A stretch of 64,000 bases of DNA from Raoultibacter sp. (lineage in GTDB: Bacteria > Actinomycetota > Coriobacteriia > Coriobacteriales > Eggerthellaceae), in NCBI GenBank assembly GCA_036651575.1, contig JAVVXN010000003.1:9766-73765 (forward strand). Reading direction: 5' to 3'. Below are positions 1-64,000 of the stretch, piece after piece. Below the pieces are notes generated by a model. That model had not been told where the DNA came from. It was given only the letters and a program-made list of their open reading frames with translations, and searched no databases. The position numbers were made by a program, and so were the translations under genes. The stretch's first letter is position 1. The number at the start of each line of letters is the position of its first letter.

Positions 1-2
1 CC

Positions 3-1010
3 GAAGAGCTCGAAGGACTCAGCAAGCAAATTGCGGCACCAGATTTTTGGAATGATGCCAGTTCTGCCCAAGAGGTTTCCAAGCAGGCGAGCGATTTAAG
101 GGATACGATCGACGATTATGCGCATGCGGTGACTCTTTTGGAGGATGCCCAGGTTGCAGCCGATCTGATTGCGGAAGATCCCGCATTTGAAGAGGAATAC
201 GAAGCAACGCTTGATAAGCTCGTATCCCTTCTTGATAGCTTCGAGATCATCTCGTGGTTTTCGGGACGTTTCGACGGTGGAGATGCCATCGTTACGGTAA
301 ACCCCGGTTCGGGTGGACTCGAAGCTCAGGACTGGACCGATATGCTGTATCGCATGTATACGCGCTACGCCGAGAAAAAAGGCTGGAAAGTCAAGATCCT
401 CGATGTGGTGGCCGGCGAAGGTATCGGACTCGATAAGGCCAGCTTCCAAATCGGGGGAAAGTACGCCTACGGTATGCTTCGCAGTGAGGTTGGCGTCCAT
501 CGACTCGTGCGTATTTCTCCCACCGATGACAAGAAGCGTCGCCATACGACGTTTGCCGGTGTCGAGGTCTTGCCGGTGCTTTCCGATGACATCGAAGTTG
601 ATTTAAACCCAGCCGACGTTCGTGTCGATGTGTATCGTTCGAGTGGTCCCGGGGGGCAATGTGTGAACACCACCGATTCTGCCGTCCGTTTGACGCATAT
701 CCCGACCGGTACCGTGGTTACCTGTCAGAATGAAAAATCCCAGTTGCAAAACAAGGAAGCCGCTTTTCGTGTTTTGCGTGGTAAGCTCTACGAGCGCGAA
801 GAGCGCAGACGTGAAGAAGAACTGAACGAATTGCGTGGTTCGAAGATGGAAAACTCTTTTGGCAGTCAGATACGCAATTACGTGCTTTATCCGTATCAAA
901 TGGTGAAAGATGTTCGCAGTGGTGTGGAAACCGGAAACGTCGATGCGGTGCTCGATGGTGAAATTGAAGAATTCATCATAGGATATCATCGATGGAAAGC
1001 AGCTCAATAA
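3..1010 (+). CDS. prfB: peptide chain release factor 2, 5' end outside window
   Basis: ORF 129..1010 stays open in the same frame back to the window edge. It has the GGQ motif 'SGPGGQCVNTTDSAVRLTHIPTG' and RF2-type domain order. The N-terminus and the usual +1 frameshift site would lie upstream of the window. Confidence 0.9.
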   Translation, partial: EELEGLSKQIAAPDFWNDASSAQEVSKQASDLRDTIDDYAHAVTLLEDAQVAADLIAEDPAFEEEYEATLDKLVSLLDSFEIISWFSGRFDGGDAIVTVNPGSGGLEAQDWTDMLYRMYTRYAEKKGWKVKILDVVAGEGIGLDKASFQIGGKYAYGMLRSEVGVHRLVRISPTDDKKRRHTTFAGVEVLPVLSDDIEVDLNPADVRVDVYRSSGPGGQCVNTTDSAVRLTHIPTGTVVTCQNEKSQLQNKEAAFRVLRGKLYEREERRREEELNELRGSKMENSFGSQIRNYVLYPYQMVKDVRSGVETGNVDAVLDGEIEEFIIGYHRWKAAQ

Positions 1011-1861
1011 GAAAGGGATTTTACGTGAACGCGACTGAACTCGAGGTCAAGGCAAACGACATCCGCAAAGATATCGTGGGAATGATTGCGCAGGCGGGAA
1101 GTGGCCATCCCGGTGGCTCGCTTTCTTGTGCTGATATTCTCACTGCTCTGTATTTTGGGGGCGTCCTCGCGCACGATCCGAGCAATCCGCTCGATGATGC
1201 CCGCGATCGTTTCATACTCTCCAAAGGTCACGCGGCTCCTGCATTTTATGCGACGCTTGCCCATGCGGGGTATTTTCCCTGCGATGAACTGGTTACGCTG
1301 CGCCGTTTAGGATCGCGTCTGCAAGGACACCCCGATTCCAACAAGGTGCCCGGTGTGGAGGTGTGCACGGGTTCTCTCGGTCAGGGTCTTTCCATCGCTT
1401 CCGGCATTGCGTGTGGACTGCGCTTGGCCAAGAGTGACGCGCGCGTGTTTACCCTGCTTGGCGATGGCGAATGCCAGGAAGGCCAAGTGTGGGAGGCGGC
1501 CATGTTCGCCGCTCATCAGCACCTGGGAAACCTTGTTGCCATCGTGGATCACAACGGCCTGCAAATCGATGGGTGTATAACCGATGTGTGCTCACCGGAA
1601 GATATCGGCGTGAAGTTTTCGGCTTTCGGTTGGGAAGTCATGTCGTGCGATGGTCATAATATGGCCGAGATCGTCAAAGTGCTTCTGGATGCCAAGGCGC
1701 AAAAGACCGGTAAACCCTACGTTATCATCGCCGAAACCATCAAGGGTAAAGGCGTGAGTTTCATGGAGGATCAAGCGGGATGGCACGGCCGTGCTCCGAA
1801 ACCGGAAGAGACAAAAATCGCACTTACCGAACTGGAAGAGAAGGGGGCACACCGTGGCTAA
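992..1861 (+). CDS. transketolase, N-terminal (TPP-binding) subunit
   Basis: Motifs 'GSGHPGGSLS' and 'GDGECQEGQVWEA' are typical of the transketolase TPP domain. This is the split-gene form. An alternative GTG start at 1025 is possible. Confidence 0.88.
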   Translation: MESSSIRKGFYVNATELEVKANDIRKDIVGMIAQAGSGHPGGSLSCADILTALYFGGVLAHDPSNPLDDARDRFILSKGHAAPAFYATLAHAGYFPCDELVTLRRLGSRLQGHPDSNKVPGVEVCTGSLGQGLSIASGIACGLRLAKSDARVFTLLGDGECQEGQVWEAAMFAAHQHLGNLVAIVDHNGLQIDGCITDVCSPEDIGVKFSAFGWEVMSCDGHNMAEIVKVLLDAKAQKTGKPYVIIAETIKGKGVSFMEDQAGWHGRAPKPEETKIALTELEEKGAHRG

Positions 1862-2816
1862 TGAAGTGAAGAAGAAAGCTACCCGCGCCGCCTTTGGTGC
1901 AACGCTTGCCGCGCTCGCATGCGAGGGTGTGCCGGTTGTGGCGGTCGACGCTGACTTGAGTGGCTCTACGACTACGAAAAAGTTTGCCGACGCGTCGCAG
2001 GAAAATGCGCAGTGCCTCTTCAATGTGGGTATTGCTGAGCAGAATATGATCGGGGTGGCAGCGGGTCTTTCCCTGACCGGTCGCATTGCCTATACCGGTT
2101 CGTTTGCCGTCTTTGGCACGGGTCGCGTTTACGATCAGATCCGCAATACCGTGTGTTACTCCAATCTGAATGTGAAGATAGCTCCCACTCATGCGGGTGT
2201 TTCCGTGGGGCCCGACGGCGGTAGCCATCAGATGATCGAGGACATCGCGCTCATGCGGGTCTTGCCTCAGATGCGCGTGCTGGTGCCGGCTGACTACAAT
2301 GCGGCGGTGGCGGCTCTTACCTTGGCCGCTCAGGTCGAAGGTCCGGTCTATATTCGCATGGGGCGCGCCGAAGTGCCTTCGGTCTATGATGACGGTTACC
2401 GGATGGAATTGGGCTCGTCGACGGTGTTGCGCGAGGGCGGCGACGTGAGCCTGATCGCCTGTGGTGTCGAAGTGAATGAGGCGTTGATCGCGGCCGACCT
2501 TTTGGCAGCTGAAGGAATATCAGCTGAGGTCATCGATGCGTTTTCGATCAAACCACTCGATGAAGAAACCATTCTTGCTTCCGCTGCAAAAACGGGGGCG
2601 GTGGTGACCGCCGAAGAGCATTCTATCATCGGGGGTCTCGGTTCGGCGGTTTGTGAATTGCTCGCTGAGAAGCTGCCGACACCGTGTGTCCGCGTGGGTG
2701 TGCGTGACGTTTTTGGAACATCGGGAGAGTTCGAAGAGCTGCTCGTTCATTTCCACCTCGATGCGGCTTCCATTGTTGAAGCTGTGAAGAAGATAACAGC
2801 GAATACGGAGAAATGA
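1854..2816 (+). CDS. transketolase, C-terminal (pyrimidine-binding) subunit
   Basis: 'FNVGIAEQNMIGVAAGL' and the C-terminal transketolase domain are present. The start is refined to GTG 1854, in frame with ORF 1791..2816 and overlapping the upstream stop. Confidence 0.88.
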   Translation: MANEVKKKATRAAFGATLAALACEGVPVVAVDADLSGSTTTKKFADASQENAQCLFNVGIAEQNMIGVAAGLSLTGRIAYTGSFAVFGTGRVYDQIRNTVCYSNLNVKIAPTHAGVSVGPDGGSHQMIEDIALMRVLPQMRVLVPADYNAAVAALTLAAQVEGPVYIRMGRAEVPSVYDDGYRMELGSSTVLREGGDVSLIACGVEVNEALIAADLLAAEGISAEVIDAFSIKPLDEETILASAAKTGAVVTAEEHSIIGGLGSAVCELLAEKLPTPCVRVGVRDVFGTSGEFEELLVHFHLDAASIVEAVKKITANTEK

Positions 2817-2863
2817 TAGAATATCTCCCGTCTCAGTACATCACTATTTGAACGGAGCATTCT

Positions 2864-3694
2864 GTGACAAACCCGAACAGCCAGGGGGGTGTAGTGCGTC
2901 CCGGTGCCCACGCGGCACCTCCAAGACAGGCAGCATCGCAGCTTTCGCAATCGTTGCCTACGCTTGATATTGACGACGCGCCCCAAGCAATGGGTACTCC
3001 GGTTATTACGTTCGATCATGTGAACAAGGTGTATCCGGCCCAGCCCACCAAACCAGCCCTCAATGATATAACTTTGCAGATTTATGCAGGTGAATTTGTC
3101 TTTCTCGTCGGTCATTCAGGTTCCGGTAAATCGACATTCATCCGTATGCTTATCCGCGAAATCAAGCCATCAAGTGGGCATATCTACGTGGCAGATGAAG
3201 ATTTATCGTCCATGCGCAATTGGCGCGTGCCCTATCTTCGTCGCAACATAGGGTGTGTTTTCCAGGACTTCAAGTTGCTGCCGAATAAGACGGTTTTTGA
3301 AAACGTTGCGTTCGCACTTGAGGTAATCGGCAAATCGAATCACGTTATCAAAACGCAGGTTCCTGAAGTTTTGCGTCTCGTTGGCCTGCAGGATAAACTG
3401 GATAAACGGCCCGATCAATTATCGGGCGGCGAACAGCAGCGCGTTTCCATTGCGCGAGCTATCGTCAATCGTCCCCCGCTTTTAGTGTGCGACGAACCGA
3501 CCGGTAACCTTGATCCGCAGACGTCGCGCGGCATCATGGACTTGCTCGAACGAATCAACCGTACGGGTACCACGGTGCTTGTTGCTACGCATGACCGGGA
3601 AATGGTCGACAATATGCGTCGTCGCGTTATCGCGCTCGACAAGGGCAGCCTTACCCGCGATCAGGATAGGGGGGTGTACGGTTTCGATGTCTAG
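2864..3694 (+). CDS. ftsE: cell division ATP-binding protein FtsE
   Basis: Walker A 'GHSGSGKST', ABC signature 'LSGGEQQRV' and Walker B '[12 protein letters not shown]'. About 45 aa of Pro/Ala/Gln-rich sequence precede the ABC core if GTG 2864 is the start. Confidence 0.9.
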
Positions 3695-4601
3695 TTTCTT
3701 TTATTTCCTCAGAGAATCTCTTACGGGATTTTCCCGTAACCTTTCGACCGCGCTCGGCTCCATTGTCACGATTTTTTTGTCACTGTTGATCATTGGGATC
3801 TTCTTGGTTGGTGGCGGTATCATCGAAAACGTGGTTTCGTCGGTGGAAGATAAAGTTTCCATCACCGCCTACGTCTCCGACGATGCAACCGATGCGCAAA
3901 TTAAAAAAGTAAAAGACTACGCCCAGGGTCTTGATGGTGTTTCTTCGGTCGGTTTTACGACAAAGGAGCAGGCTCTTGATAACTTCAAGACATCCATGAC
4001 CTCGAACCCCGATATCGTCGATCAGCTTGATGGTGAAAACCCGCTTCCCGCGTCGATCGATGTCGAACTTGACGATCCTCAAAAGGTCGAGTCGGTGGCC
4101 TCCTCCATTGCGGGCAATGCCGATTTTAAAACGGTTTGTGATAAACCGGCCAACCCGAGCGATTCGTTGAAGTATGGTCAAAAAACGGTTGAGAAGTTGT
4201 TCTCCCTGACCAACTATGTGCGCTACGTCGGCATAGCATTGATTGCCCTGTTGATTTTTATCGCATTCGTATTCATCAACAATACGATTCGCCTGGCTAT
4301 TCTTGCTCGTCGCAAGGAGATCGCCATCATGCGTTTAGTGGGTGCTTCCAACGGATTTATCCGAGGGCCTTTCCTTATGGAGGGTTCACTTCACGCGCTG
4401 ATCGGATCACTGCTGGCTATCGGTAGTTTGGAACTGATGCGAAACTTCGCTCTCCCTCAGGTCTCAAGTGCGCTACAATGGCTGCCTATTGATTTGAGTA
4501 TACAAACGTTCGTCATTATCTACGTGGCGTTGTTTGTAGCCGGCTTGGTCATCGGTATTCTGGGCTCGCTTTTGGCGATGCGCCGTTACCTGAAGGTTTA
4601 A
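3687..4601 (+). CDS. ftsX: cell division permease-like protein FtsX
   Basis: ATG 3687 overlaps the ftsE stop and gives '[18 protein letters not shown]'. The protein has an extracytoplasmic loop plus C-terminal TM helices, which is the FtsX architecture. Confidence 0.9.
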
Positions 4602-4635
4602 GCACGGTTTAGAAAGAAAGAAGACGATCAGGCCT

Positions 4636-5901
4636 GTGGGACAACATGGGTTACAAAAAAACAAAGCGACAAGCACACGCAACAAGAAAATCATCGGATA
4701 TTTGGGGGTTTTCGTCTGCGTGTGCTTGGCTTTTATTGCAGGCTTTATCGTTCGCGGTGACGTTTCTTTGTTGACGAACCTTGGTTTTACGTCATTGACG
4801 GTTGCGACGGAAAAAAATCCAGGGGAAACGGTTACGGGGAATACTTACGATTCCCTTTCCGCTCGGGTGGCCGAGGTGGAAGGCGTTATTGAGCAGGATA
4901 GTATCGATTCCTACGATCTTGATGATTCAACCCTTCAGGTGCTCGATGCCTTTGCGGTATCTACGAAAGATACCTATTTGCGCTACTACGACGAAGCTCG
5001 CTACGCTACCTACTTAAAAGACAATGCGAACAAATACGCCGGCGTTGGGGTGTTGTTTGCGGAGTACAAGGGTCAAAGCTACGCGGTTGATGTCTTCGAG
5101 GGTTCTGCCGCCGACACCGCTGGTGTGCAGCGCGGTGATTTCGTTGTCGCGGTCGATGGTGACCGGAAGGGGTGGTCGCTCACTGAAACCGTGAATGCCC
5201 TTTCGCGCGATGATGGTTCGACGGCTGTTATCACGTGGCGCCGTCCTTCTGCCCTTGAATCTGAGGGTGGCAAAGAGTTTACGACAACGCTTGAGTGTTC
5301 TCCTTATGTCGAGAAAAACGTGACGACGGAGCTTTCTGGCAAGGTTGGCGTGGTGACGGTGAAGCAGTTGACGCAAGATTGCGATATGCTGGTGCGGCAA
5401 GCTATTCGAGATCTACAGGGGCAGGGTGCTCAATCGCTCGTTTTGGATCTGCGTAACAATCCTGGTGGGTATTTGACGCAGGCGGTTGATATCGCGTCTA
5501 TTTTCGTAAAAAGTGGTGTACTGGTGCAGATTCAGACCGTTGACGGTACGACAACGAAGTCTGCGACGGGGGATATTGGCACACAGCTTCCGCTGGTGGT
5601 TTTAGTAAATCACAATACCGCTGCTGCCTCTGAAGTCTTGGCATCTGCTTTGCAGGACAATCAGCGCGCAACGGTTGTGGGGGATTCGACGCTCGGGAAG
5701 GGCAGTGTGCAGGTCGTTCGTGCATTGAGCTTCGGCGGTGCGCTTCGCTATACGGCGGCAATGTATACAACCCCGTTGGGGCACGTCATCAATGAAACGG
5801 GAATCGCACCTAATATTTCGGTGAGTCAGGGAACTGATACGACAACCGACAATCAGAAGGTCGTTGCGCTCGAAACCGCTCAAGCTTTGATTGCTGGGTA
5901 G
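4636..5901 (+). CDS. S41 family C-terminal processing peptidase (PDZ domain)
   Basis: N-terminal TM helix, a PDZ-like segment ('GDFVVAVDG'), and S41 motifs 'LDLRNNPGGYL', 'NHNTAAASEVLA' and 'LGKGSVQ'. Confidence 0.85.
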   Translation: MGQHGLQKNKATSTRNKKIIGYLGVFVCVCLAFIAGFIVRGDVSLLTNLGFTSLTVATEKNPGETVTGNTYDSLSARVAEVEGVIEQDSIDSYDLDDSTLQVLDAFAVSTKDTYLRYYDEARYATYLKDNANKYAGVGVLFAEYKGQSYAVDVFEGSAADTAGVQRGDFVVAVDGDRKGWSLTETVNALSRDDGSTAVITWRRPSALESEGGKEFTTTLECSPYVEKNVTTELSGKVGVVTVKQLTQDCDMLVRQAIRDLQGQGAQSLVLDLRNNPGGYLTQAVDIASIFVKSGVLVQIQTVDGTTTKSATGDIGTQLPLVVLVNHNTAAASEVLASALQDNQRATVVGDSTLGKGSVQVVRALSFGGALRYTAAMYTTPLGHVINETGIAPNISVSQGTDTTTDNQKVVALETAQALIAG

Positions 5902-5907
5902 GGTATC

Positions 5908-7947
5908 GTGTCGCGCCCCTCTTCTCGATCGCGTTCGAAAACGCGCCGCAGTGCTCGCAGCAATCCGCGGGGCATTCTTGTCGTCACATCGCGCGGCTAT
6001 GGATTTGTGCAGACCGCGGAAGGGGAGTTTTATATTCCCGAATCCAAGATGGGTGCGGCCTTCGAAGGTGACATGGTGGAAGTTGCCCTCATCAAATCCT
6101 ACCCTCCCGCTACGAAGGGGTCGCATCGTGGTGGCGATAAACCGACCGCCCGCGTGGTACGCGTCGTTAATCGCAGCCACGATTCGCTGGTCGGCCGCTA
6201 TGAACTGGCGGAACCTTTCGGGGTGGTCGTGCCCGAAGACGACCGGATTCCCTACGACATCTTCACGATGGCAAAAGATAACCCTCACGTGAGAGAGGGG
6301 GATATCGTTCGGGTGCGTATCGTGGAGTACCCCTCGCGCAATTCCGCGGCCACGGGAGTGGTCGAAGAGGTTCTTGGCCACGAGGGCGATGACAGCCTCG
6401 ATATCGATCTGGTAATTGCCCATCACAAGCTGGAAACTCGATTTTCCGAAGCGTCGCTTGAACAGGCGCGCGTGGCCGTTGTTGACGCGCCCGGCGCCCT
6501 TGCTGAGGGCTATCGCGATATCTGCGACCGCTTTGTATTCACGGTCGATCCGCGTGATGCGCGCGATTTTGACGACGCTCTTTCGATTGACCAGGTAGAG
6601 GGTCTTACGCGTCTCGGTGTGCATATTGCTGACGTTTCGCATTATGTCGAATGGGGTTCTTCGCTTGATTTGGATGCCCGTCGTCGTGCGACGAGCGTCT
6701 ATCTGGTTGATCGGGTTATCCCGATGCTGCCCGAAGAGCTTTCATCAGACATCTGTTCGCTGCGTCCCCATGAGGTTCGCCGTGTGTTTACGGTCGATAT
6801 GTACGTGAGTGCTGACGGGAGCGTGGTGCGGACGGACTTCTTTCCTGCGCTCATCGAGTCGAAAGCTCGGTTGACCTACGAGCAGGCTCAGGAAATCATC
6901 GATGAAAACGTCGAACTGCCTGCAAAATCTTTGTGTGCTCAAGGTTTGGAAGAATGCTTCGACGATAGGCTGCGTCGGCGTATCGTTGCGTTGTCGGACT
7001 TGGCCGGCAAGCTTTCTGCGGCGCGGGCGCGTGCGGGGGGTATGGACTTTGAGACGACTGAAGCCAAGGTGCTCTTAGATGAAGGGGGCATGCCGGTTGA
7101 AGTGATGCTGCGCAAGAAGACGCAGGCGACTTCGTTTATCGAAGAGGCGATGATTCTTGCCAACAATACGGTGGCGCACTTTATGCATGAAAGGGGCTTT
7201 CCGTGCATCTATCGTGTTCATGAGGCTCCTTCGGCAGATAGCTTGGCAGAGCTGGTGCCGTTGTTGCAGGAATTTTCTGCCTACAAAAAGCTTCCTGTTG
7301 CCGACTTTATAGCGGGGCAACCCGCTTGTTTGCAAGCTGTCTTGCGCGCAAGTATCGGGCGTCCCGAAGAAGAGCTCGTTTCCTCGCTGCTGCTGCGCTC
7401 GATGATGCGCGCGGTCTACAAGGGAGTCTGTGAGCCGCACTACGGTTTGGCATCTGCTGCTTACACCCACTTTACGAGTCCCATTCGACGCTATCCCGAT
7501 CTGGTCGTGCATCGCATGTTGAAAGCACAGCTTTTGGGAAAGTCGGGCACCTTCGAGCAGCAGGTTCATAGCTTGGGGTGGTTGTCTGAACACGCTTCTG
7601 CCATGGAGCGCGTTGCTGAAAAAGCCGCTCGTGAAACCCAGCAGATGAAACTGGTGGAATATATGCAGCGCGACATCGGTAAAACGTTTTGGGGTGTGAT
7701 TTCGGGCGTTGCGACCTACGGCTTTTTTGTACGGTTGCACAACACCGCCGAAGGTCTCGTTTCGATGCGGTGCCTTGAAAATGAGTATTTTGCGCTTGAT
7801 CCGGTGCGACACACGTTGATCGGACAGGACAGCAACACGACGTATCGCTTGGGGCAACGGTTTTGCGTGGTGCTTGTGTCGGCGGAGCCGCGCCAGCGCA
7901 AACTTGATTTTCGACCTGCATCTTTGCGGGAGATGTCTGACGTGTAG
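5908..7947 (+). CDS. rnr: ribonuclease R
   Basis: RNB motifs 'DPRDARDFDDALS' and 'HFTSPIRRYPDLVVHR', with a C-terminal S1 domain 'GVISGVATYGFFVRL'. Confidence 0.9.
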   Translation: MSRPSSRSRSKTRRSARSNPRGILVVTSRGYGFVQTAEGEFYIPESKMGAAFEGDMVEVALIKSYPPATKGSHRGGDKPTARVVRVVNRSHDSLVGRYELAEPFGVVVPEDDRIPYDIFTMAKDNPHVREGDIVRVRIVEYPSRNSAATGVVEEVLGHEGDDSLDIDLVIAHHKLETRFSEASLEQARVAVVDAPGALAEGYRDICDRFVFTVDPRDARDFDDALSIDQVEGLTRLGVHIADVSHYVEWGSSLDLDARRRATSVYLVDRVIPMLPEELSSDICSLRPHEVRRVFTVDMYVSADGSVVRTDFFPALIESKARLTYEQAQEIIDENVELPAKSLCAQGLEECFDDRLRRRIVALSDLAGKLSAARARAGGMDFETTEAKVLLDEGGMPVEVMLRKKTQATSFIEEAMILANNTVAHFMHERGFPCIYRVHEAPSADSLAELVPLLQEFSAYKKLPVADFIAGQPACLQAVLRASIGRPEEELVSSLLLRSMMRAVYKGVCEPHYGLASAAYTHFTSPIRRYPDLVVHRMLKAQLLGKSGTFEQQVHSLGWLSEHASAMERVAEKAARETQQMKLVEYMQRDIGKTFWGVISGVATYGFFVRLHNTAEGLVSMRCLENEYFALDPVRHTLIGQDSNTTYRLGQRFCVVLVSAEPRQRKLDFRPASLREMSDV

Positions 7948-8171
7948 GGGGTGCCCTTTTGTTGGATCGGCGTCTGCCCGTAGCGTTTTGATGGGTATTA
8001 TGGAGAAGGTAATTTAAACACGATTGTCTTTTTGTTTTTCGTTTATATAATAAAAAACTTCGATTTGCTTACTGAATTTTGCTTGCTTGACAGATGCTAC
8101 GGGACTGTCATATTCGAGAGTGCGATGTTTTCTCGAAGAACGTTTACCCTTGGGTTATGGAAAGGATTTTC

Positions 8172-9029
8172 ATGGAGCAATTTGCGATTGTCGTCGACTC
8201 CACGTGCGATTGGTCTTCTCTTGAATACGAGCGCAATCGAGTACACATGGTGCCGCTGCAAGTTATGATGGGCGAAGAATCCTATGCGGATCAGCGAGAT
8301 ATATCCTCTGAGGATTTTTATGATTATATCGCGTCGGGAGCTCAGAGTTTTGGTACGTCACAGCCGGCACCGGCGGCATTTTTGACGACGTATGAAGCGC
8401 TTATCGCCGCCGGTCAGAAAAATATTCTTTCGATGCATATTTCTGCGACGCTTTCGGGGACGCTCGATTCGGCCGAAATGGCTGCGCAGCAATGCGACGC
8501 GCGCGTCGAGCGTTTTGATGCAGGGGGGACCACCACGACTTTGGGGCTCCTTGCTCAGAAAGCGTGCGAGCTGCGCGATACCGGTGTTTCGTTGGATGAA
8601 GCGATTGAGGAATTGAGGGTGTATTGCAAAAAGATTTTGCAGTTCATCTCTCCCGATACGACTGACCACCTTTTACGGGGCGGTCGCATCACTTCGGAAC
8701 AGGCGCAGCAGGCTATGATGCTCAATATCAAGATAGTTTTCAGTTTTGATGATGAGGGGCGTCTCGTTGTTCTCGATCGAGTGAAAGGTAACCGGGGTAT
8801 TATCAAGAGCTATGTTGAGCGATTGCACGCCTACAGTGAACAATATGGCCCGCTTCGCATCCGTGTTTTGCAGGCTCGCAATAAGGCTGAGGCACAGCGT
8901 CTGGTGGAGGCGATGCGCGCTTCCGGTCTCGATTTTGAACTGGCGGCAATCGATGATTGCGGTGCGACGATCACGACACATCTTGGACTGGGCGTCATCG
9001 GTCTTGCGGCGGCGCCGCTGCACGGATAG
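8172..9029 (+). CDS. DegV family fatty-acid-binding protein (FakB-like)
   Basis: 'FAIVVDSTCDW', 'GTSQPAP' and 'SATLSGTLDSA' match DegV hallmarks. The start is refined to ATG 8172 within ORF 8094..9029. Confidence 0.85.
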   Translation: MEQFAIVVDSTCDWSSLEYERNRVHMVPLQVMMGEESYADQRDISSEDFYDYIASGAQSFGTSQPAPAAFLTTYEALIAAGQKNILSMHISATLSGTLDSAEMAAQQCDARVERFDAGGTTTTLGLLAQKACELRDTGVSLDEAIEELRVYCKKILQFISPDTTDHLLRGGRITSEQAQQAMMLNIKIVFSFDDEGRLVVLDRVKGNRGIIKSYVERLHAYSEQYGPLRIRVLQARNKAEAQRLVEAMRASGLDFELAAIDDCGATITTHLGLGVIGLAAAPLHG

Positions 9030-9052
9030 TCGATAGGGGGAAGGGGAGCCTG

Positions 9053-9538
9053 GTGACAGAGCTACGGGAAGCAAAAGCCCACGCGATTGACGATGCGGCT
9101 CGGCAACGACGCCATGAACTGAACGACCTGCTGTCCGGTACGTTCAACTCGATATTGAGCGTTGAGGAAAAGTCTTTGCAAAATCGTCTTACACAGGGCT
9201 TGAGCATTTCTGAGATACATACGATTACTGCTATCGGATTGCATGAGATGAATCCTATGAGTGCGGTGGCGGCTCGTTTGGGTGTGACGCTTGCAACGTT
9301 GACGGTGGCCGTGAATAAGCTTGTCAAGAAAGGTTTCGTGTGCCGTCACCGCGGGGAAACTGATCGTCGCCAAGTTTTTATTACCCTGACCTGCCAGGGG
9401 CGCAAAGTGTATCGCGCTCACGAGCTTTTCCATAAACATATGATTGATCAGGCGCTGGCGGAGCTTTCTCTCGAAGAGGAAGAAGTGCTTGCCCGCTCGC
9501 TTTTAAAGGTTAAGCATTTTTTTGACGGGCAGAACTAA
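9053..9538 (+). CDS. MarR family transcriptional regulator (FabT-like by position)
   Basis: Winged-helix segment 'ISEIHTITAIGLHEMNPMSAVAARLGVTLATLTVAVNKLVKKGFV'. GTG 9053 is in frame with ORF 8957..9538. The gene lies directly upstream of the FAS II operon. Confidence 0.8.
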   Translation: MTELREAKAHAIDDAARQRRHELNDLLSGTFNSILSVEEKSLQNRLTQGLSISEIHTITAIGLHEMNPMSAVAARLGVTLATLTVAVNKLVKKGFVCRHRGETDRRQVFITLTCQGRKVYRAHELFHKHMIDQALAELSLEEEEVLARSLLKVKHFFDGQN

Positions 9539-9572
9539 AGATCGTTCGAGAGGTTTCTCGAATGGAGGGCTA

Positions 9573-9621
9573 TATACCAAACTTCCCTACTTCGCATGAT
9601 GGAGTAGGGAAGTTTGATATA
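9573..9621 (+). other. long hairpin downstream of the MarR gene
   Basis: 'CAAACTTCCCTACT' (9578-9591) is the perfect reverse complement of 'AGTAGGGAAGTTTG' (9603-9616), and flanking TATA/TATA extends the stem. No T-run follows it directly. Confidence 0.4.
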
Positions 9622-9772
9622 CGGGGCACTTCGTGCGCCGTAAAATCTTTTTGACGGTAGTTTTTAATCGAAGGTTCCTTCGGCGAGATCACCCCATTTC
9701 CTTTTGGTAAGTTGTCGTAAAATCGTGAATTTCCTTGCGTCTTATCCCTTCTGCCCGTAAACTTTATGCTAA

Positions 9773-9797
9773 TAGTTAGATAAACTAAATATTAGTT
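9773..9797. promoter_or_regulatory. candidate operator: overlapping inverted repeats TAGTT-N5-AACTA-N5-TAGTT
   Basis: Read directly from 'TAGTTAGATAAACTAAATATTAGTT', 36 bp upstream of the acpP start in an AT-rich promoter region. The AGTT/AACT half-sites resemble FabT-type operators. Confidence 0.3.
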
Positions 9798-9832
9798 AAT
9801 CAATATATAAGTTGCTCGGAAAGGATTCTGCC

Positions 9833-10054
9833 ATGTCAGACACGCTCAAGATCGTACAGGATGTTTTGCAGGAAAATCTCGATATCGCTCCCGAAAAAGT
9901 GGGAGTCGACATTACGCTCGAATCCCTCGGTGTCGATTCCCTTGATATGGTCGAATTGATTTGCGACTTGGAGGAGCGCTGCGACAAGGAATTTGGCGAA
10001 CCCGATGACCTTGCAACCGTTGGTGACTTGGTGACCTACATTGATTCTTTGTAA
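9833..10054 (+). CDS. acpP: acyl carrier protein
   Basis: 73 aa with the phosphopantetheine attachment motif 'LGVDSLDMVEL'. ATG 9833 lies within ORF 9812..10054. Confidence 0.9.
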   Translation: MSDTLKIVQDVLQENLDIAPEKVGVDITLESLGVDSLDMVELICDLEERCDKEFGEPDDLATVGDLVTYIDSL

Positions 10055-10102
10055 GGATCCGAAAAAATTTGCTCAAAGATTGTATGGGAAGGAATCATTA
10101 CG

Positions 10103-11092
10103 GTGAAACAAACAAACGGGAGCCTCTCCACGCGCGTTACCGAGCTCTTGGGTCTTGAGATTCCGATAATCCAGGGCGGTATGGCTTGGGTTGCCGACGC
10201 TTCTTTGGCTTCCGCGGTCAGCGCTGCGGGAGGGTTGGGAATCATCGCCAGCGGATCGGCGCCGCTTGCCTGGATTGAGGAACAGATTCGTCTGGCACGA
10301 GCCAGAACCGATCGGCCGATCGGTGTCAACCTCATGTTGATCAACCCGCAGGTTGCTGAAGTGGCCCAGCTTTTGGCTGATTTGCACGTGGACGTGATCA
10401 CGACGGGAGCGGGAAGTCCTTCAAAGTACGTTTCAATGTGGAAAGAGGCGGGCTGCAAGGTTGTTCCCGTCGTTGCATCAAGTGCTTTGGCTGCTCGCAT
10501 GGAGCGTTGCGGGGCCGATGCGGTTATCGCCGAAGGATGTGAAGCGGGAGGTCATATCGGTGAGCTGACGACAATGACGCTTGTTCCTCGCGTGTGTGAT
10601 ACGGTGACGATTCCCGTTATCGCTGCGGGCGGCGTTGCCGATGGTCGTGGAATGTGTGCCGCATTCGCTCTCGGTGCCGAAGCGGTGCAGATGGGCACTC
10701 GTTTTTTGACGGTTGCGGAATGCACGATAGCCGATGCCTACAAGCAAAAAGTTCTGACGGCAAAAGATTCCGATACCATTGTGACCGGTCGTGCGCATGG
10801 ACATCCGGTGCGGGGGCTCAAGAATGCTTTTTCGCGTGAGATGCGCGCCTTGGAGACGGGGTCGACGGTTGATTTTGAAAAGACGGAGCAAGCATACGTG
10901 GGCTCTTTGCGCCGAGCGGTTCAGGGTGATGTCGAAACCGGTTCGCTCATGGCTGGTCAATGCGCCTGTCTGGTGCGCGATTGCAAAACCGCTGCCGAAG
11001 CACTTGTCGATATTATGGCTGAAGCCGAAGCGCTTGGCGCGTGCGATTTAGCACAGATGGCACGACTCAATGCGCAAAGAGTTCCTCGATGA
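10103..11092 (+). CDS. fabK: enoyl-ACP reductase FabK (FMN, nitronate monooxygenase fold)
   Basis: 'IPIIQGGMAWV' and 'IAAGGVADGRG', in the expected FAS II context. Confidence 0.85.
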   Translation: MKQTNGSLSTRVTELLGLEIPIIQGGMAWVADASLASAVSAAGGLGIIASGSAPLAWIEEQIRLARARTDRPIGVNLMLINPQVAEVAQLLADLHVDVITTGAGSPSKYVSMWKEAGCKVVPVVASSALAARMERCGADAVIAEGCEAGGHIGELTTMTLVPRVCDTVTIPVIAAGGVADGRGMCAAFALGAEAVQMGTRFLTVAECTIADAYKQKVLTAKDSDTIVTGRAHGHPVRGLKNAFSREMRALETGSTVDFEKTEQAYVGSLRRAVQGDVETGSLMAGQCACLVRDCKTAAEALVDIMAEAEALGACDLAQMARLNAQRVPR

Positions 11093-12054
11093 GTGCGACG
11101 AAATCTGCCTGGATGTTTCCCGGCCAGGGTTCGCAGCGTCCCGGCATGGGGACAGACATCAGAGGTATCGCTGTCGCTCATGATATTTTTACCTGTGCTT
11201 CCGATATTTTTGGCTTCGATGTTGAGGCGCTATGTACGATATCGGACGCCGAAGCGATCGGGAAAGCTCGTCATGCCCAGGTAGCCGTAGCAACAACTTC
11301 GATAGCGCTTGCGGAGGCGCTGTATCAACGGGGTGTGGAGCCCTCGGTTCTTCTGGGATTTTCACTCGGGCAGATCAGTGCCCTCGCTGCATCTCGCATG
11401 CTTTCGATCGAAGCGACGTTTCGTCTCCTTGAAGTGCGGGCGCGTTGCATGGCCGAAGCGGCGCACGAAACACCGGGTGCTATGTGTGCTCTGATCGGTG
11501 CCGATGAAGCTTCGGCAACCGCGCTTTGCGAAGCGTGCGCCCTCGGAGGGGTGCTGGTGATTGCCAACTACAACTGTCCTGGTCAGATTGTTGTTTCGGG
11601 CTCGTTTGCCGCGGTCGAGCGCGCGGAGGATGCTTGGCGTAAGCAGGGAAAACGTTGTTCGCGTTTGGCGTGTGCGGGCGCATTTCACAGTCCGCTTATG
11701 GCGAGCGCGAAGCGGGTCTTTGCGAGCCACCTTGCAACGTGCACCTTCGAAGAGCCTTGCACGCTCGTGATTGGCAATACCGATGCAGCGCCCTTGACGG
11801 CGGCTACGGCACGCCAATGCCTCGCCGATCATCTGACACATCCCGTTCGTTTTGAGCAAAGCGTCGCGCTTGCGCGACGCTTGGGTACGACAGATTTTCT
11901 CGAGATAGGCTGTGGTGGCGTGCTTTCGCATCTCGTGCGTCGCATCGATAAAAATCTCAAGCGCGCCGCCGTTGAAGACGTTGCCAGTTTGCAGGCGGCA
12001 GTTTGTGCCTACGGCACGATGCATAACACTGATGAGGAGAAACTCAATGGATGA
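11089..12054 (+). CDS. fabD: malonyl CoA-ACP transacylase
   Basis: 'WMFPGQGSQRPGMG' and active-site 'GFSLGQ'. ATG 11089 overlaps the fabK stop (ATGA). Confidence 0.9.
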   Translation: MSATKSAWMFPGQGSQRPGMGTDIRGIAVAHDIFTCASDIFGFDVEALCTISDAEAIGKARHAQVAVATTSIALAEALYQRGVEPSVLLGFSLGQISALAASRMLSIEATFRLLEVRARCMAEAAHETPGAMCALIGADEASATALCEACALGGVLVIANYNCPGQIVVSGSFAAVERAEDAWRKQGKRCSRLACAGAFHSPLMASAKRVFASHLATCTFEEPCTLVIGNTDAAPLTAATARQCLADHLTHPVRFEQSVALARRLGTTDFLEIGCGGVLSHLVRRIDKNLKRAAVEDVASLQAAVCAYGTMHNTDEEKLNG

Positions 12055-12811
12055 AACGATAGTTCCCCCTTCACGGGTGGCGCTCGTGACCGGGTCGAGT
12101 CGCGGTATTGGGCGTGCGATTGCGATAGCTCTTGCTCGACGCGGATATGGGGTATGCGTCAATTATGCAAGTGAGCGTAGCCGCGTTGCCGCCGAAGCGC
12201 TTGTGGGGCAGCTCACGGGCGAGCACGGGGTTGCGTCGATTGCCGTGCGAGCCGATATCTCCGATTTCGATCAAGCGGCATCGCTCATCGACGAGACGCG
12301 CGGGGCATTTGGCCGTCTTGATGTGTTGGTAAATAACGCGGGTATCACGCGCGACGGATTGTTGGCGCGGATGAAAGAGGAAGATTTCGATGAAGTGGTT
12401 GCCGTCAATTTAAAAGGTGCATTCAATTGCTGCCGTGCGGCGATGGCACCGATGATGAAGCAACGTTTTGGTCGTGTTATCAACATGAGCAGCATTATCG
12501 GGGTGGCGGGCAATGCTGGACAGGCTAACTATGCTGCTTCGAAAGCGGGACTTATTGGCTTTTCTAAATCGCTTGCTCGGGAAGTGGCCTCGCGCAATAT
12601 TACGGTCAATGCTATAGCTCCTGGTTTTATCGAAACCGACATGACCGGCGCACTGAGAGAAGAGCAACAGGATGCTATTCGGGGACGTATTGCAAGCAAG
12701 CGGTTTGGGAAACCTGAAGAGGTGGCTGCGCTCGTGTGCTTTCTTGCGGGGGATCAAGCGGGTTATATAACCGGACAGGTCATTGGGATTGACGGAGGAT
12801 TATCACTATGA
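12047..12811 (+). CDS. fabG: 3-oxoacyl-ACP reductase
   Basis: SDR motifs 'VTGSSRGIGRAIA', 'NNAG' and 'YAASKAG'. The start is refined to ATG 12047. Confidence 0.9.
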   Translation: MDETIVPPSRVALVTGSSRGIGRAIAIALARRGYGVCVNYASERSRVAAEALVGQLTGEHGVASIAVRADISDFDQAASLIDETRGAFGRLDVLVNNAGITRDGLLARMKEEDFDEVVAVNLKGAFNCCRAAMAPMMKQRFGRVINMSSIIGVAGNAGQANYAASKAGLIGFSKSLAREVASRNITVNAIAPGFIETDMTGALREEQQDAIRGRIASKRFGKPEEVAALVCFLAGDQAGYITGQVIGIDGGLSL

Positions 12812-14070
12812 GCTCACAAAATACCATCACCTGTCATCGCGTGGTTATCACGGGATGTGGGGCTCTTTCACCTGCCGGTATCGGTGTTGTGCCGATGTGG
12901 GATGCAATTATGGAAGCCCGTTGCTGCTTGGGTTTGCTGACCCGTTTCGCGTGCGACGGATTTGACGTGAAAATTGCGGGCGAGATTTCGGACTACGATC
13001 CGGAAGCCCTGGGCTTTTCCAAGAAGGAAACCCGTCGTCTGGGTCGCTTCATCCAGTATGCCATGGTCGCCTCCGATGAAGCTATCGCCCAAAGCGGGCT
13101 TGATCTTGAGCGGGAAGATACGGCGCGCATCGCCTGTGTTTTTGGGTCGGGTATGGGTGGCATCGAGGTGCTTGAACGCGATCATCGGGCGTATTTCGAG
13201 CGTGGACCCAAGCGGGTGAGCCCTCTTTTTATTCCGCAAATGATTTCGAATATGGCGGCAGGAAATCTTGCGATTCGCTATGGTTTGCGCGGAGAGTGCA
13301 GCAGTATCGTGACGGCGTGTGCGACGGGGACGCACTGTATCGGTGAGGCGTATCGTCTCATCCGTTTCGGGTATGCCGACGCTGCGCTGACGGGGGGCAC
13401 CGAAGAATCGGTGACACCGATGTGCATTGCGGGGTTTGGTAACTTGGGGGCGCTGACGAAAGAGGCTGACCCCTTGGCCGCTTCTCGTCCCTTTGACGCG
13501 CGCCGCAGTGGTTTTGTGGCTTCGGAGGGGGCGGGGGCGCTGGTGTTGGAGTCGCTCGAACACGCCGAGGCCCGCGGGGCGCATATTATTGCCGAGATCG
13601 TCGGCTTCGGTTCAACGGGGGATGCCTACCACATGACGGCTCCGGCTCCGAACGGCGAAGCGGCTACCCGTGCTATGCGCGATGCTTTGACGGAGGGTGG
13701 GTTTACCGCGGCCGATCTGGGCCATCTCAATGCGCATGGCACCTCGACTTCGGTCAACGATAAAACGGAGTCGGCGGCACTGCTCGGCTTGTGCGGGGAT
13801 GCTGGCGCAACCGTTCCCGTCGTGTCCGTCAAAGGCGCAATCGGTCATACGCTCGGTGCGGCAGGTGCGCTCGAAGCGATTGTGTGCGCTCTTTCCGTAG
13901 CGCGCGATGTGGTGCCTGCCACGGTGGGATTTGCCGTGTCCGATCCCGAGTGTGGCGTCCGGGTGCTCACGGAGCCGTTGCGAGATTATCCGCAGCGCGT
14001 TGCGCTGAGCACCTCCCTTGGTTTTGGGGGGCACAACGCTGCTTTGGCAATCGCTCCTTATCGGGCGTAG
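12808..14070 (+). CDS. fabF: 3-oxoacyl-ACP synthase II
   Basis: Active-site 'VTACATGTHCIG', 'NAHGTST' and 'GHTLGAAG'. A GGAGG RBS precedes ATG 12808. Confidence 0.9.
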   Translation: MSSQNTITCHRVVITGCGALSPAGIGVVPMWDAIMEARCCLGLLTRFACDGFDVKIAGEISDYDPEALGFSKKETRRLGRFIQYAMVASDEAIAQSGLDLEREDTARIACVFGSGMGGIEVLERDHRAYFERGPKRVSPLFIPQMISNMAAGNLAIRYGLRGECSSIVTACATGTHCIGEAYRLIRFGYADAALTGGTEESVTPMCIAGFGNLGALTKEADPLAASRPFDARRSGFVASEGAGALVLESLEHAEARGAHIIAEIVGFGSTGDAYHMTAPAPNGEAATRAMRDALTEGGFTAADLGHLNAHGTSTSVNDKTESAALLGLCGDAGATVPVVSVKGAIGHTLGAAGALEAIVCALSVARDVVPATVGFAVSDPECGVRVLTEPLRDYPQRVALSTSLGFGGHNAALAIAPYRA

Positions 14071-14079
14071 GGGGCATAC

Positions 14080-14532
14080 ATGAACGAGACGATAGCGTAT
14101 CCCTGCTACCGAGAGACCATCGAAGCGGTGTTGCCCCATCGCGATCCCTTTGTGTGGGTAAGTCGCGTAGTGTCGTGTGATCCGGGGCAATCGATTGTGG
14201 CCGAGCTTGATGTTTTACGAGATTTACCCCTGTTTGCGGGCCATTTCCCGGATCATCCGGTGCTCCCTGGCGTGATTTTAATGGAAGCCCTGGCGCAAGC
14301 TGCTTCATTTTGTATTTTGGTGGGCCGCAAAAACGAAGGAGCGATTGGATTTTTGACCGGTATCGATCGAGCGAAATTTCGTCGTCAAGTGATTCCGGGC
14401 GATACCGTAGTGCTTGAGGCGACGATCGTTAAAGCGGGATCACGCATGTGCGTGGCCGAAGTGCAGGCCTCGGTGGCGGGGCAAATCGCTGCGGTGGCAA
14501 CGCAGAAGTACGTGTTGGATATGCAGGATTGA
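14080..14532 (+). CDS. fabZ: 3-hydroxyacyl-ACP dehydratase
   Basis: 'LPHRDPF' and 'FAGHFPDHPVLPGVI' hotdog-fold motifs. Confidence 0.9.
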   Translation: MNETIAYPCYRETIEAVLPHRDPFVWVSRVVSCDPGQSIVAELDVLRDLPLFAGHFPDHPVLPGVILMEALAQAASFCILVGRKNEGAIGFLTGIDRAKFRRQVIPGDTVVLEATIVKAGSRMCVAEVQASVAGQIAAVATQKYVLDMQD

Positions 14533-14552
14533 CGATAGGATTGGGTACGGTT

Positions 14553-16925
14553 ATGAAGTGGCAAAAAAAGCGAACCTACATCACGATCCCGCAGCAACCG
14601 ATCAAGCCAGAATTGGTCGGCGGGGTCACAACCGAAGAGTTGTTTGCCTCCGTTGGAACCAATATCGCAGGATTGGGGCACGTAGCGGTTTCGTATCATT
14701 TGGAAACCATCGCAAAAACCCATTCGCGCGTCCTGCTGGTGGCGTGGGGAACTGAGGCAAAGAAAGCGGTGCGGGCCTGTCGCGATGCGGGTCTGGAGGC
14801 GTGGGTTACCTATACGGAAGATCGCGTCGCGCAACCCTACGTTTCTTTGGCTGAGCATGCGGTTTGTTTGGGGAAGCTGCATGCCGAAGTGCTCTACGAT
14901 AATGATTACGCCCTGCTGCAGGCGGCGCAAGCATGCGGCGCAACAGCGATTCTGTTTATAAAATCACACCGGGGGGCAGATGCGAGCTTTCTCGGTCTTG
15001 CGGCAAAGCAAGGTTGCAGCGTGTTTTCTGCGCTCGACCCTACGTGTCCGACCGGTGCGTGGCTTATCGGCGAACCCACGGCACCCCACGCGGTTGATTC
15101 CTGGAAAAAGTGCCCTCATTGTGAGCTATTTTTTGCCGCATCGACCTGGCGAGCAGCCCATTTTATCTGTCCGGCGTGTGGGGGGTATCATCGGATGCCC
15201 TCGATGGAGCGCATCAATGATCTTTTCGATGCGGCAAGCTTTACGGAGTGGGAAAGCGGCTTGTCTCCTTGCGACCCCCTTTCTTTCCCGGGCTATCTCG
15301 ATAAGGTGAGTGCTGTTCAACAACAATGTGGCCTCGAGGAGGCGGTCCGCTGCGGCTGTGCGACTATTGCCGGTATTCGTTTCGCCTTCTGCATCATGGA
15401 TTCGCAGTTTTTTATGGGATCGATGGGATCGGTTGTTGGCGAGAAAATCACGCGCAGCGTGGAGCGAGCAACGCACGAGCAGCTTCCTCTGTTGATCTTT
15501 ACCGCTTCGGGTGGCGCGCGCATGCAGGAAGGCCTTGCCTCCTTGATGCAGATGGCAAAAATTAGCTGTGCCCTCAAACGCCACGATGCAGCTGGCCTGC
15601 TCTACGTTTCGATCCTGACCGATCCCACCACCGGTGGTGTGACCGCGTCGTTCGCCATGCAGGGTGACATTATTTTGGCTGAACCGCATGCCCTCATCGG
15701 CTTTGCGGGTCAGCGCGTGATCCAAGATACCATCAAGCAGAGTTTGCCGGAGGGATTTCAAACGGCGGAATTCGCCTTGCAGCACGGGTTGATCGATGCG
15801 ATTGTCAAGCGCGATAATCTGCGTGAACAACTGGCTCATATTCTGGCGATTCATGAAGCGTCTCAAGCGAGGTGTAGCTTAGAGGATGGGCATAGGGTGA
15901 GCTACGCCGCTGTTTGTGAAAACCTTCAGCATGATTGCGCGACGTACAACACGATTACGTACGGAATGCTTCCGCATCTCAAGCGCATTTTTTTGCAGGC
16001 GTCTCAAAAGTTTAAACCCGGGTATCGTCAATCGACAAAACAGCCGCCGAAAGCCCGGTCAATGCCGTGTGCTTCGTTTGCGGATGCAACGGTTGCGCCC
16101 GAGTACATCGGGGGCGGCGATAAGGTTTTAGGAAATGCATTCGATGCTGCTGCTTGGACACATGTGCAGCTTGCTCGCAACACTCACCGGCCGACTGCCC
16201 TGTTCTATATCGATCAGGTCTTCGATGGATTTATCGAGCTGCACGGGGATCGGGCTTTCGGCGACGACGGTGCAATTGTCGCCGGTATTGGATGGCTTGG
16301 CACCAGCCCGGTAACGGTGATTGCCCAAGAAAAAGGATGCGATGTGAAAGAGCGTGTTGCTCGCAACTTTGGATGTCCCAATCCGGAGGGTTATCGCAAA
16401 AGCCTACGTCTGATGCGCCAGGCTGAAAAGTTTCATCGTCCCGTTGTGTGCCTTGTGGATACGCAGGGTGCTTTTTGCGGTATGGAAGCCGAGCAGCGTG
16501 GGCAAGGTAATGCTATTGCGGAAAACCTTATGGGGTTGGCCGGTTTGCGCGTGCCGATCGTCAGCGTGATCTTGGGTGAGGGGGGCAGCGGGGGAGCACT
16601 TGCCCTCGCGCTGGCCGATCGAGTCGCCATGCAAAAACATGCGGTGTACTCGGTGCTATCACCCGAAGGCTTTGCGTCGATTCTCTGGAAGGACCGCAGC
16701 CGTGCTCCCGAGGCTGCTGCGGCCATGAAGATGAGTGCGCAGGACGTCCTGGAAATGGGGGTCGTCGATGCCGTGATCAGCGAAGGGGAAGCTCCGGCGC
16801 ACGAAAATCCTGCGATGGCGGCTGCGTGCGTGCGAGGCTATCTTGTCAAATCGCTCGACGAATTAAGCTTGTTGAGCGTCGAGCGCCTTTTGGAAGATCG
16901 CTTCGCACGCTTCCGAAAGTTTTAG
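14553..16925 (+). CDS. fused acetyl-CoA carboxylase carboxyltransferase (AccD-AccA) with an N-terminal biotin-carboxylase-N-like domain
   Basis: One 791-aa ORF. It has the AccD zinc ribbon 'CPHCELFF..CPACGGYHRM', then an AccA-like part ('HRPTALFYIDQVFDGFIELHGDR', 'GEGGSGGALAL'). Residues ~50-170 align to the AccC N-domain ('VRACRDAG', 'LAEHAVCLG', 'GATAI') with no ATP-grasp region. Confidence 0.85.
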   Translation: MKWQKKRTYITIPQQPIKPELVGGVTTEELFASVGTNIAGLGHVAVSYHLETIAKTHSRVLLVAWGTEAKKAVRACRDAGLEAWVTYTEDRVAQPYVSLAEHAVCLGKLHAEVLYDNDYALLQAAQACGATAILFIKSHRGADASFLGLAAKQGCSVFSALDPTCPTGAWLIGEPTAPHAVDSWKKCPHCELFFAASTWRAAHFICPACGGYHRMPSMERINDLFDAASFTEWESGLSPCDPLSFPGYLDKVSAVQQQCGLEEAVRCGCATIAGIRFAFCIMDSQFFMGSMGSVVGEKITRSVERATHEQLPLLIFTASGGARMQEGLASLMQMAKISCALKRHDAAGLLYVSILTDPTTGGVTASFAMQGDIILAEPHALIGFAGQRVIQDTIKQSLPEGFQTAEFALQHGLIDAIVKRDNLREQLAHILAIHEASQARCSLEDGHRVSYAAVCENLQHDCATYNTITYGMLPHLKRIFLQASQKFKPGYRQSTKQPPKARSMPCASFADATVAPEYIGGGDKVLGNAFDAAAWTHVQLARNTHRPTALFYIDQVFDGFIELHGDRAFGDDGAIVAGIGWLGTSPVTVIAQEKGCDVKERVARNFGCPNPEGYRKSLRLMRQAEKFHRPVVCLVDTQGAFCGMEAEQRGQGNAIAENLMGLAGLRVPIVSVILGEGGSGGALALALADRVAMQKHAVYSVLSPEGFASILWKDRSRAPEAAAAMKMSAQDVLEMGVVDAVISEGEAPAHENPAMAAACVRGYLVKSLDELSLLSVERLLEDRFARFRKF

Positions 16926-17009
16926 CTGTTTGGCGACGTGATGCTGCGGGATTAAGCGGTAATAAGGAGGGGCGCAGGGCTGTTGAGGTTGTGCTGTTGC
17001 CTCAATAAT

Positions 17010-17061
17010 CTCAGCTGCCCGAGCTTCCGCATATTTTTATGCACAGGCTCGGGCAGCTGAG
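17010..17061. terminator. hairpin between convergent acc and helicase genes
   Basis: Perfect 15-bp inverted repeat, CTCAGCTGCCCGAGC (17010-17024) and GCTCGGGCAGCTGAG (17047-17061). There is no clean T-run on either side. Confidence 0.5.
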
Positions 17062-17074
17062 AAAACGTTCGCGC

Positions 17075-18589
17075 TTAATAGGTCCGTTTCTTTGAACGAG
17101 AGGCCACTGCGGCGCGATGTGCACGGCCGGGGCGCATGTCTTGCGAGCTGCCGGCAGGAGCCTTTTTGTACGAAGATTTTGAATGTGTCGTGGATGAATT
17201 TCGAGAGGCTGCCGGCCGTTTGGCCGCGTTGGGGTTTGCGGCGGGGTTGTGCTTTTTTGTTTGGTTGTCGTTGTTGTTGACCCTGTTGGGTTGTGCGGTG
17301 TTTGCGGATCGTTTCCGCGTGGATTGCTCTTGCGGCGCTCCATTTTTGCGAGCTGCTTTGCGGCGCTGTGATTTGTCGTATTCGGAAGCGGCACGAGCTA
17401 GCTCCGGGTCGCGACGACCGTTGGCAGCTGTTGCGCGCTGAGCGGCGGAGAGGTCAGCCGCTTCGAAGTCGAAATTTTTCAAGGGCATTTCGGAAAGCTG
17501 CTTGCCGATCAACTTCTCGATATCGCGCAGGATAATTTTTGCTTCCGGGGTAACAAATGAAATCGCAAACCCATCTTCACCGGCGCGCCCTGTGCGCCCG
17601 ATGCGGTGGATGTAGTCTTCGGGCATGTCGGGCAAATCGTAATTGATGACGTAGTCGACGTTGCTCACGTCAATGCCGCGTGCCAAAACATCGGTGGCCA
17701 CGAGGATGTCGGTCTTACCTTTGCTAAAACCATCGAGGGCGCGTTTGCGCTGCGCCTGCGAGCGGTCGGAATGGATTGCTTCGGCCGCAAAACCGGCCTT
17801 GCGCAGACGACGGGTGCAGGAATCCGCACGAGAGCGGGTGCGCGCAAAGACAATGACGCGCTCACAACCCTTTTCCTGTAGTACGGCGCACAGAAGTTCC
17901 GGCTTGCGCGTTTGGGGGGTGCGAATGATGTATTGTTCGACCGTGTCAGCCGTTTCACCTTTATGAGAGATTTCAACGAATGAGGGATCGTGCAAAAGGT
18001 ATCCGACGCTGTCCATGATCTTACGATCGATGGTTGCGGAAAAAAGCAGCGTCTGGCGTTGGCGGGGGGTGGCTGCAATAATTTTTTTCATGGGAGGTAA
18101 AAAGCCCATATCGAGCATGCGGTCAGCTTCGTCTAAGATGAGCACGGAAACGTTGTTGAGCTTGACGGCTTTTCGTTCCATGAGGTCGATCAGGCGACCG
18201 GGGGTGGCAATTAAGATGTCGACACCGTTTTTCAGTTTCGTGATTTGCGGATCGTAGGACATGCCGCCGACGACGGTGACGATGCGATGATGGGTGTCTT
18301 GCGCAATCGTTTCGCATACTGCGGCAATCTGTGAAGCGAGCTCACGGGTGGGACTGACCACGAGCATCGAAGGGCCTTGCCCGTGTTGTATGTGGCCAAG
18401 TTTATCCATGCTGGGCAGGGCGAATGCTGCAGTTTTACCCGTTCCTGTTTTGGCGGCAGCAATCAGATCGTGTCCCTGTAAGGCCAAGGGGATCGCTTGT
18501 TGTTGTACGGGGGTCGGTTCGGTATAGCCCAGGCGTTTGACCGCAGCAAGGCTCGTCTCGGAAAGACCGAGGTCATTAAAGTTTGTCAT
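17075..18589 (-). CDS. DEAD-box ATP-dependent RNA helicase with a basic C-terminal tail
   Basis: 'AAKTGTGKTAAF', 'LILDEADRML', 'SAT' and 'HRIGRTGRAG'. The start is refined to 'MTNFNDLGL' (ATG at 18589) inside ORF 17075..18748. Confidence 0.9.
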   Translation of the reverse strand: MTNFNDLGLSETSLAAVKRLGYTEPTPVQQQAIPLALQGHDLIAAAKTGTGKTAAFALPSMDKLGHIQHGQGPSMLVVSPTRELASQIAAVCETIAQDTHHRIVTVVGGMSYDPQITKLKNGVDILIATPGRLIDLMERKAVKLNNVSVLILDEADRMLDMGFLPPMKKIIAATPRQRQTLLFSATIDRKIMDSVGYLLHDPSFVEISHKGETADTVEQYIIRTPQTRKPELLCAVLQEKGCERVIVFARTRSRADSCTRRLRKAGFAAEAIHSDRSQAQRKRALDGFSKGKTDILVATDVLARGIDVSNVDYVINYDLPDMPEDYIHRIGRTGRAGEDGFAISFVTPEAKIILRDIEKLIGKQLSEMPLKNFDFEAADLSAAQRATAANGRRDPELARAASEYDKSQRRKAARKNGAPQEQSTRKRSANTAQPNRVNNNDNQTKKHNPAANPNAAKRPAASRNSSTTHSKSSYKKAPAGSSQDMRPGRAHRAAVASRSKKRTY

Positions 18590-18976
18590 AATCTCCGGAA
18601 ATCTATGTAGGTGTTGCGGGCGGGTATACGACCGCAGCGCGGATAGTGTTGCGCATCCACCTCTTCCAGCGAATGCCTCGATGTCATCAATCACCTTTGA
18701 AGACACTCTTTTTATTATCGTATTGCTTACATGATTTGGCGTTGACAATTTGAAACCGTGAGAACATCTCGCAAAACCAACATAATCATTTTCGGTTTTT
18801 TAAGGGTTGTTAAGGGGTTAAGGCAACGAAACGATAACGACCACGAATCGGTTCTTTTTTTTGCGCTCGCAATCGTTAAACTCTATTCATTCGCTACAAC
18901 ACGTCGGGATTAACTCGGAGATGTCGAGGCTGACATCTCCCGGCGTGACACTTCCGTTAGGATAAGAGGGGTCTTC

Positions 18977-19408
18977 ATGTTTCAAAAACTCGGGCGCAAA
19001 CTGTCTGCTTTTATGGTGGGACGCAACGGCGTCGATGGTCTGGGGCGGTTTTTTCTTGGCGTTGCTTTTTTCTTGCTGGTTGTGGGTCTTATTGTTCCCG
19101 ATCAGCTGATCCGTCAGATTATCACGGTGGTGTCGTTTGGCTGCATCCTTTATTGCTACTACCGTATGCTCTCACGTAAGGTGGGCAATCGCTACAAGGA
19201 AAACTGTGCCTATGTGCGTCTTCGGACAAAGCTTACCAAGCCGTTTCGCGGCCTTATAGCTCACGGTAAAGAATGGAAGACCTACCACAAAACACACAAG
19301 ATTTACCGGTGCAAAGAATGTGGGCAAAGCCTTCGCGTGCCGAAAGGCAAAGGTAAGATCAAGGTTGTTTGCCCCAAATGTAAAACCTCTTTTATTGCGA
19401 AGTCTTAA
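18977..19408 (+). CDS. small membrane protein with a C-terminal zinc ribbon
   Basis: RBS 'AGAGGGG' upstream, two hydrophobic helices, and 'CKECGQSLRVP..VVCPKCKTSF' (CxxC-N17-CxxC). Confidence 0.6.
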   Translation: MFQKLGRKLSAFMVGRNGVDGLGRFFLGVAFFLLVVGLIVPDQLIRQIITVVSFGCILYCYYRMLSRKVGNRYKENCAYVRLRTKLTKPFRGLIAHGKEWKTYHKTHKIYRCKECGQSLRVPKGKGKIKVVCPKCKTSFIAKS

Positions 19409-19609
19409 AGATTGTACGTGTTGTGGCGGGCGGTTTCTTGCGAGTATCGTATACTGACGTTTCGCTGAACGGAGTGCTCGGTTTTGCGGGGTCATGGAGG
19501 GAAATGGAGCTTTGTCCATATTCTTGAAATTAATCCTTGCATTGTGGCGGTCACTTTGCAATAATGTCCAAGCTGCTTTTTTGTTGTTTGGACAAATCAG
19601 CACGAGCTT

Positions 19610-19684
19610 GTCCCCATAGTCTAGAGGTTAGGACGCGGCCCTTTCAAGGCTGAGACACGAGTTCGATTCTCGTTGGGGGCACCA
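19610..19684 (+). tRNA. tRNA-Glu (anticodon UUC), CCA encoded
   Basis: Cloverleaf folded by hand: acceptor GTCCCCA/TGGGGGC, anticodon stem CGGCC/GGCTG with loop CTTTCAA, T-arm ACGAG-TTCGATT-CTCGT, and 3' ACCA. Confidence 0.9.
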
Positions 19685-19695
19685 TTACCACTTCT

Positions 19696-19721
19696 CGAAC
19701 ACCCTCTGGGTGTTCGTTTTT
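19696..19721 (+). terminator. intrinsic terminator after tRNA-Glu
   Basis: CGAACACCC-tct-GGGTGTTCG followed by TTTTT. Confidence 0.8.
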
Positions 19722-19908
19722 GTTATAGCGTCCAAAACTGCTCTTGCCGTGAGGGTATTTTCTCTCGTTTGGGATTTTTCGCGTACGGTGACAGATAGGT
19801 TAAGCTTGAAATCCGCAGCTCCCGGTAAGGGGGTAGAGCTGCTTCGATGATTGCTGATGCTCTCTGGTGTCTTGCCGTGAACCCCTAAAAGAAAGGCTGT
19901 TCATCTCG

Positions 19909-20298
19909 ATGAAGAAGCTTATCGCGCAATTGATGAAATTCGGCGTAGTCGGCGTGATCGCGTTTGTGATCGATTATGGTTTGTTGATCTTTTTGACAGA
20001 AGTGTTTTATGTCGACTATCTGATTAGCGCGACGATTTCCTTTACTGTTTCGGTTATCTTCAATTACGTTGCCAGCATGCGCTATGTTTTTTCTCACCGT
20101 GAAGGAATGAGCCGTCGTCGTGAATTTGTTATCTTTATCGTTTTGTCGGTATTGGGTCTTATCATCAACGATGTGGGCATGTGGGTCGGCGTGAGCCTTT
20201 TGGCGGTTGACTACCGTATCACCAAGATCGTTGCCACCGTCATCGTTATGCTCTGGAATTTCGTGACGCGCAAGATATTTCTCGATGGAGGACAGTGA
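19909..20298 (+). CDS. GtrA family membrane protein
   Basis: 129 aa with 4 TM helices. 'KFGVVGVIAFVIDYGLL' and 'WNFVTRKIFL' are typical of GtrA-like proteins. Start at ATG 19909. Confidence 0.8.
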   Translation: MKKLIAQLMKFGVVGVIAFVIDYGLLIFLTEVFYVDYLISATISFTVSVIFNYVASMRYVFSHREGMSRRREFVIFIVLSVLGLIINDVGMWVGVSLLAVDYRITKIVATVIVMLWNFVTRKIFLDGGQ

Positions 20299-20453
20299 GT
20301 CGGTTGACCCCTTGTTCTTCGACGCGGCGGGGAAGTGTCGGTGCGAAAGGGACCGGGCACATAGTTTTTTGCCGTAAAACGAGCAGAGCCGATGCATTTG
20401 GATACAATGAACGGGCGACTTAAACGCTAACAATTGCAAAAAAATGGGGGATT

Positions 20454-22301
20454 ATGAATCTTCATATAACAAAAAGGACCGCGCTTTTATTGGTTCTTGA
20501 TATTGCAGCAACGTATCTTGCTTATCTGCTGGCAGCTCTTTTGACCGATGTGTTTGCCGAAACGTTTGCGACGAATGAGATTTATTTTATGATAGGGGTG
20601 CTCGCTCTTATCAATATCGGCGTTCTGAGTCTTTTTCACCTCTACAATAATTTGTGGGAATACGCTTCCGTTGACGAGGCGATACAGATCGTCTTCGCCG
20701 TTGCACTCGCAACTCTTTTCGGCGCGGTATTTCTTTGGATTATCCAGGTACGTCTGCCGATCCGCGTCTTTTTCGTTGCCCTGTTCCTCCTTGTTTTTTT
20801 CCTGGGTGGTATTCGCATGATCTACCGTGTCGCGCGGCAGAAAAAACGTTCGATTGGCACGAATGCGCATGATCTTGAGCGTCCTCGCACCCTTATTGTG
20901 GGCGCGGGCGAAACGGGGTCGCTCACCATTGATCGCATGGCCTCAAAAGACCCGCTCATGGCCGGTATTCCCCTGGTTGCTACCGACGACGATCCCGCCA
21001 AGCGAGGGCTGCGCATCCATGGTGTGAAAGTCGCAGGAACAAGCGATGATATCATCGATCTCGTCGATCGATATGACATCGAGCAAATCGTGGTGGCTAT
21101 TCCTTCTTCAACACTCGAAGAACGAAAGCGTATTTATGCAATCTGCACTTTAACCGATTGTCAATTGCGGACCCTTCCCAACATTCGTGAACTTCGTATG
21201 GACGAACTCGACGAGGTAACGCTACGTGAAGTCGATGTGGCCGATTTGTTGGGGCGAGAAGAAATTGTTTTGGACACGCGAGCGGTGAGCGGTTATATAG
21301 CGGGAAAGACGATACTGGTTACCGGAGGCGGCGGATCGATTGGCAGTGAGCTTGCGCGGCAGCTTTGCGTGGTGGCTCCTTCGTGCATCGTCGTGTTCGA
21401 TATGTATGAAAACGATGCCTATATGCTTCGCAGTGAATTGCTCAGTCAGTACAGTGACGTTGCTGTTGTCATTGAAATCGGCAATGTGTGCGATAGCGCT
21501 CGCGTCAACGAGATATTCGCAAAATATCAACCGAGTGTCGTGTTTCACGCTGCTGCTCACAAACACGTTCCCCTTATGGAAGTATGCCCGCGCGAAGCGG
21601 TGCAAAATAATGTGTTTGGAACCCTGAATGTCGTCAGGGCAGCGGATGCTTCGGGGGTCAAACGCTTTATTTTTATCTCGACCGATAAAGCGGTGAACCC
21701 TACCTCGGTGATGGGTGCTACCAAGCGCATGGGTGAAATGGTCATGCAATACTACGCCCGTACTTCTCAAACCGTTTTTTCAGCAGTTCGGTTTGGCAAT
21801 GTGTTGGGCTCGAGCGGCTCGGTCATTCCTGTCTTTAAGCGCCAGATTGCCACCGGCGGTCCGGTGACGGTTACGCATCCCGAAATCGAGCGGTACTTCA
21901 TGACTATTCCCGAAGCGTCGCGACTGGTCATCCAGGCGGGTGGTATGGCGCAGGGGGGCGAGATATTCATTCTTGACATGGGGGATCCCGTCAAGATTCT
22001 TGATTTGGCAAAAAGCCTCATTCAGCTTTCGGGGCTGACGCTTGACACCGATATCAAAATCGAATTTACCGGTTTGCGGGGAGGAGAGAAGATGTATGAA
22101 GAGCTTCTCATGAATGAAGAAAGCACTATTCCTACCGGTAATCCCTCTATTATGGTGTCGACTGGCCAAGAGATCAGCTATGCCGAAGTGGCCACGAAGC
22201 TCGAAGAGCTCAAGGAGGCTATTGCGGCAACCGATGCTGTGGCTATTTGCGTGCTGGAAGAGGCTGTTCCCACGTACACGCAAACGCTCAACCGCGAATA
22301 A
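20454..22301 (+). CDS. membrane-anchored CapD/PglF-type nucleotide-sugar 4,6-dehydratase
   Basis: N-terminal TM helices, Rossmann motif 'LVTGGGGSIGSEL', and 'STDKAVNPTSVMGATKR'. Confidence 0.85.
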   Translation: MNLHITKRTALLLVLDIAATYLAYLLAALLTDVFAETFATNEIYFMIGVLALINIGVLSLFHLYNNLWEYASVDEAIQIVFAVALATLFGAVFLWIIQVRLPIRVFFVALFLLVFFLGGIRMIYRVARQKKRSIGTNAHDLERPRTLIVGAGETGSLTIDRMASKDPLMAGIPLVATDDDPAKRGLRIHGVKVAGTSDDIIDLVDRYDIEQIVVAIPSSTLEERKRIYAICTLTDCQLRTLPNIRELRMDELDEVTLREVDVADLLGREEIVLDTRAVSGYIAGKTILVTGGGGSIGSELARQLCVVAPSCIVVFDMYENDAYMLRSELLSQYSDVAVVIEIGNVCDSARVNEIFAKYQPSVVFHAAAHKHVPLMEVCPREAVQNNVFGTLNVVRAADASGVKRFIFISTDKAVNPTSVMGATKRMGEMVMQYYARTSQTVFSAVRFGNVLGSSGSVIPVFKRQIATGGPVTVTHPEIERYFMTIPEASRLVIQAGGMAQGGEIFILDMGDPVKILDLAKSLIQLSGLTLDTDIKIEFTGLRGGEKMYEELLMNEESTIPTGNPSIMVSTGQEISYAEVATKLEELKEAIAATDAVAICVLEEAVPTYTQTLNRE

Positions 22302-22372
22302 AGCTCTATTCGAGCGCATAAATCGGGCATATCCTGGTACTATAATACTTATAAGACGTCGAAAGGAATATC

Positions 22373-23500
22373 ATGGCGAACAAAAGCTTAGCGAAAAATC
22401 CTTCTGATTTGTGTGTGCTCGTTACGGGCGGTGCTGGTTTTATTGGAAGCCACACGTGCGTCGAGCTTTTGGAACAGGGATACCGCGTGGTGGTCGTCGA
22501 TAATCTGGGAAACTCAAGCGAGGAAGCGCTTGCGCGAGTGAGACGCATCACCGGAGTTGATGACGAGCGGCTTTCGTTTTATAAGGAAGATATCCTTGAT
22601 CGGGAAGCGCTGAATAGAATTTTCGATGAAAACGATATTGACGCGATGATTCACTTTGCGGGATTTAAAGCGGTTGGCGAAAGTATACAAAAACCTCTGG
22701 AGTACTACTGGAACAACATCACCGGAACGCTCGTTCTCTGTGAAGTTGCCCGCAGCCACGGGGTAAAAAATATCGTGTTTTCCAGCAGTGCAACCGTGTA
22801 TGGTAATCCCGAATTTGTGCCAATTACCGAAGAGTGCCCCAAGCATGAAGCGACGAATCCCTACGGGGAAACAAAGAATATGCTTGAGCGGATCTTGACC
22901 GATCTTTACGGCGGCGACGGTGAATGGAATATTATCTTTTTACGCTATTTTAATCCCATTGGAGCACATGAGAGCGGTCTGATCGGGGAAGATCCCAAGG
23001 GGATCCCCAACAATCTTATGCCCTATGTCGCGCAGGTTGCTTCGGGTAAGTTGGAATGCATCAAGGTATTGGGAGACGATTACCCGACCCCTGACGGTAC
23101 GGGAGTGCGCGACTACGTTCACGTGGTCGATTTGGCGCGGGGTCACGTAAGGGCGCTTGATTGGATGGGTGGAAAGTGTGGAGCAGAAAAAATAAGCGGC
23201 CCGGGATGTATTTCGGGTATTCCCGACGATGATGGCACCCGTCGCGGGGTGGGTATTTTTAATCTGGGAACCGGTACCGGATCGAGCGTATTCGATGTGA
23301 TTCACGCTTTTGAGCGGGTCTGCGGAAAAACGCTTCCCTATGAAGTGGTGTCTCGTCGTGCGGGGGATATCGCGTCGTGTTATGCGGCGTGTGAAAAAGC
23401 GCGAATTGAATTGGATTGGGTTGCCCGCTACGACCTTGAGCGTATGTGTACCGATGCGTGGCGTTGGCAATCAAATAATCCCAACGGCTATGAGGACTGA
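22373..23500 (+). CDS. galE: UDP-hexose 4-epimerase
   Basis: 'VTGGAGFIGSH', 'SSSATVYG' and 'NPYGETK'. A ~22-aa insertion precedes 'IFNLGTG' compared with E. coli GalE. Confidence 0.9.
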   Translation: MANKSLAKNPSDLCVLVTGGAGFIGSHTCVELLEQGYRVVVVDNLGNSSEEALARVRRITGVDDERLSFYKEDILDREALNRIFDENDIDAMIHFAGFKAVGESIQKPLEYYWNNITGTLVLCEVARSHGVKNIVFSSSATVYGNPEFVPITEECPKHEATNPYGETKNMLERILTDLYGGDGEWNIIFLRYFNPIGAHESGLIGEDPKGIPNNLMPYVAQVASGKLECIKVLGDDYPTPDGTGVRDYVHVVDLARGHVRALDWMGGKCGAEKISGPGCISGIPDDDGTRRGVGIFNLGTGTGSSVFDVIHAFERVCGKTLPYEVVSRRAGDIASCYAACEKARIELDWVARYDLERMCTDAWRWQSNNPNGYED

Positions 23501-24245
23501 GCGTGTGAACCAAAAAGTAAGGGGAGCGTGTCGTGTTTTGGTGATTGTGCCCGCGTATAATGAAGCGGGTAACATCCTTTCGACTCTTACTGATTTAAGG
23601 GAAAACACCGCCTATGATTGTCTGGTGGTCGATGATGGTTCAACCGATGAAACCTTGTTGCTCTGTCGGGAGTATGGCGTACCCGTTGTGAGCCTTCCGA
23701 TGAATCTTGGTATCGGGGGCGCGGTGCAGGCGGGGTATAAATACGCGTATCGAAACGCTTATGATGTTGCGGTTCAGTTTGATGGTGACGGCCAGCACGA
23801 TGCGACGTTTATCGTGTCTTTGGTTGCCGCTCTTGAAGATGAACATTTCAATATGGCGATTGGATCTCGATTTTCTTCTGATTTTGAAGATAATTTTAAA
23901 TCGACCCGGATGCGACGGGTCGGCATCAGGTGGTTATCGGGCGTCATTTATCTGTTTACACACCAGGTCATCACCGATCCTACCAGTGGTTTTAGAGCGG
24001 TGGATCGGGCGGTGATGAAGCTGTTTTGTGAGAGCTATCCCGTTGATTACCCCGAGCCGGAATCGGCGGTCGTGGTGCTTTCTCATGGTCTCAAAATAAA
24101 AGAAGTTGGGGTCATGATGAATGAACGTAAAAATGGGTTATCTTCCATCGGGTCGCTTTCGGCGATGTATTACATGGTCAAGGTTACCCTTGCGGTAATG
24201 ACGCAGAGCGCTTCGAGAGTAAGAGGGCATAAAAAATGTCTTTAG
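23490..24245 (+). CDS. soluble-type GT2 polyprenyl-phosphate sugar synthase (PpgS/DPM1-like)
   Basis: 'VIVPAYNEAGNI', 'VVDDGSTDET' and 'FDGDGQHD'. The start overlaps the end of galE (ATG 23490, or GTG 23505). A small membrane partner gene follows it. Confidence 0.8.
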   Translation: MRTERVNQKVRGACRVLVIVPAYNEAGNILSTLTDLRENTAYDCLVVDDGSTDETLLLCREYGVPVVSLPMNLGIGGAVQAGYKYAYRNAYDVAVQFDGDGQHDATFIVSLVAALEDEHFNMAIGSRFSSDFEDNFKSTRMRRVGIRWLSGVIYLFTHQVITDPTSGFRAVDRAVMKLFCESYPVDYPEPESAVVVLSHGLKIKEVGVMMNERKNGLSSIGSLSAMYYMVKVTLAVMTQSASRVRGHKKCL

Positions 24246-24589
24246 TGCTGAGATTGTTCATCGGTATTGTCTGTTTCTTTTTTTTGATATTTGTCTTAAT
24301 GATGATTAGGCGCGAACGATTTATTTTGAAATATGCGCTCGTTTGGCTTGTTGCGGGTGTGGTGGGTGTGGTCGTTGCTGTTTTCCCTGGTTTGGCTGAG
24401 GTGGTGTCGTCATTTTTTGGCTTCGAAACAACCTCGAATTTTATTTTCTTTCTCGTTCTCTGCTTCCTGCTTGCGGTTTGCCTGTCGTTAAGCGCTATCG
24501 TTTCAAAGCAATCGCTTCGCATTAAAGATTTGGTGCAAGAAATCGCCCTGTTAAATGTTCGGGATGAAAAATCCGAGAATGATCAATAG
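24236..24589 (+). CDS. small 3-4 TM membrane protein, DUF2304-like
   Basis: 117 aa. 'MMIRRERFILKYALVWL' matches my recollection of DUF2304. The start overlaps the GT2 stop, suggesting translational coupling. Confidence 0.6.
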   Translation: MSLVLRLFIGIVCFFFLIFVLMMIRRERFILKYALVWLVAGVVGVVVAVFPGLAEVVSSFFGFETTSNFIFFLVLCFLLAVCLSLSAIVSKQSLRIKDLVQEIALLNVRDEKSENDQ

Positions 24590-24660
24590 AGCGGGTTGAT
24601 CTAGGGCATCCGTTTTCTCTGGTGCGCGAACGCAAGTGGGTAAAAGCGGCATCCCGAAAT

Positions 24661-25044
24661 TTAGGCGAACACAACCTTTCGGTACAGGATAAAATTCCAG
24701 AGCGTTATGCAGACCATGGTGATCAGTTTGGCGATAATTGACATGAGACCGGCATCGATGAGCAGAGAAATCGTTATGGTTGAAAAAACGGTATTGAACG
24801 TGAAGAGAATCAGATAGAGCACGACGCTCTTGGCGGGATTCGAAGAGCTTTTGAACGCATACGTGCGGTTCATGAGGAAGTTGAATGTGGTGGCAACAAC
24901 AAGGGCGCTGATGTTGGAAAAAGCCACGGGCCAGCCAAACAACGCGTAGAGCAGTTGGAAGAGACAGAGTTCAAGGGCTGCAGATGAGCCACCGATAAGA
25001 AGGTATTTTATTCCCTGTTGCTTGATTGATTTGTAATCGACCAT
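24661..25044 (-). CDS. GtrA family membrane protein (second copy)
   Basis: 'IKYLLIGGSSAALELCLFQLLY' and 'WNFILYRKVVFA'. The start is refined to 'MVDYKS' (25044), which has an upstream AAGGGA RBS. Confidence 0.8.
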   Translation of the reverse strand: MVDYKSIKQQGIKYLLIGGSSAALELCLFQLLYALFGWPVAFSNISALVVATTFNFLMNRTYAFKSSSNPAKSVVLYLILFTFNTVFSTITISLLIDAGLMSIIAKLITMVCITLWNFILYRKVVFA

Positions 25045-25398
25045 GCCATCCCTTAGCTGCTGTGCGGCGGTGGTAAAACATGCCACTTGTGTTAGGTATC
25101 CGATTTGGATTTATAGACCATCATGATACCATCGGCCGCATCGGTTGCTGCGGCTTTTACGCGGGCTGCTCGGCGGGTTCCACAATATGGCTACACGGAC
25201 GCAGCAGGGGTTAAAGCGAGGGGGTTTGCCCTCCTTTTCGGTCGTGTCTCTTTACGGGTGGTTGTTTTTTCTTGTTCCTTTTGTTTGCTCGTCGGCGCGG
25301 TGGGGTATGATTGCCCTGCGTGCTGAAAAGCAGGCTTTATGTTTCCGGCTTTCTTGTATCGAAGAAAAAGAAGCTGGCGTGCGCTAACGGAGGGTTTC

Positions 25399-26346
25399 AT
25401 GGATTTATCGCTGATTGTGCCAGCTTATAACGAAGAAGGTAATATCCGACCGTTTTTTGATGCCGTGCAAGAGGCATTTTCCGGGCTGGATAAACGGTGT
25501 GAATTAATTTTTGTCGATGACGGCAGTGCGGATCAAACGGCGGAGGTAATGCGTTCGCTCCTCTCTCGACAAACAGACCGTCTCTCAATCAAAGTGGTTA
25601 TTTTTTCACGAAATTTTGGGAAGGAAGCGGCTTTGTATGCGGGGTTGCGCCATGCGGACGCCGATCTTGTCGGTTTTATCGATTCCGATCTGCAGCAGCT
25701 TCCCGAAACCGTTGTTGAGATGGTCCATATTTTAGATACGCATCCCGAATATGACTGCGTTGCTGCGTATCAACGTGATCGCAACCGGAGCGCCCTGATC
25801 GACTGGTGTTCAAAAGCTTTCTACAAGCTGCTGGGGGTTTCTTCCGGCATGACGGTTATTACCGACGCAAGTGATTTCAGGGTCTTTCGACGCACTGTCG
25901 CGCAAGCTCTGTTGTCGGTGGATGAGTGCTACCGTTTCTCGAAGGGTATATTTTCCTGGATCGGTTTTAATACGTATGCGTTTGCCTATACCCCGAGTTC
26001 TCGTTTTGAGGGAACGTCAACCTGGTCTTTCAGGAAGTTGGTACGCTATGCCTGGAACGGCTTGCTGTCGTTTACGGCCTTTCCCCTTAAGATAGCAACC
26101 TATTTGGGGTTTTTGGCCTTTGCCGCTTCCTCGATTTATCTGGTTGTGGTACTGACTCAGAGGATAATCTGGGGTGTTGACGTACCTGGTTATGCCACTA
26201 TCGTCGCTCTTATTTTGCTGCTCGGCGGCATCCAGCTTCTGGTGTTGGGGATTATCGGGGAATACTTGGCGCGCGTGTACACACAGGGCAAGCAGAGACC
26301 TCTATATATAGAGAAGGCCTATCTCGAGGGACCTGAGGACGAATAG
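25399..26346 (+). CDS. GtrB/CsbB-like GT2 polyprenyl-phosphate glycosyltransferase
   Basis: 'LSLIVPAYNEEGNI', 'FVDDGSADQT' and 'DSDLQ', plus two C-terminal TM helices. The RBS 'AACGGAGGG' precedes ATG 25399. Confidence 0.85.
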   Translation: MDLSLIVPAYNEEGNIRPFFDAVQEAFSGLDKRCELIFVDDGSADQTAEVMRSLLSRQTDRLSIKVVIFSRNFGKEAALYAGLRHADADLVGFIDSDLQQLPETVVEMVHILDTHPEYDCVAAYQRDRNRSALIDWCSKAFYKLLGVSSGMTVITDASDFRVFRRTVAQALLSVDECYRFSKGIFSWIGFNTYAFAYTPSSRFEGTSTWSFRKLVRYAWNGLLSFTAFPLKIATYLGFLAFAASSIYLVVVLTQRIIWGVDVPGYATIVALILLLGGIQLLVLGIIGEYLARVYTQGKQRPLYIEKAYLEGPEDE

Positions 26347-26372
26347 CTGATACGTGAAGCGCGCATCAGCTA
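26344..26372. other. hairpin between convergent GT2 and yfhO-like genes
   Basis: TAGCTGAT (26344-26351) pairs with ATCAGCTA (26365-26372) and spans both stop codons. Confidence 0.35.
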
Positions 26373-29164
26373 TTCGAAGCGGTGAGCTTACTTGTTGGGG
26401 GAGCGGGAGGGTTCCTTTTCCGACGCCATGCCGAAAAGCATGAGGTCGCGCCGATGCACAGGCCGGTGACAAGGGAAATCAGTGCTCCGGTGTTGAAGCT
26501 TTGGTTGGTATAGGTAAGCTCGACGGTGTGATCTCCCGGTTCCAAGTATATGCCGGTAAAAATATCATGCACAGAAATGGTGTCTTGCGCTTTGCCGTCG
26601 ACGATGCAGGTCCATCCGCGATTGTACGGTACGGAAAGCGATAAGATACCTACGGATTGATTATTGATCGTTCCTTTGATCTTGTTGTTGGTAATGGAGA
26701 GATTTTCGAGATTGTAAAGGTTTCTTTGGTCTGTCCATTGTTCGAGGTTTCGATACGAGCTGAACTGGAGCTTGGCGTTGCTGACCGTATAGGAACCCTC
26801 GCTGATACCGACGGTGATTTTTCCGGAAGCTTCCGGAGGGCAGAACGCATACGTGTCGGTCGGATATCCCCAGCGGAAGTCGTGAGCCGGGGACCAGTAT
26901 TGTTCGCCGTTTACAGACATCAAAAAAGAAGTTCCGTCCTGCTTGGTAGCCGTAAACGAAAGAAGGTATTCTCCGGCATCTGTTTGTGCAGAAAGGGGTA
27001 TGGTTATTGCTGCATCATCGTGATCTGCGACCAAGGTGCCATCGGCGAAAGAACAGTTTGAAAACGTGATGTTGCTGTTGGCGAGATCGATGGTTTGTAT
27101 TGTTTCTCTCAGGTCAATCGAGGCTTGGGGCAGGTGGGGAAGAGCGGCCGGGTCATCGATTGCCGCCGTCTGGAGGAGTGCCGCGTCTTTTTCTGCATAC
27201 GACCACGAATCGTAGGAACTTGACGGCGCAGACGAGTCATACCACAGGTCAATGCCGTTCGCGTATGTGTTTTCAAGAATGTCAGTGCCCTGAAACGAGG
27301 AGGGTTGATATCCATAGGTATTGCTGGTTTTATTCGTGTTGAATTTATAGCGCACGCCCCATGCATTTTCCAGGAAGAGACGGTGCCCGAATCCTTGATA
27401 GTATGACGCCGTTTTCGTTGTTGGAGTCACGCAATGGTCGATTTTGAGCCACCGGCTGATATCTTTCGATATCAGGGAATTATATGCGCTGACGGGGTAT
27501 GTTCCGAGCAGCCATGATCTGTTTTCGAATCGTTCCTCGAAACCATTGTCGTTGAAATTTCGAGACGTTTCTTCGTCGTTTGTGCGGAAGAATTCGTCGG
27601 GGGGCACGTTGAGGGTGCGATATGCCTGCTGGGTTGCTTCGTCTCCCTCGAAAAGTTGATTGAGTTCTTGGGAATCTTGCGTGGTTCCAATACCGACGTT
27701 GTTGCGAAACCCCGATGCTAGGGCGTAGGGGCCATAGGGCATAGCGATCAGCGTGGCGCATATGAAAGCGGTCAGCGCAGCGCCTTTGAGCAGTTTTATC
27801 CGGTGCGGTATCGTTGTTTTTTGTAGGAAGAATAGGCACGCGATGAAGGCAAACTGCAGAAAGAAAAACAGTAAGTCAGACACGCAAATTGGTGGAAAAT
27901 AATAGCTCCCGGCGCTCGATGCGTCGAGGACGCGATAGTCGTGCGTGGCGATACATACGGCCAGGACAACGCCGATTCCTCCAAGGACACATACGCGGAT
28001 TCTTTTTTGAGCAATAAGGGCTTCAAGCCAGTTGGGCAGGGCATAGGCGATGACGAAAAAGATGAGGTAGCACCACCGGTTTGAAAGGTAAGAAAAGCCA
28101 TTCATGACACTTGAAATGGCCGGAATCATCCAAAGGATGAGGAAGGTGACGGCAAGGATGGTCTTTCTTTTTGTGGGGGTGTCGACTTTCTTGAAATCAA
28201 TGAAAAAAACGAGAAGGACAACGAGGGGCAAAGCGTAGGTTTGCGACTCGGCGGCGAAAAAGGAACCTCCCTTGAAAAAAAGGATTTCAGGAAGGATTTT
28301 GAGAAATTCCAGAGAGGGAAGCAGGGTGAAAGATGAAGGAATTGGAGTGCGGTCGGCATTGAGAAAAGCCATGACCGAGGGGAAAAAAGCAACGGCTGCA
28401 AGCAAAATTGATACGATTACAATACCGGTGAGCCGCCCCAATTTTTTGACATAGATCAGGATGCTTCGAGAAGTTTTCCCCGGCAGTTTTTGGTATAAAA
28501 ACACCAAAGCAAATACGAGGTAGAACAAACAATTGATATACCCGAAGTAAAAGCTATTGGCAAAGCTGAAGGCAACTGCCACGCAGAGCGGAAGCCATGA
28601 GCGCGTCTTTTCATAGTGGTTAAACGCCATAATTACCAAAGGGGGCCAGATCATGGCATCGGTCATGAAGTCAAAGGCAAAGGAATTGTCGATAAACCAA
28701 AAAGAGCAGCCGTAGACGATTGCTGCGATACTGGCAGAAAAATCCGATTTGCGTTCTTGTTTCAGCAGGGCATACAGCAAGACCATGCAAAGTGTTTCTT
28801 TGACGATACTGAAGATGAGGCGCCATAGTTGCGTCGAATAAAAATCGCCCCCCGCTACACCGAAGAGTGCTTTTATGGCAAATTGGAGGTAGAAAAAAGG
28901 TGACGTTGAATAGTAGTATGAAAATTCCGAATACAGGTCACCCCCCAGTCCATATTCCCACGACCAAAACAGATTACCCGCAAGGATGTTTCTTTCAAGG
29001 AGTGAGATGGAAGGGATAAGCTGCGTGGTCGAGTCGCCGCCGAAGTAGGTGAACACCGCAGATTCGACTCCGAAAAATTGAGGAAGAAAAAGTGCATGCG
29101 AAGCAACTGCAAGCGCAAAGAACGCGACTATGGTCAATGCGGTGCGCACAACTTTGCTGTTCAT
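26366..29164 (-). CDS. YfhO family polytopic membrane protein (putative extracytoplasmic glycosyltransferase)
   Basis: ~930 aa with many N-terminal TM helices, a large C-terminal extracytoplasmic domain and a final TM helix. The start is set at 'MNSKVVRTAL' (29164). The upstream part of ORF ..29545 overlaps the divergent gene start and looks non-coding. Confidence 0.75.
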   Translation of the reverse strand: MNSKVVRTALTIVAFFALAVASHALFLPQFFGVESAVFTYFGGDSTTQLIPSISLLERNILAGNLFWSWEYGLGGDLYSEFSYYYSTSPFFYLQFAIKALFGVAGGDFYSTQLWRLIFSIVKETLCMVLLYALLKQERKSDFSASIAAIVYGCSFWFIDNSFAFDFMTDAMIWPPLVIMAFNHYEKTRSWLPLCVAVAFSFANSFYFGYINCLFYLVFALVFLYQKLPGKTSRSILIYVKKLGRLTGIVIVSILLAAVAFFPSVMAFLNADRTPIPSSFTLLPSLEFLKILPEILFFKGGSFFAAESQTYALPLVVLLVFFIDFKKVDTPTKRKTILAVTFLILWMIPAISSVMNGFSYLSNRWCYLIFFVIAYALPNWLEALIAQKRIRVCVLGGIGVVLAVCIATHDYRVLDASSAGSYYFPPICVSDLLFFFLQFAFIACLFFLQKTTIPHRIKLLKGAALTAFICATLIAMPYGPYALASGFRNNVGIGTTQDSQELNQLFEGDEATQQAYRTLNVPPDEFFRTNDEETSRNFNDNGFEERFENRSWLLGTYPVSAYNSLISKDISRWLKIDHCVTPTTKTASYYQGFGHRLFLENAWGVRYKFNTNKTSNTYGYQPSSFQGTDILENTYANGIDLWYDSSAPSSSYDSWSYAEKDAALLQTAAIDDPAALPHLPQASIDLRETIQTIDLANSNITFSNCSFADGTLVADHDDAAITIPLSAQTDAGEYLLSFTATKQDGTSFLMSVNGEQYWSPAHDFRWGYPTDTYAFCPPEASGKITVGISEGSYTVSNAKLQFSSYRNLEQWTDQRNLYNLENLSITNNKIKGTINNQSVGILSLSVPYNRGWTCIVDGKAQDTISVHDIFTGIYLEPGDHTVELTYTNQSFNTGALISLVTGLCIGATSCFSAWRRKRNPPAPPTSKLTASNS

Positions 29165-29465
29165 GGCCCTCCACGATCTTTCGAACCGATCTTGTCTTCG
29201 CTGGGTGCTAATGGATACAGACCAGGGTACCATAAAAGAAAACAGAGCCATCTTTATCTCTCTTATTCCATTAAGGCGTGTCCTCTGTGGGGTGTCTCGC
29301 CCTTGCGCTTGCGAGTCCGTACGCACGTGCGAGGAATTATTCCCAAGGATAGTCCTTGGATTTTTCCTGATAATGCCTCTGTGCTGCCGGTTTCCGATGG
29401 GGTAAGGAGATATCATGACGGGGTTCGAGCTTTGGTTGTGCAGCTCGCAAAAATGAGGAGGCACC

Positions 29466-31187
29466 ATGACTATTCGTGTTTTAGCCCGCGGGTCCCTGTC
29501 AATTTTTCTAGCAGCGTTGATGGTTGTTTTCTTTGCGTATCCCACACCGTCTGCGTGGGCTGTTGATAACGATCAAAAAAAATCAGCATCTGAAGAAGAG
29601 ATTGAACGTGCGTTTGATAACGGTGAAATAAAAACCGAGATTCCGCCCGCTTTACGCGAGCAAAGCCAAAACAGCATTCCTTTAGCCCGTTCTAATAAAG
29701 CAATTAAAACCCTTGCAGGAGAAAGCTTGTACGATACGGCTGCTGCCGAAGCACGCTATGCCTACAGCGCTTCTTCCTGGGCTATCGTTGCAAGCGGGGA
29801 AAGCAGCGTTGACGCTTTGGCGGCAACTTCGCTTGCCGGAGCACTTGACTGTCCTATTTTGCTGACGTCGAAAAGCTCGCTTCCCGCTGCTACCTCTGAT
29901 GCTTTGGCATCCCTTGGTGTGACCAACGTTATTATTACGGGTGGCGAAGGGGTGATTTCGGCATCGGTGGCAGATGAGATCAGCGCCCAGGTGGGTACGA
30001 GCCCCACCCGTCTGTTCGGTCAGGATCAATACGATACCCAGCTTGCGATCTACGCCTACGGGGCTGACCGGTCCCTGTGGGGATCTCAGGCGATCGTCGT
30101 TTCCGGTGTGGCGGGCCAATTCGCCGATGCACTTTCGGCAGCACCGGTGGCTTTCGCGCAAAAGGCGCCGATATTTTTCGTGGATGAGACCGGATCGTTG
30201 CCGAACAAGACTATTCAGACGCTTTATGCGGCAAGCACCCTTTCGTCTGCGGTTGCCGTGGGGGGCTCAGCTGTTGTGTCTGAGTGGACGATGGGAGCCC
30301 TTGAAGCCCTTGTTGTCAATCACGGGAGCGCTCGCTCAAACGTGGTGCGGCTTTCCGGCGAAACGCTCTACGATACCAGCTTGGAAGTTGCTTTTTGGGC
30401 GGTTGAAAACGCTATTTTATCCTGGGATAACGCGGCGTTTGCCACCGGGAAGATGCCCTATGATGCCCTCGCCGGCAGCGTGGTGCAAGGGCGCGATCGC
30501 TCGGTGCTTTTGTTGGCGGATCCTGGGTATCGCACGGCTTTCGATGTTTTAAGCAGGCACTCCGTGACAACTTATAAATACTTTGGGGGGAAAGCGGTGT
30601 TTAGAAACGCCGACAAAGTTTCGTACGCTTTAAAGCTTGGCTTTCCCCTGTCGGACATAGAAGGGCTTATCGTCTATCTCGATGCGGGGCATGGCTGGAA
30701 TAGTTCTAACAACGGTGTATTCGACTATGGAGCTTGGGGATGTGGCTACAACGAATATGATTTGAACGCTGAATTGACGGGTCAGATTGCACCGGCTCTG
30801 CGTAGCTGGTATGGCCTGGACGTATACGTCAACGATGATGGTGGCTACTATGCGTACCGTCAAAGTGAGGCGTACGCGATGGATTGCGGCGTGTTCGTGT
30901 CGATCCACTTCAATTCGGGTGGTGGCTCGGGGACGGAAAGCTATATCCATTCCTATAATGCCGCTCCCGGTGCATCCGTCTTGCAGTCGCGGGTTCATCC
31001 CGCCCTTATTTCCGGGGTTGGTCTTGGTGACCGCGGCATGAAGAATGAAGAATTTGCCGTATGCGGGGGAAAGGTGCCTGCTGTGTTGCTTGAGGTTGCC
31101 TTTATTGATAACCAAAATGACATGAATGCGTATCAGTCAAGAAAAGGTAATGTGGCCGGAAAAATCGCCGAAGGAATAGCATCGTAG
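29466..31187 (+). CDS. secreted N-acetylmuramoyl-L-alanine amidase with three CWB2 cell-wall-binding repeats
   Basis: Signal peptide '..PTPSAWA|VD'. CWB2-like repeats ('LAGESLYDTAAAEA..ASGESSVDALAATSLAG..CPILLT'). Amidase_3 motifs 'VSIHFNSGGGSGTESY' and 'LLEVAFIDN'. Confidence 0.85.
   Translation: MTIRVLARGSLSIFLAALMVVFFAYPTPSAWAVDNDQKKSASEEEIERAFDNGEIKTEIPPALREQSQNSIPLARSNKAIKTLAGESLYDTAAAEARYAYSASSWAIVASGESSVDALAATSLAGALDCPILLTSKSSLPAATSDALASLGVTNVIITGGEGVISASVADEISAQVGTSPTRLFGQDQYDTQLAIYAYGADRSLWGSQAIVVSGVAGQFADALSAAPVAFAQKAPIFFVDETGSLPNKTIQTLYAASTLSSAVAVGGSAVVSEWTMGALEALVVNHGSARSNVVRLSGETLYDTSLEVAFWAVENAILSWDNAAFATGKMPYDALAGSVVQGRDRSVLLLADPGYRTAFDVLSRHSVTTYKYFGGKAVFRNADKVSYALKLGFPLSDIEGLIVYLDAGHGWNSSNNGVFDYGAWGCGYNEYDLNAELTGQIAPALRSWYGLDVYVNDDGGYYAYRQSEAYAMDCGVFVSIHFNSGGGSGTESYIHSYNAAPGASVLQSRVHPALISGVGLGDRGMKNEEFAVCGGKVPAVLLEVAFIDNQNDMNAYQSRKGNVAGKIAEGIAS
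29709..30203 (+). repeat. 495-bp segment identical to 31565-32059 (copy 1)
   Basis: Boundaries found by direct comparison. The identical translations in several frames of the ORF track (for example the minus-strand ORFs starting 'MRESHRCCRK..') imply 100% DNA identity. Confidence 0.9.
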
Positions 31188-31219
31188 TGAAGAACAGTAA
31201 AAGAGAAGGTGGTCAATCG

Positions 31220-33277
31220 ATGAAGTCATATCGAATTACCGTATCCGTTTTATGCGCTTTCGTTTTGGTCTGTACTCCTCTTTCCGCTGCGCTTGCTCAA
31301 GATATTCAACCGGATGTTTCCGGGGGAAATATGACGGGGCTTGTTGGTGATACGGAGAGTTCAAAGCAGCAAGCCGATGAGGGGTCAGTGCCCGCTGTTG
31401 TACAGCAAGCTTCGGGAGAGCAGCTTGAGGGCAGTGCGGCGTCGAGCGTATCCGATGCCGAGATTGCCGAAACACTCGCTACGGCAGATATCGTGGGAGC
31501 ACATGAAGGGGCAGCAGCGGGTGTTGCGAGCACCCTTGACCTTTTGGCTTCGGCGGGAGTAACCACCCTTGCAGGAGAAAGCTTGTACGATACGGCTGCT
31601 GCCGAAGCACGCTATGCCTACAGCGCTTCTTCCTGGGCTATCGTTGCAAGCGGGGAAAGCAGCGTTGACGCTTTGGCGGCAACTTCGCTTGCCGGAGCAC
31701 TTGACTGTCCTATTTTGCTGACGTCGAAAAGCTCGCTTCCCGCTGCTACCTCTGATGCTTTGGCATCCCTTGGTGTGACCAACGTTATTATTACGGGTGG
31801 CGAAGGGGTGATTTCGGCATCGGTGGCAGATGAGATCAGCGCCCAGGTGGGTACGAGCCCCACCCGTCTGTTCGGTCAGGATCAATACGATACCCAGCTT
31901 GCGATCTACGCCTACGGGGCTGACCGGTCCCTGTGGGGATCTCAGGCGATCGTCGTTTCCGGTGTGGCGGGCCAATTCGCCGATGCACTTTCGGCAGCAC
32001 CGGTGGCTTTCGCGCAAAAGGCGCCGATATTTTTCGTGGATGAGACCGGATCGTTGCCGGATGCGACGATCCGGGTGCTTTTTGCGGCAGCGCCTCTTTC
32101 GTCTATGGTTGCCGTGGGGGGCTCAGCTGTTGTTGCCGAACGGACGATAGGCGCGCTTCAGGCGATCGTTGTTGCTCATGGGCACAGCCGCTCAAATGTT
32201 GTGCGTCTGTTCGGTAATAGCCTCTACGATACGAGCGCAAATGTGGCTGCCTGGGCGGTTGAAAACGCTATTTTATCCTGGGATAACGTGGCGTTTGCCA
32301 CCGGGAAGATGCCCTATGATGCCCTCGCTGGTAGCGTGGTACAGGGCCGGGATCGTTCGGTTTTACTGCTGGTGGACGAGGGGAGCATGCAGGGGCTTGA
32401 CGCCGTCGTGTCTTCCGGTGCCTCCATCTCCGGTTTGAAGTTTTTAGGGGGAACCTCGGTGGTGAAAGCTGAAACGCGTCGCAGTATTTGCTCTGCGTTA
32501 GGCCTGCCTTATCTGTCTGTCAGCTCGCTTTACCACGACATTTCCTTGGCGCAATTTGCCCAAATAGAATCGAGTGCATCAGGAAAATATACCGTTGATG
32601 AAATATTGAGCAGTATGGATCCTGCGCGTTTCGCGGAGGGTACTTCGGGTTTTTACCAATTTGCGGATTTATCGCAGGGCTATTCGGGGATGACAGCGGA
32701 TCAGCTCGATTCGTTTATCGACGCAAACGTTTCATATCAAGAGAAAAGAAATGGCGTGAGAAGCAAGCTGAGGGGTAGCGGTGCCTCCTTTATCGCCGCA
32801 GCGAAGAAGTATCAAATCAATGAGGTGTACCTGCTCGCTCATGCGGCTCTCGAGAGTGGATGGGGTTGTTCTGCGCTGGCTCAAGGAACCGTGAAAGGCT
32901 ATGAGGGTTATCTGAATTTCTACGGTATCGGCGCCTATGATCTCGATCCGAAGAATGGCGGGGCTGCCTTGGCAAAAGATCAGCAGTGGGATACTCCCGA
33001 AAAAGCCATCCTGGGTGCTGCCCGTTGGATATCGCGCAACTACATTCATCCCACCGTTGCCTCAGCGACTGTTTCCGGGCCGCAAAATACGCTGTGGCAG
33101 ATGAAGTGGGATGTTCGGCGTGCGGTTGCCGAGGGCGGTGTTTGGCATCAGTATGCGACGAGCAGAACGTGGGCGACCGGTATCGCTTCGGTTATGAACG
33201 ATTTTTACCGGCAGAGCAACCATTCTTTTGAAGAAACGGGTCTGTCTTTTATCGTCCCCGCTTTTGCGCAGCAGTAA
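31220..33277 (+). CDS. secreted N-acetylglucosaminidase (GH73-like) with CWB2 repeats
   Basis: Signal peptide '..LSAALA|QD', an acidic linker, CWB2 repeats, and a C-terminal 'LLAHAALESGWG..NFYGIGAYD' glucosaminidase motif. ATG 31220 follows the RBS 'GAAGGTGG'. Confidence 0.85.
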   Translation: MKSYRITVSVLCAFVLVCTPLSAALAQDIQPDVSGGNMTGLVGDTESSKQQADEGSVPAVVQQASGEQLEGSAASSVSDAEIAETLATADIVGAHEGAAAGVASTLDLLASAGVTTLAGESLYDTAAAEARYAYSASSWAIVASGESSVDALAATSLAGALDCPILLTSKSSLPAATSDALASLGVTNVIITGGEGVISASVADEISAQVGTSPTRLFGQDQYDTQLAIYAYGADRSLWGSQAIVVSGVAGQFADALSAAPVAFAQKAPIFFVDETGSLPDATIRVLFAAAPLSSMVAVGGSAVVAERTIGALQAIVVAHGHSRSNVVRLFGNSLYDTSANVAAWAVENAILSWDNVAFATGKMPYDALAGSVVQGRDRSVLLLVDEGSMQGLDAVVSSGASISGLKFLGGTSVVKAETRRSICSALGLPYLSVSSLYHDISLAQFAQIESSASGKYTVDEILSSMDPARFAEGTSGFYQFADLSQGYSGMTADQLDSFIDANVSYQEKRNGVRSKLRGSGASFIAAAKKYQINEVYLLAHAALESGWGCSALAQGTVKGYEGYLNFYGIGAYDLDPKNGGAALAKDQQWDTPEKAILGAARWISRNYIHPTVASATVSGPQNTLWQMKWDVRRAVAEGGVWHQYATSRTWATGIASVMNDFYRQSNHSFEETGLSFIVPAFAQQ
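31565..32059 (+). repeat. 495-bp segment identical to 29709-30203 (copy 2)
   Basis: Offset is 1856 bp. It encodes the same 165 aa ('TLAGESLYDT...FFVDETGSLP') in both hydrolase genes. A second, near-identical block lies at ~30397-30500 and ~32253-32356. Confidence 0.9.
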
Positions 33278-34925
33278 CCGTTTTGTGAGGGTAGGCGTGT
33301 CGGGCTGATTGTGCGTTCGGGCTCAAAAACGCCGTTGCTATCACAATGGGTAAGGCGAGATGGAAGGGCAACATGTAGCGGAACTCGCAGTAGTAGGGTG
33401 CTGCAACCAGCATGGTTGCCCAGAGGGCGATCAGGGGAACGTAGGGGAGTATCAATTCTTTTTGAGAGCGCATCCAGCGCACGAGAGCGAGACCTACTAC
33501 CAACCATACGGCTGCTGCAATGCTGAATAGAGGTGACACAAAGCTGCTCGTGCGCATGTTGCCGTAGTTGCTATCCTGATTCCCACCCACTATTGGTATC
33601 GGCGCCACTTCGTAGAGGAGGTTTCGGCCCTCCTCTTTCGTGATGCCGCTTGTGGTGACAACCCAATCCTGCGTCTCGATATTCCAGTATCCTTCGGTTT
33701 CTCTCAGCCACGCTTCGAAATAGGTTTTCGGATTCTCGAGTCCGATTTCAAGCCAGAGTTTCAGAAACTCTGGCTTGTGCGAATCGAGCCATTCGTCGTT
33801 GAAGGAAGGATCGTATTTAACGGGATTGGTGGATATTGGATTGTAGCGTTGAGCCATCTGGTCAAGGTCGACCAGATGGGCTAATTTTTCTTCCTGTTCC
33901 GGCGTCATCGACCCGTTGTTGGCTACGACGGCCGAGATCTGCTGCAGCGGAATCCCTACCGATTCCCTGAAAGGCGAAGGGGCGATGCTGCATGCGGTGA
34001 AGAGTGGTCCGGTAATTACTAAAACGACCGGAATGACGATCAGGAGGGGAATGAGTCGTTTGAGGTGACGGCGGTATACGACCGCCAGACAAAGTGCGCA
34101 TGCTGCCATAGCGAAAACGCCATTATTCCGCAGTAGACAGATAGCAAAGGCGAGTGCGGTAAGGCGTAGGCACGTTGTCGGTGATTCCAAAAGCCTTCCC
34201 TTGCTAAAGGCGATTTCAAAGAGTAAAAGAATAAACAAAAGCATACAGAGCGAAAACGGGATGTCTTTCCACATGGTGGTCGCGTATTTCGCAATAATTG
34301 GGTTAAAGGTGAAAAAGGCGAGGGTTGCAAGGGCGACCAAATCGGGTGCCCCCATTTTTTTGATCCAATAGCACGCGTATGCGCAGACAGCTGCCGTGAA
34401 GATGAGCTGGATAAACAGATACAGCGCGGTTCCTATCGCCACATTTCCCAGCGCGTTTCCGAGAATCACAAAGGGGGATATGAGCAGGGTGAACATGACC
34501 GGATGTGCATTCGACCAGGGCAGTTGGCCGAGTGCTATCTTGATCGAATCGACGCTGTCGCCGGAATAGGAGCCGGGAAAATTAACAAGAAAGGTGATAA
34601 AGAACGACAGAAATAAAACGGCAAAAGCGATGCCTCCTCTGTTTTTTGAAACCGCCGTTTCCGCAAAGGTGATTTGGTGCGTGTCAAGCCAATACGTCAC
34701 AAGGGTAAGTCCCGCGAAAAGAAGCAGGGAAAAGGCGCAAAACGACCAAAAGCACTCCGAAAAACCGGTGCCGTCAAGCCAGTGGCCCAAAACCCACGAA
34801 GCTGAAAGCAGGACGGAAAAAATCGCCAAGAGGGCGTAGTGTGCGGGCGTTGAAAAAACCCGACTCTTGATTTGTGCGAGAAAATTATGCGAAGCATCAT
34901 CGAGGCCAAAAGTTGTTTTGGACAT
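33249..34925 (-). CDS. uncharacterised polytopic membrane protein (DUF6020-like, possible GT-C-type enzyme)
   Basis: 558 aa, at least 10 hydrophobic helices, a ~150-aa hydrophilic loop ('PEQEEKLAHLVD...WNIETQDW') and 2 terminal TM helices. The family assignment is from memory only. Confidence 0.6.
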   Translation of the reverse strand: MSKTTFGLDDASHNFLAQIKSRVFSTPAHYALLAIFSVLLSASWVLGHWLDGTGFSECFWSFCAFSLLLFAGLTLVTYWLDTHQITFAETAVSKNRGGIAFAVLFLSFFITFLVNFPGSYSGDSVDSIKIALGQLPWSNAHPVMFTLLISPFVILGNALGNVAIGTALYLFIQLIFTAAVCAYACYWIKKMGAPDLVALATLAFFTFNPIIAKYATTMWKDIPFSLCMLLFILLLFEIAFSKGRLLESPTTCLRLTALAFAICLLRNNGVFAMAACALCLAVVYRRHLKRLIPLLIVIPVVLVITGPLFTACSIAPSPFRESVGIPLQQISAVVANNGSMTPEQEEKLAHLVDLDQMAQRYNPISTNPVKYDPSFNDEWLDSHKPEFLKLWLEIGLENPKTYFEAWLRETEGYWNIETQDWVVTTSGITKEEGRNLLYEVAPIPIVGGNQDSNYGNMRTSSFVSPLFSIAAAVWLVVGLALVRWMRSQKELILPYVPLIALWATMLVAAPYYCEFRYMLPFHLALPIVIATAFLSPNAQSARHAYPHKTVTAAQKRGR

Positions 34926-35117
34926 AAGAAGGCAAAACCTTTCAAGTTGATTTCGTCATGCATCGTATGATTATAACAAGGAGATCGTGGTTTTTAGTGG
35001 GGATGAAGTGGACGTTTGGTTCGGGTTACCCGTCTGTCAGTATCGGTTCAAACGGTGTGCGTTATCGTTGTTTTACCAGACGGCACGGCGTTAAGGCTGT
35101 ATGTCTGGTGTGTGGTT

Positions 35118-35126
35118 TGCTATAAT
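35118..35126 (+). promoter_or_regulatory. candidate extended -10 promoter (TGcTATAAT) for the 35.3-51.5 kb gene row
   Basis: 'TGCTATAAT' read at 35118-35126, about 145 bp upstream of the first GT2 gene. No good -35 element is visible. Confidence 0.35.
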
Positions 35127-35270
35127 GCCCTCTTGCTGTCGATGGTCTTTGAGCGGGCAGCGATTGCCGGTGTCTGGCCCGCTCGATTTCATTGCTGCAA
35201 GAGGTTATCTATACGTTTTTTGCGATAGGGCACGATGGTGTGTCTGTCGCAACAAGGCTCAAAGGAAGTC

Positions 35271-36335
35271 ATGATGGCACCGATGGAAGAGGATAACGCG
35301 CTCGTGATTTCTCTCGGCGTGGTCGCGTTGAACGAAGAGCTTTTTTTGCCGGATTTGCTCAACGACATTCGGCAACAAGATTACCCTCACGACCTTCTTG
35401 AAATTATTTTGGTCGATGGCGGTTCTGATGATGAAACAAAAAATATCATGCTTCAATTTGCGCACAATGAACGATCTTTTCGTGCTGTTGTGGTGCTTGA
35501 TAATCCTCGGCGCATCCAAGCTGCTGGGTGGAATCGGGTGATTCGTGCTGCTGCGGGCGATGCTGTTATTCGCGTCGATGCTCACGCCTCCCTTCCGGTC
35601 CACTTTGTTTCCGCCAACGCGCAAACGCTGATGGACGGTCATGACGTATGTGGCGGTACGCGTCCGACGGCGGTGCCGAAACAGGATGAAACCCCCTGGC
35701 GGGAAACGTTGCATCGGGCTGAAGAATCGGCTTTTGGCAGCAGTGTGGCCGATTATCGCAAGGCGTTACAACCCGGTTATGTCACCTCGGTTTTTCATGG
35801 AGCGTATCGGGTGGCGGTCTTTAAGGATGTGGGTGTTTTTGATGAACGCCTGGTGCGTACCGAAGATAATGATCTGCACTATCGCATAAGACAGCGCGGT
35901 TACAAGATCTATTTTAACCCTGAAATAGCATCGGTTCAGTATGTGCGGGGATCGTTGCAAAAGATGCTCAAGCAAAAATATGGAAACGGATACTGGATAG
36001 GGCGTACCCTGTTCGTAAATCCTCGCTGTTTACAGCTTTATCACTTTGTGCCGGGCGTCTTTGTCGCGGCATGTCTGATCTGCGCTGTGGTGGGGCTGTG
36101 TGCTTCGTGGTGGCCGCTGATCTTACTCGGTGTGCTTTACGGCGTTGCCTGCATTGCGCTGGGTGTCAAGGCGGTCATAGGGGTAAAGAAAAAAAATATG
36201 ACGATGCTTGTTCTTCCCCTCGTGTTTTGTGGCATCCACGTGTCGTATGGGGTGGGAACACTGCTGGGCATCGTGAGGGGTTTGTTTGGTGGATTGGGCG
36301 ATTTTGATACCAGCTATACGGTAAAGTCACCATAA
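35271..36335 (+). CDS. GT2 glycosyltransferase, ExoA-like, with C-terminal TM helices
   Basis: '[14 protein letters not shown]', '[11 protein letters not shown]', '[11 protein letters not shown]' and 'IRVDAH', then 3-4 TM helices. Confidence 0.8.
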
Positions 36336-36414
36336 GTATTCTCGGGCAGTTGATGCCGGTGAGATGGATTGTTTTGGCAAAATGTCCGGAGTTTCCCGTT
36401 TGAATGGTGTGTAT

Positions 36415-37254
36415 ATGGTTGAGCAAACTGAGTTAAGAAAATTACAATTGGTGGAATTTGATCTCATGAAGCGCTTTGCTGAAATTTGCGAAGCGCAAGG
36501 TCTTCGTTATTATCTGCTTGGCGGTACCTTGTTGGGTGCTGTTCGTCATGGGGGGTTTATCCCCTGGGATGATGACGTCGATCTGTGTATGCCACGAGAA
36601 GATTACGAACAATTTCTTGCAGGTGCTTCTGAGGCAATGGGAGACGACGGAATACGTATCGTCAGCATCTACAGCGACGATACGTATCGTCAGGGTATGG
36701 CCAAGATGACGACGAGCAAGATGCAGATTATCAATCGTTCCGCCAACGAAGAGCGCGTAGAAGATGCCTGGATTGACATCATTCCTTTGGACGGTTTTCC
36801 TACCAAGACCCTCGCGGTTCTCTGTCATAAAGCGCGTCTTCTGTTTTGGAAGATCATGGATGCCACAGCGGAATTCGACTATGTTGTCGATACGAAAAGA
36901 AAACGGGGCGTGTTGGGATCGGTTGCTTTAAGGGTACTTGAGTTTCTCTGCCGATTCATTCGCCCGTTTGGATCCGACTATCACCGGGTGTTTATGCACA
37001 CGGAAAAGGCGCTGAAGCGATATCCCTATGCCGAAAGCTCCTCGGCGATCAATCTGTATGCAGCACGCGGTTTTAAGGAAATATTCCCGGTCGAAATGCT
37101 CGGGGAGGGGCGTTTGATCGCCTTTGAGGGACGCGAGTTCGTTGCTCCTGTCGATTACGAAGCGGTTCTCGAAACGATCTACGGAGCAGATTACCTGACG
37201 CCTCCTCCCGAAAACGATCGCAACTGGCATAACTCTGAAGTGCTTCCTACCTAA
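36415..37254 (+). CDS. licD: LicD family phosphotransferase (copy 1)
   Basis: '[33 protein letters not shown]'. The start is uncertain (36364, 36382 or 36415). Confidence 0.85.
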
Positions 37255-37345
37255 TACCGATTGTGGGTTTTAGGTTCGTGCGTTCCTTTGGGGTATTGTT
37301 TTAAGATAAAATTAATCGAATACTTGTTTTTCACGGGAGGCTCAT

Positions 37346-38056
37346 ATGATATTCGGCGCAATTTTGGCTGGTGGTGTAGGTTCTCGCATGAATATAGATA
37401 GTATGCCGAAACAGTTTCTTCCTTTGGGAAGTAAGCCGATTTTCCTGCATACGCTCGAGAAGTTTCTTTTGTGCAGTGAGTTTGATGCGATCTATATTGG
37501 CGTTCATAAGGATTGGGTCGATTTTGTAAAGGATGCGCTGCTAGACTGCACCCCTTCAAAGATTCCCGTTCATATTGCCTGCGGGGGAGATGATCGCAAC
37601 GAGACCATCATGCGGGTTATCGCGGACATCGAACGTGATTACGGAGTGCGCGATGACGATTTTATCGTTACTCACGATTCCGTTCGTCCCTTCGTGAAGC
37701 TTTCGATCATCAGGGAAAATATCGCTGCTGCGTCACGCTACGATGCGTGCGATACCGTTATCCCTGCAACGGATACCATCGTGGAATCAAGTGACGGCGA
37801 TACGATCGAGGCCATTCCTTTGCGCAATACCATGTATCAGGGGCAAACGCCGCAAAGCTTTAGGATTTCGGTTTTGAAGAATATGTATAAAGATCTCGAG
37901 GTTGAACAGCGTTGTCTTTTGACGGATGCGTGCAAGATTTTGGTCATGAAAGGTCAGCCGGTTCATTTGGTTCAAGGCGATGTGACAAACATCAAGTTAA
38001 CGACGGTGATGGACTACAAGGTCGCCCAGGCAATGCTGGAAAGCGGAGTCGAGTAA
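37346..38056 (+). CDS. tarI: ribitol-5-phosphate cytidylyltransferase (IspD/TarI family)
   Basis: 'AILAGGVGSRM', 'PKQFLPLGSKPI' and 'VTHDSVRPF'. It is paired with a TarJ-like reductase. Confidence 0.8.
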   Translation: MIFGAILAGGVGSRMNIDSMPKQFLPLGSKPIFLHTLEKFLLCSEFDAIYIGVHKDWVDFVKDALLDCTPSKIPVHIACGGDDRNETIMRVIADIERDYGVRDDDFIVTHDSVRPFVKLSIIRENIAAASRYDACDTVIPATDTIVESSDGDTIEAIPLRNTMYQGQTPQSFRISVLKNMYKDLEVEQRCLLTDACKILVMKGQPVHLVQGDVTNIKLTTVMDYKVAQAMLESGVE

Positions 38057-38059
38057 GCG

Positions 38060-39073
38060 ATGATCAATAACGTGTATCAGTTGGTTTCACCAAAAACCAT
38101 CGTCGTTAAATTCGAAGACATGATCACTGAAGGTAAAGTGCTGATTCGTCCTCGATATATGGCGCTCTGTCATGCCGATCAACGATATTTTCAGGGAAGG
38201 CGCGACCCTCGGGTGATGCGCCAGAAACTTCCCATGGCACTGATCCATGAATGCATGGGAGAAGTCGTCTCCGATGCTTCCGGCACGTTTTCGCTTGGCG
38301 AAAACGTGGTGATGATTCCCAATGTTGCCGGCCGCGCTGACGAAGGCCTCTATGAAAATTATTCGGAGGGATCGGGCTTTCTGTCCAGCGGGCGAGATGG
38401 CTTCATGCGTGAACTGGTAAACCTCTGTTCTGACCGGGTTGTTTCTTGTACGGGAATCGACCCCCGGGTTGCTGCGATCACTGAATTTGTGAGCGTGACA
38501 GCCCATGCGGCCAGTCGTTTTGAGGCCGCAGCTCATCCGAGAAAAGAGCGCATAGCGATCATCGGTGATGGGTCGTTGGCGTATGTCATGGCCTGTATGC
38601 TCTCCGCCCTGTATCCGTTGAGCGCCTTGATCGTTGTCGGTCGCAATCAGGAAAAACTCAACCTGTTTTCCTTTGTCTCGGAACGCTATCTCACCGATGC
38701 GCTGCCCGATGATTTACATTTTGATCATGCTTTCGAGTGTGCCGGTGGGGAGGGATCGATGGCGGCGATCGATACGGTTATTTCCCGCATCAATCCACAG
38801 GGTGTGCTCATGTTGCTTGGGGTCAGCGAACAATCTGTCCCTATTTTTACCCGTAACGTACTCGAAAAAGGCATGACTTTGATTGGCTGTTCGCGTTCGG
38901 GCCGAAAAGATTTTGAGACAGCACTTTCTGTTATGAGGAAATCTGACATCCAGCAGCGGTTGAAACAGATCATTTTCGTTGACGCGCCCGTTCGCGATGT
39001 TAAAGATATCAAACGCGCATTCGCAACCGATCTGCAGACGCCTTTTAAGACGGTCTTTGGGTGGGATATGTAA
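38060..39073 (+). CDS. tarJ: ribulose-5-phosphate reductase (MDR/zinc-ADH family, TarJ-like)
   Basis: 'IRPRYMALCHADQRYFQG' and 'IIGDGSLAY' Rossmann motif, immediately after tarI. Confidence 0.75.
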   Translation: MINNVYQLVSPKTIVVKFEDMITEGKVLIRPRYMALCHADQRYFQGRRDPRVMRQKLPMALIHECMGEVVSDASGTFSLGENVVMIPNVAGRADEGLYENYSEGSGFLSSGRDGFMRELVNLCSDRVVSCTGIDPRVAAITEFVSVTAHAASRFEAAAHPRKERIAIIGDGSLAYVMACMLSALYPLSALIVVGRNQEKLNLFSFVSERYLTDALPDDLHFDHAFECAGGEGSMAAIDTVISRINPQGVLMLLGVSEQSVPIFTRNVLEKGMTLIGCSRSGRKDFETALSVMRKSDIQQRLKQIIFVDAPVRDVKDIKRAFATDLQTPFKTVFGWDM

Positions 39074-40788
39074 TGGCGAAAGTCGCGACTTCGCCCTTGG
39101 ATCTTTCCGTTCACTCCCTTCTGGGTGTTGTTTTCGGCGTATCTTTCCCTGGTTCTATCGTGCTTTTTGCAACGGGTATGTGCTTCCAGGATTTTACGGT
39201 TGCTTTGGTGGGGGTGCTGGCTCTTTGGGCATCCAATATGCTCTACGCGTGTCTTGATGTGAAGAATCGGTTGCTGTTGCTTTTTTGCCATATGGGTATA
39301 GCTTTGTTTTTGCTATCTCGTCCCTTCGTGGCTCTTTTTGACCCCCGTCGCGGATGGCTTCTTTCGAGCGTTGAGACGACGAATTTTGCCCTTTGGGCAA
39401 TTTTTCTTGCGCTCTTTTTTCTGTGTGCAGGAACTGCCGTGTACGAATTGATGAGTAAGGGCAACGCGCGGTGGTATCGGCAAAAAAAGGGGCTTTTCAA
39501 GAAAAAAATTCAGCCATCGCCTTCCATAAACCCTCTTATAAAGGTGCAAAAGCTTTCGAAAAGCGAGCGGATAGCGTGCATTCGCACGGCTGCATTGGTC
39601 TGCTTTTTGGTGTGCCTTGTCGGTTCGTTGATCTTGGGTTATCAGAAGCTTTCCTATATGCAGGGCTTGCGCTACGAAGAGTATTACCTCATCAATGTTG
39701 ACGAGCACTCGTCGTGGATCATCACGACTTTGAGCGTGATGACGCCCTACCTGCTCTGTGCCTATCTCGCAACACTTCCCAAGCGTCGACCCACGATGAT
39801 CTGTCTCGTCTTCTATATTATTACGACGATTCCGATGCTGATCATCGGCTCTCGGAATGATTTTGTGCTCGCTGTTTTGTTCTCGCTGCTCTATTTTGTG
39901 CTTCGCAATGTTATCGATGACGAGAAGTGGATTGGACGAAAAGAAGCTATTGTTATCTTGGTGGGCATCCCTATCGGAGTTTTCTTTATGGGTCTTTTGA
40001 CCTACGTCAGAGCCGGGGGAGGAACGACTCCCGATGGGTTTATTGCGCAGATAGTTGACGCTTTCTATAAGCAGGGAGTGACCTTTACTGTCTTGGGGCG
40101 CGGCTACGATGTCAATCCTCAAATTCAAGATCTTGGTTTTAAATTTTTCACTCTCGGATCGCTTATTTCGAATATAACGCAGGGATTTATTGGTCAAACG
40201 TTTCTTGGCTTCACTGATTTGGGTTCGATAAACAGTGCCGAATTGGCCTTGCACGGCAATGCTTACGCGCATACGATGTCCTTTTTTGCTCATTCCAATT
40301 ATCTGGGAGGGGAGGGATACGGTTCCTCGTTTGTCCTGGAAGCCTATGCTGATTTTGGATATGCCGGCATTGCGGTGATCAGCTTTTTGTTGGGTCTTTG
40401 TTTTGCGGGGCTTTCGCGGGCAATCGGGAAAACTTGGTTTATGGGAATGGTAGCCCTCATGTCTCTTTTCGGAGCCTTTCACATGGCGCGCGGTTCCGCA
40501 ATGGAATGGATCGAGTTCATTTGGAGCACACGGTTTTGGTTTGCGATGGCTTTTTTGGCGGTCGTCTTTGTGTGCTTCGTTCTTCTGAGAGGTTATACGA
40601 CAAAAACAGCTCCTTCGGTAAAGATGAGCATCGCGACTTTACCGAGTTTATCTGGGTCAACCCGTTCTTCAATGCTTGATTGCATATCGGTGGCTGGGTT
40701 GAACGAGAATGCTTTGGAGTGTTGTAATAAATATGGTATGCCTGTGGTTGGGTGTCAACAGCCCAAGCGCAAGCGGAAACGAAATTGA
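39073..40788 (+). CDS. wzy: Wzy-type polysaccharide polymerase
   Basis: 571 aa, more than 10 TM helices, with a large loop late in the protein. ATG 39073 overlaps the tarJ stop (TAATG). There are no soluble-enzyme motifs. Confidence 0.65.
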   Translation: MAKVATSPLDLSVHSLLGVVFGVSFPGSIVLFATGMCFQDFTVALVGVLALWASNMLYACLDVKNRLLLLFCHMGIALFLLSRPFVALFDPRRGWLLSSVETTNFALWAIFLALFFLCAGTAVYELMSKGNARWYRQKKGLFKKKIQPSPSINPLIKVQKLSKSERIACIRTAALVCFLVCLVGSLILGYQKLSYMQGLRYEEYYLINVDEHSSWIITTLSVMTPYLLCAYLATLPKRRPTMICLVFYIITTIPMLIIGSRNDFVLAVLFSLLYFVLRNVIDDEKWIGRKEAIVILVGIPIGVFFMGLLTYVRAGGGTTPDGFIAQIVDAFYKQGVTFTVLGRGYDVNPQIQDLGFKFFTLGSLISNITQGFIGQTFLGFTDLGSINSAELALHGNAYAHTMSFFAHSNYLGGEGYGSSFVLEAYADFGYAGIAVISFLLGLCFAGLSRAIGKTWFMGMVALMSLFGAFHMARGSAMEWIEFIWSTRFWFAMAFLAVVFVCFVLLRGYTTKTAPSVKMSIATLPSLSGSTRSSMLDCISVAGLNENALECCNKYGMPVVGCQQPKRKRKRN

Positions 40789-40797
40789 GGTATCTCT

Positions 40798-41874
40798 ATG
40801 TTTGATTTTGTAGCAATATTCGAAAGCATTAAACGTCATTGGATGTGGGTTCTTCTCGTTACGGCGCTGTGCGTTTGTACGGGTGCGGCTTTGTCGTTGG
40901 TAAAGGATGGCTCCATTGAGACCGAGCCTCAATACACGGCAGAGGCAACGCTGTATTTTAATGCCTATGCCTCCGATGCCGTGGAGGATTTCAACTATCG
41001 CGTTGACGATAATCTGCTTGCAACCGACGTGCGTCGTGCGGTAATCAGTAAAGAAGTTGCTGGTGAAGTACGTAATAAGCTTGGTGAAGAAGTGAAGATT
41101 TCCTCGCCGTTCTGGATCAATGAAAAGACAAACGGGAATTTTGCGACGCGTTTTATCTTTGTTGATGCAACGGCAAACAATGCTGATTTGGCCGTAGAGG
41201 CCGCAAACCTTGCTGCAGAGAAAACGGTACAAGTGGTAAGGGATACTCTGCCGGTAACGAAGGTCGAGATTACGAGCCCTGCGTCGTTGAAGGTCACGGG
41301 TTTGAATAAGGCTGCCGATTTTGGAACAGAAAAGATTGTCACCAGCAGTGTCGATGCGCCCGTAACCGCTGGTTCGGGAGTGAGTTTGAAAAATATCTTG
41401 ATATATGGATTCGCTGGGCTGTTTGTGTCGGTTCTTGCGTTTGTCTTGTACGATATCATTTCGCGAAAAATTCGTTCTCCGCATGATATCGAACGACTTC
41501 TCGATGTTCCGGTAATTGCGGTGTGTTCGGGAGTCGACGATGCTGATCTCGTCGGGGAAGATATTCGCGTTTTGTTGCGTAACAATGAGCTCGATACGAT
41601 GATCGTGGTAGGGTTTGCTTCGCAGGATGAGCCTGAACAATGGGCGCTTCGCCTTAAGTCTTGTATGGGGGACATGGTTGTTGGTGGCGTTGTGGCACCT
41701 CTAGCCGGTTCGGTTGCCCGCATTGCGGAAGCTTCGAGTGTGGTGCTTTCCGTGCGACAGGGTGCTGCGACCGGTTCTGAAATTCGTCGAGCGATTGAGA
41801 AGCTCAAGATTGCAGGAACACCTATCTTGGGTGCGGTGTTCGTTGCGAAACAAAAGCGTTCGAAGAAAGGATAG
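40798..41874 (+). CDS. Wzz/CpsC-like chain-length regulator fused to a short degenerate BY-kinase-like domain
   Basis: TM1 'WMWVLLVTALCVCTGAALSLV', a ~170-aa external loop, TM2 'ILIYGFAGLFVSVLAFVLYDII', then 'PHDIERLLDVPVIAV'. A P-loop-like fold follows with no GxxxxGK(S/T) ('MIVVGFASQDEPEQW'). Confidence 0.65.
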   Translation: MFDFVAIFESIKRHWMWVLLVTALCVCTGAALSLVKDGSIETEPQYTAEATLYFNAYASDAVEDFNYRVDDNLLATDVRRAVISKEVAGEVRNKLGEEVKISSPFWINEKTNGNFATRFIFVDATANNADLAVEAANLAAEKTVQVVRDTLPVTKVEITSPASLKVTGLNKAADFGTEKIVTSSVDAPVTAGSGVSLKNILIYGFAGLFVSVLAFVLYDIISRKIRSPHDIERLLDVPVIAVCSGVDDADLVGEDIRVLLRNNELDTMIVVGFASQDEPEQWALRLKSCMGDMVVGGVVAPLAGSVARIAEASSVVLSVRQGAATGSEIRRAIEKLKIAGTPILGAVFVAKQKRSKKG

Positions 41875-41902
41875 GTGCGCCTTTTAGGGTTGTCGTGTCA
41901 CT

Positions 41903-42727
41903 ATGGATTCCTTAGATAAAAAGCGAGAATACTTGACCCTGCAACAGCTTCAGTCTGTTGCGCTTGAGTTGCTCCTTGATTTTGACGCTTTCTGTAAGGG
42001 TCATGGGGTTTCCTATGCCTTGTGCGGGGGCTCTATGTTGGGAGCTGCTCGGCATCAGGGTTTTATTCCTTGGGATGACGACATTGATGTGATGCTGCTT
42101 CGCTCCGAGTACGACAAACTTCTTTCGCTGGCACCCGAGGCATCTCTTGACGGTAACCATGCGCTCGTTTCCGTTCGTGATAAAACCTTTGCGCGTGATT
42201 ATGCGCGCTATATTCGTAAGGATTTTGGGAAAGAAGAAGACGAAACGACAGAGGAAGATTGTCCCTGGATTGGTGTCGATATATTTCCGATAGATTTCAT
42301 ATCGGATAGTGATGAGCTGTTTGTGCGGCAATTGCGCGATCGACGTTTTTGGCACGAACTGGTGGTGACGTGCTCTTCTCCTTTCAATGCGGGAAGTACG
42401 TTTGTGAAGAAATGGGTGCGAAACATCATTCGTCCTTTTGCCTTTGCTTACGGTCGTTTTCGTGCGGCGGAAAAAAGTGAGGCGATCTGCAAGCGATTTA
42501 ACGATTCTCCGGGTCGTGATATCGCTATCGTGTGCGGAATGTACGGCACGAAAGAGCGCTGGTCGTCTTCGGGATATCAGCCATTGATCGAGGTGCCCTT
42601 CGAGGGGCACCTACTTCCCGCCCCACATGATTTCGACGCGTATCTTTCGGCAATCTATGGCGACTATATGCAGCTCCCTCCTGAAAACAAAAGGAAGCCA
42701 TCGCATATCCGAGCGTGGAAGCTATGA
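41903..42727 (+). CDS. licD: LicD family phosphotransferase (copy 2)
   Basis: '[33 protein letters not shown]'. Confidence 0.85.
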   Translation: MDSLDKKREYLTLQQLQSVALELLLDFDAFCKGHGVSYALCGGSMLGAARHQGFIPWDDDIDVMLLRSEYDKLLSLAPEASLDGNHALVSVRDKTFARDYARYIRKDFGKEEDETTEEDCPWIGVDIFPIDFISDSDELFVRQLRDRRFWHELVVTCSSPFNAGSTFVKKWVRNIIRPFAFAYGRFRAAEKSEAICKRFNDSPGRDIAIVCGMYGTKERWSSSGYQPLIEVPFEGHLLPAPHDFDAYLSAIYGDYMQLPPENKRKPSHIRAWKL

Positions 42728-42754
42728 TGAAGCTTACTATCTAGGAGGCAGTTT

Positions 42755-43834
42755 ATGTTGAATTTTACTGTCGGTCCCGTTCAGATGCGCGAAGAAGTGC
42801 GTATGATGGCGGCCGATCAGATACCGTATTTTCGTACCCCTGAGTTTTCTCAAACCATGGTTGAAAACGAAGCCCTTTTTCTCAAATTTGCTTTTGCTCC
42901 CGCCGACTCGCGTGCTGTTTTTTTAACGGGATCGGGCACGGCGGGTATGGAAGCGAGCGTCATTAATACGTTGACTTCGGAAGATAAGGTGCTTGTCGTA
43001 AATGGCGGCAGCTTCGGGCAGCGTTTTGTGCGTCTGTGTGAAATTCATAAAATTCCCTGTTCGGTCATTGAGTTGGGTTTTGGCACGCCGCTTGTCGAAT
43101 CCGATTTGTCTGCCTATGAGGGCCAGGGCTATACGGCCTTTTTAGTCAACCTCGATGAAACATCTACGGGGGTGCTCTACGATCTTGCCTTGATTCATGA
43201 TTTTTGCCGCCGCAATGCTCTTTTCTTGATTGTTGATGCCATCAGCGCGTTTCTCGCTGATCCCATCGATATGGCCGCCTATGAAATCGACGTTATGATT
43301 GCCGGTTCGCAAAAGGCCTTAGCGGTTGCTCCCGGAGTTTCTGTGCTGGCCTTATCTCCTGTCGCACAGCAGCGTATTGCGGCTATCGATTCGGGGTGTC
43401 TCTACCTGGATTTAGAAAGCGCTCTTCACGATGGGGAACGCGGCCAAACACCCTTTACGCCGGCCGTCGGTATTTTGCAGCAAATCAATAGGCGGTTGCA
43501 GCAAATTGACCGATTGGGAGTCGCTGCCGAAATCGAGCGAGTGGCTTTGCAGGCGCGTGACTTCAGGGATCGCATTGCCGTTTTGCCGTTTGAGCTGTTC
43601 TCGAAAGCTCCCACCAACGCGGTTACCGCTCTTTACTCCAAAGACCGGCTTGCAAAAACAATATTTTCCGTTCTGAAGGATGAATATGGTATGTGGGTCT
43701 GTCCGAATGGCGGCGCGCTTGCCGAAACGGTTTTCCGTGTCGGTCATATTGGTGATTTGACTTCAGCGGACAATGAAACACTCGTTGCGGCCTTGCTCGA
43801 TATGCAAGATCGTGGTTTTTTGGAGGGTCGATAA
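42755..43834 (+). CDS. class V (AGXT/SPT-like) PLP-dependent aminotransferase-fold protein
   Basis: 'FTVGPVQM', 'FLTGSGTAGMEA', 'VDAISAF' and 'IAGSQKALAVAPG', the last carrying the S-x-K PLP-lysine motif. Confidence 0.8.
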   Translation: MLNFTVGPVQMREEVRMMAADQIPYFRTPEFSQTMVENEALFLKFAFAPADSRAVFLTGSGTAGMEASVINTLTSEDKVLVVNGGSFGQRFVRLCEIHKIPCSVIELGFGTPLVESDLSAYEGQGYTAFLVNLDETSTGVLYDLALIHDFCRRNALFLIVDAISAFLADPIDMAAYEIDVMIAGSQKALAVAPGVSVLALSPVAQQRIAAIDSGCLYLDLESALHDGERGQTPFTPAVGILQQINRRLQQIDRLGVAAEIERVALQARDFRDRIAVLPFELFSKAPTNAVTALYSKDRLAKTIFSVLKDEYGMWVCPNGGALAETVFRVGHIGDLTSADNETLVAALLDMQDRGFLEGR

Positions 43835-45220
43835 ATGCTTGGCGGAAAAAAAGTCGTCATTACCTACGGTACCTATGATTTGCTTCATTTTGGGCACATT
43901 GCGCTGCTTAAGCGCGCTAAAGCGCTTGGCGATTACCTCATTGTCGGAGTGACTTCCGACGCGTTTGATAAGACTCGCGGCAAGCTCAACGTGTCGCAGC
44001 CGCTCGCTGAGCGGTTGCGGGCCATTCAGGATACAGGAATTGTCGACAAGATCGTTGTCGAGGAGTATCAGGGTCAAAAGATTGCCGATATTAAAAAATA
44101 CGGTGTTGATGTTTTTACGGTTGGGTCCGACTGGGAGGGAAAATTCGATTATCTCAATAAGTATTGCGAAGTCGTCTATCTTGAACGAACCCGGGGTGTT
44201 TCAAGTACCGAGTTGCGTACGGATCGGATAAAACCTCTGGCGTTGGGCTGCGTGGGCTCCGATTACCTTGTGGAGCGATTTTTGCGCGAATCCCAGCATG
44301 TGGGAGGAGTCAGCGTCACTCACGGATTTTCACGGGGTTCAGACGAAGATTTTTGCGCACGCAATGGTCTCGTATCTGCCGCCTCTTTCTCGGAGTTGTG
44401 CGCCGTGGTTGATGCGGTCTATATTTCAGAACCGATTGATCGACGGTATGCGTGTATTGAGACGGCCCTTGAGGCGGGTTGTCATGTTTTGTGCGAGAGC
44501 CCTCTGTTTTTGAGCGAACAGGAAGGCCGAGATCTTTGCAATTTGGCTGCTCGCAATAACCTGGTGCTCATGGAAGCGGTCAAGACGCTCTACCTTCCCG
44601 CTTTTCAGCATCTTAAGCTTTTGCTCGAGAGCGGGGTTATCGGTGAAGTGAAAGATATCGATGCTTCGTTTAGCCATGTGTTTGAGGGGCTTGATAAAAG
44701 GGACCGCTATCAGGGGAGCTTTTATGACATGGCTTCCTATATCACGCTGCCTGCCATTGCGTTTCTGGGAAGTGAATACGTGCGTGCTGATTTCGCCTGC
44801 AGCTACGACGGTCAGTTTTGTACGTGGGCGAAGTGCGCGATGCTCTATGCGTCCGCATCGGCAACCTTGCGGGTTGGTAGGGGCGTTAAAACCGAAGGGG
44901 ATCTGGTTATCACCGGGACGGAAGGGTATGTATACGTTCCCGCTCCCTGGTGGAAAACGGAGTATTTCGAAGTGAGGATGGAAGATCTTCGCAACACGAA
45001 AAAGTACTTTTACGGTTACGCCGGTGAAGGACAACGCTATGAGTTGTTCGAATTTGTGCGTCTTATCAACTCTCAACCCGAAGAGCGTTTGCCCATGCAG
45101 AAAGAGGAAGAGGTTTTGGCGGTCGCTCGCCTGGTCGAACAATTCGACGCGGGTGATGTGGCAGTTCTTGCTGCGGGAGAATATCATTTCGGTGGCGGGG
45201 AAAGCGTTGTCGATCGATGA
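43835..45220 (+). CDS. fusion of a TagD-like cytidylyltransferase (N-terminal) and a Gfo/Idh/MocA-like oxidoreductase (C-terminal)
   Basis: Residues 1-~130 carry 'ITYGTYDLLHFGH', 'GSDWEGKFDYL' and 'RTRGVSSTELR', a close match to B. subtilis TagD. Residues ~135-461 carry 'LGCVGSDY..' and 'GCHVLCESPL', the Gfo/Idh/MocA pattern. It is a single ORF. Confidence 0.85.
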   Translation: MLGGKKVVITYGTYDLLHFGHIALLKRAKALGDYLIVGVTSDAFDKTRGKLNVSQPLAERLRAIQDTGIVDKIVVEEYQGQKIADIKKYGVDVFTVGSDWEGKFDYLNKYCEVVYLERTRGVSSTELRTDRIKPLALGCVGSDYLVERFLRESQHVGGVSVTHGFSRGSDEDFCARNGLVSAASFSELCAVVDAVYISEPIDRRYACIETALEAGCHVLCESPLFLSEQEGRDLCNLAARNNLVLMEAVKTLYLPAFQHLKLLLESGVIGEVKDIDASFSHVFEGLDKRDRYQGSFYDMASYITLPAIAFLGSEYVRADFACSYDGQFCTWAKCAMLYASASATLRVGRGVKTEGDLVITGTEGYVYVPAPWWKTEYFEVRMEDLRNTKKYFYGYAGEGQRYELFEFVRLINSQPEERLPMQKEEEVLAVARLVEQFDAGDVAVLAAGEYHFGGGESVVDR

Positions 45221-46194
45221 ATCCCCTCGTGTCTATTGTTGTGCCTGTCTACAATGTTGAAACGTATCTGGATGCCTGTGTTTCCTCTCTGGTTGAGCAG
45301 GACCTGAAAGATATTGAAATACTGCTGGTAGACGATGGTTCCACCGATGCCAGTTCTCGTCTGTGCGACGCTTGGGCGCAGCGTGACGATCGTATCAAAG
45401 TTATCCATAAGGAAAACGGCGGGCTCAGCGACGCCCGCAACGTTGGTGTTACTGCCGCCTGTGCGCCCTATGTCGGTTTTGTCGACAGCGATGATCGTGT
45501 CACCCCGACGATGTATCAAGTGCTCTACGAAAATCTCAAAAGAGAACAGGCCGATATTTCTATATGCGGTGTTTTTAGCTGCTATGCAGATAAAATAATC
45601 GAACCCGAGAGCTGCGATTATTTTACGGTGGATAACGTTGAAGCCATGCGGGAAATTCTTGGCGGAAAAAGACTTCGAGTGTGGGTGCCGGTAAAGCTTT
45701 ATCCGACAAACGTGATGAGGGAAACCCCTTTTCCGGTGGGAAGAACCTACGAAGACGCCTTTCGCGTCGTCGATATCTTTTCCAAGGTCAAAAATGTTGT
45801 TGTCGATCTGCGGCCGCAATACTACTACTGGCATCATGAGGGAACGATTTCGTCAGCTGCCTTCAACGAGAAGACACTTGATATTATCGATGCGTACGAA
45901 CATTGCCATGAAGTGGTTATGCGGGATTATCCCGAGTTGGAAACCGAAGCTCGGTTCCGTTGCTTTTGGTCACGCTTCGAAGTTTTGGATAAAATTCTCG
46001 TCTCCGAACAACGGGGAAAAACCGAAGCAGAACGCCATATCGTTACCTATTTGCGTAAGCACTGGTATTCCATTTTGAAAAATCCCTATTTTGGTGTTGC
46101 GCGAAAACTGGCGTTTTGCGCCCTGCTAATCAATAGGCGCCTGTATGGCGTCCTCGCGCGTTTTCAGGCGAATCGATATGCTTCCAATGCGTAA
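45217..46194 (+). CDS. GT2 glycosyltransferase
   Basis: 'VSIVVPVYNVETYL', 'LLVDDGSTDAS' and 'VDSDD'. ATG overlaps the upstream stop (ATGA). Confidence 0.85.
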   Translation: MNPLVSIVVPVYNVETYLDACVSSLVEQDLKDIEILLVDDGSTDASSRLCDAWAQRDDRIKVIHKENGGLSDARNVGVTAACAPYVGFVDSDDRVTPTMYQVLYENLKREQADISICGVFSCYADKIIEPESCDYFTVDNVEAMREILGGKRLRVWVPVKLYPTNVMRETPFPVGRTYEDAFRVVDIFSKVKNVVVDLRPQYYYWHHEGTISSAAFNEKTLDIIDAYEHCHEVVMRDYPELETEARFRCFWSRFEVLDKILVSEQRGKTEAERHIVTYLRKHWYSILKNPYFGVARKLAFCALLINRRLYGVLARFQANRYASNA

Positions 46195-46210
46195 AAGAGA
46201 GGAGTGTGAC

Positions 46211-47308
46211 GTGAAAAAAAGCATAGCGTTTCTTGTTCCCTCTTTGGGCGACATGGGGGGATCGGTGCGCGTCGCCACGCAGCTTGCCAACGCGTTGTGT
46301 GAGCGCTATGAAACGATGATCATCAGTTGCGCCAAATTTGATCAAGCGGCTTTTTATCTCAAGGAAAACATCGAGACGTTTTCTCTCGACGTGCAGGGAA
46401 AAAGAGTGCGTGAAAAAGTTCAAGAAGCAAAAGAGCCGCTCACCGCGCTGCTCGTCCATAAAAAACCTGATATTTTATTCGGTATTGGAACCTATGAAAC
46501 GCTTATGGCAATTCGGCCAGCCCGATCGACGAAAACAAAACTGGTGTTTTGCGATCACGGTGCTCTCATCAACCAGTGGGACGATAAACAGATGCGCGCC
46601 ATCCGCTTACTCGATGCGCTTTTCTCGTCAAAAACGGTTACGCTGACGCATCGAAGTCTCGAAGATTATCGGTCGCGCCTGCACGTTTCCCGCAAGAAGC
46701 TGATTTGTATCCCCAATTGGGTTTCCCATGAGTTGCTTGACGCCCGTCGTCCCTATCACGTTGCTGCAAAGAAGCTTTTATGGGCCGGCAGGCTCGATCG
46801 GGAAAAGGGTGTTGATCATCTGGTTGAAATTGCGGCGCGCGTCTTGCCGCGCCATCCCGATTGGACGTGGGATGTTTTTGGGGAAGTCGTTGCGGGAAAT
46901 GAATTTGATATTGCTGAAGAAATTGCTCGAAGGGGGATTGCGGATCAAGTGCGGCTCATGGGCAAGGTCGATAATCTCTACCAGCTTTATTCCGAGTACG
47001 CCGTTGTTACTCTGACATCGTATCGCGAAGGTCTTCCTTTGGTGCTGCTTGAGGGAAAGGCCTGCGCTCTGCCCCTGATTTCATTTGACGTCAATACCGG
47101 CCCTTCAGATATCATCGAAGACGGTGTCGACGGATTTTTGGTGCCGTGCTACGACCGGGATGTTTACGCCAAAAAGCTTGACGCTCTCATGTCTGATGAG
47201 AGCCTTCGCGTTCGTATGTCGCAGGCTTCGCAAAAGGGTATTGCTCGCTTTTGCGAGGATGCTATCTACGTGCAATGGGAAAATCTTATTGAGGGGCTGG
47301 TGTCGTAA
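46211..47308 (+). CDS. GT4 (GT-B) glycosyltransferase
   Basis: 'TSYREGLPLVLLEGKACALPLISFDVNTGPSDII' (EX7E region). GTG 46211 follows the RBS 'GAGAGGAG'. Confidence 0.85.
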   Translation: MKKSIAFLVPSLGDMGGSVRVATQLANALCERYETMIISCAKFDQAAFYLKENIETFSLDVQGKRVREKVQEAKEPLTALLVHKKPDILFGIGTYETLMAIRPARSTKTKLVFCDHGALINQWDDKQMRAIRLLDALFSSKTVTLTHRSLEDYRSRLHVSRKKLICIPNWVSHELLDARRPYHVAAKKLLWAGRLDREKGVDHLVEIAARVLPRHPDWTWDVFGEVVAGNEFDIAEEIARRGIADQVRLMGKVDNLYQLYSEYAVVTLTSYREGLPLVLLEGKACALPLISFDVNTGPSDIIEDGVDGFLVPCYDRDVYAKKLDALMSDESLRVRMSQASQKGIARFCEDAIYVQWENLIEGLVS

Positions 47309-47356
47309 TATGCTTCTCGTTTCACCGCTACTATCACTGAGCCTGCGGGGTGTCTG

Positions 47357-48886
47357 ATGGCGCGCTTTGAAAGTTCTATGAAAAACCTGGCGGTTGCCTG
47401 GGGAGGTCAGCTCGTGTCCGTTTTGCTGGCTTTTGTGGCACGCGGTGTTTTCGCACAACAGCTCAGTATGGAATATATGGGACTGGAGAATTTGTTTTCC
47501 AACGTATTGACCATTCTTTCTTTGGCCGATCTTGGGGTGGGCAGTGCGGTTGTTTTTTCGTTATATGAACCGTTGGCTAAAAACGATACGGAAAAAGTTA
47601 AATCTTTAATGCGCTTCTTTAAGCGCGCCTATATTACCATCGGTATTGTCATCGCTGCCATCGGTTTTGGGCTTACCCCGTTTATCGATCTTCTGATCGC
47701 GGATGCTCCCAACATTCCCAACCTCGGTGTTTACTTTCTTTGCTTTGTGCTCAATACGGCTGTTTCCTACTTCTTCTCCTATAAGGGCTCTTTGATATAC
47801 GCCGATCAGAAAAATTACATCGTCTCGCTGTTTCAATATTCTTTTCAAATCATTATGTGTATCGCGCAGATCGCGGTGCTGTTTCTCACTCACAGCTATC
47901 TTCTTTTCTTGCTGTGCATGATAGCGTCGACGGTGCTCCAAAATGTCGGTATTGCGCACAAGGCCAATATGATGTTTCCTTACTTGAAGGATAAAAACGT
48001 AGAGCCACTCGACAAGGGGACTTTGTCGCTGATCGTCAAAAATACGTTTGCGTTGGTTTTGCACAAGATCGCCGGCATCGCCAGCGTGCCTGCAAGCAGT
48101 TTGATTATCAGTAAATTTGCGGGCATCAACGCAATTGCTATCTACGGCAACTACATGCTGATCATTAATTCTTTGTCGCGGATACTCGATAAAACGTTTG
48201 ACGCGGTAACTGCCAGTGTGGGGAACTTGGGTGCGCAGGAGTCGGGCGAGCGGCAATACGAGGTATTTAAGATAAGTTTTTTTATCAATGCTTTTTTGTA
48301 TACCGTCGTTTGTTCGGTTTTGTTTTGCTGCTTCAATCCCCTGGTTTTTCTGTGGCTCGGGCAGGATTACCTGTTTCCAACGCTCACGGTTTGTCTTTTG
48401 ACGATATGGCTCTACGTTAAGGGTATGCGTTCTGCAGAACAATCATTCACCTCGGCATATGGGCTCTACTGGTTTTCTTGGTACAAAGCCGTTGTTGAAA
48501 CTATCAGCTTGCTGGGGCTCTCGCTTGCCCTTGTCCAGGTTGCGGGTATTGACGGCGTTATTCTTTCCGGCGTCGTGTCTTTGCTGCTGATCGCTACGAC
48601 TATGGAAGTGTGGGTACTCTACAAGCATGGATTTAAAAGAAGTCCGAAAGACTATTTTATAAAATTGGGCATCTATTCGCTGTTGACTCTTATCCTGACT
48701 TCTTTATCGTATTGTGCGTGCATGCTCATTCCCGGTTCAGGGGTGATTTCATTGCTGCTGAAGGGGGTTGTTTCTCTGACGATAGCAATGGGGGGATTTT
48801 GTCTTGTATTCAGGAAAAGTCACGAGTTTTCCGAGTTTGTAATCTTGCTGCATCGGGCATGTTCCCTGGTTAAGCGAAAGAAATAG
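47357..48886 (+). CDS. wzx: Wzx-type (MOP superfamily) oligosaccharide flippase
   Basis: 509 aa with about 12-14 TM helices. The N-terminal sequence 'NLAVAWGGQLVSVLLAFVARGVF' is typical of polysaccharide flippases. Confidence 0.75.
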   Translation: MARFESSMKNLAVAWGGQLVSVLLAFVARGVFAQQLSMEYMGLENLFSNVLTILSLADLGVGSAVVFSLYEPLAKNDTEKVKSLMRFFKRAYITIGIVIAAIGFGLTPFIDLLIADAPNIPNLGVYFLCFVLNTAVSYFFSYKGSLIYADQKNYIVSLFQYSFQIIMCIAQIAVLFLTHSYLLFLLCMIASTVLQNVGIAHKANMMFPYLKDKNVEPLDKGTLSLIVKNTFALVLHKIAGIASVPASSLIISKFAGINAIAIYGNYMLIINSLSRILDKTFDAVTASVGNLGAQESGERQYEVFKISFFINAFLYTVVCSVLFCCFNPLVFLWLGQDYLFPTLTVCLLTIWLYVKGMRSAEQSFTSAYGLYWFSWYKAVVETISLLGLSLALVQVAGIDGVILSGVVSLLLIATTMEVWVLYKHGFKRSPKDYFIKLGIYSLLTLILTSLSYCACMLIPGSGVISLLLKGVVSLTIAMGGFCLVFRKSHEFSEFVILLHRACSLVKRKK

Positions 48887-49283
48887 GACAGGAAGCTTTT
48901 GAGTGCGCGGGGATGTTTTGGTTGTAGAGAAATTCAAAATGGTGAAGATAACGTCACCGATCACGAAAAATAAAAGAAGCGACGTGTTGGTGGTTTCTTG
49001 ATCGGGTCCCGGTGGGATTGTGGCGTGAAGGGATCTTCTATTCTTGGGTTAGAATATTATGCGCTCGTGAATCTTGTTTTCTTTTCAGGAATAAAATATG
49101 GTTCATGAGGTATGGTAGAATGCAGATATTCGTCTTTTATCAGAGTGTAATACGGCTGTCGATCGTTCACGTCTGCGATAGTCTGAGAAGTGATAGAGCG
49201 AAAGGGTCTTTGAGAAAGTTTTATTTTCTTGAGGAAAAAACTGCTTGTTTTATAGGGAGGAACAAACCGAAGGTGATGCTTCC

Positions 49284-50306
49284 GTGACGGACGTTATTGA
49301 CAAAATACAGAACGATGCGAAGGGCAGTGAGGAAAATCCTCTCATTTCCGTTGTTGTTCCTGTTTATAACGTCGAAAAGTATCTCGATAGGTGCGTGCAC
49401 TCCATTGTTTCCCAAACATTTAAATCCCTTGAAATTATTCTCGTCGACGATGGCGCACGCGACGAAAGCGGCATCATGTGCGATACCTGGAAGACAAAAG
49501 ATGATCGTATCCGGGTCATTCATAAAGAAAATGGCGGTTTGAGTGACGCTCGCAACGCGGGAGTTGCAATAGCTCGCGCACCGTATGTTGGATTCGTCGA
49601 TAGTGATGACTATATCGCGCCGACGATGTATGAGGTGCTCTACGAAAGCCTCGTAAAAGAAAACGCCGACATTGCTCTTTGCGGGGTGCTTGACCAGTAC
49701 GTCGATAGGTCAGAGGCACCCAGTGCGATTGCTTATTCGGTCATGACACCCGAAGAGGTGTTGTCAGACATTTTTCTCAACAAAACCTTGATGGTGGGGG
49801 TGCCTCCGCGCTTGTGCTCTCTGGAACTTATGAAAGAAGTTCCCTTTCCGGTTGGAAAAATTCACGAAGATGCTTTTACGGTCGTTGACGTTTTTTCGCG
49901 GGTGCATAAGATCGTCGTCGACACACACCCGCTGTATGTGTATTGTCATAATGAAGGAACCATCACCTCCGCTTCATACAATCCGGCATCGATGGACAAT
50001 ATTGAAGCATGGGAATACTGTCGCCGTGAAGTGGAGAAGAAATATCCCGCTTTGATCCCGGATGTCATGTTCCGGTGTTACTGGGCGCATTTCGATGTCC
50101 TTGACGGCATGGTGCTCGCGGGCAAAGACGTTGACCGCGAAAACGAGGAAATGATCATCGATTATTTCCAGCAACACTACCAAGATATCGTTCATCATCC
50201 CGATATAAGCTGGTTGAGAAAAAGCGCTCTCAGGGCTTTGATGATCCATCGCTCTCTGTATCGTCTACTCGTTATTCTTCAGCGTAAACGAATACATTTA
50301 AACTGA
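49284..50306 (+). CDS. GT2 glycosyltransferase, paralogue of 45217-46194
   Basis: 'ISVVVPVYNVEKYL', 'ILVDDGARDES', 'IRVIHKENGGLSDARN' and 'VDSDD' are collinear with the first GT2. The start could be GTG 49284 or TTG 49245. Confidence 0.8.
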   Translation: MTDVIDKIQNDAKGSEENPLISVVVPVYNVEKYLDRCVHSIVSQTFKSLEIILVDDGARDESGIMCDTWKTKDDRIRVIHKENGGLSDARNAGVAIARAPYVGFVDSDDYIAPTMYEVLYESLVKENADIALCGVLDQYVDRSEAPSAIAYSVMTPEEVLSDIFLNKTLMVGVPPRLCSLELMKEVPFPVGKIHEDAFTVVDVFSRVHKIVVDTHPLYVYCHNEGTITSASYNPASMDNIEAWEYCRREVEKKYPALIPDVMFRCYWAHFDVLDGMVLAGKDVDRENEEMIIDYFQQHYQDIVHHPDISWLRKSALRALMIHRSLYRLLVILQRKRIHLN

Positions 50307-50325
50307 TCGATTGGGGCGAACCGTC

Positions 50326-51456
50326 ATGGATCCGAGATCTGGCTTTACCGCTGATCGTGTTGTACGAGTAGCTCTGTTTGTCTCTTCTTTGCAGGATATG
50401 GGCGGTGCTATCCGTGCTGCCGTACTGCTGTCTAATCGTTTATGCGACGATTTTCACGTTACCCTCATTGAGCTTGAACGCCACGATTACCAGGTGTTTT
50501 CGCTTGATGAACGGGTTGAGGTTGTTTCTTTGAACGTGAGTGCACCGCGCTTGCGCCAAAGGATCACCGAGGCATTTTCGCCGCTTTCCCGCTGTCTTTC
50601 CGATCGGCATATCGAGGTACTTTTGGGTGTTGGACTCGATGAAACGGTTGCAGCGATTGGACCCTGCAAAAAAACCCGAACAAAACTGATCTTTTGCGAC
50701 CATGGAGCTTTGGTAAATCAAATGGACGACAAGCTGACCACTCTTTTGAGGGCGGTTTGTGCGATCGGCTGTCAGAAGACGGTAGTTCTCACGCAGCAAA
50801 CAAAAGAAGATTATCATCGTATCTTTCGGGTGAATTCAAAAAAAATCATCCGTATTCCCAACTGGATACCGCGTGCGTTGCTTGAAAACGCCCGCACCTA
50901 CGATGTCGCTTCAAAAAAAATTCTCTGGGCTGGTCGTCTCGACAAAGAAAAAGGAATCGACCTCTTATTCGAGGTGGCACGACGCGTTTTGACGGAGTTT
51001 GACGACTGGACGTGGGATGTGTATGGCGAAGTTGTTCTCAATACGGGAGACTTTAACCTTGAACATGAAATTGAGCGAGCGGGCCTCCAGGAGCGCTTCC
51101 GTCTTTTAGGGCGCGTCGATGACCTCTATGAACGTTATGCTGCGTATGCCATCGGAACACTTACGTCTTATCGTGAAGGCCTTCCGTTGTTTCTTCTTGA
51201 GGGCAAGGCGTGTGGCCTTCCTTTGATTTCTTTTGATGTAAACACGGGGCCGCGAGATATTATTGTCGATGGTGTCGATGGATTTCTTATTCCGCCCTAC
51301 GATTGCGATGCGTATGCGCAGAAATTGCGCTTGCTGATGGGGGACTGCGCCTTGCGACAGGAAATGTCTGAGGCGACCCGTGACGCGGTTGACGTTTTTT
51401 CCGAAGATGCCGTCTACGCCCTCTGGTTTGGTTTGATACGAGAAACGGCTCTTTGA
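50326..51456 (+). CDS. GT4 glycosyltransferase, paralogue of 46211-47308
   Basis: 'TSYREGLPLFLLEGKACGLPLISFDVNTGPRDII'. It is collinear with the first GT4 along its whole length. Confidence 0.85.
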   Translation: MDPRSGFTADRVVRVALFVSSLQDMGGAIRAAVLLSNRLCDDFHVTLIELERHDYQVFSLDERVEVVSLNVSAPRLRQRITEAFSPLSRCLSDRHIEVLLGVGLDETVAAIGPCKKTRTKLIFCDHGALVNQMDDKLTTLLRAVCAIGCQKTVVLTQQTKEDYHRIFRVNSKKIIRIPNWIPRALLENARTYDVASKKILWAGRLDKEKGIDLLFEVARRVLTEFDDWTWDVYGEVVLNTGDFNLEHEIERAGLQERFRLLGRVDDLYERYAAYAIGTLTSYREGLPLFLLEGKACGLPLISFDVNTGPRDIIVDGVDGFLIPPYDCDAYAQKLRLLMGDCALRQEMSEATRDAVDVFSEDAVYALWFGLIRETAL

Positions 51457-51742
51457 CGCGGCGGCATTGTCTTCGTTTGACGGATCTTAAGGGGAGCGTT
51501 TTTCTTGCGCGATTTTTGACCCGCAGGGATTAAGGCTGTGCGTTTGCGCGGCGTCGATGCCGTTGAATATGCTGTTTTTGGTCTTTTGAAAAAAGACATG
51601 CACAAACTTTAATTCTCGCCAAAATAAAGAGCAAAATCACTACTGATAATCTGTTGTTTATTTTGCTACCATGGATCCCAGTAAATGAGATGGGATCCAT
51701 AAAAAAATGGAGACTAAATCAGGGAAAACCAATCCCGTCTCA

Positions 51743-51795
51743 GGAGAAAGCCCCCGATGGATCATTCGGGGCTTTCTCCTGCGGTCTTTCTTTGT
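51743..51795 (+). terminator. candidate terminator hairpin in the 3' region of the glycan locus
   Basis: GGAGAAAGCCCC (51743-51754) pairs with GGGGCTTTCTCC (51768-51779), followed by the U-rich 'TGCGGTCTTTCTTTG'. Confidence 0.45.
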
Positions 51796-51935
51796 GGAAG
51801 CCCTCTCCCCCTTACGGAAACGGGCTATAATGATCTTTCACGTGAGTGGCGAACAAGCTATCGTCACAATCACGAATTCTGATGGGCGTTTACGGAAAGC
51901 CACCAAAGAATACGTCACTACCTCGTTTGAATTTT

Positions 51936-51951
51936 AGAATACCGGTATTCT
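51936..51951. promoter_or_regulatory. perfect 16-bp palindrome AGAATACCGGTATTCT upstream of polA
   Basis: Read directly, 48 bp upstream of the polA ATG and ~105 bp downstream of a perfect TATAAT hexamer at 51826-51831. Confidence 0.3.
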
Positions 51952-51998
51952 GTGCGGTTGTTCCCGCTGATTTTGCTGTTTGAAAGGGCGTTTGCTTG

Positions 51999-54626
51999 AT
52001 GTCAAAAAAAATTGCGGTAATTGACGGTAATTCGTTGATGCATCGTGCGTATCATGCAGTGCCTCCTTCCATGAATGCTCCCGATGGAACGCCGACCAAT
52101 GCGGTTTTCGGCTTTATGTCGATGCTGCTCAAGTTTATTGAAACGTCTCATCCCACCGCGATTATTTGTGCGTTTGATGCGGGACGTCCCGCATTTCGCA
52201 TGGAAGCGCTCAAGGAATACAAAGCACAGCGTCCTCCCATGGACGATGATTTGAAGGTGCAATTTCCTCTGATTGAAACTTTACTCCAATCGATGAACAT
52301 ACCGGTTGTGCGCATCAAGGGCTGGGAGGGCGATGATATCTTGGGTACCGTTGCCGCGCGCGACGAGGCTCTTGGCTACGAAACGTTGCTGGTGACAGGC
52401 GATAAGGATGCCTATCAGCTGGCAAGCAAACTGACCCAGATCGTCACCACGAAAAAAGGTATCACCGATGTGGCTCTCTACGGTCCCGAACAGGTGTTTG
52501 AGCGCTATGGAGTGCATCCCGAGCAAGTGCCGGACTTTTTGGGTCTTAAGGGGGATCCTTCCGACAACATCCCGGGCGTTCCCGGTATCGGAGAAAAAAC
52601 CGCCGCAAAGCTGCTGCAAGCCTACGGTACCCTCGAGGGACTCTACGAAAACCTCGATAAGCTGAAGGGGAAGCAGCTTGAAAACGTACGCAACAATAAG
52701 CATGAAGCGTTTGCGAGTCGCAAGGTTGCAACGATTGTAAAAGATCTTGATTTCCCTCTCGATTTAGAAGGGGTGCACTTCCCTGATTTTAAGGAAGACC
52801 ACGTTACCGAGGGTTTTCAAAAGCTGCGCTTCAATGCTCATCTTGCCAAAGTTCTTGCCCTGATCGGCAAAGAAGCAGTTCGCGCCGAAGCCCGGGTTGA
52901 GGTGGGTGCGGTTGTGCAGGGTAAAGAAGCTTTTGATTTCATCTCTTCCGCGCTCGTCTCCGATCAGGTGCTGGGAGTCGCTTTTGAAAAAACCGCTCAG
53001 GCATCCCTGTTTGAATCCTCCATCCGTATTGCGGTCAATGCGGGGGCAACGACCGCATTGTTTGCTGGAGATGAAGCGCAGCGCCTGCTTGCCCGGATCG
53101 TGCGAGAGGGCACGTTCGTCACGCTTGAGGCCAAGCGATTGCTGCAGGTTGTCTACCCGCCCGATACCGCACAAGAAGCGCTTATATCGGATTCTGAGCT
53201 CTTCGGGGCCCGCCTGTTTGATTTGAGCCTTGCGGGCTATGTTCTCAATTCCTCTACTCCGGAATACACGCTTGACACCCTGCTTGATTCGTATTGCGGC
53301 GGGGGATTGCCGGATGCTCAGGGCAATCAAGAGGTTCTGGTTTTGCAGGCGGTGGCCACAAGTGAGTTGCGAGAACCCCTGCGCGATGCTTTGCGGGAAG
53401 AGGGGGCTCTTGAAGCCTACGAAAGTATCGATGCGCCTCTCGTGGCGGTATTGACCGCTATCGAGAGGACGGGTGCCGCTCTCGATGTGCACCGACTGGC
53501 TGAGTTGAGCACGCTGACGGCAGAAAAGCTTGAAGATACGCGCACTAAAATCTACGAGCTTGCGGGGGAGGAGTTTAACATCGATTCACCGCGACAGCTG
53601 GGACGTATTTTGTTTGAAGTTATCGGGCTGACTCCCCTCAAAAAAAATCAGCGGGGATACTCAACCGACGCAAGCGTCTTGCGGGAACTTTCGAGCCGTC
53701 ACGAACTGCCCGCTCTCATTCTTCACTATCGCGAACTAGCTAAAATGAAGTCGACATACCTCGATGCTTTGCCGCGCATGTGCGGAGATGACGGACGCGT
53801 GCACACCACCTTCAACGAGACCGTAACGACAACTGGGCGCCTTTCGTCCTCCGAACCAAACCTGCAAAATATTCCCGTGCGTACCAGTTTTGGTCGTCAG
53901 ATACGGGAGTGCTTTGTGCCGCTCGTGGCGGGGGATAAGTTTTTATCGGCCGATTATTCACAGATCGAATTGAGGCTTTTGGCTCATTTGTCGATGGATA
54001 AGGGTTTGATTGAGGCATTTCGCTCGGGCGCTGATTTCCATGCGCAAACCGCTTCGCGCGTATTTGGTTTGCCGGTCGACGAAATTACCCCTGAACTGCG
54101 CAGTCGCGCCAAGGCGGTCAACTTCGGTATCGTGTACGGACAGCAGGCCTACGGTCTTGCGCAAAGCCTGGGGATCTCTTTCGGTGAGGCGAAAGAGATG
54201 ATAGATCGTTATTTTTCCGCGTATCCAGGCGTGCGAACGTATCTTGATCGGACGATTGAGGATGCGCGACAGGCGGGATTTGCGACCACGATGTTTGGTC
54301 GCAAGCGCCATATTGCAGAAATCAAATCCGCAAATGGCAATACGCGCGCGTTCGGTGAGCGTACCGCGATGAATCATCCCATGCAGGGTAGTGCCGCCGA
54401 CATCATCAAACTTGCCATGACCGAAGTTGCCCGGCGGATGCTCGTAGAAGGATTCAATGCGAAGCTTTTGTTGCAAGTTCATGACGAACTGGACTTTTCT
54501 GTTCCCGCGGACGAAATCGACCAAGTTTCTGCTATGGTGAAAGATGTTATGGAAAACGTGGTACAGTTGCACGTGCCGCTCGATGTGAGCATATCGTTTG
54601 GCGATAATTGGGCTGAGGCGCATTAG
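51999..54626 (+). CDS. polA: DNA polymerase I
   Basis: 5'-nuclease motif 'GDKDAYQL', and polymerase motifs 'LSADYSQIELRLLAH', 'RSRAKAVNFGIVYGQ' and 'LLLQVHDELDF'. Confidence 0.95.
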   Translation: MSKKIAVIDGNSLMHRAYHAVPPSMNAPDGTPTNAVFGFMSMLLKFIETSHPTAIICAFDAGRPAFRMEALKEYKAQRPPMDDDLKVQFPLIETLLQSMNIPVVRIKGWEGDDILGTVAARDEALGYETLLVTGDKDAYQLASKLTQIVTTKKGITDVALYGPEQVFERYGVHPEQVPDFLGLKGDPSDNIPGVPGIGEKTAAKLLQAYGTLEGLYENLDKLKGKQLENVRNNKHEAFASRKVATIVKDLDFPLDLEGVHFPDFKEDHVTEGFQKLRFNAHLAKVLALIGKEAVRAEARVEVGAVVQGKEAFDFISSALVSDQVLGVAFEKTAQASLFESSIRIAVNAGATTALFAGDEAQRLLARIVREGTFVTLEAKRLLQVVYPPDTAQEALISDSELFGARLFDLSLAGYVLNSSTPEYTLDTLLDSYCGGGLPDAQGNQEVLVLQAVATSELREPLRDALREEGALEAYESIDAPLVAVLTAIERTGAALDVHRLAELSTLTAEKLEDTRTKIYELAGEEFNIDSPRQLGRILFEVIGLTPLKKNQRGYSTDASVLRELSSRHELPALILHYRELAKMKSTYLDALPRMCGDDGRVHTTFNETVTTTGRLSSSEPNLQNIPVRTSFGRQIRECFVPLVAGDKFLSADYSQIELRLLAHLSMDKGLIEAFRSGADFHAQTASRVFGLPVDEITPELRSRAKAVNFGIVYGQQAYGLAQSLGISFGEAKEMIDRYFSAYPGVRTYLDRTIEDARQAGFATTMFGRKRHIAEIKSANGNTRAFGERTAMNHPMQGSAADIIKLAMTEVARRMLVEGFNAKLLLQVHDELDFSVPADEIDQVSAMVKDVMENVVQLHVPLDVSISFGDNWAEAH

Positions 54627-54705
54627 GGGTTTTGCCCGATATGTCCACTATTGCGAACGCGGCGAATAGATATTGTGTAACTTGCTAAATTGCTCGGCTA
54701 TCTTA

Positions 54706-54734
54706 TTGACTTAGGACTGCTACGCTGATAAGAT
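54706..54734 (+). promoter_or_regulatory. candidate sigma-70-type promoter of rplU-rpmA
   Basis: TTGACT (54706-54711), a 17-nt spacer, then TAAGAT (54729-54734), ~37 bp upstream of the rplU ATG. Confidence 0.4.
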
Positions 54735-54770
54735 ATCGCCTTGCGTTTTGACACATTCAAGGAGAATTTC

Positions 54771-55190
54771 ATGTATGCGATTGTAAAAACTGGCGGCAAG
54801 CAGTATAAGGTTGCCCCTGGAGACATCCTAGAGATCGAAAAGCTCAACTATGAGCCCGGCGAAAAGGTCGCGCTTGACGCTATCTGCATCGTCGACGGCG
54901 AAAAAGTTGAAGCCGATCCGACTGCGGCAGCAATGACCAAGGTCGAAGCTATCGTTCTTGATCAATTCAAGGGCGAAAAACAGTTGGTCTTCAAGTTCAA
55001 GAAGCGTAAGAACTACAAGAAAATGCGCGGTCATCGTCAAAATTTGACCCGTGTTCGTATCGAAAGCGTCGGTTCCGCCAAGGCACCGGCCGCTAAAACT
55101 GCCGCCAAGAAGCAGGCCGCCAAATCTGAGACCGCGACTGAAAAGTCCGCTGTCAAGGATACGGCAGTCAAAGCTGCAGACGCCGAATAA
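54771..55190 (+). CDS. rplU: 50S ribosomal protein L21 with an Ala/Lys-rich C-terminal extension
   Basis: 'MYAIVKTGGKQYKV'. The L21 core of ~103 aa is followed by '..AKAPAAKTAAKKQAAKSETATEKSAVKDTAVKAADAE'. Confidence 0.9.
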   Translation: MYAIVKTGGKQYKVAPGDILEIEKLNYEPGEKVALDAICIVDGEKVEADPTAAAMTKVEAIVLDQFKGEKQLVFKFKKRKNYKKMRGHRQNLTRVRIESVGSAKAPAAKTAAKKQAAKSETATEKSAVKDTAVKAADAE

Positions 55191-55209
55191 ACGTAGGGGA
55201 GGGATTTAG

Positions 55210-55461
55210 ATGGCACATAAGAAAGGTCTCGGTTCAAGCCGAAACGGTCGCGACTCTAACGCTCAACGATTGGGCGTCAAGCGTTTTGGCGGCGAATCTG
55301 TTATCACGGGCAACATCTTAGTTCGTCAGCGTGGCACTCATTTTCATCCGGGTGACAATGTTGGACGTGGCAAAGATGATACTTTGTTTGCTCTGTGCGA
55401 TGGCACCGTGGAATTCACTAAGGGTAATCGCCGCAAGGTGCATGTTCGCCCGGTAGCATAG
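55210..55461 (+). CDS. rpmA: 50S ribosomal protein L27
   Basis: '[24 protein letters not shown]'. There is no Firmicutes-type N-terminal propeptide. Confidence 0.95.
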
Positions 55462-55470
55462 TCGGGTTGA

Positions 55471-56931
<1,461 letters not shown>

Positions 56932-56947
56932 AAATAGGGTGCCTGTC

Positions 56948-58060
56948 GTGAAAACGCTTGTAATTAAGATTGGTTCATCGACGCTCGTTGATGCTCGGGG
57001 AAAAGTCGATCGTGCCTACCTTGAAAATCTGGCTGCTCAGATCGACGGGGTGCGCGCCGGTGGGTGGCGTCCCGTCATCGTGACTTCGGCGGCAATTGCG
57101 TGTGGCCTTGAGGCGTTGGGGATCGATCAGCGACCGACCGATATGCCCAGCTTGCAGGCGGCGGCATCGGTGGGGCAAAGTGCTCTGTCGACCGCGTACG
57201 CGGAGATATTTGCTCATTACGACATGGTGACGTCGGTCGTGCTGCTTACGCGGCACGATACGGCGAACCGACACGCATATCTACATGCGCGTGACACGCT
57301 GCAACGCTTGCTCGAGTTACAGGTGGTGCCGATCGTTAACGAAAACGACACCGTTTCGGTTGAACAGATTCGTTTCGGCGATAACGACACGCTCGCGGCG
57401 CTTGTCGCTTGTCTGATCCAGGCTGATCAGTGTGTTATTTTTTCCGATATCGATGGTCTTTATACCGCTAATCCTCAAACGGATCCCACCGCGACGTTAA
57501 TTCCGTCCATCGATTTCATTTCGGAAGAAACACTCGCTTCGGCCGGTGGTGCGCTTTCGAAAATTGGAAGCGGCGGTATGATAACAAAGATCAAGGCTGC
57601 CCGTGTGTTGATGGTGGCCGGTATTCCCCTCGTTATCTGCAACGGTCGCACCCCTGATGTTTTGAGTCGTCTTGCGGCGGGGGATCCGGTAGGTACCCGT
57701 TTTGAGGCATACCAAAAGCCGCACGAAATTACTCCGAAAAAACTATGGATTGCACTTGGCGATGCCGTGCGTGGCGCGCTTATCGTCGATGATGGTGCGA
57801 AGGCGGCTTTGACCGCGAAAGGATCATCGCTGTTGTCCGTTGGCGTTGCGTCGGTCGAAGGGTGCTTTGAAGCGGGAGACGTGATCGATATCAAAGATAG
57901 GGCTCATCATATCTTTGCTCGCGGAAAAGCGGGTGCATCGAGTGATGAGGTGAAACTTGCGCGGGGTCTTTCGCAAGCTGAAGTGCAAGACAATCGTTTG
58001 CTCGCCAATATGGCGCACAAACCGGTGGTTCATCGCGATGAATTGGTGGTGTTTGAATGA
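56948..58060 (+). CDS. proB: glutamate 5-kinase
   Basis: 'LVIKIGSSTLVD' and 'NENDTV', with a C-terminal PUA domain. The start is GTG 56948 within ORF 56843..58060. Confidence 0.9.
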   Translation: MKTLVIKIGSSTLVDARGKVDRAYLENLAAQIDGVRAGGWRPVIVTSAAIACGLEALGIDQRPTDMPSLQAAASVGQSALSTAYAEIFAHYDMVTSVVLLTRHDTANRHAYLHARDTLQRLLELQVVPIVNENDTVSVEQIRFGDNDTLAALVACLIQADQCVIFSDIDGLYTANPQTDPTATLIPSIDFISEETLASAGGALSKIGSGGMITKIKAARVLMVAGIPLVICNGRTPDVLSRLAAGDPVGTRFEAYQKPHEITPKKLWIALGDAVRGALIVDDGAKAALTAKGSSLLSVGVASVEGCFEAGDVIDIKDRAHHIFARGKAGASSDEVKLARGLSQAEVQDNRLLANMAHKPVVHRDELVVFE

Positions 58061-59316
58061 GCACGGTAACTCAAATAGCTCACGCAGCGAAGCTTGCTTC
58101 GAAAGCGCTTGCAACAACAACGGGATCCGCGCGCAACCAAGCGTTGTTGTCCATGGCGCAAGCTCTACGAAAAGAGTCGGCGGCCATTCTTGCCCAGAAT
58201 GCTCTCGACGTAAAGGGGGCTCGCGCGGCATCGACGAGTGAGGCATTGCTCGATCGGCTTCTTTTGACCGATGCCCGAATTGACGACATGGCAAAAGCGC
58301 TGGAGGTTCTCGCGAGTCTCGACGATCCTCTGGGGCGGGTGCAAGAGGATCGTACGCTTGAAAATGGTTTGCATATCGAGCGTGTCAGTGTTCCTTTGGG
58401 CCTGGTTGCGATGGTGTATGAAGCCCGTCCAAACGTGACGGCTGATGCGGCTGGAATATGCATCAAAACCGGCAATGCGGCAATATTGCGCGCCGGATCG
58501 CTTGCTGCGCACTCGTGCGTGAAGATCGCTCAGGTGCTTCATGCTGCGGCATGCTCTGCGGGCATGCCCGAAAACTGTATTCGCATTATCGAAACAACGG
58601 ATCGCTCAGCAACCGACGAGCTGATGAGCCTGCATGGTACGGTCGATGTTTTGGTTCCACGGGGTGGCGCGGGGCTTATCCGTCATTGTGTCGAGAACGC
58701 AAAGGTTCCCGTTATTGAAACCGGCGTCGGCAACTGTCATATTTACGTGCACGAATCAGCTGACATTGCCATGGCTGAGTCCATCGTGCTCAACGCGAAA
58801 TGCCAACGCCCCGGTGTGTGCAACGCTGCGGAGTCGTTATTGGTAGACGCGGCGATTGCCCAAAGGGCGCTTACCGCTATTCTGCCCGCTTTAGCGGCTG
58901 CTGGAGTGGTGGTGCATGGTGATGCCGCGACGCAGGCGATAGGGGAGGCGTGCGGTGTGTCGGTACTTGCTGCAACGCAAGACGATTGGGCGACTGAATA
59001 CCTGGCGCTTGAAATGAGCGTGTGCGTTGTTGCGGGACAGAAAGAGGCTATGGACCATATCGATCGCTTCGGTACGGGGCACTCTGAAGCCATCATTGCC
59101 AAAGATGCGGCGGCGGCGGAACGTTTTTTGGCGACGGTGGATGCGGCGGCGGTTTACGTTAACGCCTCAACGCGCTTCACTGATGGAGGGCAGTTTGGCC
59201 TCGGTGCTGAAATTGGCATTTCGACGCAGAAGCTTCATGCGCGCGGGCCTTTTGCCGCCAACGCTTTGACTTCGTACAAATACATTATTCACGGAGCAGG
59301 TCAGGTGCGCGGGTGA
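58057..59316 (+). CDS. proA: gamma-glutamyl phosphate reductase
   Basis: 'VYEARPNVT' and 'CNAAESLLV' (catalytic Cys). ATG overlaps the proB stop. Confidence 0.95.
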   Translation: MSTVTQIAHAAKLASKALATTTGSARNQALLSMAQALRKESAAILAQNALDVKGARAASTSEALLDRLLLTDARIDDMAKALEVLASLDDPLGRVQEDRTLENGLHIERVSVPLGLVAMVYEARPNVTADAAGICIKTGNAAILRAGSLAAHSCVKIAQVLHAAACSAGMPENCIRIIETTDRSATDELMSLHGTVDVLVPRGGAGLIRHCVENAKVPVIETGVGNCHIYVHESADIAMAESIVLNAKCQRPGVCNAAESLLVDAAIAQRALTAILPALAAAGVVVHGDAATQAIGEACGVSVLAATQDDWATEYLALEMSVCVVAGQKEAMDHIDRFGTGHSEAIIAKDAAAAERFLATVDAAAVYVNASTRFTDGGQFGLGAEIGISTQKLHARGPFAANALTSYKYIIHGAGQVRG

Positions 59317-59993
59317 TCACGGTCAGTGAACGTTTTGATACGCTGGGGGCGGATGATCCGAATACAACGTATCGCCTCGGTATTATGGGCGGCACGTTTG
59401 ACCCCATCCATATTGGACATTTGGCCTGTGCCGAGCAGGCTCGTGACACCTTTGAGCTTGATGCGGTTATTTTTATTCCAGCAGGCGCTCCGGTGTTCAA
59501 GAAAAACCAGGTAATCACTCCCGCCCGACAGCGTTTTGAGATGTGTCGGTTGGCCGTGCAGAGCAATCCGGCATTCGATGTAAGCGATATCGAAATCAGG
59601 CGCGATGGCGATACGTATACGGTTGACACGTTACGAGAGTTGCGCGCCCACTATCCATCCAATGTCGAGCTTTACTTCATAACCGGCGCCGACGCTGTTT
59701 TCAGTATTGTTCGCTGGCGCGAGAGTGCGGCCATCGCCGATTTAGCGCAGTTGATCGCGGTTACGCGACCGGGGTATACCCTGTCAAGCGACAAGCGCGC
59801 CTATCTCGCTGAAAACTCAAATTTTTCGGTTACGTATGTGGAGGTGACGGCCCTTGCTATATCTTCGAGCGATTTACGACATCGGGTTGAGCAGGGTAAA
59901 TCGATTCGTTATCTGACTATGCAGCGGGTTTTTGATTACATTCATGAAAAAGGACTTTATACTACGACGGAGAGACTGAGGTGCCAAAAGTAA
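59313..59993 (+). CDS. nadD: nicotinate-nucleotide adenylyltransferase
   Basis: 'GIMGGTFDPIHIGH' and 'ISSSDLR'. GTG 59313 overlaps the proA stop. Confidence 0.9.
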   Translation: MITVSERFDTLGADDPNTTYRLGIMGGTFDPIHIGHLACAEQARDTFELDAVIFIPAGAPVFKKNQVITPARQRFEMCRLAVQSNPAFDVSDIEIRRDGDTYTVDTLRELRAHYPSNVELYFITGADAVFSIVRWRESAAIADLAQLIAVTRPGYTLSSDKRAYLAENSNFSVTYVEVTALAISSSDLRHRVEQGKSIRYLTMQRVFDYIHEKGLYTTTERLRCQK

Positions 59994-60105
59994 GTCGAAA
60001 TATTTTGTAAAGATCTGAGGCGGCGCGATTGTTTTTTATTTGCGAGAAATAAGGCGTTGAGCGTGGAGATGCTGAGAGTGGTATGGATGAAGGTGGGTGA
60101 TGGTG

Positions 60106-60762
60106 ATGACGGTGGAAAAACCTTTTGATGATGAGAACTATCATCGTATGCAGCAAGAATTGAGAGCGCGCGTAGGGGGCTCTCGCTACAAGCACAGTGT
60201 TGGAGTTGCGGATACGGCGGCTCATCTGGCAGACGTCTACGGCTATGATGTGCGTCAGGCTCGCATGGCTGGTTTGGTGCACGATTGGAATAAGGCCTAC
60301 ACCCGTCAGGAAGAGTGCCAATTGGTGCTCGAATTCGGCTTGGATATCAATCCTCTTGTTGTCGATCAGATGCCCTGGCTTCTTCACGGCCCGACTGCGG
60401 CTGCTGTTCTTGCTCGTGATTATCCCGAATTGGGAGACGCTGTTTTTCGGGCGGCGGCACGCCATACCTCTGCATCTCCTCATATGATGCCTCTTGACAT
60501 GATCGTTTATATTGCCGATCTTATCGAACCAAACCGCACGTTTCAGGATGTCGACGATGTCCGCCGCGCAGTGGGGCAGGTCTCTCTTGAAGAGCTATTC
60601 TTTATGTCGTTAAAGCAAACGGTGTTGTTTTTGATCGAGCACAATAGATATCTGCATCCCGATACCATTGAGGCGTGGAACCATTACGTGACGTTGGTGC
60701 CCGCAATGCAGAAAAGCCGATTGTCTCATGGCGGCACAGGAGATGTGCTTTCGTCATACTAG
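60106..60762 (+). CDS. yqeK: HD-domain phosphohydrolase YqeK
   Basis: 'RYKHSVGVADTA' and 'GLVHDWNK', in the conserved position after nadD. The start is ambiguous (60097, 60100 or 60106). Confidence 0.8.
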   Translation: MTVEKPFDDENYHRMQQELRARVGGSRYKHSVGVADTAAHLADVYGYDVRQARMAGLVHDWNKAYTRQEECQLVLEFGLDINPLVVDQMPWLLHGPTAAAVLARDYPELGDAVFRAAARHTSASPHMMPLDMIVYIADLIEPNRTFQDVDDVRRAVGQVSLEELFFMSLKQTVLFLIEHNRYLHPDTIEAWNHYVTLVPAMQKSRLSHGGTGDVLSSY

Positions 60763-60901
60763 CTGAGGTACTCTTTCGTAATGACTGATATGGTTTTCTT
60801 GGTACAGAGAATTATCTTCTAGTCCTTCCCGTATGAGAAAGAGAGCGATAGCAGCATATGCGCTCGGCAAACGTTTCCAATCCGAGCTGATGTGTTGAGT
60901 C

Positions 60902-61240
60902 CTATGGTGTGGGAGGTTGCTCCTCAAGTGTTTTTATAGCGCCATCGGAAGGTGGTGTGTTTCGTTTGCAAACCTGATAGCCCAGATGAGAAATTTCACC
61001 CTTGCTTTTACCGCAGGGGTAGGCGCACCAAAGGCCACTGTAATGGCATTTGATTGGTTGTGGCCGCACTTCAGCGGAGAGGTCACGTCCGCATTTTTTG
61101 CAGAGTAAATCCTTTCCAGCGATGATGTCGCGTCGGTCGAAAATGGTGCATATGCCACAGGTCGGGCATGTGTACGATTTTTTTGGTGCGGGCTGACACT
61201 TGCCGCAAAATGGGTTGCAAACCCAACATCCTCCGGGCAT
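60902..61240 (-). CDS. Cys-rich small protein (multiple CxxC zinc-ribbon motifs)
   Basis: Strong RBS (AAAGGAG, 5 nt, ATG). 112 aa with 13 Cys, including C5xxC8, C12xxC15, C25xxC28xxC31 and C47xxC50. Confidence 0.65.
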   Translation of the reverse strand: MPGGCWVCNPFCGKCQPAPKKSYTCPTCGICTIFDRRDIIAGKDLLCKKCGRDLSAEVRPQPIKCHYSGLWCAYPCGKSKGEISHLGYQVCKRNTPPSDGAIKTLEEQPPTP

Positions 61241-61732
61241 TTTTACTCCTTTGTCCCAAATGAAAGCGCATGATTTTCGCGCGATATGCCGATAGTTTCC
61301 TCCGTAGGGTACGAACAGTCGGTGGCGATACCCTGTTATTGATCTTTCTGCGAGAATATTTTATAGGTAAAATGCCAGTTCATATTCGCTTTACAAGAAT
61401 CAGATGATTGGTTTTTAAGAGCCGTTAACAGGAAAGTTCCAAAAAATTTTCAAATTGCGGTGGCTCTAAATTTTAAAATGTGTAAACTAGTCTCTATCGC
61501 GGTGCGAACAGATTGGATAGCGAGATGGGGTGGTGGATAGACTTCTTTATTGCCCTGAAAGAGGAGAATATCATGGCGTTGGGAAGGCATATCCTCACGG
61601 CGGTATGAAACCTTATAATCTGGTACCGAAGGCTATACTCCACGTATCGTACTCACGGTCGTAGCCTTTTCTCATAGAGATGTGTTGGTCGTTGCTTGCT
61701 TGGAAATTTCTTTTATGAGAAAGGGGCAAGAG

Positions 61733-63424
61733 ATGTTTTCAGAAGCTGTTCAAGGAAAATCTGAAAAAAATACTCTAAAATTGGTGGGTTTCAAGGCGCT
61801 CCTTGGTTGGCATTACCTTGTTTTGTTCTCGCCGCTTCTACTGAGCCCTGCGGGTCCCCGTGCTTTTTCTTTTTTCTTTGAACGCCAGCTGACTCTCTAT
61901 TGCTCGATTGCTCTTGCCTTTGTGCTTGTTGCTTTTATCGGTAAGAGCTTTTTGAAAAAAAATAAGACGACACCGTCCCCTGTTTTGCTGTGGTGCGTTG
62001 GAGCGGTTGCGACTTGCGCGACAATTCTCTCAGTTTTCGTGCTCACTTCACCGTCGATTGTTTTACATCTTGCCGTAACGGTTATTTTGGGGTTCAGTGA
62101 AGCTTTCTTGATGTTTTTGTGGCTTCATTACTATCAGGTGGCAGCAGGTCATCATCTGTATCGATCTTTGGCAATCGACATGATTTTCGGAGCGTTTATC
62201 GGGTTTATTGCTTGTATCTTGCAGTCTCCCTTCTCTTTGCTCTTCGTAATTTCTTTGCCTCTGATTGCTTCGGCTTCTCTTATATTCAACTGGCAGTCGG
62301 TGGAACCGCAGGAGCCCGATGCTGAAGCGATAGGGGTAACGCCCGAATCGATGCCTTCCCAAAAAAATATCTACCGGCATTTCTTAAAAACCATTTTACC
62401 AACGGTGGTATTTGCATTTGTGTTTGGTTTGCTACAGGGTGGGTATATCGAAAATGGAATAACGCTCCTGATGGCCTCTGATCCGCTTATTATTCTTGGT
62501 ATTGCTGTTTGCGGTTGTTTGATTTTTGCTATTCCCGAAGATCCTGGCGGACACTCGGATATTGATATATTGCACCGCCTTTCAATGTTGCTGTTTGTTT
62601 TGGGAATTTTGGGGCTGCTGTTTTTTGGCGGCGGGAAATCTTCTGTAGTTTCCGAAGCGGCGATAATGGCTGGCTTTAATCTGTTCGATTTCGGTGCTTT
62701 AATCCTTGGGATTGGCATGGCACGTCGGCTTCATTTAAAAGGACTGCTCTTTATCGATGGCGGCCGAGCTCTTACGTATTTTAGTCTTGCTACTGGCTTG
62801 CTCGTCGGCCGTCAAATCATGCTTTTTTCAGGTGGTGGGGAATCTGTTTTGTATCTCATTAGCGGCATTGCGATTGCCTTGCTCGTCGCTACGTCGTTGA
62901 CGCCCTTCCGGGAGCCGGAGTCGTTTGATCAGCAGGTTCGGGCAAAAATTGATCAGCAGGTTCGGGAAAAAATGTCTTTTTCGGATGGGGGCGTAGCTGC
63001 TGAGACGGTGGTGCCTGGCGTTGGACTGACTCCTGGCGTGGTATTGATGGAGAAACAGAGTGAAACGAGGCGCTCACCAGCTGGTGTTGTTAAGGTTCCC
63101 GCTCAAAAAGGGGCATCGGTCGGTGGGGGTTCGTCTCATGGGGAGAGTCAGCCTCCTTTAGCGGAAACTCCCTGGCGCCGAGTGTGCCATGAAATTGCCC
63201 AGCTCTACAAACTGTCGGCGCGAGAAACTGAAGTGTTCCTTTTGATTGCAAAAGGGCGCAATGCCGAGTATATTCAGCAGGAGCTTGTTATTTCTACCCA
63301 TACGGCTAAGACGCATATTGCGAATATTTATCACAAACTCGGGGTGCACTCTTCGCAAGAAATGTTAAGCCTTATCGAATCGTTTAAAGCGCAAGGTAAA
63401 ACGAATCCTCCTTTCAAGGAGTGA
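61733..63424 (+). CDS. membrane-anchored LuxR-family transcriptional regulator
   Basis: About 10 or more TM helices at the N-terminus, and a C-terminal HTH 'LSARETEVFLLIAKGRNAEYIQQELVISTHTAKTHIANIYHKLGV'. The start could be ATG 61733 (RBS AAAGGGG) or 61715. Confidence 0.8.
   Translation: MFSEAVQGKSEKNTLKLVGFKALLGWHYLVLFSPLLLSPAGPRAFSFFFERQLTLYCSIALAFVLVAFIGKSFLKKNKTTPSPVLLWCVGAVATCATILSVFVLTSPSIVLHLAVTVILGFSEAFLMFLWLHYYQVAAGHHLYRSLAIDMIFGAFIGFIACILQSPFSLLFVISLPLIASASLIFNWQSVEPQEPDAEAIGVTPESMPSQKNIYRHFLKTILPTVVFAFVFGLLQGGYIENGITLLMASDPLIILGIAVCGCLIFAIPEDPGGHSDIDILHRLSMLLFVLGILGLLFFGGGKSSVVSEAAIMAGFNLFDFGALILGIGMARRLHLKGLLFIDGGRALTYFSLATGLLVGRQIMLFSGGGESVLYLISGIAIALLVATSLTPFREPESFDQQVRAKIDQQVREKMSFSDGGVAAETVVPGVGLTPGVVLMEKQSETRRSPAGVVKVPAQKGASVGGGSSHGESQPPLAETPWRRVCHEIAQLYKLSARETEVFLLIAKGRNAEYIQQELVISTHTAKTHIANIYHKLGVHSSQEMLSLIESFKAQGKTNPPFKE
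62925..62972 (+). repeat. two tandem copies of a 24-bp unit inside the LuxR gene
   Basis: 'TTGATCAGCAGGTTCGGGCAAAAA' and 'TTGATCAGCAGGTTCGGGAAAAAA' match at 23 of 24 positions. They are in frame and encode '(F)DQQVRAKI' and 'DQQVREKM'. Confidence 0.9.
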
Positions 63425-63497
63425 TACGGGTGCTTCTACGATGGCGATAATGGTGCTGCATTAATTCATGTTGACCGAATTTGAAGGAGAATAAATT

Positions 63498-64000
63498 ATG
63501 TCTTCCGCTGAAACCAATGAAACGCCGATCGACCTGGAAGCTTTTAAGCTTTCGGCCTACGACAGGGTACGAATTGAGATGCCGGCTCCGCTTCTCGTGT
63601 CGAAGGAAGATATCGATTCCCAGCTTTTCCCCTACATCGCTACCGCCCCAAAAGGTTCATCTCTGCACGGTTTGGAGGATTTGGATGATGCTTGGGTGGC
63701 AGAAAACTTTCCGGAAATTAATGGCATCGAAGGACTTCGCGATCTTATAGCGGCGCGCATTAAGAAAGATAATGAATTTTCCTATGAAAACCTTAAGTTT
63801 GCCCAATGTGCCGATGCTCTCATAGATCGTCTGGAAGGGGAGATCTCTGAAGAAGCGGTTGCTGCCAATCTCGATGAAGTGCGTAAACGGAGCGAAGCAA
63901 TGATCGGGTCTTTCGGGCTGGCTAAGAAACAGTACTTGAAGGAAGAGGGGATAACCGAGGTAGAGTATGAAGAAAAGCTCAAGGAAGAAACAAAACATGA
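63498..64000 (+). CDS. partial ORF, possibly related to the trigger factor C-terminal domain; 3' end outside window
   Basis: RBS 'GAAGGAG' then ATG 63498. My own translation has no stop up to the window end ('MSSAETNETPIDLEAFKL...EEKLKEETKH'). The helical, acidic composition is reminiscent of trigger-factor-like chaperone domains. Confidence 0.45.
   Translation, partial: MSSAETNETPIDLEAFKLSAYDRVRIEMPAPLLVSKEDIDSQLFPYIATAPKGSSLHGLEDLDDAWVAENFPEINGIEGLRDLIAARIKKDNEFSYENLKFAQCADALIDRLEGEISEEAVAANLDEVRKRSEAMIGSFGLAKKQYLKEEGITEVEYEEKLKEETKH

Follow-up and report, generated by a model that had tools for sequence, protein, structure and literature searches.

Transmembrane glycosylation systems built from several components are well known, and precedents have been described (PMC8035078; bioRxiv 10.1101/180810; PMC10821137). 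In Listeria 4b, GttA serves GtlB as well as GttB (PMC8035078, Table 1). WpsA and WpsB, which are homologues of GacI and GacJ, start a C55-P-linked repeat unit that is later moved by a GT-C enzyme (PMC10821137). The YfhO family also acts on proteins: in streptococci, its members PgtC2 and PgfM1 add sugars to disordered regions rich in Ser/Thr (bioRxiv 10.1101/2024.05.05.592596). Two such modules in one place are ordinary; what is new in the locus described here is DUF6020, a putative GT-C family of more than 10,000 clusters that has yet to be characterised.

The 64,000-nucleotide stretch of DNA analysed here (the window), from a gut Eggerthellaceae bacterium, contains two complete gene sets for lipid-linked sugar decoration within a cell-wall polymer locus, and one of the two appears to use DUF6020, a large and unstudied enzyme family. 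A sequence-only reading of the window had proposed two parallel decoration modules, which is supported by the families, folds, conserved residues, gene neighbourhoods and fusion proteins described below. All the genes that it claimed were found where it had placed them, and in profile searches every Pfam match behind its family assignments was far above the gathering score. The parts had been called duplicated; there are indeed two of each functional class, but they are not sequence duplicates: the GtrA pair shares 20% identity, and the GT2 pair 30% over 178 aa. Transmembrane (TM) helices were called by a hydropathy scan.

Both GtrA-family proteins have four TM helices and match PF04138: GtrA1 (19909-20298, + strand) at 4.8e-26 and GtrA2 (24661-25044, - strand) at 7e-18. 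GtrA1 is the first gene of a run that continues with a dehydratase, GalE, a GT2 and a DUF2304 protein, and a terminator-like hairpin (19696-19716) lies just upstream of it. GtrA2 is orthologous to the single GtrA found beside the GtrB-type gene in relatives (131-147 bits in loci L083-L085). We consider both to be putative flippases for polyprenyl-phosphate sugars, an activity that the literature has itself assigned to GtrA by inference. The GtrB/CsbB-type GT2 (25399-26346, + strand, PF00535) matches Synechocystis GtrB (PDB 5ekp) over its full length (residues 2-305, 4.4e-66) and ArnC at 2e-33, and carries a DSDLQ motif. It has the two C-terminal TM helices expected from the sequence-only reading (234-252 and 264-282), and its similarities mark it as a putative C55-P-hexose(NAc) synthase.

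The gene of the YfhO-family protein (26366-29164, - strand; PF09586, 5.5e-100, end to end) converges on the GtrB-type gene; 19 nt separate their stop codons. The sequence-only reading had staked its view of the two large membrane proteins on a GT-C-like fold and conserved acidic loop residues, and the view withstood this check. For YfhO the structural match is clear: in a Foldseek search of the AF2 model (pLDDT 89.1, pTM 0.90), the best PDB match was AftD (E 1.5e-7), followed by EmbA/B, STT3, ArnT and Pmt4. In the family alignment D44, located in the first outside loop, is invariant, and D169 is nearly so. The protein thus modelled clearly has a GT-C fold and is predicted to be a GT-C glycosyltransferase. 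Big external domains had been claimed for both proteins. This holds for YfhO, whose C-terminal outside domain consists of beta-sandwiches, about 410 aa in all, followed by a final TM helix, with Foldseek matches to CBM6, CBM15 and CBM35; the outside domain of the DUF6020 protein is helical and only about 150 aa.

The DUF6020 polytopic membrane protein (33249-34925, - strand; PF19484, 2.9e-44) gave an AF2 model with pLDDT 88.7 and pTM 0.89. In Foldseek, each of its top 16 PDB hits is a GT-C enzyme (Pmt4, ALG3, STT3, PglB, ArnT, AglB), with probabilities up to 1.0, though the E-values are weak (0.04-0.4, none at or below 0.001) and the TM-scores are about 0.3. The invariant residues of the family include D123, K220, D221, E321, Q328, K370, R516 and Y517. 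Under the predicted positive-inside topology the invariant residues, D123 and D221 among them, lie on the outer face, and D123 falls in the first outside loop. A weak profile-profile link connects DUF6020 and YfhO over an HP..Y / ..D core (hhalign E 1.7e-4). We regard the protein as a putative GT-C-type glycosyltransferase of an uncharacterised family.

The second GT2 (23490-24245, + strand; PF00535, 6.3e-23) has zero TM helices, in agreement with its earlier description as soluble-type. In the PDB it comes closest to Pyrococcus DPMS (5mlz, 3.4e-11), and among NCBIfam models to PpgS (94.7 bits, below the cut-off of 370). The motif DGDGQ (D98, D100, Q102) corresponds to DxDxQ as described for WpsA and DPMS (PMC10821137), and the protein is a putative C55-P-HexNAc synthase of the GacI/WpsA/PpgS type. 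The DUF2304 gene (24236-24589, + strand; PF10066, 6.6e-25) has an AAGAGGG Shine-Dalgarno motif, and its first 10 nt lie within the end of the GT2 gene. The sequence-only reading had the GT2 coupled to the genes on both sides: the overlap with DUF2304 is real, but that with galE exists only if ATG 23490 is used. The true start may be TTG 23538 or GTG 23541, which are preceded by the Shine-Dalgarno motif AAGGGGAG. Homologues of the GT2 have 228-240 aa and span only 89-93% of the 251-aa reading from ATG 23490; they fit the later starts better, which would leave a 37-nt gap after galE. By analogy with GacJ, WpsB and Rv3632, the DUF2304 protein, with three TM helices, would hold the GT2 encoded before it at the membrane and activate it. 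The GT2-DUF2304 pair also occurs in L081-L085 and L234.

GalE, the UDP-hexose 4-epimerase (22373-23500, + strand; TIGR01179, 431.8 bits, cut-off 262.3), scores higher against human GALE (416.8 bits) than against its E. coli counterpart (about 375 bits). Its Cys336 aligns with human GALE Cys307, a position at which a Cys permits UDP-GlcNAc/GalNAc epimerisation. The enzyme is probably bifunctional, acting on Hex and HexNAc, and is a candidate donor supplier for the adjoining GT2; the earlier idea of a galE-derived UDP-HexNAc epimer is plausible on the basis of this Cys. No linkage of galE to the GT2-DUF2304 pair was present in the relatives L083, L084, L085 and L234.

Gene neighbourhoods in related genomes, together with fusion proteins, show that these parts belong together. 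In L083 and L084 (about 50% identity) the same five families occupy about 7 kb. Of 65 YfhO loci, 48 have a GtrB-type gene no more than 4 kb away, and of 77 DUF6020 loci 11 have one no more than 6 kb away (Fisher p = 3.6e-13). Directly next to DUF6020 on the same strand stands a DPMS-like GT2 in 24 of the 77 loci and a GtrB-type gene in 1 of 77; for this usual GT2 partner, as for the TM-less GT2 of the window, the top PDB hit is DPMS 5mlz. We also found a GT2-GtrA-DUF6020 operon (L013), a GtrA-DUF6020 fusion protein (P0394) and GtrA-YfhO fusion proteins (P0275-P0287).

Two CWB2 hydrolase genes, encoding an amidase (29466-31187, + strand; three PF04122 plus Amidase_3) and a glucosaminidase (31187-33277, + strand; three PF04122 plus Glucosaminidase), sit between the YfhO and DUF6020 genes. 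In L083-L088, L101, L104, L138 and L234, too, CWB2 genes are interleaved with those for YfhO and DUF6020, and the hydrolases probably bind the polymer being made or decorated. Directly downstream, profile matches, the TM scan and synteny define a candidate acceptor-polymer locus (35235-51456, + strand), syntenic in Slackia piriformis (L002). It encodes a membrane GT2, two LicD proteins, two further GT2s and two GT1s; TarI (CDP-ribitol synthase) and a TarJ-like dehydrogenase for CDP-ribitol supply (ribitol-5-P cytidylyltransferase model, 320.9 bits, cut-off 166); Wzy (oligosaccharide repeat unit polymerase model, 119 bits, cut-off 40), Wzz and a 13-TM protein, probably Wzx-like, for Wzy-dependent assembly; and a class-V aminotransferase and a cytidylyltransferase-oxidoreductase fusion. 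Profile searches found neither a priming phosphoglycosyl transferase (Bac_transf or MraY-like) nor an LCP ligase among the window genes, so the link of the modules to the downstream polymer is one of proximity only.

In our view it is somewhat probable that two transmembrane glycosylation systems, each of several components, are encoded in the locus and decorate this ribitol-phosphate-containing, Wzx/Wzy-made wall polymer. On the cytoplasmic face, each GT2 would move one sugar from a UDP-sugar to undecaprenyl phosphate; one synthase, the GtrB-type enzyme, would anchor itself, and the other, the TM-less DPMS-like GT2, would dock on the 3-TM DUF2304 protein, much as GacI docks on GacJ and WpsA on WpsB. 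The TM-less GT2 would probably use a HexNAc donor, possibly the UDP-GalNAc/GlcNAc epimer made by the neighbouring Cys-gatekeeper GalE. The GtrA proteins would flip the lipid-linked sugar across the membrane, and outside a GT-C enzyme would hand it to the surface polymer, with catalysis through the invariant Asp of the first outside loop (YfhO D44, DUF6020 D123). The pairing we favour is the GtrB-type enzyme with YfhO, and GT2/DUF2304 with DUF6020. The favoured acceptor is the polymer encoded directly downstream, to which the CWB2 hydrolases probably bind as well; the resemblance of the YfhO outside domain to carbohydrate-binding modules supports such an acceptor.

We consider it unlikely, though conceivable, that the same machinery is wired otherwise, either with GT2/DUF2304 serving YfhO and the GtrB-type enzyme DUF6020, or with one lipid-sugar pool shared by both GT-C enzymes. 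In L085 (Slackia-like) and L234 (Coriobacteriia), GT2, DUF2304 and YfhO form a single operon in which the DUF2304 and YfhO genes overlap, and DUF6020 is 7-10 kb away. The window looks like this arrangement with the YfhO-GtrB-GtrA block inverted, so that the pairing of synthases and GT-C enzymes could be crossed or shared. The GT2-DUF2304 pair of L083 and L084 is divergent from a DUF6020-YfhO operon, which converges on the GtrB-type and GtrA genes, and could serve either or both GT-C enzymes; relatives have one GtrA only for the two, and donors common to several GT-Cs are documented, as for GttA. However, the family-wide association is of YfhO with GtrB-type genes and of DUF6020 with DPMS-like GT2s, the convergence of GtrB and YfhO is retained in the window, L083, L084, L085 and L086, and GT2-DUF2304-DUF6020 operons occur in L020 and L025.

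Two further readings seem to us quite improbable. Rather than supply a side-chain donor, GT2/DUF2304 might, like WpsA/WpsB in the case of the Lactococcus pellicle, start an entire oligosaccharide or polymer on undecaprenyl monophosphate, which the downstream GT1, GT2 and LicD proteins would extend. Wzx-like, Wzy and Wzz proteins would take care of export and polymerisation, and DUF6020 or YfhO, acting like WpsJ, would ligate the finished chain onto another wall polymer. The WpsA/WpsB precedent, the lack of a phosphoglycosyl transferase in the window despite a complete Wzy-type locus, and, in Slackia piriformis, a second DUF6020 paralogue that closes the Wzy locus are consistent with priming. 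Wzy-pathway primers, though, are often encoded elsewhere in the genome, and the proteins that occur in linkage or fusion with DUF6020 and YfhO are of the GtrA type, not Wzx. A GT2-DUF6020 pair stands alone among housekeeping genes in L235, and tandem DUF6020 paralogues beside a single GT2 (e.g. L018, L023, L061) fit one donor with several acceptor-specific transferases. Similarly doubtful is O-glycosylation of extracytoplasmic proteins by one or both modules, with the neighbouring CWB2 proteins as candidate targets, as in the streptococcal GtrB/PgtC2 and PgfS/PgfE/PgfM1/PgfM2 systems. The best NCBIfam matches are PgfS for the GtrB-type GT2 (236.8 bits) and PgfM2/PgfM1 for YfhO (80.6/60.6 bits), but none of these scores comes near its equivalog cut-off (500, 1500 and 1400). 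The YfhO-family precedent of PgtC2 and PgfM1, the presence of an epimerase, as PgfE in the Pgf cluster, and the interleaving of CWB2 and GT-C genes in many relatives also favour protein targets. The CBM-like YfhO domain and the position of the genes within a wall-polymer locus argue against them, as do the two adjacent CWB2 proteins, in which no Ser/Thr-rich repeat region was seen when the translations were read by eye.

A gene between GtrA1 and galE, which the sequence-only reading omitted, encodes a membrane-anchored UDP-GlcNAc 4,6-dehydratase of the PglF/CapD/WbpM type (20454-22301, + strand; PF02719, 1.4e-116; CoA_binding_3). The enzyme has four N-terminal TM helices and is matched, at scores short of the respective cut-offs, by the PseB and FnlA models. 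What it does in the modules is uncertain, with supply of a 6-deoxy-HexNAc precursor as one possibility. Compared with the relatives, linkage of galE and the dehydratase to the GT2 was seen only in this window.

The glycopolymer locus spans ~19.9-51.5 kb of the window; genes for fatty-acid synthesis and for a DEAD-box helicase precede it, and polA is downstream. The Obg protein encoded in the window shares 92-94% identity with its counterparts in MAGs labelled Raoultibacter sp., and 73-78% with those in Gordonibacter and Slackia. All the genes named in the sequence-only reading were found between 19909 and 34925, with family scores far over curated thresholds. The two GtrA-family proteins, GtrA1 (19909-20298, +; PF04138, 4.8e-26) and GtrA2 (24661-25044, -; PF04138, 7e-18), have four TM helices each. 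GalE (22373-23500, +) scored 431.8 bits against TIGR01179 (cut-off 262) and is followed by a TM-less GT2 (23490-24245, +; PF00535) and a 3-TM DUF2304 protein (24236-24589, +; 6.6e-25). The second GT2 (25399-26346, +) matches GtrB in the PDB over its full length (5ekp, 4.4e-66, residues 2-305), as well as ArnC at 2e-33, and ends in two C-terminal TM helices (residues 234-252 and 264-282). The YfhO protein (26366-29164, -) aligns with PF09586 end to end (5.5e-100; 336.4 bits, gathering threshold 28.5; model positions 2-835 of 835). The DUF6020 protein (33249-34925, -) aligns with model positions 183-598 of 604 of PF19484 (2.9e-44; 151.9 bits, gathering threshold 28.3). Two further findings had been absent from that reading: a membrane-anchored 4,6-dehydratase of the PglF/CapD type (20454-22301, +), located between GtrA1 and galE, and two CWB2-domain hydrolases, an amidase and a glucosaminidase, encoded between YfhO and DUF6020.

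The TM-less GT2 gene had been described as translationally coupled to both of its neighbors. The downstream overlap is real, as the DUF2304 gene begins 10 nt before the end of the GT2 stop codon; the overlap with galE depends on the start codon chosen. The probable start codon of the GT2 is TTG 23538 or GTG 23541, downstream of a AAGGGGAG motif, and the overlap with galE is therefore uncertain; the genes nonetheless lie in one run. Homologues of this GT2 span 228-240 aa and leave the first ~16 residues of the reading that begins at 23490 unmatched. The parts were also said to be duplicated: there are indeed two of each class, but they are ancient paralogues, the GtrA proteins being 20% identical and the GT2s 30% identical locally. 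Comparisons of the GtrA pair, the GT2 pair, and the DUF6020 and YfhO profiles ruled out a recent duplication. Of the big external domains ascribed to both large membrane proteins, the one in DUF6020 is modest (~150 aa). Scans for promoters and terminators returned counts at or below the shuffled expectation and were uninformative on operon boundaries, save for a terminator-like hairpin at 19696-19716. This hairpin comes after a gene just upstream of the locus (18977-19408), which encodes a small protein that has a single TM helix at its N-terminus and ends in a CxxC...CxxC zinc ribbon.

A sequence search of the PDB returned no match for DUF6020 and, for YfhO, two chance-level matches alone (influenza haemagglutinin, E ~0.055). 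Alignments of database homologues were therefore built (33 sequences for YfhO, 40 for DUF6020), and both structures were predicted. The YfhO model (pLDDT 89.1, pTM 0.90) was compared to the PDB using Foldseek and matched AftD (E 1.5e-7), EmbA/B, STT3, ArnT, Pmt4, and ALG9, each with a probability of ~1.0. D44, in a GGD..Q motif, is invariant among the YfhO homologues, and D169 is nearly so. The C-terminal beta-sandwich region of the model matched CBM6, CBM15, and CBM35 modules; these carbohydrate-binding-like domains favor a glycan as the predicted acceptor of YfhO. The AF2 model of DUF6020 (pLDDT 88.7, pTM 0.89) gave weaker matches. The best 16 of 350,542 PDB chains were all GT-C enzymes (Pmt4, ALG3, STT3A/B, PglB, ArnT, AglB, and DPY19), with E-values of 0.04-0.4 and TM-scores of ~0.3, though with probabilities of 0.38-1.0; the local alignments to Pmt4 covered 276-299 columns at an rmsd of 4.9-7.2 A. 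In a profile comparison with hhalign, DUF6020 matched YfhO over the core (E 1.7e-4, probability 49%), with K220-D221 placed against the FMTD motif of YfhO. The rank order of the matches, whose scores are not strong, is consistent with a GT-C fold for the DUF6020 model.

Twelve columns are invariant in the 40 DUF6020 sequences, including D123, K220, D221, E321, Q328, K370, R516, and Y517. The topology of the protein was inferred from the AF2 helices and the positive-inside rule, which sets the Lys/Arg clusters at residues 83-93, 189-190, 242-254, 284-290, 483-490, and the C-terminus inside. Under this topology, every invariant polar residue would face outward, and D123 would lie in the first conserved outside loop. 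The sequence-only reading had made its interpretation depend on a GT-C-like fold or conserved acidic loop residues in the two large membrane proteins, and it withstood this comparison for both.

To see whether these components go together, 80 DUF6020 loci and 68 YfhO loci were taken from species-representative genomes, and the neighboring ORFs were classed by phmmer against the window proteins; 77 and 65 loci, respectively, were scored. A GtrB-type GT2 was encoded within 4 kb of YfhO in 48 of 65 loci and within 6 kb of DUF6020 in 11 of 77, and it was immediately adjacent to DUF6020 only once (1/77). For DPMS-like GT2s the distribution was reversed: 5/65 within 4 kb of YfhO and 31/77 within 6 kb of DUF6020, where 24/77 were the immediate same-strand neighbor. 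Fisher tests on the nearby counts gave p = 3.6e-13 for the GtrB-type and p = 5.8e-6 for the DPMS-like GT2s, values which exaggerate the independence of the loci because these share descent. DUF6020 is usually partnered by a conserved GT2 (~315 aa, two TM helices) of a class that is absent from the window; both this GT2 and the TM-less GT2 of the window have Pyrococcus DPMS, not GtrB, as their best PDB relative. A hidden DUF2304 gene in the ~300-nt spacer between GT2 and DUF6020 in other genomes was considered and dismissed, as jackhmmer gave 7 only; the GT2s beside these spacers are ~315 aa long, have two TM helices of their own, and form a distinct DPMS-like class. The membrane GT2 at 35235-36335, divergent from DUF6020, was rejected as a third synthase of lipid-linked sugars. 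In the PDB it is closest to the minimal cellulose-synthase-like PcManGT (6yv7), EpsD and PgaC are its top NCBIfam models, and it has no similarity to the GT2 class that partners DUF6020.

Operons and fusions in other genomes join the same parts. GT2-DUF2304-DUF6020 operons are present in two loci (L020 and L025). An Eggerthellales MAG (L013) has a GT2-GtrA-DUF6020 operon, and a Ruminococcaceae contig (L235) has a bare GT2-DUF6020 gene pair amid housekeeping genes. GtrA is fused to DUF6020 in one homologous protein (P0394; GtrA at residues 12-122, DUF6020 at 169-710) and to YfhO in proteins from several Clostridium species (P0275-P0287). Judged from these sequences, the fusions link the small putative flippase GtrA to each of the GT-C families. 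No fusion of GT2 to DUF6020 was detected: four long DUF6020 proteins have N-terminal extensions, and none of these matched a Pfam family. The nearest homologues of the window's DUF6020 and YfhO, at ~50% identity, are in two loci (L083 and L084) that contain the whole set within ~7 kb, in the order CWB2, CWB2, DUF2304<-GT2 <> DUF6020->YfhO >< GtrB-type, GtrA. Slackia piriformis YIT 12062, a relative that can be cultured, also has this set of genes. The dual set is a conserved unit within this clade. A scan of viral contigs for prophage-borne DUF6020, as in gtrABC-like serotype conversion, found none; the scan used a single peptide pattern and is a weak negative. Obg is 94% identical to that of the nearest MAGs, and the best DUF6020 and YfhO matches among species-representative genomes are at ~50%; the surface-glycan locus appears hypervariable among closely related species.

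The family-wide statistics favor a pairing of the GtrB-type synthase with YfhO and of the GT2/DUF2304 pair with DUF6020. The opposite wiring, or donors common to both GT-C enzymes, would agree with two loci, one on a Slackia-like contig (L085) and one from a widespread Coriobacteriia lineage (L234), in which GT2, DUF2304, and YfhO follow one another in a single operon, and with the precedent of a shared donor in Listeria (PMC8035078). In L085, the GtrB-type gene (on the opposite strand) and GtrA come after YfhO, whereas L234 stops inside the YfhO gene; in both, DUF6020 is 7-10 kb away among CWB2 genes. The window has this same arrangement with the YfhO-GtrB-GtrA block inverted, and local synteny therefore cannot decide the assignment. 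Since the neighbors across both families point the other way, we consider crossed or shared wiring unlikely.

With this pairing, the window would hold two modules: module A, with the GT2/DUF2304 pair, a GtrA, and DUF6020 (or YfhO), and module B, with the GtrB-type GT2, a GtrA, and YfhO. The two GT2 synthases would form C55-P-sugars. The GtrB-type synthase would be self-anchored, and the other would rely on DUF2304 for anchoring and activation, in the way that GacI depends on GacJ, WpsA on WpsB, and PpgS on Rv3632 (bioRxiv 10.1101/180810, PMC10821137). The GtrA proteins would flip the lipid-linked sugars, and YfhO and DUF6020 would move them onto a wall polymer outside the membrane. The feature is real, and its interpretation as multi-component transmembrane glycosylation is supported; parallel modules are ordinary, with three each in B. 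subtilis and L. lactis (PMC8035078).

The same three component classes are found in the CsbB-GtcA-YfhO systems of Bacillus subtilis, Staphylococcus aureus, and Listeria monocytogenes and in the GtrA-GtrB-Gtr(type) systems of phages and Shigella. The window encodes a TM-anchored GT2, two 4-TM GtrA proteins, and a GT-C enzyme with a conserved acidic residue outside. CsbB-GtcA-YfhO systems add GlcNAc to LTA or WTA, and their csbB and yfhO genes are adjacent (PMC8035078 Table 1), as are the GT2 and YfhO genes in the window. In contrast to those systems, the one in the window belongs to an actinobacterium (class Coriobacteriia), and its YfhO is only ~28% identical to Bacillus YfhO. Module B is of the CsbB-GtcA-YfhO kind, in a phylum-level lineage in which it is unstudied; we know of no such system studied in Coriobacteriia.

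Module A is a hybrid. Its TM-less GT2 has a DxDxQ motif, finds DPMS (5mlz) as its best PDB match, and is coupled to a 3-TM DUF2304 protein directly downstream, as in GacI-GacJ of Streptococcus pyogenes and WpsA-WpsB of Lactococcus. The flippase-class genes beside the module belong to the GtrA family; no dedicated Wzx-type flippase corresponding to GacK is among them, and the sole Wzx-like candidate (47357-48886) goes with Wzy and Wzz. Neither YfhO nor DUF6020 matched PMT_2 at E <= 0.01, the class to which GacL is assigned (PMT-2 in PMC8035078 Table 2). With a GtrA in place of a Wzx-type flippase, and DUF6020 or YfhO in place of a PMT_2 enzyme, the module departs from the Gac type in two of its components. 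It also differs in having galE and the 4,6-dehydratase gene upstream. The combination of a GacI/GacJ-type synthase, a GtrA-family flippase candidate, and a DUF6020 (or YfhO) GT-C enzyme is of the sort foreseen by a 2021 review; the GT-C families given for such systems are YfhO, PMT_2, Scs3p, and "none", and DUF6020 is not among them (PMC8035078).

An actinobacterial host and a GT2/DUF2304 pair are shared with PpgS (Rv3631)-Rv3632-Rv3779 of Mycobacterium tuberculosis, which adds GalN to arabinogalactan. The PpgS model (NF058614) gave the top NCBIfam score for the GT2, yet at 94.7 bits against a cut-off of 370 the protein is not a PpgS equivalog, and arabinogalactan is absent from the Raoultibacter lineage. 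Cys336 of the adjoining GalE sits where human GALE has Cys307; we take the residue at this position, Tyr299 in E. coli GalE, to be the gatekeeper that permits epimerization of UDP-GlcNAc/GalNAc. A HexNAc donor, possibly GalNAc, is therefore plausible. The linkage of galE and the dehydratase gene to the GT2 was seen in the window only. This GalE also has a Gly/Cys-rich insertion of ~26 residues (~266-291) relative to all aligned solved GalE structures, which splits its HMM match in two.

The adjoining locus encodes CDP-ribitol synthesis (TarI model, 320.9 bits, cut-off 166; then a TarJ-like dehydrogenase), two LicD transferases, Wzy, Wzz, a 13-TM protein, and five more glycosyltransferases. The acceptor is probably a Wzy-made ribitol-phosphate polymer, not a poly-glycerol-phosphate LTA. 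The 13-TM protein (47357-48886, 509 aa, ~13 TM helices) had no Pfam or NCBIfam match; its Slackia piriformis homologue is encoded directly after Wzy and Wzz, and it is probably a divergent Wzx-type flippase. Despite this complete Wzx/Wzy/Wzz-type locus, no priming phosphoglycosyl transferase (Bac_transf, MraY/WecA-like) or LCP ligase was found in the 64-kb window; these are therefore encoded elsewhere, or the polymer is primed unconventionally. A trio of genes at 41903-45220 encodes a LicD2, an aminotransferase of class V, and a fusion protein in which a glycerol-3-phosphate-cytidylyltransferase-like domain is joined to a GFO/IDH/MocA oxidoreductase. For the aminotransferase, matches to PhnW/AepZ-like and BhcA-like models were under their cut-offs; the aminotransferase and fusion genes occur again in L084, and the fusion gene also in a Slackia locus (L002). 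Together, the three genes may produce a CDP-activated amino-polyol or a phospho-substituent of a similar type; we know of no named pathway that fits them.

The missing primer gene would also be accounted for if the GT2/DUF2304 pair acted in the manner of WpsA/WpsB, priming an oligosaccharide on C55-P for later ligation by a GT-C enzyme. The linkage and fusions to GtrA and the stand-alone GT2-DUF6020 pairs argue against this role, which we regard as very unlikely. We give as little credence to O-glycosylation of proteins, as by the Pgf (PgfS-PgfM1-PgfE-PgfM2) and GtrB-PgtC2 systems of streptococci, which share with the window a GtrB-type GT2, a YfhO-family GT-C enzyme, and an epimerase, as well as a predicted site of glycosylation outside the membrane. 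PgfS and PgfM are the best NCBIfam names here, and YfhO-family enzymes do glycosylate Ser/Thr-rich regions (bioRxiv 10.1101/2024.05.05.592596); however, the scores are 2- to 20-fold under the equivalog cut-offs (PgfS 236.8/500, PgfM2 80.6/1500, PgfM1 60.6/1400). Unlike the Pgf genes, those of the window sit in a polysaccharide locus, and no Ser/Thr-rich acceptor was evident in the adjacent proteins. Glycosylation of a wall polymer remains the preferred reading. With it, the known range of extracytoplasmic wall-polymer glycosylation would come to include the Eggerthellaceae, a family with envelope glycopolymers that are, to our knowledge, essentially uncharacterized. The mechanism class itself is well established and not new. 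Such decorations usually set phage receptors, antibody and lectin recognition, and autolysin targeting, and are thus relevant to how phages and the host see these gut bacteria.

Among 1.84 billion representative proteins, a profile search gave 13,003 DUF6020 clusters (50% identity) at E <= 0.001, of which 10,373 passed E <= 1e-10; the family is common in gut Clostridia and Coriobacteriia. A full-text literature search found no paper that mentions DUF6020, and a joint search on CWB2 and teichoic polymers in Eggerthellaceae returned nothing relevant. What is new is a first testable functional assignment for DUF6020. A wider proposal, which we think rather improbable, is that DUF6020 is a large unrecognized GT-C family with a dedicated DPMS-like GT2 and GtrA, and that the sugars added to the wall polymer set the binding of CWB2 proteins, and hence their anchoring and activity; if true, the display of surface proteins in gut Coriobacteriia would follow a glycan code.

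Throughout the Eggerthellaceae, genes for CWB2 proteins are repeatedly interleaved with those for YfhO, DUF6020, and GT2 (loci L083-L088, L101, L104, L138, and L234); among their products are glucosaminidases, amidases, YkuD transpeptidases, and DUF285/LRR proteins. This suggests a functional tie of the decoration systems to CWB2-protein anchoring. The two CWB2 hydrolase genes of the window share 460 nt at 100% identity (29709-30168 and 31565-32024), followed by ~330 nt at 68-98%. The identical stretch spans their CWB2 repeats, whereas the catalytic domains (amidase and glucosaminidase) differ; the pattern points to a recent gene conversion or duplication between these adjacent genes.

Follow-up and report, generated by a model that had tools for sequence, protein, structure and literature searches.

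In Clostridioides difficile CWB2 binds the wall polymer PSII and the genome encodes 29 CWB2 proteins (PMC5817068); its cwp genes are neighbours of the wall-glycopolymer locus or part of it (PMC5065235). Among the PSII-anchored Cwp proteins are Cwp8 (5J6Q), the HMW subunit of SlpA and Cwp6 (5J72). Cwp6, with three CWB2 repeats and a C-terminal Amidase_3 domain, is the best match in sequence and fold to the amidase that we describe here. However, the identity is only about 24%, the Cwp6 host is a Firmicute while ours is an actinobacterium (Coriobacteriia), and the partner enzyme here is a CWB2-GH73 glucosaminidase. Our source genome has 3 CWB2 proteins, and unlike in C. difficile no S-layer protein was identified in it.

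CWB2 was first defined in CwlB of Bacillus subtilis (PMC5817068). CwlB (LytC) and LytD are a major vegetative amidase/glucosaminidase pair of that organism, and in this our two enzymes resemble them. The autolysin genes of B. subtilis adjoin teichoic-acid genes; LytD is not known to use CWB2, nor are lytC and lytD known as a tandem pair with a homogenised common anchor. Streptococcus pneumoniae LytA (amidase) and LytB (GH73; 4Q2W, a sequence match to our glucosaminidase) share one non-covalent anchor, and it reads a decoration of a ribitol-phosphate-containing polymer whose synthesis uses LicD, TarI/TarJ and a flippase/polymerase route, as is proposed here. That anchor, however, is CWB1, made of choline-binding repeats (PF01473) that are absent here, and the lytA and lytB genes are not known to lie inside the teichoic-acid locus, so our pair is an analogue of LytA/LytB and not a family member. 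The closest solved GH73 domains are those of Staphylococcus aureus Atl/AtlE/SagB (E 4e-29 to 9e-24): SagB 6FXP and 6U0O (E 4e-29), AtlE 4PI7 and the Atl glucosaminidase 6FXO. They share the catalytic Glu and YAT motifs with our enzyme, HAALESGWG aligning with HALLETGAV and HQYATS with HQYATD. Atl combines an amidase and a glucosaminidase for cell separation, but it is a single polyprotein carrying R repeats and SagB is tethered to the membrane; CWB2 is present in neither.

An evolutionary precedent is the co-swapping of CWB2 and SLH in the Peptostreptococcaceae, where wall-protein anchors, those of hydrolases included, evolve with wall-polymer biosynthesis and CWB2 anchors are swapped along with the synthesis genes (bioRxiv 10.1101/2025.04.02.646754). 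Those are Firmicutes, and there one anchor type is exchanged for another. Our pair keeps CWB2; entire hydrolase alleles change with the cassette, and both anchors are homogenised by conversion. A term search of the text of that paper finds no mention of Coriobacteriia or of gene conversion.

The hydrolase pair and its locus

The window is a stretch of 64,000 nucleotides from an uncultured gut actinobacterium of the Eggerthellaceae, known from an 84%-complete metagenome-assembled genome in 88 contigs. In it two tandem hydrolase genes, both on the + strand, lie between a YfhO gene and a gene for a DUF6020 membrane glycosyltransferase. The features are as follows.

19867..51456, no strand: entire glycopolymer locus (profile searches)
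23310..26346, no strand: lipid-carrier glycosylation genes, as a group
23310-24245, + strand: GT2
24236-24589, + strand: DUF2304
24661-25086, - strand: GtrA-family
25339-26346, + strand: PgfS/CsbB-like GT2
26366..29179, - strand: YfhO-family GT-C glycosyltransferase, divergent from the pair (PF09586, E 5.6e-100)
29180..29465, no strand: divergent intergenic region, yfhO start to amidase start (sequence read: ribosome-binding site GAGGAGG 5 nt before ATG 29466)
29466..31187, + strand: predicted secreted 3xCWB2 + Amidase_3 N-acetylmuramoyl-L-alanine amidase, 573 aa (Pfam)
about aa 1-32 of the amidase: predicted signal peptide
29712-29969, 30009-30284, 30348-30602, + strand: amidase CWB2 repeats 1, 2 and 3
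30672-31181, + strand: Amidase_3 domain (Pfam)
31187-33277, + strand: longest glucosaminidase open reading frame, 696 aa from GTG
31220..33277, + strand: predicted secreted 3xCWB2 + GH73 N-acetylglucosaminidase, 685 aa (Pfam)
31568-31825, 31865-32143, 32204-32473, + strand: glucosaminidase CWB2 repeats 1, 2 and 3
32786-33208, + strand: GH73 core
33249..34925, - strand: DUF6020 polytopic membrane protein (PF19484, E 2.9e-44; hydropathy)

The first-pass annotation described two proteins with signal peptides and CWB2-type repeats, one with an Amidase_3 domain and the other with a GH73-like domain, and we agree. The motif it quoted, GESLYDTAAAEA...DALAATSLAG..CPILLT, is found in both. PF04122 (CW_binding_2) matches three stretches in the amidase (E 9.8e-37; 125.8 bits, cut-off 24.9) and three in the glucosaminidase (E 5.8e-37). 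The catalytic domains match PF01520 (amidase residues 403-572, E 1.2e-21) and PF01832 (E 3.1e-14; 54.1 bits, cut-off 30.2). Each protein begins with a single hydrophobic segment and then AWA/V or ALA/Q, a predicted signal peptide, and hydropathy gives no further segment typical of a membrane protein in either. The catalytic residues of both enzymes are intact; H409, E430 and H481 of the amidase are invariant among 36 homologues and E543 is nearly so. The AF2 model of the amidase (pLDDT 91.2, pTM 0.87) shows a CWB2 module predicted to fold like the triangular wall anchor of Cwp6 and Cwp8, and Foldseek matches the model to Cwp6 at E 6e-32 and to Cwp8 with an rmsd of 3.3 A over 335 columns.

The likeliest start of the second gene is ATG 31220, which has the ribosome-binding site GAAGGTGG 8 nt upstream and gives the 685 aa assigned by gene callers in public data (P0011; L148). 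The gap between the genes is then 32 nt and contains that site, and the two are probably co-transcribed. A consensus scan of the intergenic region upstream of the amidase gave nothing above shuffles, so a promoter there is only presumed. This pair is the sole Amidase_3 gene and the sole GH73 gene detected in the 84%-complete assembly, which also holds one NlpC/P60 gene and no Amidase_2 gene. The third CWB2 protein, a Peptidase_S8 with 3xCWB2, is encoded outside the locus on a different contig, and its CWB2 module shares only about 35-37% identity with the hydrolase modules.

The locus encodes GtrA, a PglF/CapD-like dehydratase, an epimerase, GT2s, YfhO, the hydrolase pair, DUF6020, a GT2, LicD, TarI/TarJ-like proteins, Wzy, Wzz, LicD, a class-V aminotransferase, a cytidylyltransferase fusion, GT2/GT1 and a polytopic Wzx candidate. 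Upstream of the pair are GT2 genes, two GtrA-family genes, DUF2304 and YfhO; downstream are DUF6020, whose gene is convergent with the glucosaminidase gene and overlaps its 3' end by 29 nt, and then GT2, two LicD, TarI/TarJ-like, Wzy, Wzz and GT1/GT2 genes. The first-pass annotation placed the pair between glycosylation and Wzx/Wzy genes. The flanks and the Wzy (PF14296, E 9e-81) stand, while Wzx is a weaker call: the candidate at 47357-48886 is a polytopic protein of 509 aa with no Pfam match and a sub-threshold match to NCBIfam WZX_like (E 1.9e-5, 23.9 bits vs 300). Judged by these genes, LicD and CDP-ribitol genes among them, the polymer would be Wzy-polymerised and not PSII-like. The locus also differs from that of C. 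difficile in its YfhO chemistry and has neither an LCP gene nor one for an initiating transferase. Nowhere in the window is an LCP ligase or a priming phosphoglycosyl transferase encoded; 3 LCP genes and 2 PglC-like transferases sit on other contigs, so attachment of the locus polymer to the wall is an assumption.

It could be argued that the flanking GT2 (PgfS-like), YfhO (PgfM-like) and DUF6020 proteins glycosylate the acidic, Ser/Thr-rich N-terminal linkers of the hydrolases themselves, which would account for the gene neighbourhood. The model is the Pgf system of Streptococcus mutans, reportedly for surface adhesins, and the GH73 autolysin Acm2 of Lactiplantibacillus plantarum is said to be O-glycosylated. 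The best named NCBIfam relatives are indeed PgfS (E 4e-70) and PgfM1/PgfM2 (E 1e-16 to 8e-23), all below cut-off. GH73-CWB2 lies directly beside a YfhO homologue in five genomes (G016, G070, G189, G150, G196), and the glucosaminidase linkers are acidic, 35-140 aa long and 15-30% Ser+Thr. But linker length and Ser/Thr content are alike whether or not a genome has a YfhO next to the gene, most pairs have no YfhO nearby (G002, G171, G042, G099, G120, G136, G161), and the AF2 model gives the amidase a short linker that is partly helical. YfhO/CsbB-type systems, moreover, are best known for teichoic acid glycosylation. We consider linker glycosylation improbable.

Gene conversion between the two anchors

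The two genes share the following tracts.

29709..30203, + strand: gene-conversion tract copy 1, 495 nt, identical to 31565-32059
31565..32059, + strand: gene-conversion tract copy 2
30410..30470 vs 32266-32326, + strand: short second near-identical patch (97-100%), CWB2 repeat 3 core (30-nt identity profile)

The long tract takes in the first CWB2 repeat and roughly 70% of the second, and between it and the short patch the identity in the 30-nt profile is only 63-83%. The same tract is present in L148, an independently assembled genome of the species that is 99.8% identical over 9.7 kb. The closed genomes G171, G120 and G042 have near-perfect tracts of 510-902 nt within their own pairs. Since tracts of 495-902 nt are also found in closed genomes, we take gene conversion to be both real and recurrent.

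A skeptic might reply that the 495-nt identity is an artifact of assembling a metagenome bin, or that the pair is a lysis cassette of a prophage or mobile element. The source genome is fragmented, and Amidase_3 and GH73 domains are frequent in endolysins. The evidence contradicts both. The tract recurs in the independent assembly and the closed genomes have tracts of their own, both proteins have predicted signal peptides, the flanks hold no phage genes, and the chromosomal neighbourhood of the pair is conserved across genera. We give these objections hardly any weight.

Within each genome the CWB2 module of the amidase and that of the glucosaminidase are mutual closest relatives, grouping by genome and not by enzyme. 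A tree that keeps all amidase modules together, as orthology would have it, is 1223 log-likelihood units worse and is rejected (p-AU 2.9e-7). From these sequences we conclude that the anchor DNA of both hydrolases has been homogenised repeatedly by gene conversion. Gene conversion among adjacent paralogues requires no selection.

Does the anchor read the local polymer?

Tandem amidase and GH73 pairs occur in 10 genomes from at least 7 genera of the Eggerthellaceae, nearly always beside glycosylation genes. Outside the source genome (G000), 17 of 21 Eggerthellaceae genomes (11 genera) have homologues of the glycosylation genes of the locus within +/-10 kb of GH73-CWB2; elsewhere in G000 only 8% of 20-kb windows contain such homologues. 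A DUF6020 homologue, 51% identical, closes the equivalent hydrolase block in G196.

A further comparison is with a congener, G002. Its Obg, PolA and ProB are 92%, 79% and 83% identical to those of the source genome and syntenic with them, but the locus content is replaced and the hydrolases are just 44-45% identical. Tree tests place them in other lineages (p-AU 1.9e-4 for CWB2, 9e-39 for GH73 and 2e-42 for the amidase). Across the family GH73-CWB2 is 41-56% identical to that of the source genome irrespective of relatedness, whereas Obg is 92-94% identical within the genus and 69-79% outside it. Divergence alone is no proof of ligand tracking, since all surface proteins here seem to be fast-evolving. 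A change of lineage in both the catalytic and the anchor parts despite syntenic flanks is another matter, and argues for replacement with the cassette and not drift alone.

We therefore have good comparative evidence, in that the pair changes together with the polymer genes between species, that the anchor reads the local polymer. The best explanation in our opinion, held with somewhat more confidence than doubt, is that CWB2 trimers anchor both enzymes on the local glycopolymer and that the hydrolases travel with its cassette. The first-pass annotation proposed the locus polymer as the CWB2 ligand. Adjacency, the joint replacement in the congener and the precedents support this but do not prove it, as does the Wzy, the sole PF14296 Wzy in an assembly in which no PF04464 TagF-type polymerase was found.

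The serious alternative is that CWB2 binds a conserved wall component unrelated to the locus, either peptidoglycan or a polymer primed and made elsewhere, and that the adjacency reflects inherited gene order in an envelope region near polA-obg together with fast surface-protein evolution. In several genera the distance from the pair to obg is 17-53 kb, as would be expected of an inherited position. The missing LCP and priming genes speak for it, as do the two PglC-like transferases, which sit with DegT aminotransferases on contigs C8 and C63, and two more YfhO+GT2 modules on C2 and C29. The S8-CWB2 protein is encoded elsewhere and also diverges fast (54% identity between the congeners). No single locus gene is cleanly co-distributed with CWB2 among the relatives: PF14296 Wzy is in 3 of 40, only 1 of these CWB2-positive, and DUF6020 is weakly enriched (7/9 strong CWB2-positive genomes vs 10/31 others, all 40 being kin). 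Against this alternative stand the lineage change between syntenic flanks, the adjacency to glycosylation genes in so many genera, and the assembly, in which a second polymerase-type locus was not detected. We think it unlikely, though it deserves to be taken seriously.

The hydrolase pair is a two-gene autolysin operon of an ordinary, known kind (Cwp6/LytC-like). What is new is the tandem pair across Eggerthellaceae genera, the per-genome relatedness of its CWB2 modules, the recurrent gene conversion and the replaced locus in a congener. On the reading we prefer, CWB2 trimers would hold both enzymes non-covalently on a secondary cell-wall glycopolymer that the surrounding locus builds or decorates: Wzy-polymerised, ribitol-phosphate/LicD-decorated and YfhO/DUF6020-modified. 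LCP ligases encoded elsewhere would join it to peptidoglycan. Sharing the polymer, the amidase and the glucosaminidase would therefore occupy the same wall sites and may act jointly in septum splitting and wall turnover. That they form a dedicated cell-separation module, as first proposed from the annotation, is plausible because they are the sole Amidase_3 and GH73 genes found, are probably co-transcribed and have one common anchor. As the anchor has to suit the polymer, the pair would be inherited and exchanged as part of a variable glycopolymer cassette, and gene conversion would keep both anchors matched.

Two hydrolases on CWB2 anchors

The first-pass annotation proposed two CWB2-anchored hydrolases, one with an Amidase_3 domain and one with a GH73 domain, and Pfam agrees. 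Each protein has three copies of PF04122 CW_binding_2 (125.8 and 126.5 bits against a cut-off of 24.9, E about 1e-36), and a genome scan places each of the six repeats singly above the cut-off. The first protein also matches PF01520 Amidase_3 (E 1.2e-21, 78 bits against a cut-off of 27) and the second PF01832 Glucosaminidase/GH73 (E 3.1e-14, 54.1 bits against 30.2).

Genes and linker motifs of the hydrolase pair
29466-31187, + strand: amidase open reading frame, 573 aa
31187-33277, + strand: longest glucosaminidase open reading frame, 696 aa, GTG start
29586-29645: acidic helix motif of the amidase, residues 41-60
31450-31480: acidic helix motif of the glucosaminidase, SDAEIAETLA

The likeliest start of the glucosaminidase is the ATG at 31220, preceded by GAAGGTGG; it gives a protein of 685 aa, matches the public gene calls and leaves 32 nt between the two genes. 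The amidase ATG has GAGGAGG 5 nt upstream. Promoter and terminator scans returned sites no commoner than in shuffled sequence, and none between the two hydrolase genes. Both N-termini consist of basic residues, one hydrophobic segment and then AWA-V or ALA-Q, a Sec signal peptide as judged by inspection and hydropathy only.

An AlphaFold2 model of the amidase, built on an alignment of homologues (pLDDT 91.2, pTM 0.87), has an anchor with the compact three-domain fold of the Cwp6/Cwp8 type. Foldseek matches this anchor to Cwp6 (E 6e-32), to Cwp8 (rmsd 3.3 A over 335 columns) and to the SlpA HMW subunits (E 1e-14 to 5e-18), and the C-terminal domain to CwlV-type amidases. The glucosaminidase anchor is 81% identical to it in protein.

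Among solved structures the amidase is best matched by Clostridioides difficile Cwp6 (5J72), a protein with an identical domain layout. GH(409)G, E430, H481 in SIHFN and E543 in LLEVAFIDN all match in the alignment (this amidase and Cwp6 together give the motifs GHG, E, SIH(F/Y)N and E(V/C)AFIDN), and among 36 amidase homologues H409, E430 and H481 are invariant and E543 nearly so. In the Amidase_3 family these residues are the His-Glu-His zinc ligands and the catalytic Glu. The GH73 domain most resembles those of staphylococcal SagB and AtlE and of the Atl glucosaminidase; its HAALESGWG aligns with HALLETGAV of SagB and its HQYATS with HQYATD. In GH73 enzymes the Glu in (L/A)E(S/T)G is the catalytic residue and the tyrosine in YAT(D/S) is conserved. 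The enzyme is not SagB proper, since the NCBIfam SagB model scores 130 bits (E 7e-38) against an exception-level cut-off of 425 and the membrane tether is absent. The catalytic residues of both enzymes are intact. All the testable features that define a Cwp6-type CWB2 protein are present in the amidase, and those of the GH73 family in the glucosaminidase.

In both enzymes, and in homologues from other genera, the stretch that links signal peptide and CWB2 module contains a short acidic helix motif, [ST]xEEIxxA. E45 is invariant in the 36 amidase homologues, 'ITDEEI' variants are found in many GH73 linkers, and the segment reaches a pLDDT of 92-94 in the amidase model despite low-confidence surroundings. 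It could be a docking or propeptide element.

The surrounding locus and its relatives

The pair had also been described as embedded in a glycopolymer locus, and the gene content of the window confirms this; a similar setting recurs in 17 of 21 related loci.

Genes on either side of the hydrolase pair
5' of the pair: GtrA-family gene, PglF/CapD-like dehydratase, epimerase, GT2 with DUF2304, second GtrA, PgfS/CsbB-like GT2, divergent YfhO
3' of the pair, first part: convergent DUF6020 membrane protein, GT2, LicD, TarI/TarJ-like genes, Wzy, Wzz
3' of the pair, second part: second LicD with a class-V aminotransferase and a cytidylyltransferase fusion, GT2/GT1, Wzx candidate, then polA and obg

The assembly that holds the window (G000) is 1.57 Mb in 88 contigs and 84% complete, and all absences from it are provisional since the genome is incomplete. 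It belongs to the Eggerthellaceae, and its nearest public relatives are MAGs labelled Raoultibacter sp., with Obg 92-94% identical against 65-79% in other genera. The pair are the sole Amidase_3 and the sole GH73 genes found in this 84%-complete assembly; among other hydrolase families it holds one NlpC/P60 gene, and no Amidase_2 gene was found in it. We believe the pair is probably the cell's main autolysin operon, with CWB2 trimers tethering both enzymes to a secondary wall polymer of the surrounding genes. Those genes would build or decorate the polymer that the trimers bind, and a shared tether would place both enzymes at the same sites for septum splitting and turnover. What the data show are the enzymes, the fold, the conversion and the co-variation; the ligand, the attachment of the polymer to the wall, co-transcription and the role in the cell we infer, and it is comparative evidence alone which suggests that the anchors bind a peptidoglycan-linked anionic polymer non-covalently. 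The tethering model rests on two published precedents: CWB2 binds PSII in C. difficile (PMC5817068), and in Peptostreptococcaceae a change of CWB2 or SLH anchor goes together with an exchange of wall-polymer enzymes (bioRxiv 10.1101/2025.04.02.646754).

The polymer locus of C. difficile also carries cell-surface protein genes (PMC5065235), and the Raoultibacter locus shares with it the placement of CWB2-protein genes beside or inside a polymer locus. A PSII-type locus is defined by its own initiating transferase, MviN-type flippase, polymerase and LCP ligases; of these the Wzy polymerase is present here, with a weakly supported flippase candidate. It is therefore not a PSII-type locus, having no LCP or initiating transferase and a different chemistry. 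No match to the PF01473 choline-binding repeats was seen in either hydrolase at E <= 0.01. The pneumococcal LytA/LytB pair reads choline installed by LicD on ribitol-phosphate teichoic acid. That pair is the closest functional analogue, but its anchor family is CWB1, so this is analogy and not membership.

The CWB2 anchor might instead bind a conserved component, or a polymer encoded elsewhere, which we consider unlikely. The only Wzy polymerase found in the assembly lies in the locus, and no TagF-type polymerase was found in the 84% recovered. In favour of a polymer from elsewhere, the window has no LCP ligase (three copies, all on other contigs) and no priming Bac_transf gene (two PglC-like copies, on contigs C8 and C63, each beside a DegT aminotransferase). 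The assembly has only one CWB2 protein besides the pair, a Peptidase_S8 with three CWB2 repeats; it is encoded outside the locus on contig C57, and its anchor is about 35-37% identical to those of the hydrolases. Among 40 relatives, CWB2 presence does not follow the Wzy family of the locus and is only weakly enriched with DUF6020, these genomes not being independent. Set against this, the anchors and the catalytic domains of the hydrolases belong to different lineages in two congeneric species whose flanking housekeeping genes are syntenic.

Contig C63 carries a phosphonate cassette (859-6920) with a PEP mutase-cytidylyltransferase fusion, a TPP-dependent decarboxylase and a class-V aminotransferase, adjoining the PglC-like priming transferase and DegT-like gene; the second DegT and PglC-like pair is at C8:13133-14961. 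These genes may provide both the initiation step that the window lacks and a phosphonate head group for its LicD cassette. At the expected place of Wzx, 47357-48886 encodes a polytopic protein of 509 aa with no Pfam match and only a match far below threshold to NCBIfam WZX_like (E 1.9e-5). The 3' ends of the glucosaminidase (+) and DUF6020 (-) genes overlap by 29 nt at 33249-33277, where no terminator-like site was seen, and convergent transcription could couple their expression.

It is also conceivable that the neighbouring PgfS/PgfM-like enzymes glycosylate the acidic linkers of the hydrolases. Linker length and Ser/Thr content do not track adjacency to YfhO, and we regard this reading as improbable. 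Two more modules of YfhO with a PgfS/CsbB-like GT2 lie outside the window (C2:3734-6948 and C29:7213-11886), and G000 therefore has three lipid-carrier-dependent extracytoplasmic glycosylation systems.

A search across the Eggerthellaceae gave matches at E <= 1e-20 in 67 of 201 genomes. A full-length GH73-CWB2 protein is present in about 25 of these, and the tandem pair occurs in 10 genomes of 7 genera. Amidase homologues of the same architecture are many in the Coriobacteriia (Eggerthella lenta, E. guodeyinii, Raoultibacter phocaeensis, Senegalimassilia, Olsenella), where their public name is merely 'cell wall-binding repeat-containing protein'. The 21 fetched loci come from 11 genera, and the 17 have homologues of the window's glycosylation genes within 10 kb on either side, among them GT2s, YfhO, DUF2304, DUF6020, LicD and epimerases. 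Such a homologue is found in 8% of 20-kb windows elsewhere in G000, a background from one genome set beside genomes that are kin. Three high-GC loci with wrong-frame open reading frames (G162, G090, G058) were counted for neighbour homology only. In one relative, G196, the block of YfhO(-), CWB2 enzymes(+) and DUF6020(-) recurs at 47-62% identity.

The order GT2 then DUF2304 (23310-24589 in the window) recurs beside CWB2 hydrolases in G002, a congeneric species, and in G196, G090 and G115 (loci L010, L127, L132 and L143), at 42-53% identity for the GT2 and 32-46% for DUF2304. In larger relatives the pair is joined by extra enzymes with three CWB2 repeats in the same cluster, G000 having the minimal set. 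The extra enzymes are an L,D-transpeptidase (YkuD), an NlpC/P60 endopeptidase, a Peptidase_C39_2-like protein and one with a fervidolysin-type prodomain.

Clusters with extra CWB2 enzymes
L127 (G196): 7271-17195
L146 (G171): 8401-13281
L137 (G120): 6973-8643

Gene conversion between the anchors

Positions 29709-30203 and 31565-32059 are perfectly identical in DNA over 495 nt. On the 3' side follow about 200 nt at 63-83% identity and then a near-identical patch at 30410-30470. We reject an assembly artefact. GCA_036653815.1, another MAG of the species, was assembled independently and shares the tract; over 9722 positions it shows 19 differences, none of them inside either copy. Closed or nearly closed genomes carry tracts of their own in the equivalent gene pairs: 902 nt in G120 and 827 nt in G042, each with a single mismatch, and a perfect 510 nt in G171. 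The reading of the pair as a prophage endolysin is likewise rejected: both proteins have signal peptides, and their flanks hold no phage genes. Phage origin or artefact together we hold to be very improbable. The pairs of G002, G132, G136 and G161 have diverged, to 62-72% identity or below.

A tree of 43 CWB2 modules tells the same story across the family. The trees omit G162, G090 and G058, and G115 was excluded for the in-frame TAA in its GH73-CWB2 gene (C1:7270-9123, L143), which may be a pseudogene or a sequencing error. The amidase and glucosaminidase modules of one genome are sisters in G002 (support 99/94) and in G000, G171, G120, G132, G137 and G136 (100/99 or 100/100); the G042 pair are sisters with weaker support (86/74), inside the starred clade of G042 and G099. 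When the ten amidase modules are held together as a single clade, the tree is worse by 1223 log-likelihood units (p-AU 2.9e-7), which rejects the topology expected of orthologues. CWB2 modules of other proteins, S8 peptidases and the like, group mostly by protein type and not by genome. Gene conversion between the anchors is real, recurrent and widespread in Eggerthellaceae, because the independent MAG shares the tract, closed genomes have theirs and modules are sisters within genomes. Such conversion between neighbouring paralogues is possible without selection. Our literature search found no paper describing conversion between autolysin anchors.

Variation of the locus between congeneric species

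Between G000 and G002 polA, obg, proB and further downstream genes are syntenic at 67-92% identity. The upstream glycan gene set is replaced, and weak similarity of GT2, LicD and DUF6020 is all that remains. The hydrolase pair keeps its place in G002 and co-varies with the glycan genes: the two proteins are 45% and 44% identical to those of G000, with 43% for the anchor, 55% for the amidase domain and 47% for the GH73 domain. In the trees the G000 genes have their partners in other genera. The G000 amidase domain groups with G171 (95/98), its CWB2 modules fall in a clade with G171, G196, G016 and G070 (97/97) and its GH73 domain goes less firmly with G196 and G016 (88/93), while the G002 genes group with G161, G091 and G120. 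Uniting G000 with G002 in one clade is rejected for all three parts, with a p-AU of 1.9e-4 for the anchors, 9e-39 for the GH73 domain and 2e-42 for the amidase domain. Across the family, GH73-CWB2 proteins share 41-56% identity with that of G000, irrespective of relatedness. The pair lies 17-53 kb from obg in G000, G002, G120, G171, G042, G099 and G137. In our reading, a glycan cassette of variable content occupies a conserved place in the chromosome, and the autolysins would belong to that cassette. The S8-CWB2 protein is likewise just 54% identical between the two species, so fast evolution of surface proteins is general here, a point that favours an anchor ligand made elsewhere.

We tentatively go further, while thinking the larger proposal somewhat less probable than not. 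The polA-obg-proximal locus would be a serotype-like variable cassette with its own matched autolysins in Eggerthellaceae, perhaps in Coriobacteriia, with CWB2 specificity tuned to each polymer variant and the pair (with the extra CWB2 enzymes of larger genomes) exchanged with the cassette. Conversion would be kept by selection and not just by proximity, so that every wall enzyme recognises one and the same polymer.

Taken singly, this is an ordinary autolysin operon; what it adds is evidence, drawn from the whole family, that autolysin alleles of gut Coriobacteriia are linked to the cassette. We found no paper connecting CWB2 with Eggerthellaceae in our literature search, and CWB2-glycan recognition has so far been tied to C. 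difficile PSII alone. If the anchors match cassette-specific polymers, the natural combinations of CWB2 and cassette would form an allelic series for working out the recognition code, and would allow its rules to be tested outside Firmicutes. The Eggerthellaceae (Eggerthella, Gordonibacter, Slackia, Raoultibacter) are important as gut bacteria that metabolise drugs and polyphenols, and their cell envelope has hardly been studied. On the same condition, their CWB2 modules would be lineage-specific probes to label, sort or lyse them, and the polymer locus would be a candidate determinant of phage and immune recognition.

Follow-up and report, generated by a model that had tools for sequence, protein, structure and literature searches.

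The window, a stretch of 64 kb from an Eggerthellaceae bacterium, holds a Wzx/Wzy polysaccharide locus on its + strand. Within this locus lies a cassette of three genes: licD2, an aminotransferase gene (AT), and a gene that fuses a cytidylyltransferase domain (CT) to a Gfo/Idh/MocA-fold domain (GFO). The cassette and its context are as follows.

36364..37254, + strand: licD1, LicD paired with the ribitol-phosphate module (context; Pfam LicD, E 2.5e-41)
37346..38056, + strand: tarI-like D-ribitol-5-phosphate cytidylyltransferase (context; NCBIfam NF001183, 320.9 bits against a cut-off of 166)
38060..39073, + strand: tarJ-like zinc alcohol-dehydrogenase-family reductase (context; Pfam ADH_N and Glu_dehyd_C)
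39061..40788, + strand: Wzy repeat-unit polymerase (context; Pfam O-ag_pol_Wzy, E 9e-81)
40798..41874, + strand: Wzz-like chain-length determinant (context; Pfam Wzz, E 1e-6; TIGR01006)
41903..42727, + strand: licD2, LicD-family phosphotransferase, predicted installer of the phospho-head group (Pfam LicD, E 6e-37)
42755..43834, + strand: AT, class-V (AGXT/PhnW-clade) PLP-dependent aminotransferase, 359 aa (Pfam Aminotran_5, E 6e-13)
43835..44227, + strand: CT domain of the fused protein, aa 1-131, TagD/TarD-like cytidylyltransferase (alignment with 2b7l and 1coz, motifs)
44228..45220, + strand: GFO domain of the fused protein, aa 132-461, probably redox-inactive (fold and motif loss)
45217..46194, + strand: GT2 glycosyltransferase (context; Pfam Glycos_transf_2, E 3e-34)
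46145..47308, + strand: GT4 glycosyltransferase (context; Pfam Glycos_transf_1, E 4e-31)
47357..48886, + strand: Wzx-like flippase (context; NCBIfam WZX_like, weak match, E 2e-5)

licD2 is the second LicD gene of the locus (31% identity to LicD1) and ends 27 nt upstream of the AT gene. The AT stop codon TAA (43832-43834) runs directly into ATG 43835 of the fused gene, GGAGGG lies 8 nt upstream, and the start of the GT2 gene overlaps the stop of the fused gene by 4 nt. Both the second LicD gene immediately upstream and the abutting stop and start had been described in an earlier, sequence-only reading, and both are confirmed. The three cassette genes are real genes, not chance ORFs. The licD1-tarI-tarJ ribitol-phosphate module adjoins the cassette, 4 kb upstream in the same locus. 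Its tarJ-like gene has 72-74% identity to the tarI-adjacent gene in two related loci, Slackia piriformis L001 and Eggerthellaceae L003. Profile searches revealed no kinase-like ORF in the locus.

The fused gene is intact and common

The fused ORF (43835-45220, + strand, 461 aa) contains 'VITYGTYDLLHFGH' and 'ERTRGVSSTELR'. Pfam places CTP_transf_like at aa 9-129 (E 1e-17), GFO_IDH_MocA at aa 140-247 (E 3e-11) and GFO_IDH_MocA_C3 at aa 257-366. Together with the TarD/TagD alignment, these matches bear out the description of the protein as a fusion of a TagD-type and a Gfo/Idh/MocA half. Near 44230, at the domain boundary, the ORF has neither a stop nor a frame change. The identical 461-aa protein is found on 10 contigs, among which three NCBI MAG assemblies and three separate Logan run assemblies are represented. 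At the six places shown for it, the flanking genes are kept as far as the contig reaches. This recurrence in independent assemblies rules out an assembly artefact as the source of the fusion. Among the matches listed, the 120 closest homologues are 49-68% identical, and all but one are full-length, two-domain proteins. The exception is a 374-aa partial, and a few others lack one GFO Pfam match.

The AT/CT-GFO pair is found in more than 570 species genomes from about eleven phyla, cultured isolates included. Its bearers are hundreds of gut, rumen and mouth bacteria. The fusion, once taken to be unusual, is the normal, dominant form.

An AT-anchored genome scan yielded at least 578 confirmed matches, and the best 80 loci were analysed. 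The linkage of AT and the fused gene is conserved: the two lie at most 200 nt apart in 67 of these 80 loci, from about ten phyla (fused gene downstream in 58, upstream in 9). The only families that recur around the cassette in the best 80 loci are AT, the fused CT-GFO and LicD, and at least 40 of these loci have a LicD gene close by. Orthologues of licD2 (59-61% identity) sit directly upstream of AT in L001 and L003. A TagF-like CDP-alcohol transferase also adjoins the cassette in 15 Prevotella/Segatella loci, in some of which no other CDP-alcohol transferase lies within reach. licD2, AT and CT-GFO form a horizontally widespread module. Gene families and linkage support the earlier proposal that such a module would serve a second, non-ribitol CDP-activated head group, installed by LicD.

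The cytidylyltransferase domain

Residues 6-130 of the fused protein align with TarD/TagD over the full length (2b7l, E 6e-35; 1coz, E 3e-33). They carry the HxGH and RTxGxSST motifs and are about 52% identical to genuine TagD/TarD. Unlike TagD/TarD, however, CT is fused to a 330-aa domain, scores 112.6 on TIGR01518 (below the cut-off of 165.4) and has other residues than TagD at about 15 invariant positions. This signature is common to all fused proteins. In Fibrobacter loci a further, stand-alone TagD lies next to the fused gene, which suggests that the role of the fused CT is not just to provide CDP-glycerol.

The aminotransferase

AT contains the motif GSQKAL. HMMER alignments put its lysine opposite that of the corresponding motif in 3f0h, Sulfolobus AGXT and PhnW, which confirms the PLP site noted earlier. 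K187 (in SQKAL), D161, R328, H331, R27 and R229 are invariant in 15 diverse AT homologues, and AT identity across phyla is 58-67%. PDB 3f0h aligns end to end with AT (E 2e-124) and is a clear orthologue, but its molecule name is generic ('Aminotransferase'), so it gives the fold and no function. NCBI also names AT generically.

The scores of AT lie below the curated cut-offs for BhcA (148 against 650) and PhnW-AepZ (143 against 361), and far below that for SerC. A housekeeping AGXT-type enzyme was considered and rejected: AT does not cluster with the AGXT type, and the low BhcA and PhnW scores speak against this objection as well.

If AT were a passenger or a housekeeping glyoxylate/serine aminotransferase, then the cassette might make plain CDP-glycerol, and the substituent would be glycerol phosphate. 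The TagD-like CT and the generic name of AT would agree with this. We consider it highly improbable given the abutting stop and start, the adjacency kept in 67 of 80 loci, the scores of AT, the CT positions that differ from TagD, and the separate TagD in Fibrobacter.

Variant cassettes

In some loci the cassette has no GFO domain. Fusobacterium vincentii combines LicD and AT (51% identical) with a LicC/PntC-like transferase. In the PDB this transferase is most similar to 1jyk (E 1e-14) and 6pd1 (E 6e-9), two enzymes that handle amine-bearing phosph(on)ates. The Lentisphaerota loci L040 and L065 contain AT, a stand-alone CT and LicD.

6pd1 is the PntC-AEPT fusion of Treponema denticola. That system follows the logic proposed for the cassette: a class-V transaminase produces an amine-bearing phosph(on)ate, which a LicD-type enzyme attaches after activation by a cytidylyltransferase. 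6pd1 also matches AT itself (E 2e-18), and PhnW is among the PDB matches of AT. A phosphonate pathway would make AT a 2-aminoethylphosphonate transaminase, with CT producing CMP-AEP and LicD2 installing AEP. We give this next to no chance. In contrast to PntC-AEPT, the cassette has neither PEP mutase nor decarboxylase, which argues that its substrate would be a phosphate ester and not a phosphonate. The PEP-mutase-type motif EDKx5NS is absent from the whole 64-kb window and occurs in 1 of 160 related loci. Furthermore, the transferase of the cassette is TagD-like, not LicC-like, and AT, which has about 28% identity to genuine PhnW and falls far below the PhnW model cut-offs, forms a family of its own.

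At four metagenome loci a histidinol-phosphate-aminotransferase-like (HisC-like) gene (TIGR01141, 240 bits) adjoins degenerate fused genes. It is a second PLP family, unrelated to AT, at the same cassette position. The histidinol-phosphate-aminotransferase family interconverts keto-phosphates and amino-alcohol phosphates.

In AGXT and PhnW, the arginine of the FR[IV]G motif binds the carboxylate or phosphonate of the substrate, and the invariant R328 of AT lines up with it. AT also belongs to the AGXT/PhnW/SerC-related class-V clade, whose members act on 2-oxo acids and aldehydes. Thus another carbonyl phosphate might be the substrate: 3-phosphohydroxypyruvate, leading to phosphoserine and a CDP-serine-type donor, or glyceraldehyde-3-phosphate, leading to a 3-amino-1,2-propanediol-phosphate donor. 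The head group would then be an amine, but not serinol. This is rather unlikely, since the TagD-like CT and the HisC-like alternative partner point to a substrate shaped like glycerol phosphate, with a ketone next to CH2-O-P, and we know of no CDP-serine donor.

The GFO domain keeps its fold and loses its motifs

The GFO fold is confirmed by an AF2 model (pLDDT 92), which has Foldseek TM scores of 0.82-0.87 (normalised to target) against 4had, KijD10 and 3e9m. The canonical motifs are lost. In the window, E221-S222-P223 stands in place of EKP, and the fingerprint reads G141-S-D143 instead of GxG, with Asp at the second glycine. Among the matches listed, all 120 nearest homologues lack the EKP Lys, and residue 143 is D, N or G. 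Sequence change is much faster in the GFO half than in its neighbours: its median identity is 37%, against 73% for CT across phyla and 60% for AT in the locus comparison.

We compared 148 fused ORFs by partner gene and scored the EKP Lys, GxGxx[AGS] and [DE]xxx[YH] (SDR, short-chain dehydrogenase):

Class-V AT partner, n = 102: EKP Lys 0, GxGxx[AGS] 15, [DE]xxx[YH] 13
HisC-like PLP enzyme partner, n = 4: EKP Lys 0, GxGxx[AGS] 0, [DE]xxx[YH] 0
SDR partner, n = 22: EKP Lys 1, GxGxx[AGS] 22, [DE]xxx[YH] 10
No partner, n = 21: EKP Lys 8, GxGxx[AGS] 17, [DE]xxx[YH] 15

The NAD(P) glycine fingerprint is missing in 87 of the 102 AT-linked copies, and the EKP Lys differs between AT-linked and partnerless copies (Fisher p = 3e-7). 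Motif-intact GFO copies are either partnerless or have an SDR partner instead of AT. Since motifs are lost where AT is the partner, the strictly conserved PLP enzyme probably handles the carbonyl. AT and SDR never occur together among the 148 fused ORFs. Such mutual exclusion fits alternative handling of one carbonyl, by reduction or by amination.

Judging from these motifs, the GFO half most likely remains as a relic from an ancestral CT-reductase enzyme and has lost its redox activity; the 'oxidoreductase' of the sequence-only reading is not supported as a working half. The domain nevertheless does something, as the strong conservation of its C-terminal motif GTxGYxYVPAPWWKTxYFEVRxE indicates; a structural role or contacts with partners may be why it has been kept. 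A non-canonical redox role may also have some room: D298 and Y302 are kept in the window protein and most of its closest relatives, and the GxG fingerprint is kept in its nearest relatives, L001 and L003.

A Gtp1-like reduction step appears unlikely, because the catalytic Lys is missing in every AT-linked copy and the NAD(P) fingerprint usually is, too. This weighs on CDP-2-glycerol, one of the two donors suggested earlier. As in pneumococcal Gtp1-3/WchX, but with gtp2 and gtp1 fused, GFO would reduce dihydroxyacetone, the AT-fold protein would be the glycerol-2-phosphotransferase, CT would activate what it makes and LicD2 would install glycerol-2-phosphate. The two systems are alike in that a three-function pathway plus a phosphotransferase puts a C3 phospho-head group onto a Wzy-type polysaccharide; the cassette likewise has four functions and lies beside a LicD-type transferase, and Gtp1-3 may belong to the same three families. 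The two systems differ in gene order, and none of the published labels (gtp1 'glycerol-2-phosphate dehydrogenase', gtp2 'putative nucleotidyl transferase', gtp3 'putative phosphotransferase') is an aminotransferase. Moreover, the invariant PLP site would have no role in phosphoryl transfer, the locus has no kinase-like ORF, and no Streptococcus locus is among the best 80 of at least 578 AT-anchored matches. We regard CDP-2-glycerol as very unlikely; we found no support for it, and of the two donors the amino-polyol of the serinol-phosphate type is favoured.

An active GFO could also work on a nucleotide. CT would then make CDP-glycerol from glycerol-3-phosphate, GFO would oxidise C2 to give CDP-dihydroxyacetone, and AT would aminate this to a CDP-serinol-type donor. 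That CT and GFO are joined in one protein suggests that their steps follow each other, the nearest structural neighbours of the GFO model are NDP-sugar enzymes such as KijD10 and GnnA, and the retained D298 and Y302 and the similarity of CT to genuine TagD/TarD fit as well. A comparable pair is WbpB/WbpE (WlbA/WlbC), a Gfo/Idh/MocA dehydrogenase and an aminotransferase that act on UDP-sugars. The cassette differs from it in the lost GFO motifs, including the Asp at the second glycine in the window, and its AT is class V, not DegT type. The GFO-free cassettes of Fusobacterium and Lentisphaerota also speak against this route, and AGXT/PhnW-type active sites usually accept small substrates. We consider it improbable.

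A possible route to a CDP-serinol-type donor

We tentatively favour a cassette that transaminates dihydroxyacetone-phosphate (DHAP) and builds a CDP-serinol-type donor, from which LicD2 puts a phospho-amino-alcohol on the cell-wall polysaccharide, beside ribitol phosphate. Gene content, domain architecture, linkage, PLP-site conservation, GFO motif loss and the exclusive partner genes are observed, whereas we infer the substrate, the product and the order of steps. The PLP enzyme would transaminate the C2 carbonyl of the DHAP scaffold. The TagD-like domain would activate the phosphate with CTP, giving a CDP-serinol-type donor (CDP-2-amino-1,3-propanediol, about 476 Da). LicD2 would then move phospho-serinol onto a repeat-unit sugar hydroxyl, creating a zwitterionic substituent.

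Amination could come either before or after cytidylylation. The invariant CT core is the same in AT-linked and SDR-linked proteins, with a between-group difference only at loop 54-58. From these alignments, a CT that accepts an amine in the AT-linked proteins but an alcohol in the SDR-linked ones would be awkward. The identical core fits better with CT acting first, on the keto-phosphate. N-acyltransferases, which could have pointed independently to an amine, are not enriched near the cassette.

Serinol phosphate is an established capsule building block in Campylobacter jejuni, where Cj1437 carries out the chemical step proposed here, from DHAP to (S)-serinol phosphate. Known DHAP transaminases such as Cj1437 and RtxA are class I/II and not class V. 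Cj1437 is HisC-like, and its serinol, once dephosphorylated, is joined to glucuronate by an amide bond; CDP activation is not involved. AT, in contrast, is class V, and the Cj1437-like family appears only as the HisC-like partner in the four metagenome loci. A class-V enzyme, human PSAT1, does convert DHAP to serinol phosphate by transamination, although very slowly (PMC9283133).

In the literature we found no description of this cassette and no polymer structure for any host species. The TarI/TarJ (Bcs1) CDP-ribitol module resembles it in that a carbonyl-modifying enzyme and a cytidylyltransferase feed a LicD enzyme. In the cassette, however, a separate PLP enzyme most likely aminates the carbonyl, and the fused reductase-like domain lacks catalytic motifs. 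If the DHAP-serinol reading is true, the surface polysaccharide carries a second phosphodiester-linked, amine-bearing head group besides ribitol phosphate.

A second CDP-alcohol module in the polysaccharide locus

Two CDP-alcohol modules lie within the locus, which is of the Wzx/Wzy type and makes a cell-wall polysaccharide. One is the ribitol-phosphate module licD1-tarI-tarJ. The other, which we call the cassette, consists of licD2, a class-V aminotransferase gene (AT) and a fused gene (CT::GFO), whose product joins a TagD-like cytidylyltransferase domain (CT, aa 1-131) to a Gfo/Idh/MocA-fold domain (GFO, aa 132-461).

Table. Genes of the locus and its upstream flank in the window.
26366-34925, upstream of the locus: YfhO membrane protein (-), two CWB2-domain hydrolases (amidase, glucosaminidase), DUF6020 protein (-)
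35235-36335, +, GT2
36364-37254, +, licD1
37346-38056, +, tarI-like ribitol-5-P cytidylyltransferase (321 bits, cut-off 166)
38060-39073, +, tarJ-like reductase
39061-40788, +, wzy
40798-41874, +, wzz-like, 358 aa (Wzz match aa 2-94 only, chain-length model aa 185-243)
41903-42727, +, licD2, 274 aa (Pfam LicD, E 6e-37)
42755-43834, +, AT, class-V aminotransferase fold, 359 aa (Pfam Aminotran_5, PF00266, E 6e-13)
43835-45220, +, CT::GFO fused ORF, 461 aa (CTP_transf_like aa 9-129, GFO_IDH_MocA aa 140-247, GFO_IDH_MocA_C3 aa 257-366)
45217-46194, +, GT2 (start overlaps the fused gene's stop by 4 nt)
46145-47308, +, GT4 (listed start overlaps the preceding GT2 by 50 nt)
47357-48886, +, wzx-like
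49245-50306, +, GT2
50311-51456, +, GT4
51996-54626, +, polA

ORF listing, translation and Pfam confirm the three-gene arrangement described by the sequence-only reading, as well as the motifs it quoted from the fused ORF and AT. The stop codon of AT (TAA, 43832-43834) directly abuts the ATG of the fused gene (43835), with GGAGGG 8 nt upstream. At the CT/GFO boundary near 44230 the frame is continuous and free of stops. Exact matches of the protein in NCBI are annotated to MAGs of Raoultibacter sp., a genus of the Eggerthellaceae (Actinomycetota). The identical 461-aa protein is found on 10 contigs, of which three belong to NCBI assemblies and three to separately assembled Logan runs, and in the six contig places shown the flanking genes are retained as far as the contig reaches. 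That the fusion could be an assembly artefact is thus rejected, because the same protein recurs on 10 contigs, the boundary is clean and full-length homologues exist.

LicD1 and LicD2 share only 31% identity. The second, non-ribitol head group proposed earlier fits a locus with two such modules, and the cassette very probably supplies a second CDP-activated head group. LicD2 contains the LicD domain at full length (PF04991 profile positions 1-227 of 227); its best NCBIfam match is the Mycoplasma fermentans Mf1 model, far under the cut-off. M. fermentans GGPL-III contains a phospho-serinol unit.

Distribution and linkage of the cassette

A scan anchored on AT, with one genome per species, confirmed at least 578 loci, the best 80 of which were analysed. 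By record title these 80 belong to Actinomycetota, Bacillota, Bacteroidota (Prevotella, Segatella copri), Fibrobacterota, Verrucomicrobiota (Akkermansia), Lentisphaerota, Elusimicrobiota, Spirochaetota, 'Tenericutes' and a Saccharibacteria-type lineage. Fusobacteriota are added through Fusobacterium vincentii.

The fused gene lies at most 200 nt from AT in 67 of these 80 loci (58 downstream, 9 upstream). Clustering the neighbouring ORFs of the 80 loci yields only three recurrent families: AT, the fused gene, and LicD, which has 62 copies in 40 loci. The 120 closest homologues listed for the fused protein, among them proteins of Arabiibacter massiliensis, Eggerthellaceae and Lachnospiraceae, are 49-68% identical to it, and all but one are full length with the two-domain architecture; the exception is a 374-aa partial sequence, and a few others lack one GFO Pfam match. 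The fused arrangement, which had been taken to be unusual, is therefore the norm.

Fifteen Prevotella/Segatella loci contain a TagF-like CDP-alcohol transferase, and the cassette sits there among lipid-A and Kdo genes. In L083 (474-7070), L060 and other Segatella/Prevotella loci it lies amid lipid-A acyltransferase, Kdo-kinase-like, GT2 and TagF-like (Glyphos_transf) genes. The target in these bacteria is probably the LPS core rather than the capsule.

In the plasmid collection, cassette matches are confined to Ruminococcus albus pRUMAL01 and the F. vincentii replicon. On the former, a 421-kb mobilizable megaplasmid of R. albus 7 (locus L082, 8148-13918), the cassette is inside a Wzy-type locus with the gene order LicD, AT, fused gene, LicD, GNAT, LicD. 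GNAT-like ORFs are present in pRUMAL01 and in one further related locus, L078. When 150 small ORFs surrounding AT-type cassettes were assigned to Pfam, none of the 25 families listed was GNAT, and we dropped N-acyltransferase enrichment as independent evidence for an amine.

An intact aminotransferase PLP site and a cytidylyltransferase below the TagD cut-off

The top PDB match of AT is 3f0h (E 2e-124), which aligns end to end and is named only 'Aminotransferase'. Sulfolobus AGXT and PhnW enzymes follow at about E 1e-24. AT shows the hallmarks of fold-type I, class V: the Aminotran_5 domain, the Schiff-base lysine K187 (GSQKAL), aligned to the same-motif lysine of 3f0h, AGXT and PhnW, and the pyridine-binding aspartate D161. 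Both residues are invariant, as are R328, H331, R27 and R229. No named NCBIfam equivalog includes AT: the scores are 148 against a cut-off of 650 for BhcA, 143 against 361 for PhnW, 31 against 444 for SerC and 95 against 600 for pyridoxamine-pyruvate transaminase. By these motifs and scores, AT is a distinct family in the AGXT/PhnW clade, strongly constrained and with an intact PLP site. One PDB entry has an odd name: chain A of 9os7 (555 aa) is called 'Methionine--tRNA ligase', and its residues 198-449 match AT (E 1e-20).

CT aligns over its full length to TarD/TagD at about 52% identity (2b7l residues 2-125) and carries both H18-F-G-H21 (HxGH) and R118-T-R-G-V-S-S-T125 (RTxGxSST). As a TagD equivalog (TIGR01518) it scores 112.6 bits, below the cut-off of 165.4, and it differs from TagD/TarD at about 15 invariant positions. 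This signature (D45, R48-G-K50, N52, T67-G68, A70, E77-Y78, G80, I83, S98, Y106, S124, R128) is common to every fused protein. Supplying plain CDP-glycerol is probably not the role of the fused CT.

A degenerate oxidoreductase half

The new point of our analysis is the degenerate oxidoreductase half of the fused protein. GFO matches PF01408 and PF22725 and has the two-domain Gfo fold, an N-terminal Rossmann domain followed by a C-terminal alpha/beta domain. Its AF2 model is confident (pLDDT 92.1, pTM 0.85) and in Foldseek resembles Gfo-family structures with target-normalised TM scores of 0.82-0.87 (4had, KijD10, 3e9m, 2ho5), the nearest being 4had, the NDP-sugar 3-ketoreductase KijD10 and 3e9m.

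Active Gfo-family dehydrogenases (KijD10, AFR, IolG, GFOR) use the lysine of an EKP motif together with Asp and His/Tyr. In the window this motif reads E221-S222-P223, so that serine occupies the position of the catalytic lysine. The lysine is equally absent from all 120 nearest homologues listed. The dinucleotide-binding fingerprint GxGxx(G/A), which reads G141-S-D143-Y-L-V146, is not intact either. Judged from these features, the cassette falls outside PhnW, the TagD equivalog and the active Gfo dehydrogenases. The C-terminal motif of GFO (aa 361-383) is strongly conserved, and hence the domain retains some role.

The window protein and most of its closest relatives do keep D298 and Y302, the Asp/Glu-x3-Tyr/His pair. 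This speaks for a minority rival, a WbpB/WbpE-like route in which a Gfo enzyme and an aminotransferase act together; among AT-linked copies as a whole, the pair is missing from 89 of 102.

The degree of decay differs with the neighbouring gene. Anchoring a metagenome scan on the fused protein yielded 582 confirmed matches, of which 80 were kept; in 24 of the 55 kept loci having room on both sides, there is no AT within 6 kb of the fused gene. We pooled 148 fused ORFs, classed them by neighbouring gene and scored three GFO motifs.

Table. GFO motifs in fused ORFs by partner gene (n; EKP Lys; GxGxx[AGS]; [DE]xxx[YH]).
Class-V AT: 102; 0; 15; 13
Histidinol-phosphate-aminotransferase-like PLP enzyme: 4; 0; 0; 0
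Short-chain dehydrogenase (SDR), start overlapping or abutting the fused gene's stop: 22; 1; 22; 10
No partner: 21; 8; 17; 15

In this pool, the EKP lysine is associated with partner-less fused genes (Fisher p = 3e-7), the nucleotide fingerprint is intact in every SDR-linked copy as opposed to 15 of 102 AT-linked ones, and AT and SDR never occur together beside one fused gene. The invariant CT core is identical in AT-linked and SDR-linked proteins; only loop 54-58 varies between the groups. Median identity to the window among AT-linked pairs is 60% for AT and 73% for CT, and only 37% for GFO.

In the simplest reading, the ancestral fused enzyme would have been a bifunctional reductase-cytidylyltransferase, analogous to TarIJ/Bcs1. 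In derived lineages an SDR would have taken over its redox function, and in the window's lineage transamination would have replaced the redox step, leaving GFO as a relic of the fold only. By its motifs, the partner-less EKP form is probably the self-sufficient, ancestral reductase-cytidylyltransferase. Examples with canonical EKP, GxGRIA and ExxxY lie in the related loci L090 (1070-2428), L091 (5998-7341), L093 (5998-7347), L095 (1584-2972), L105 (6010-7359) and L130 (2325-3671).

The SDR-type cassette, seen in metagenomes, is paralogous (L092, 7329-8063; L099, 4360-5097; L101, 7338-8075; L103, 7335-8072; L134, 6035-6775). Its NAD fingerprint is intact, LicD/TagF-like transferases are usually nearby and a class-V AT never is. 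Its product may be a CDP-glycerol stereoisomer. In two other loci, L096 (4911-5975) and L156 (4924-5988), a histidinol-phosphate-aminotransferase-like gene (TIGR01141, 240 bits, under the cut-off) stands directly upstream of a degenerate fused gene, which looks like a non-orthologous replacement of the class-V AT.

Some variants dispense with GFO altogether. The F. vincentii replicon encodes LicD, an AT (51% identical) and a 245-aa transferase. Among solved structures this transferase is closest to LicC (1jyk, E 1e-14) and to the PntC-AEPT fusion (6pd1, E 6e-9), which are cytidylyltransferases acting on phosph(on)ates that bear an amine. Two Lentisphaerota loci have AT, a stand-alone 152-aa CT and LicD. 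Since such GFO-less variants carry an aminotransferase, a cytidylyltransferase and LicD, these three suffice. In Fibrobacter loci an extra stand-alone TagD adjoins the cassette.

In the Lachnospiraceae loci L012 (7956-13518) and L046 (2692-5774), two or three LicD genes come after AT. Those of L012 flank a flagellin-like ORF (11279-12094), and no cytidylyltransferase is nearby; this arrangement could serve the decoration of flagellin or surface proteins.

Proposed product

The cassette follows a logic like that of the transaminase-cytidylyltransferase-LicD route for aminoethylphosphonate (AEP), and works in a manner similar to TarIJ-LicD. A phosphonate product itself is rejected: the window lacks the PEP-mutase motif EDKx5NS in all six frames, and 159 of 160 related loci lack it too. 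The sole ORF with the motif (L041, 11748-12647, from an uncultured Bacilli MAG) sits a short way downstream of AT, the fused gene and LicD.

We propose that the partner enzymes, reductase or transaminase, are alternatives acting on one carbonyl. Given the glycerol-phosphate-like CT and the HisC-like alternative PLP partner, whose family interconverts keto-phosphates and amino-alcohol phosphates, the scaffold would be dihydroxyacetone phosphate (DHAP). Amination at its C2 would give serinol phosphate, cytidylylation would give a CDP-serinol-type donor, and LicD2 would use this donor to attach phospho-serinol to the repeat unit. The head group is rather likely to bear an amine. That it arises by this particular CDP-serinol-type route is a plausible but tentative assignment from gene content and motifs.

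The sequence-only reading had left the choice between CDP-2-glycerol and an amino-polyol donor of the serinol-phosphate type. The latter alternative is favoured, and the analogy to the pneumococcal Gtp1-3/WchX pathway on which the former drew lacks support. Published labels weigh against this analogy, giving gtp1 as 'glycerol-2-phosphate dehydrogenase', gtp2 as 'nucleotidyl transferase', gtp3 as 'phosphotransferase' and wchX as 'glycerol phosphotransferase'. The same holds for the dead reductase motifs of GFO and the invariant PLP site of AT. The locus has no kinase- or phosphotransferase-family ORF that could serve as Gtp3. The best 80 of the at least 578 AT-anchored loci include no Streptococcus locus, and the high-membership clusters P0177 and P0122 are Prevotella-like and Eggerthellaceae-like, not streptococcal.

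For a CDP-serinol-type donor, two orders of reaction come into question. The CT core shared by AT-linked and SDR-linked proteins and the KijD10-like fold favour cytidylylation first, via CDP-dihydroxyacetone, a logic like that of AbpA/AbpB for CDP-arabinitol. In Fusobacterium, the LicC/PntC-like partner points instead to transamination first. Transamination of DHAP to serinol phosphate by the class-V enzyme PSAT1 is possible, if very slow (PMC9283133), and C. jejuni is known to use serinol phosphate as a precursor of its capsule.

A wider reading is conceivable, if more doubtful: the cassette would make CDP-serinol, LicD/TagF-like enzymes would use it to install phospho-serinol, a zwitterionic substituent, and GFO would be a pseudoenzyme marking an evolutionary switch from reduction to transamination on one CDP-C3 scaffold. 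The targets would be the cell-wall polysaccharides, the capsules and the LPS cores in hundreds of anaerobes from gut, rumen and mouth, with Segatella copri, Prevotella, Fibrobacter, Ruminococcus, Akkermansia and Eggerthellaceae as carriers. To our knowledge, CDP-serinol is a nucleotide-activated amino-alcohol so far undescribed. Searching the literature for the cassette, and for CDP-serinol, phospho-serinol or glycerol-2-phosphate in connection with LicD, returned nothing relevant, and no biochemical or structural-chemistry data for any cassette member.

Significance

Small head groups linked by phosphodiesters affect the charge of a bacterial surface and its resistance to antimicrobial peptides, and they shape phage receptors and immune recognition. 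Examples already known are phosphocholine, phosphoethanolamine, glycerol phosphate, ribitol phosphate and aminoethylphosphonate. The two-gene biosynthetic core of the cassette is highly conserved across phyla (AT about 60%, CT about 73% identical). Horizontal spread has carried it into host-associated anaerobes from about eleven phyla, and in prominent Prevotella and Segatella of the gut it occupies LPS-core loci. We found no assigned product for it, despite the AT crystal structure 3f0h. If the product is an amino-alcohol phosphate, the core would bring gut-microbiota glycobiology a zwitterionic decoration and a CDP donor, both of them new, along with a clean example of a fused pseudo-dehydrogenase.

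Minor observations in the window

A promoter and terminator scan of the locus gave the same counts as shuffled sequence. The C-terminal approximately 120 aa of the wzz-like protein have no family match and might be the remnant of a tyrosine-kinase module. In public gene calls the GT4 listed from 46145 has a later start and a product of 365 aa; its true start probably lies downstream. The CWB2 domains encoded upstream of the locus hint that the polymer made there anchors wall proteins.
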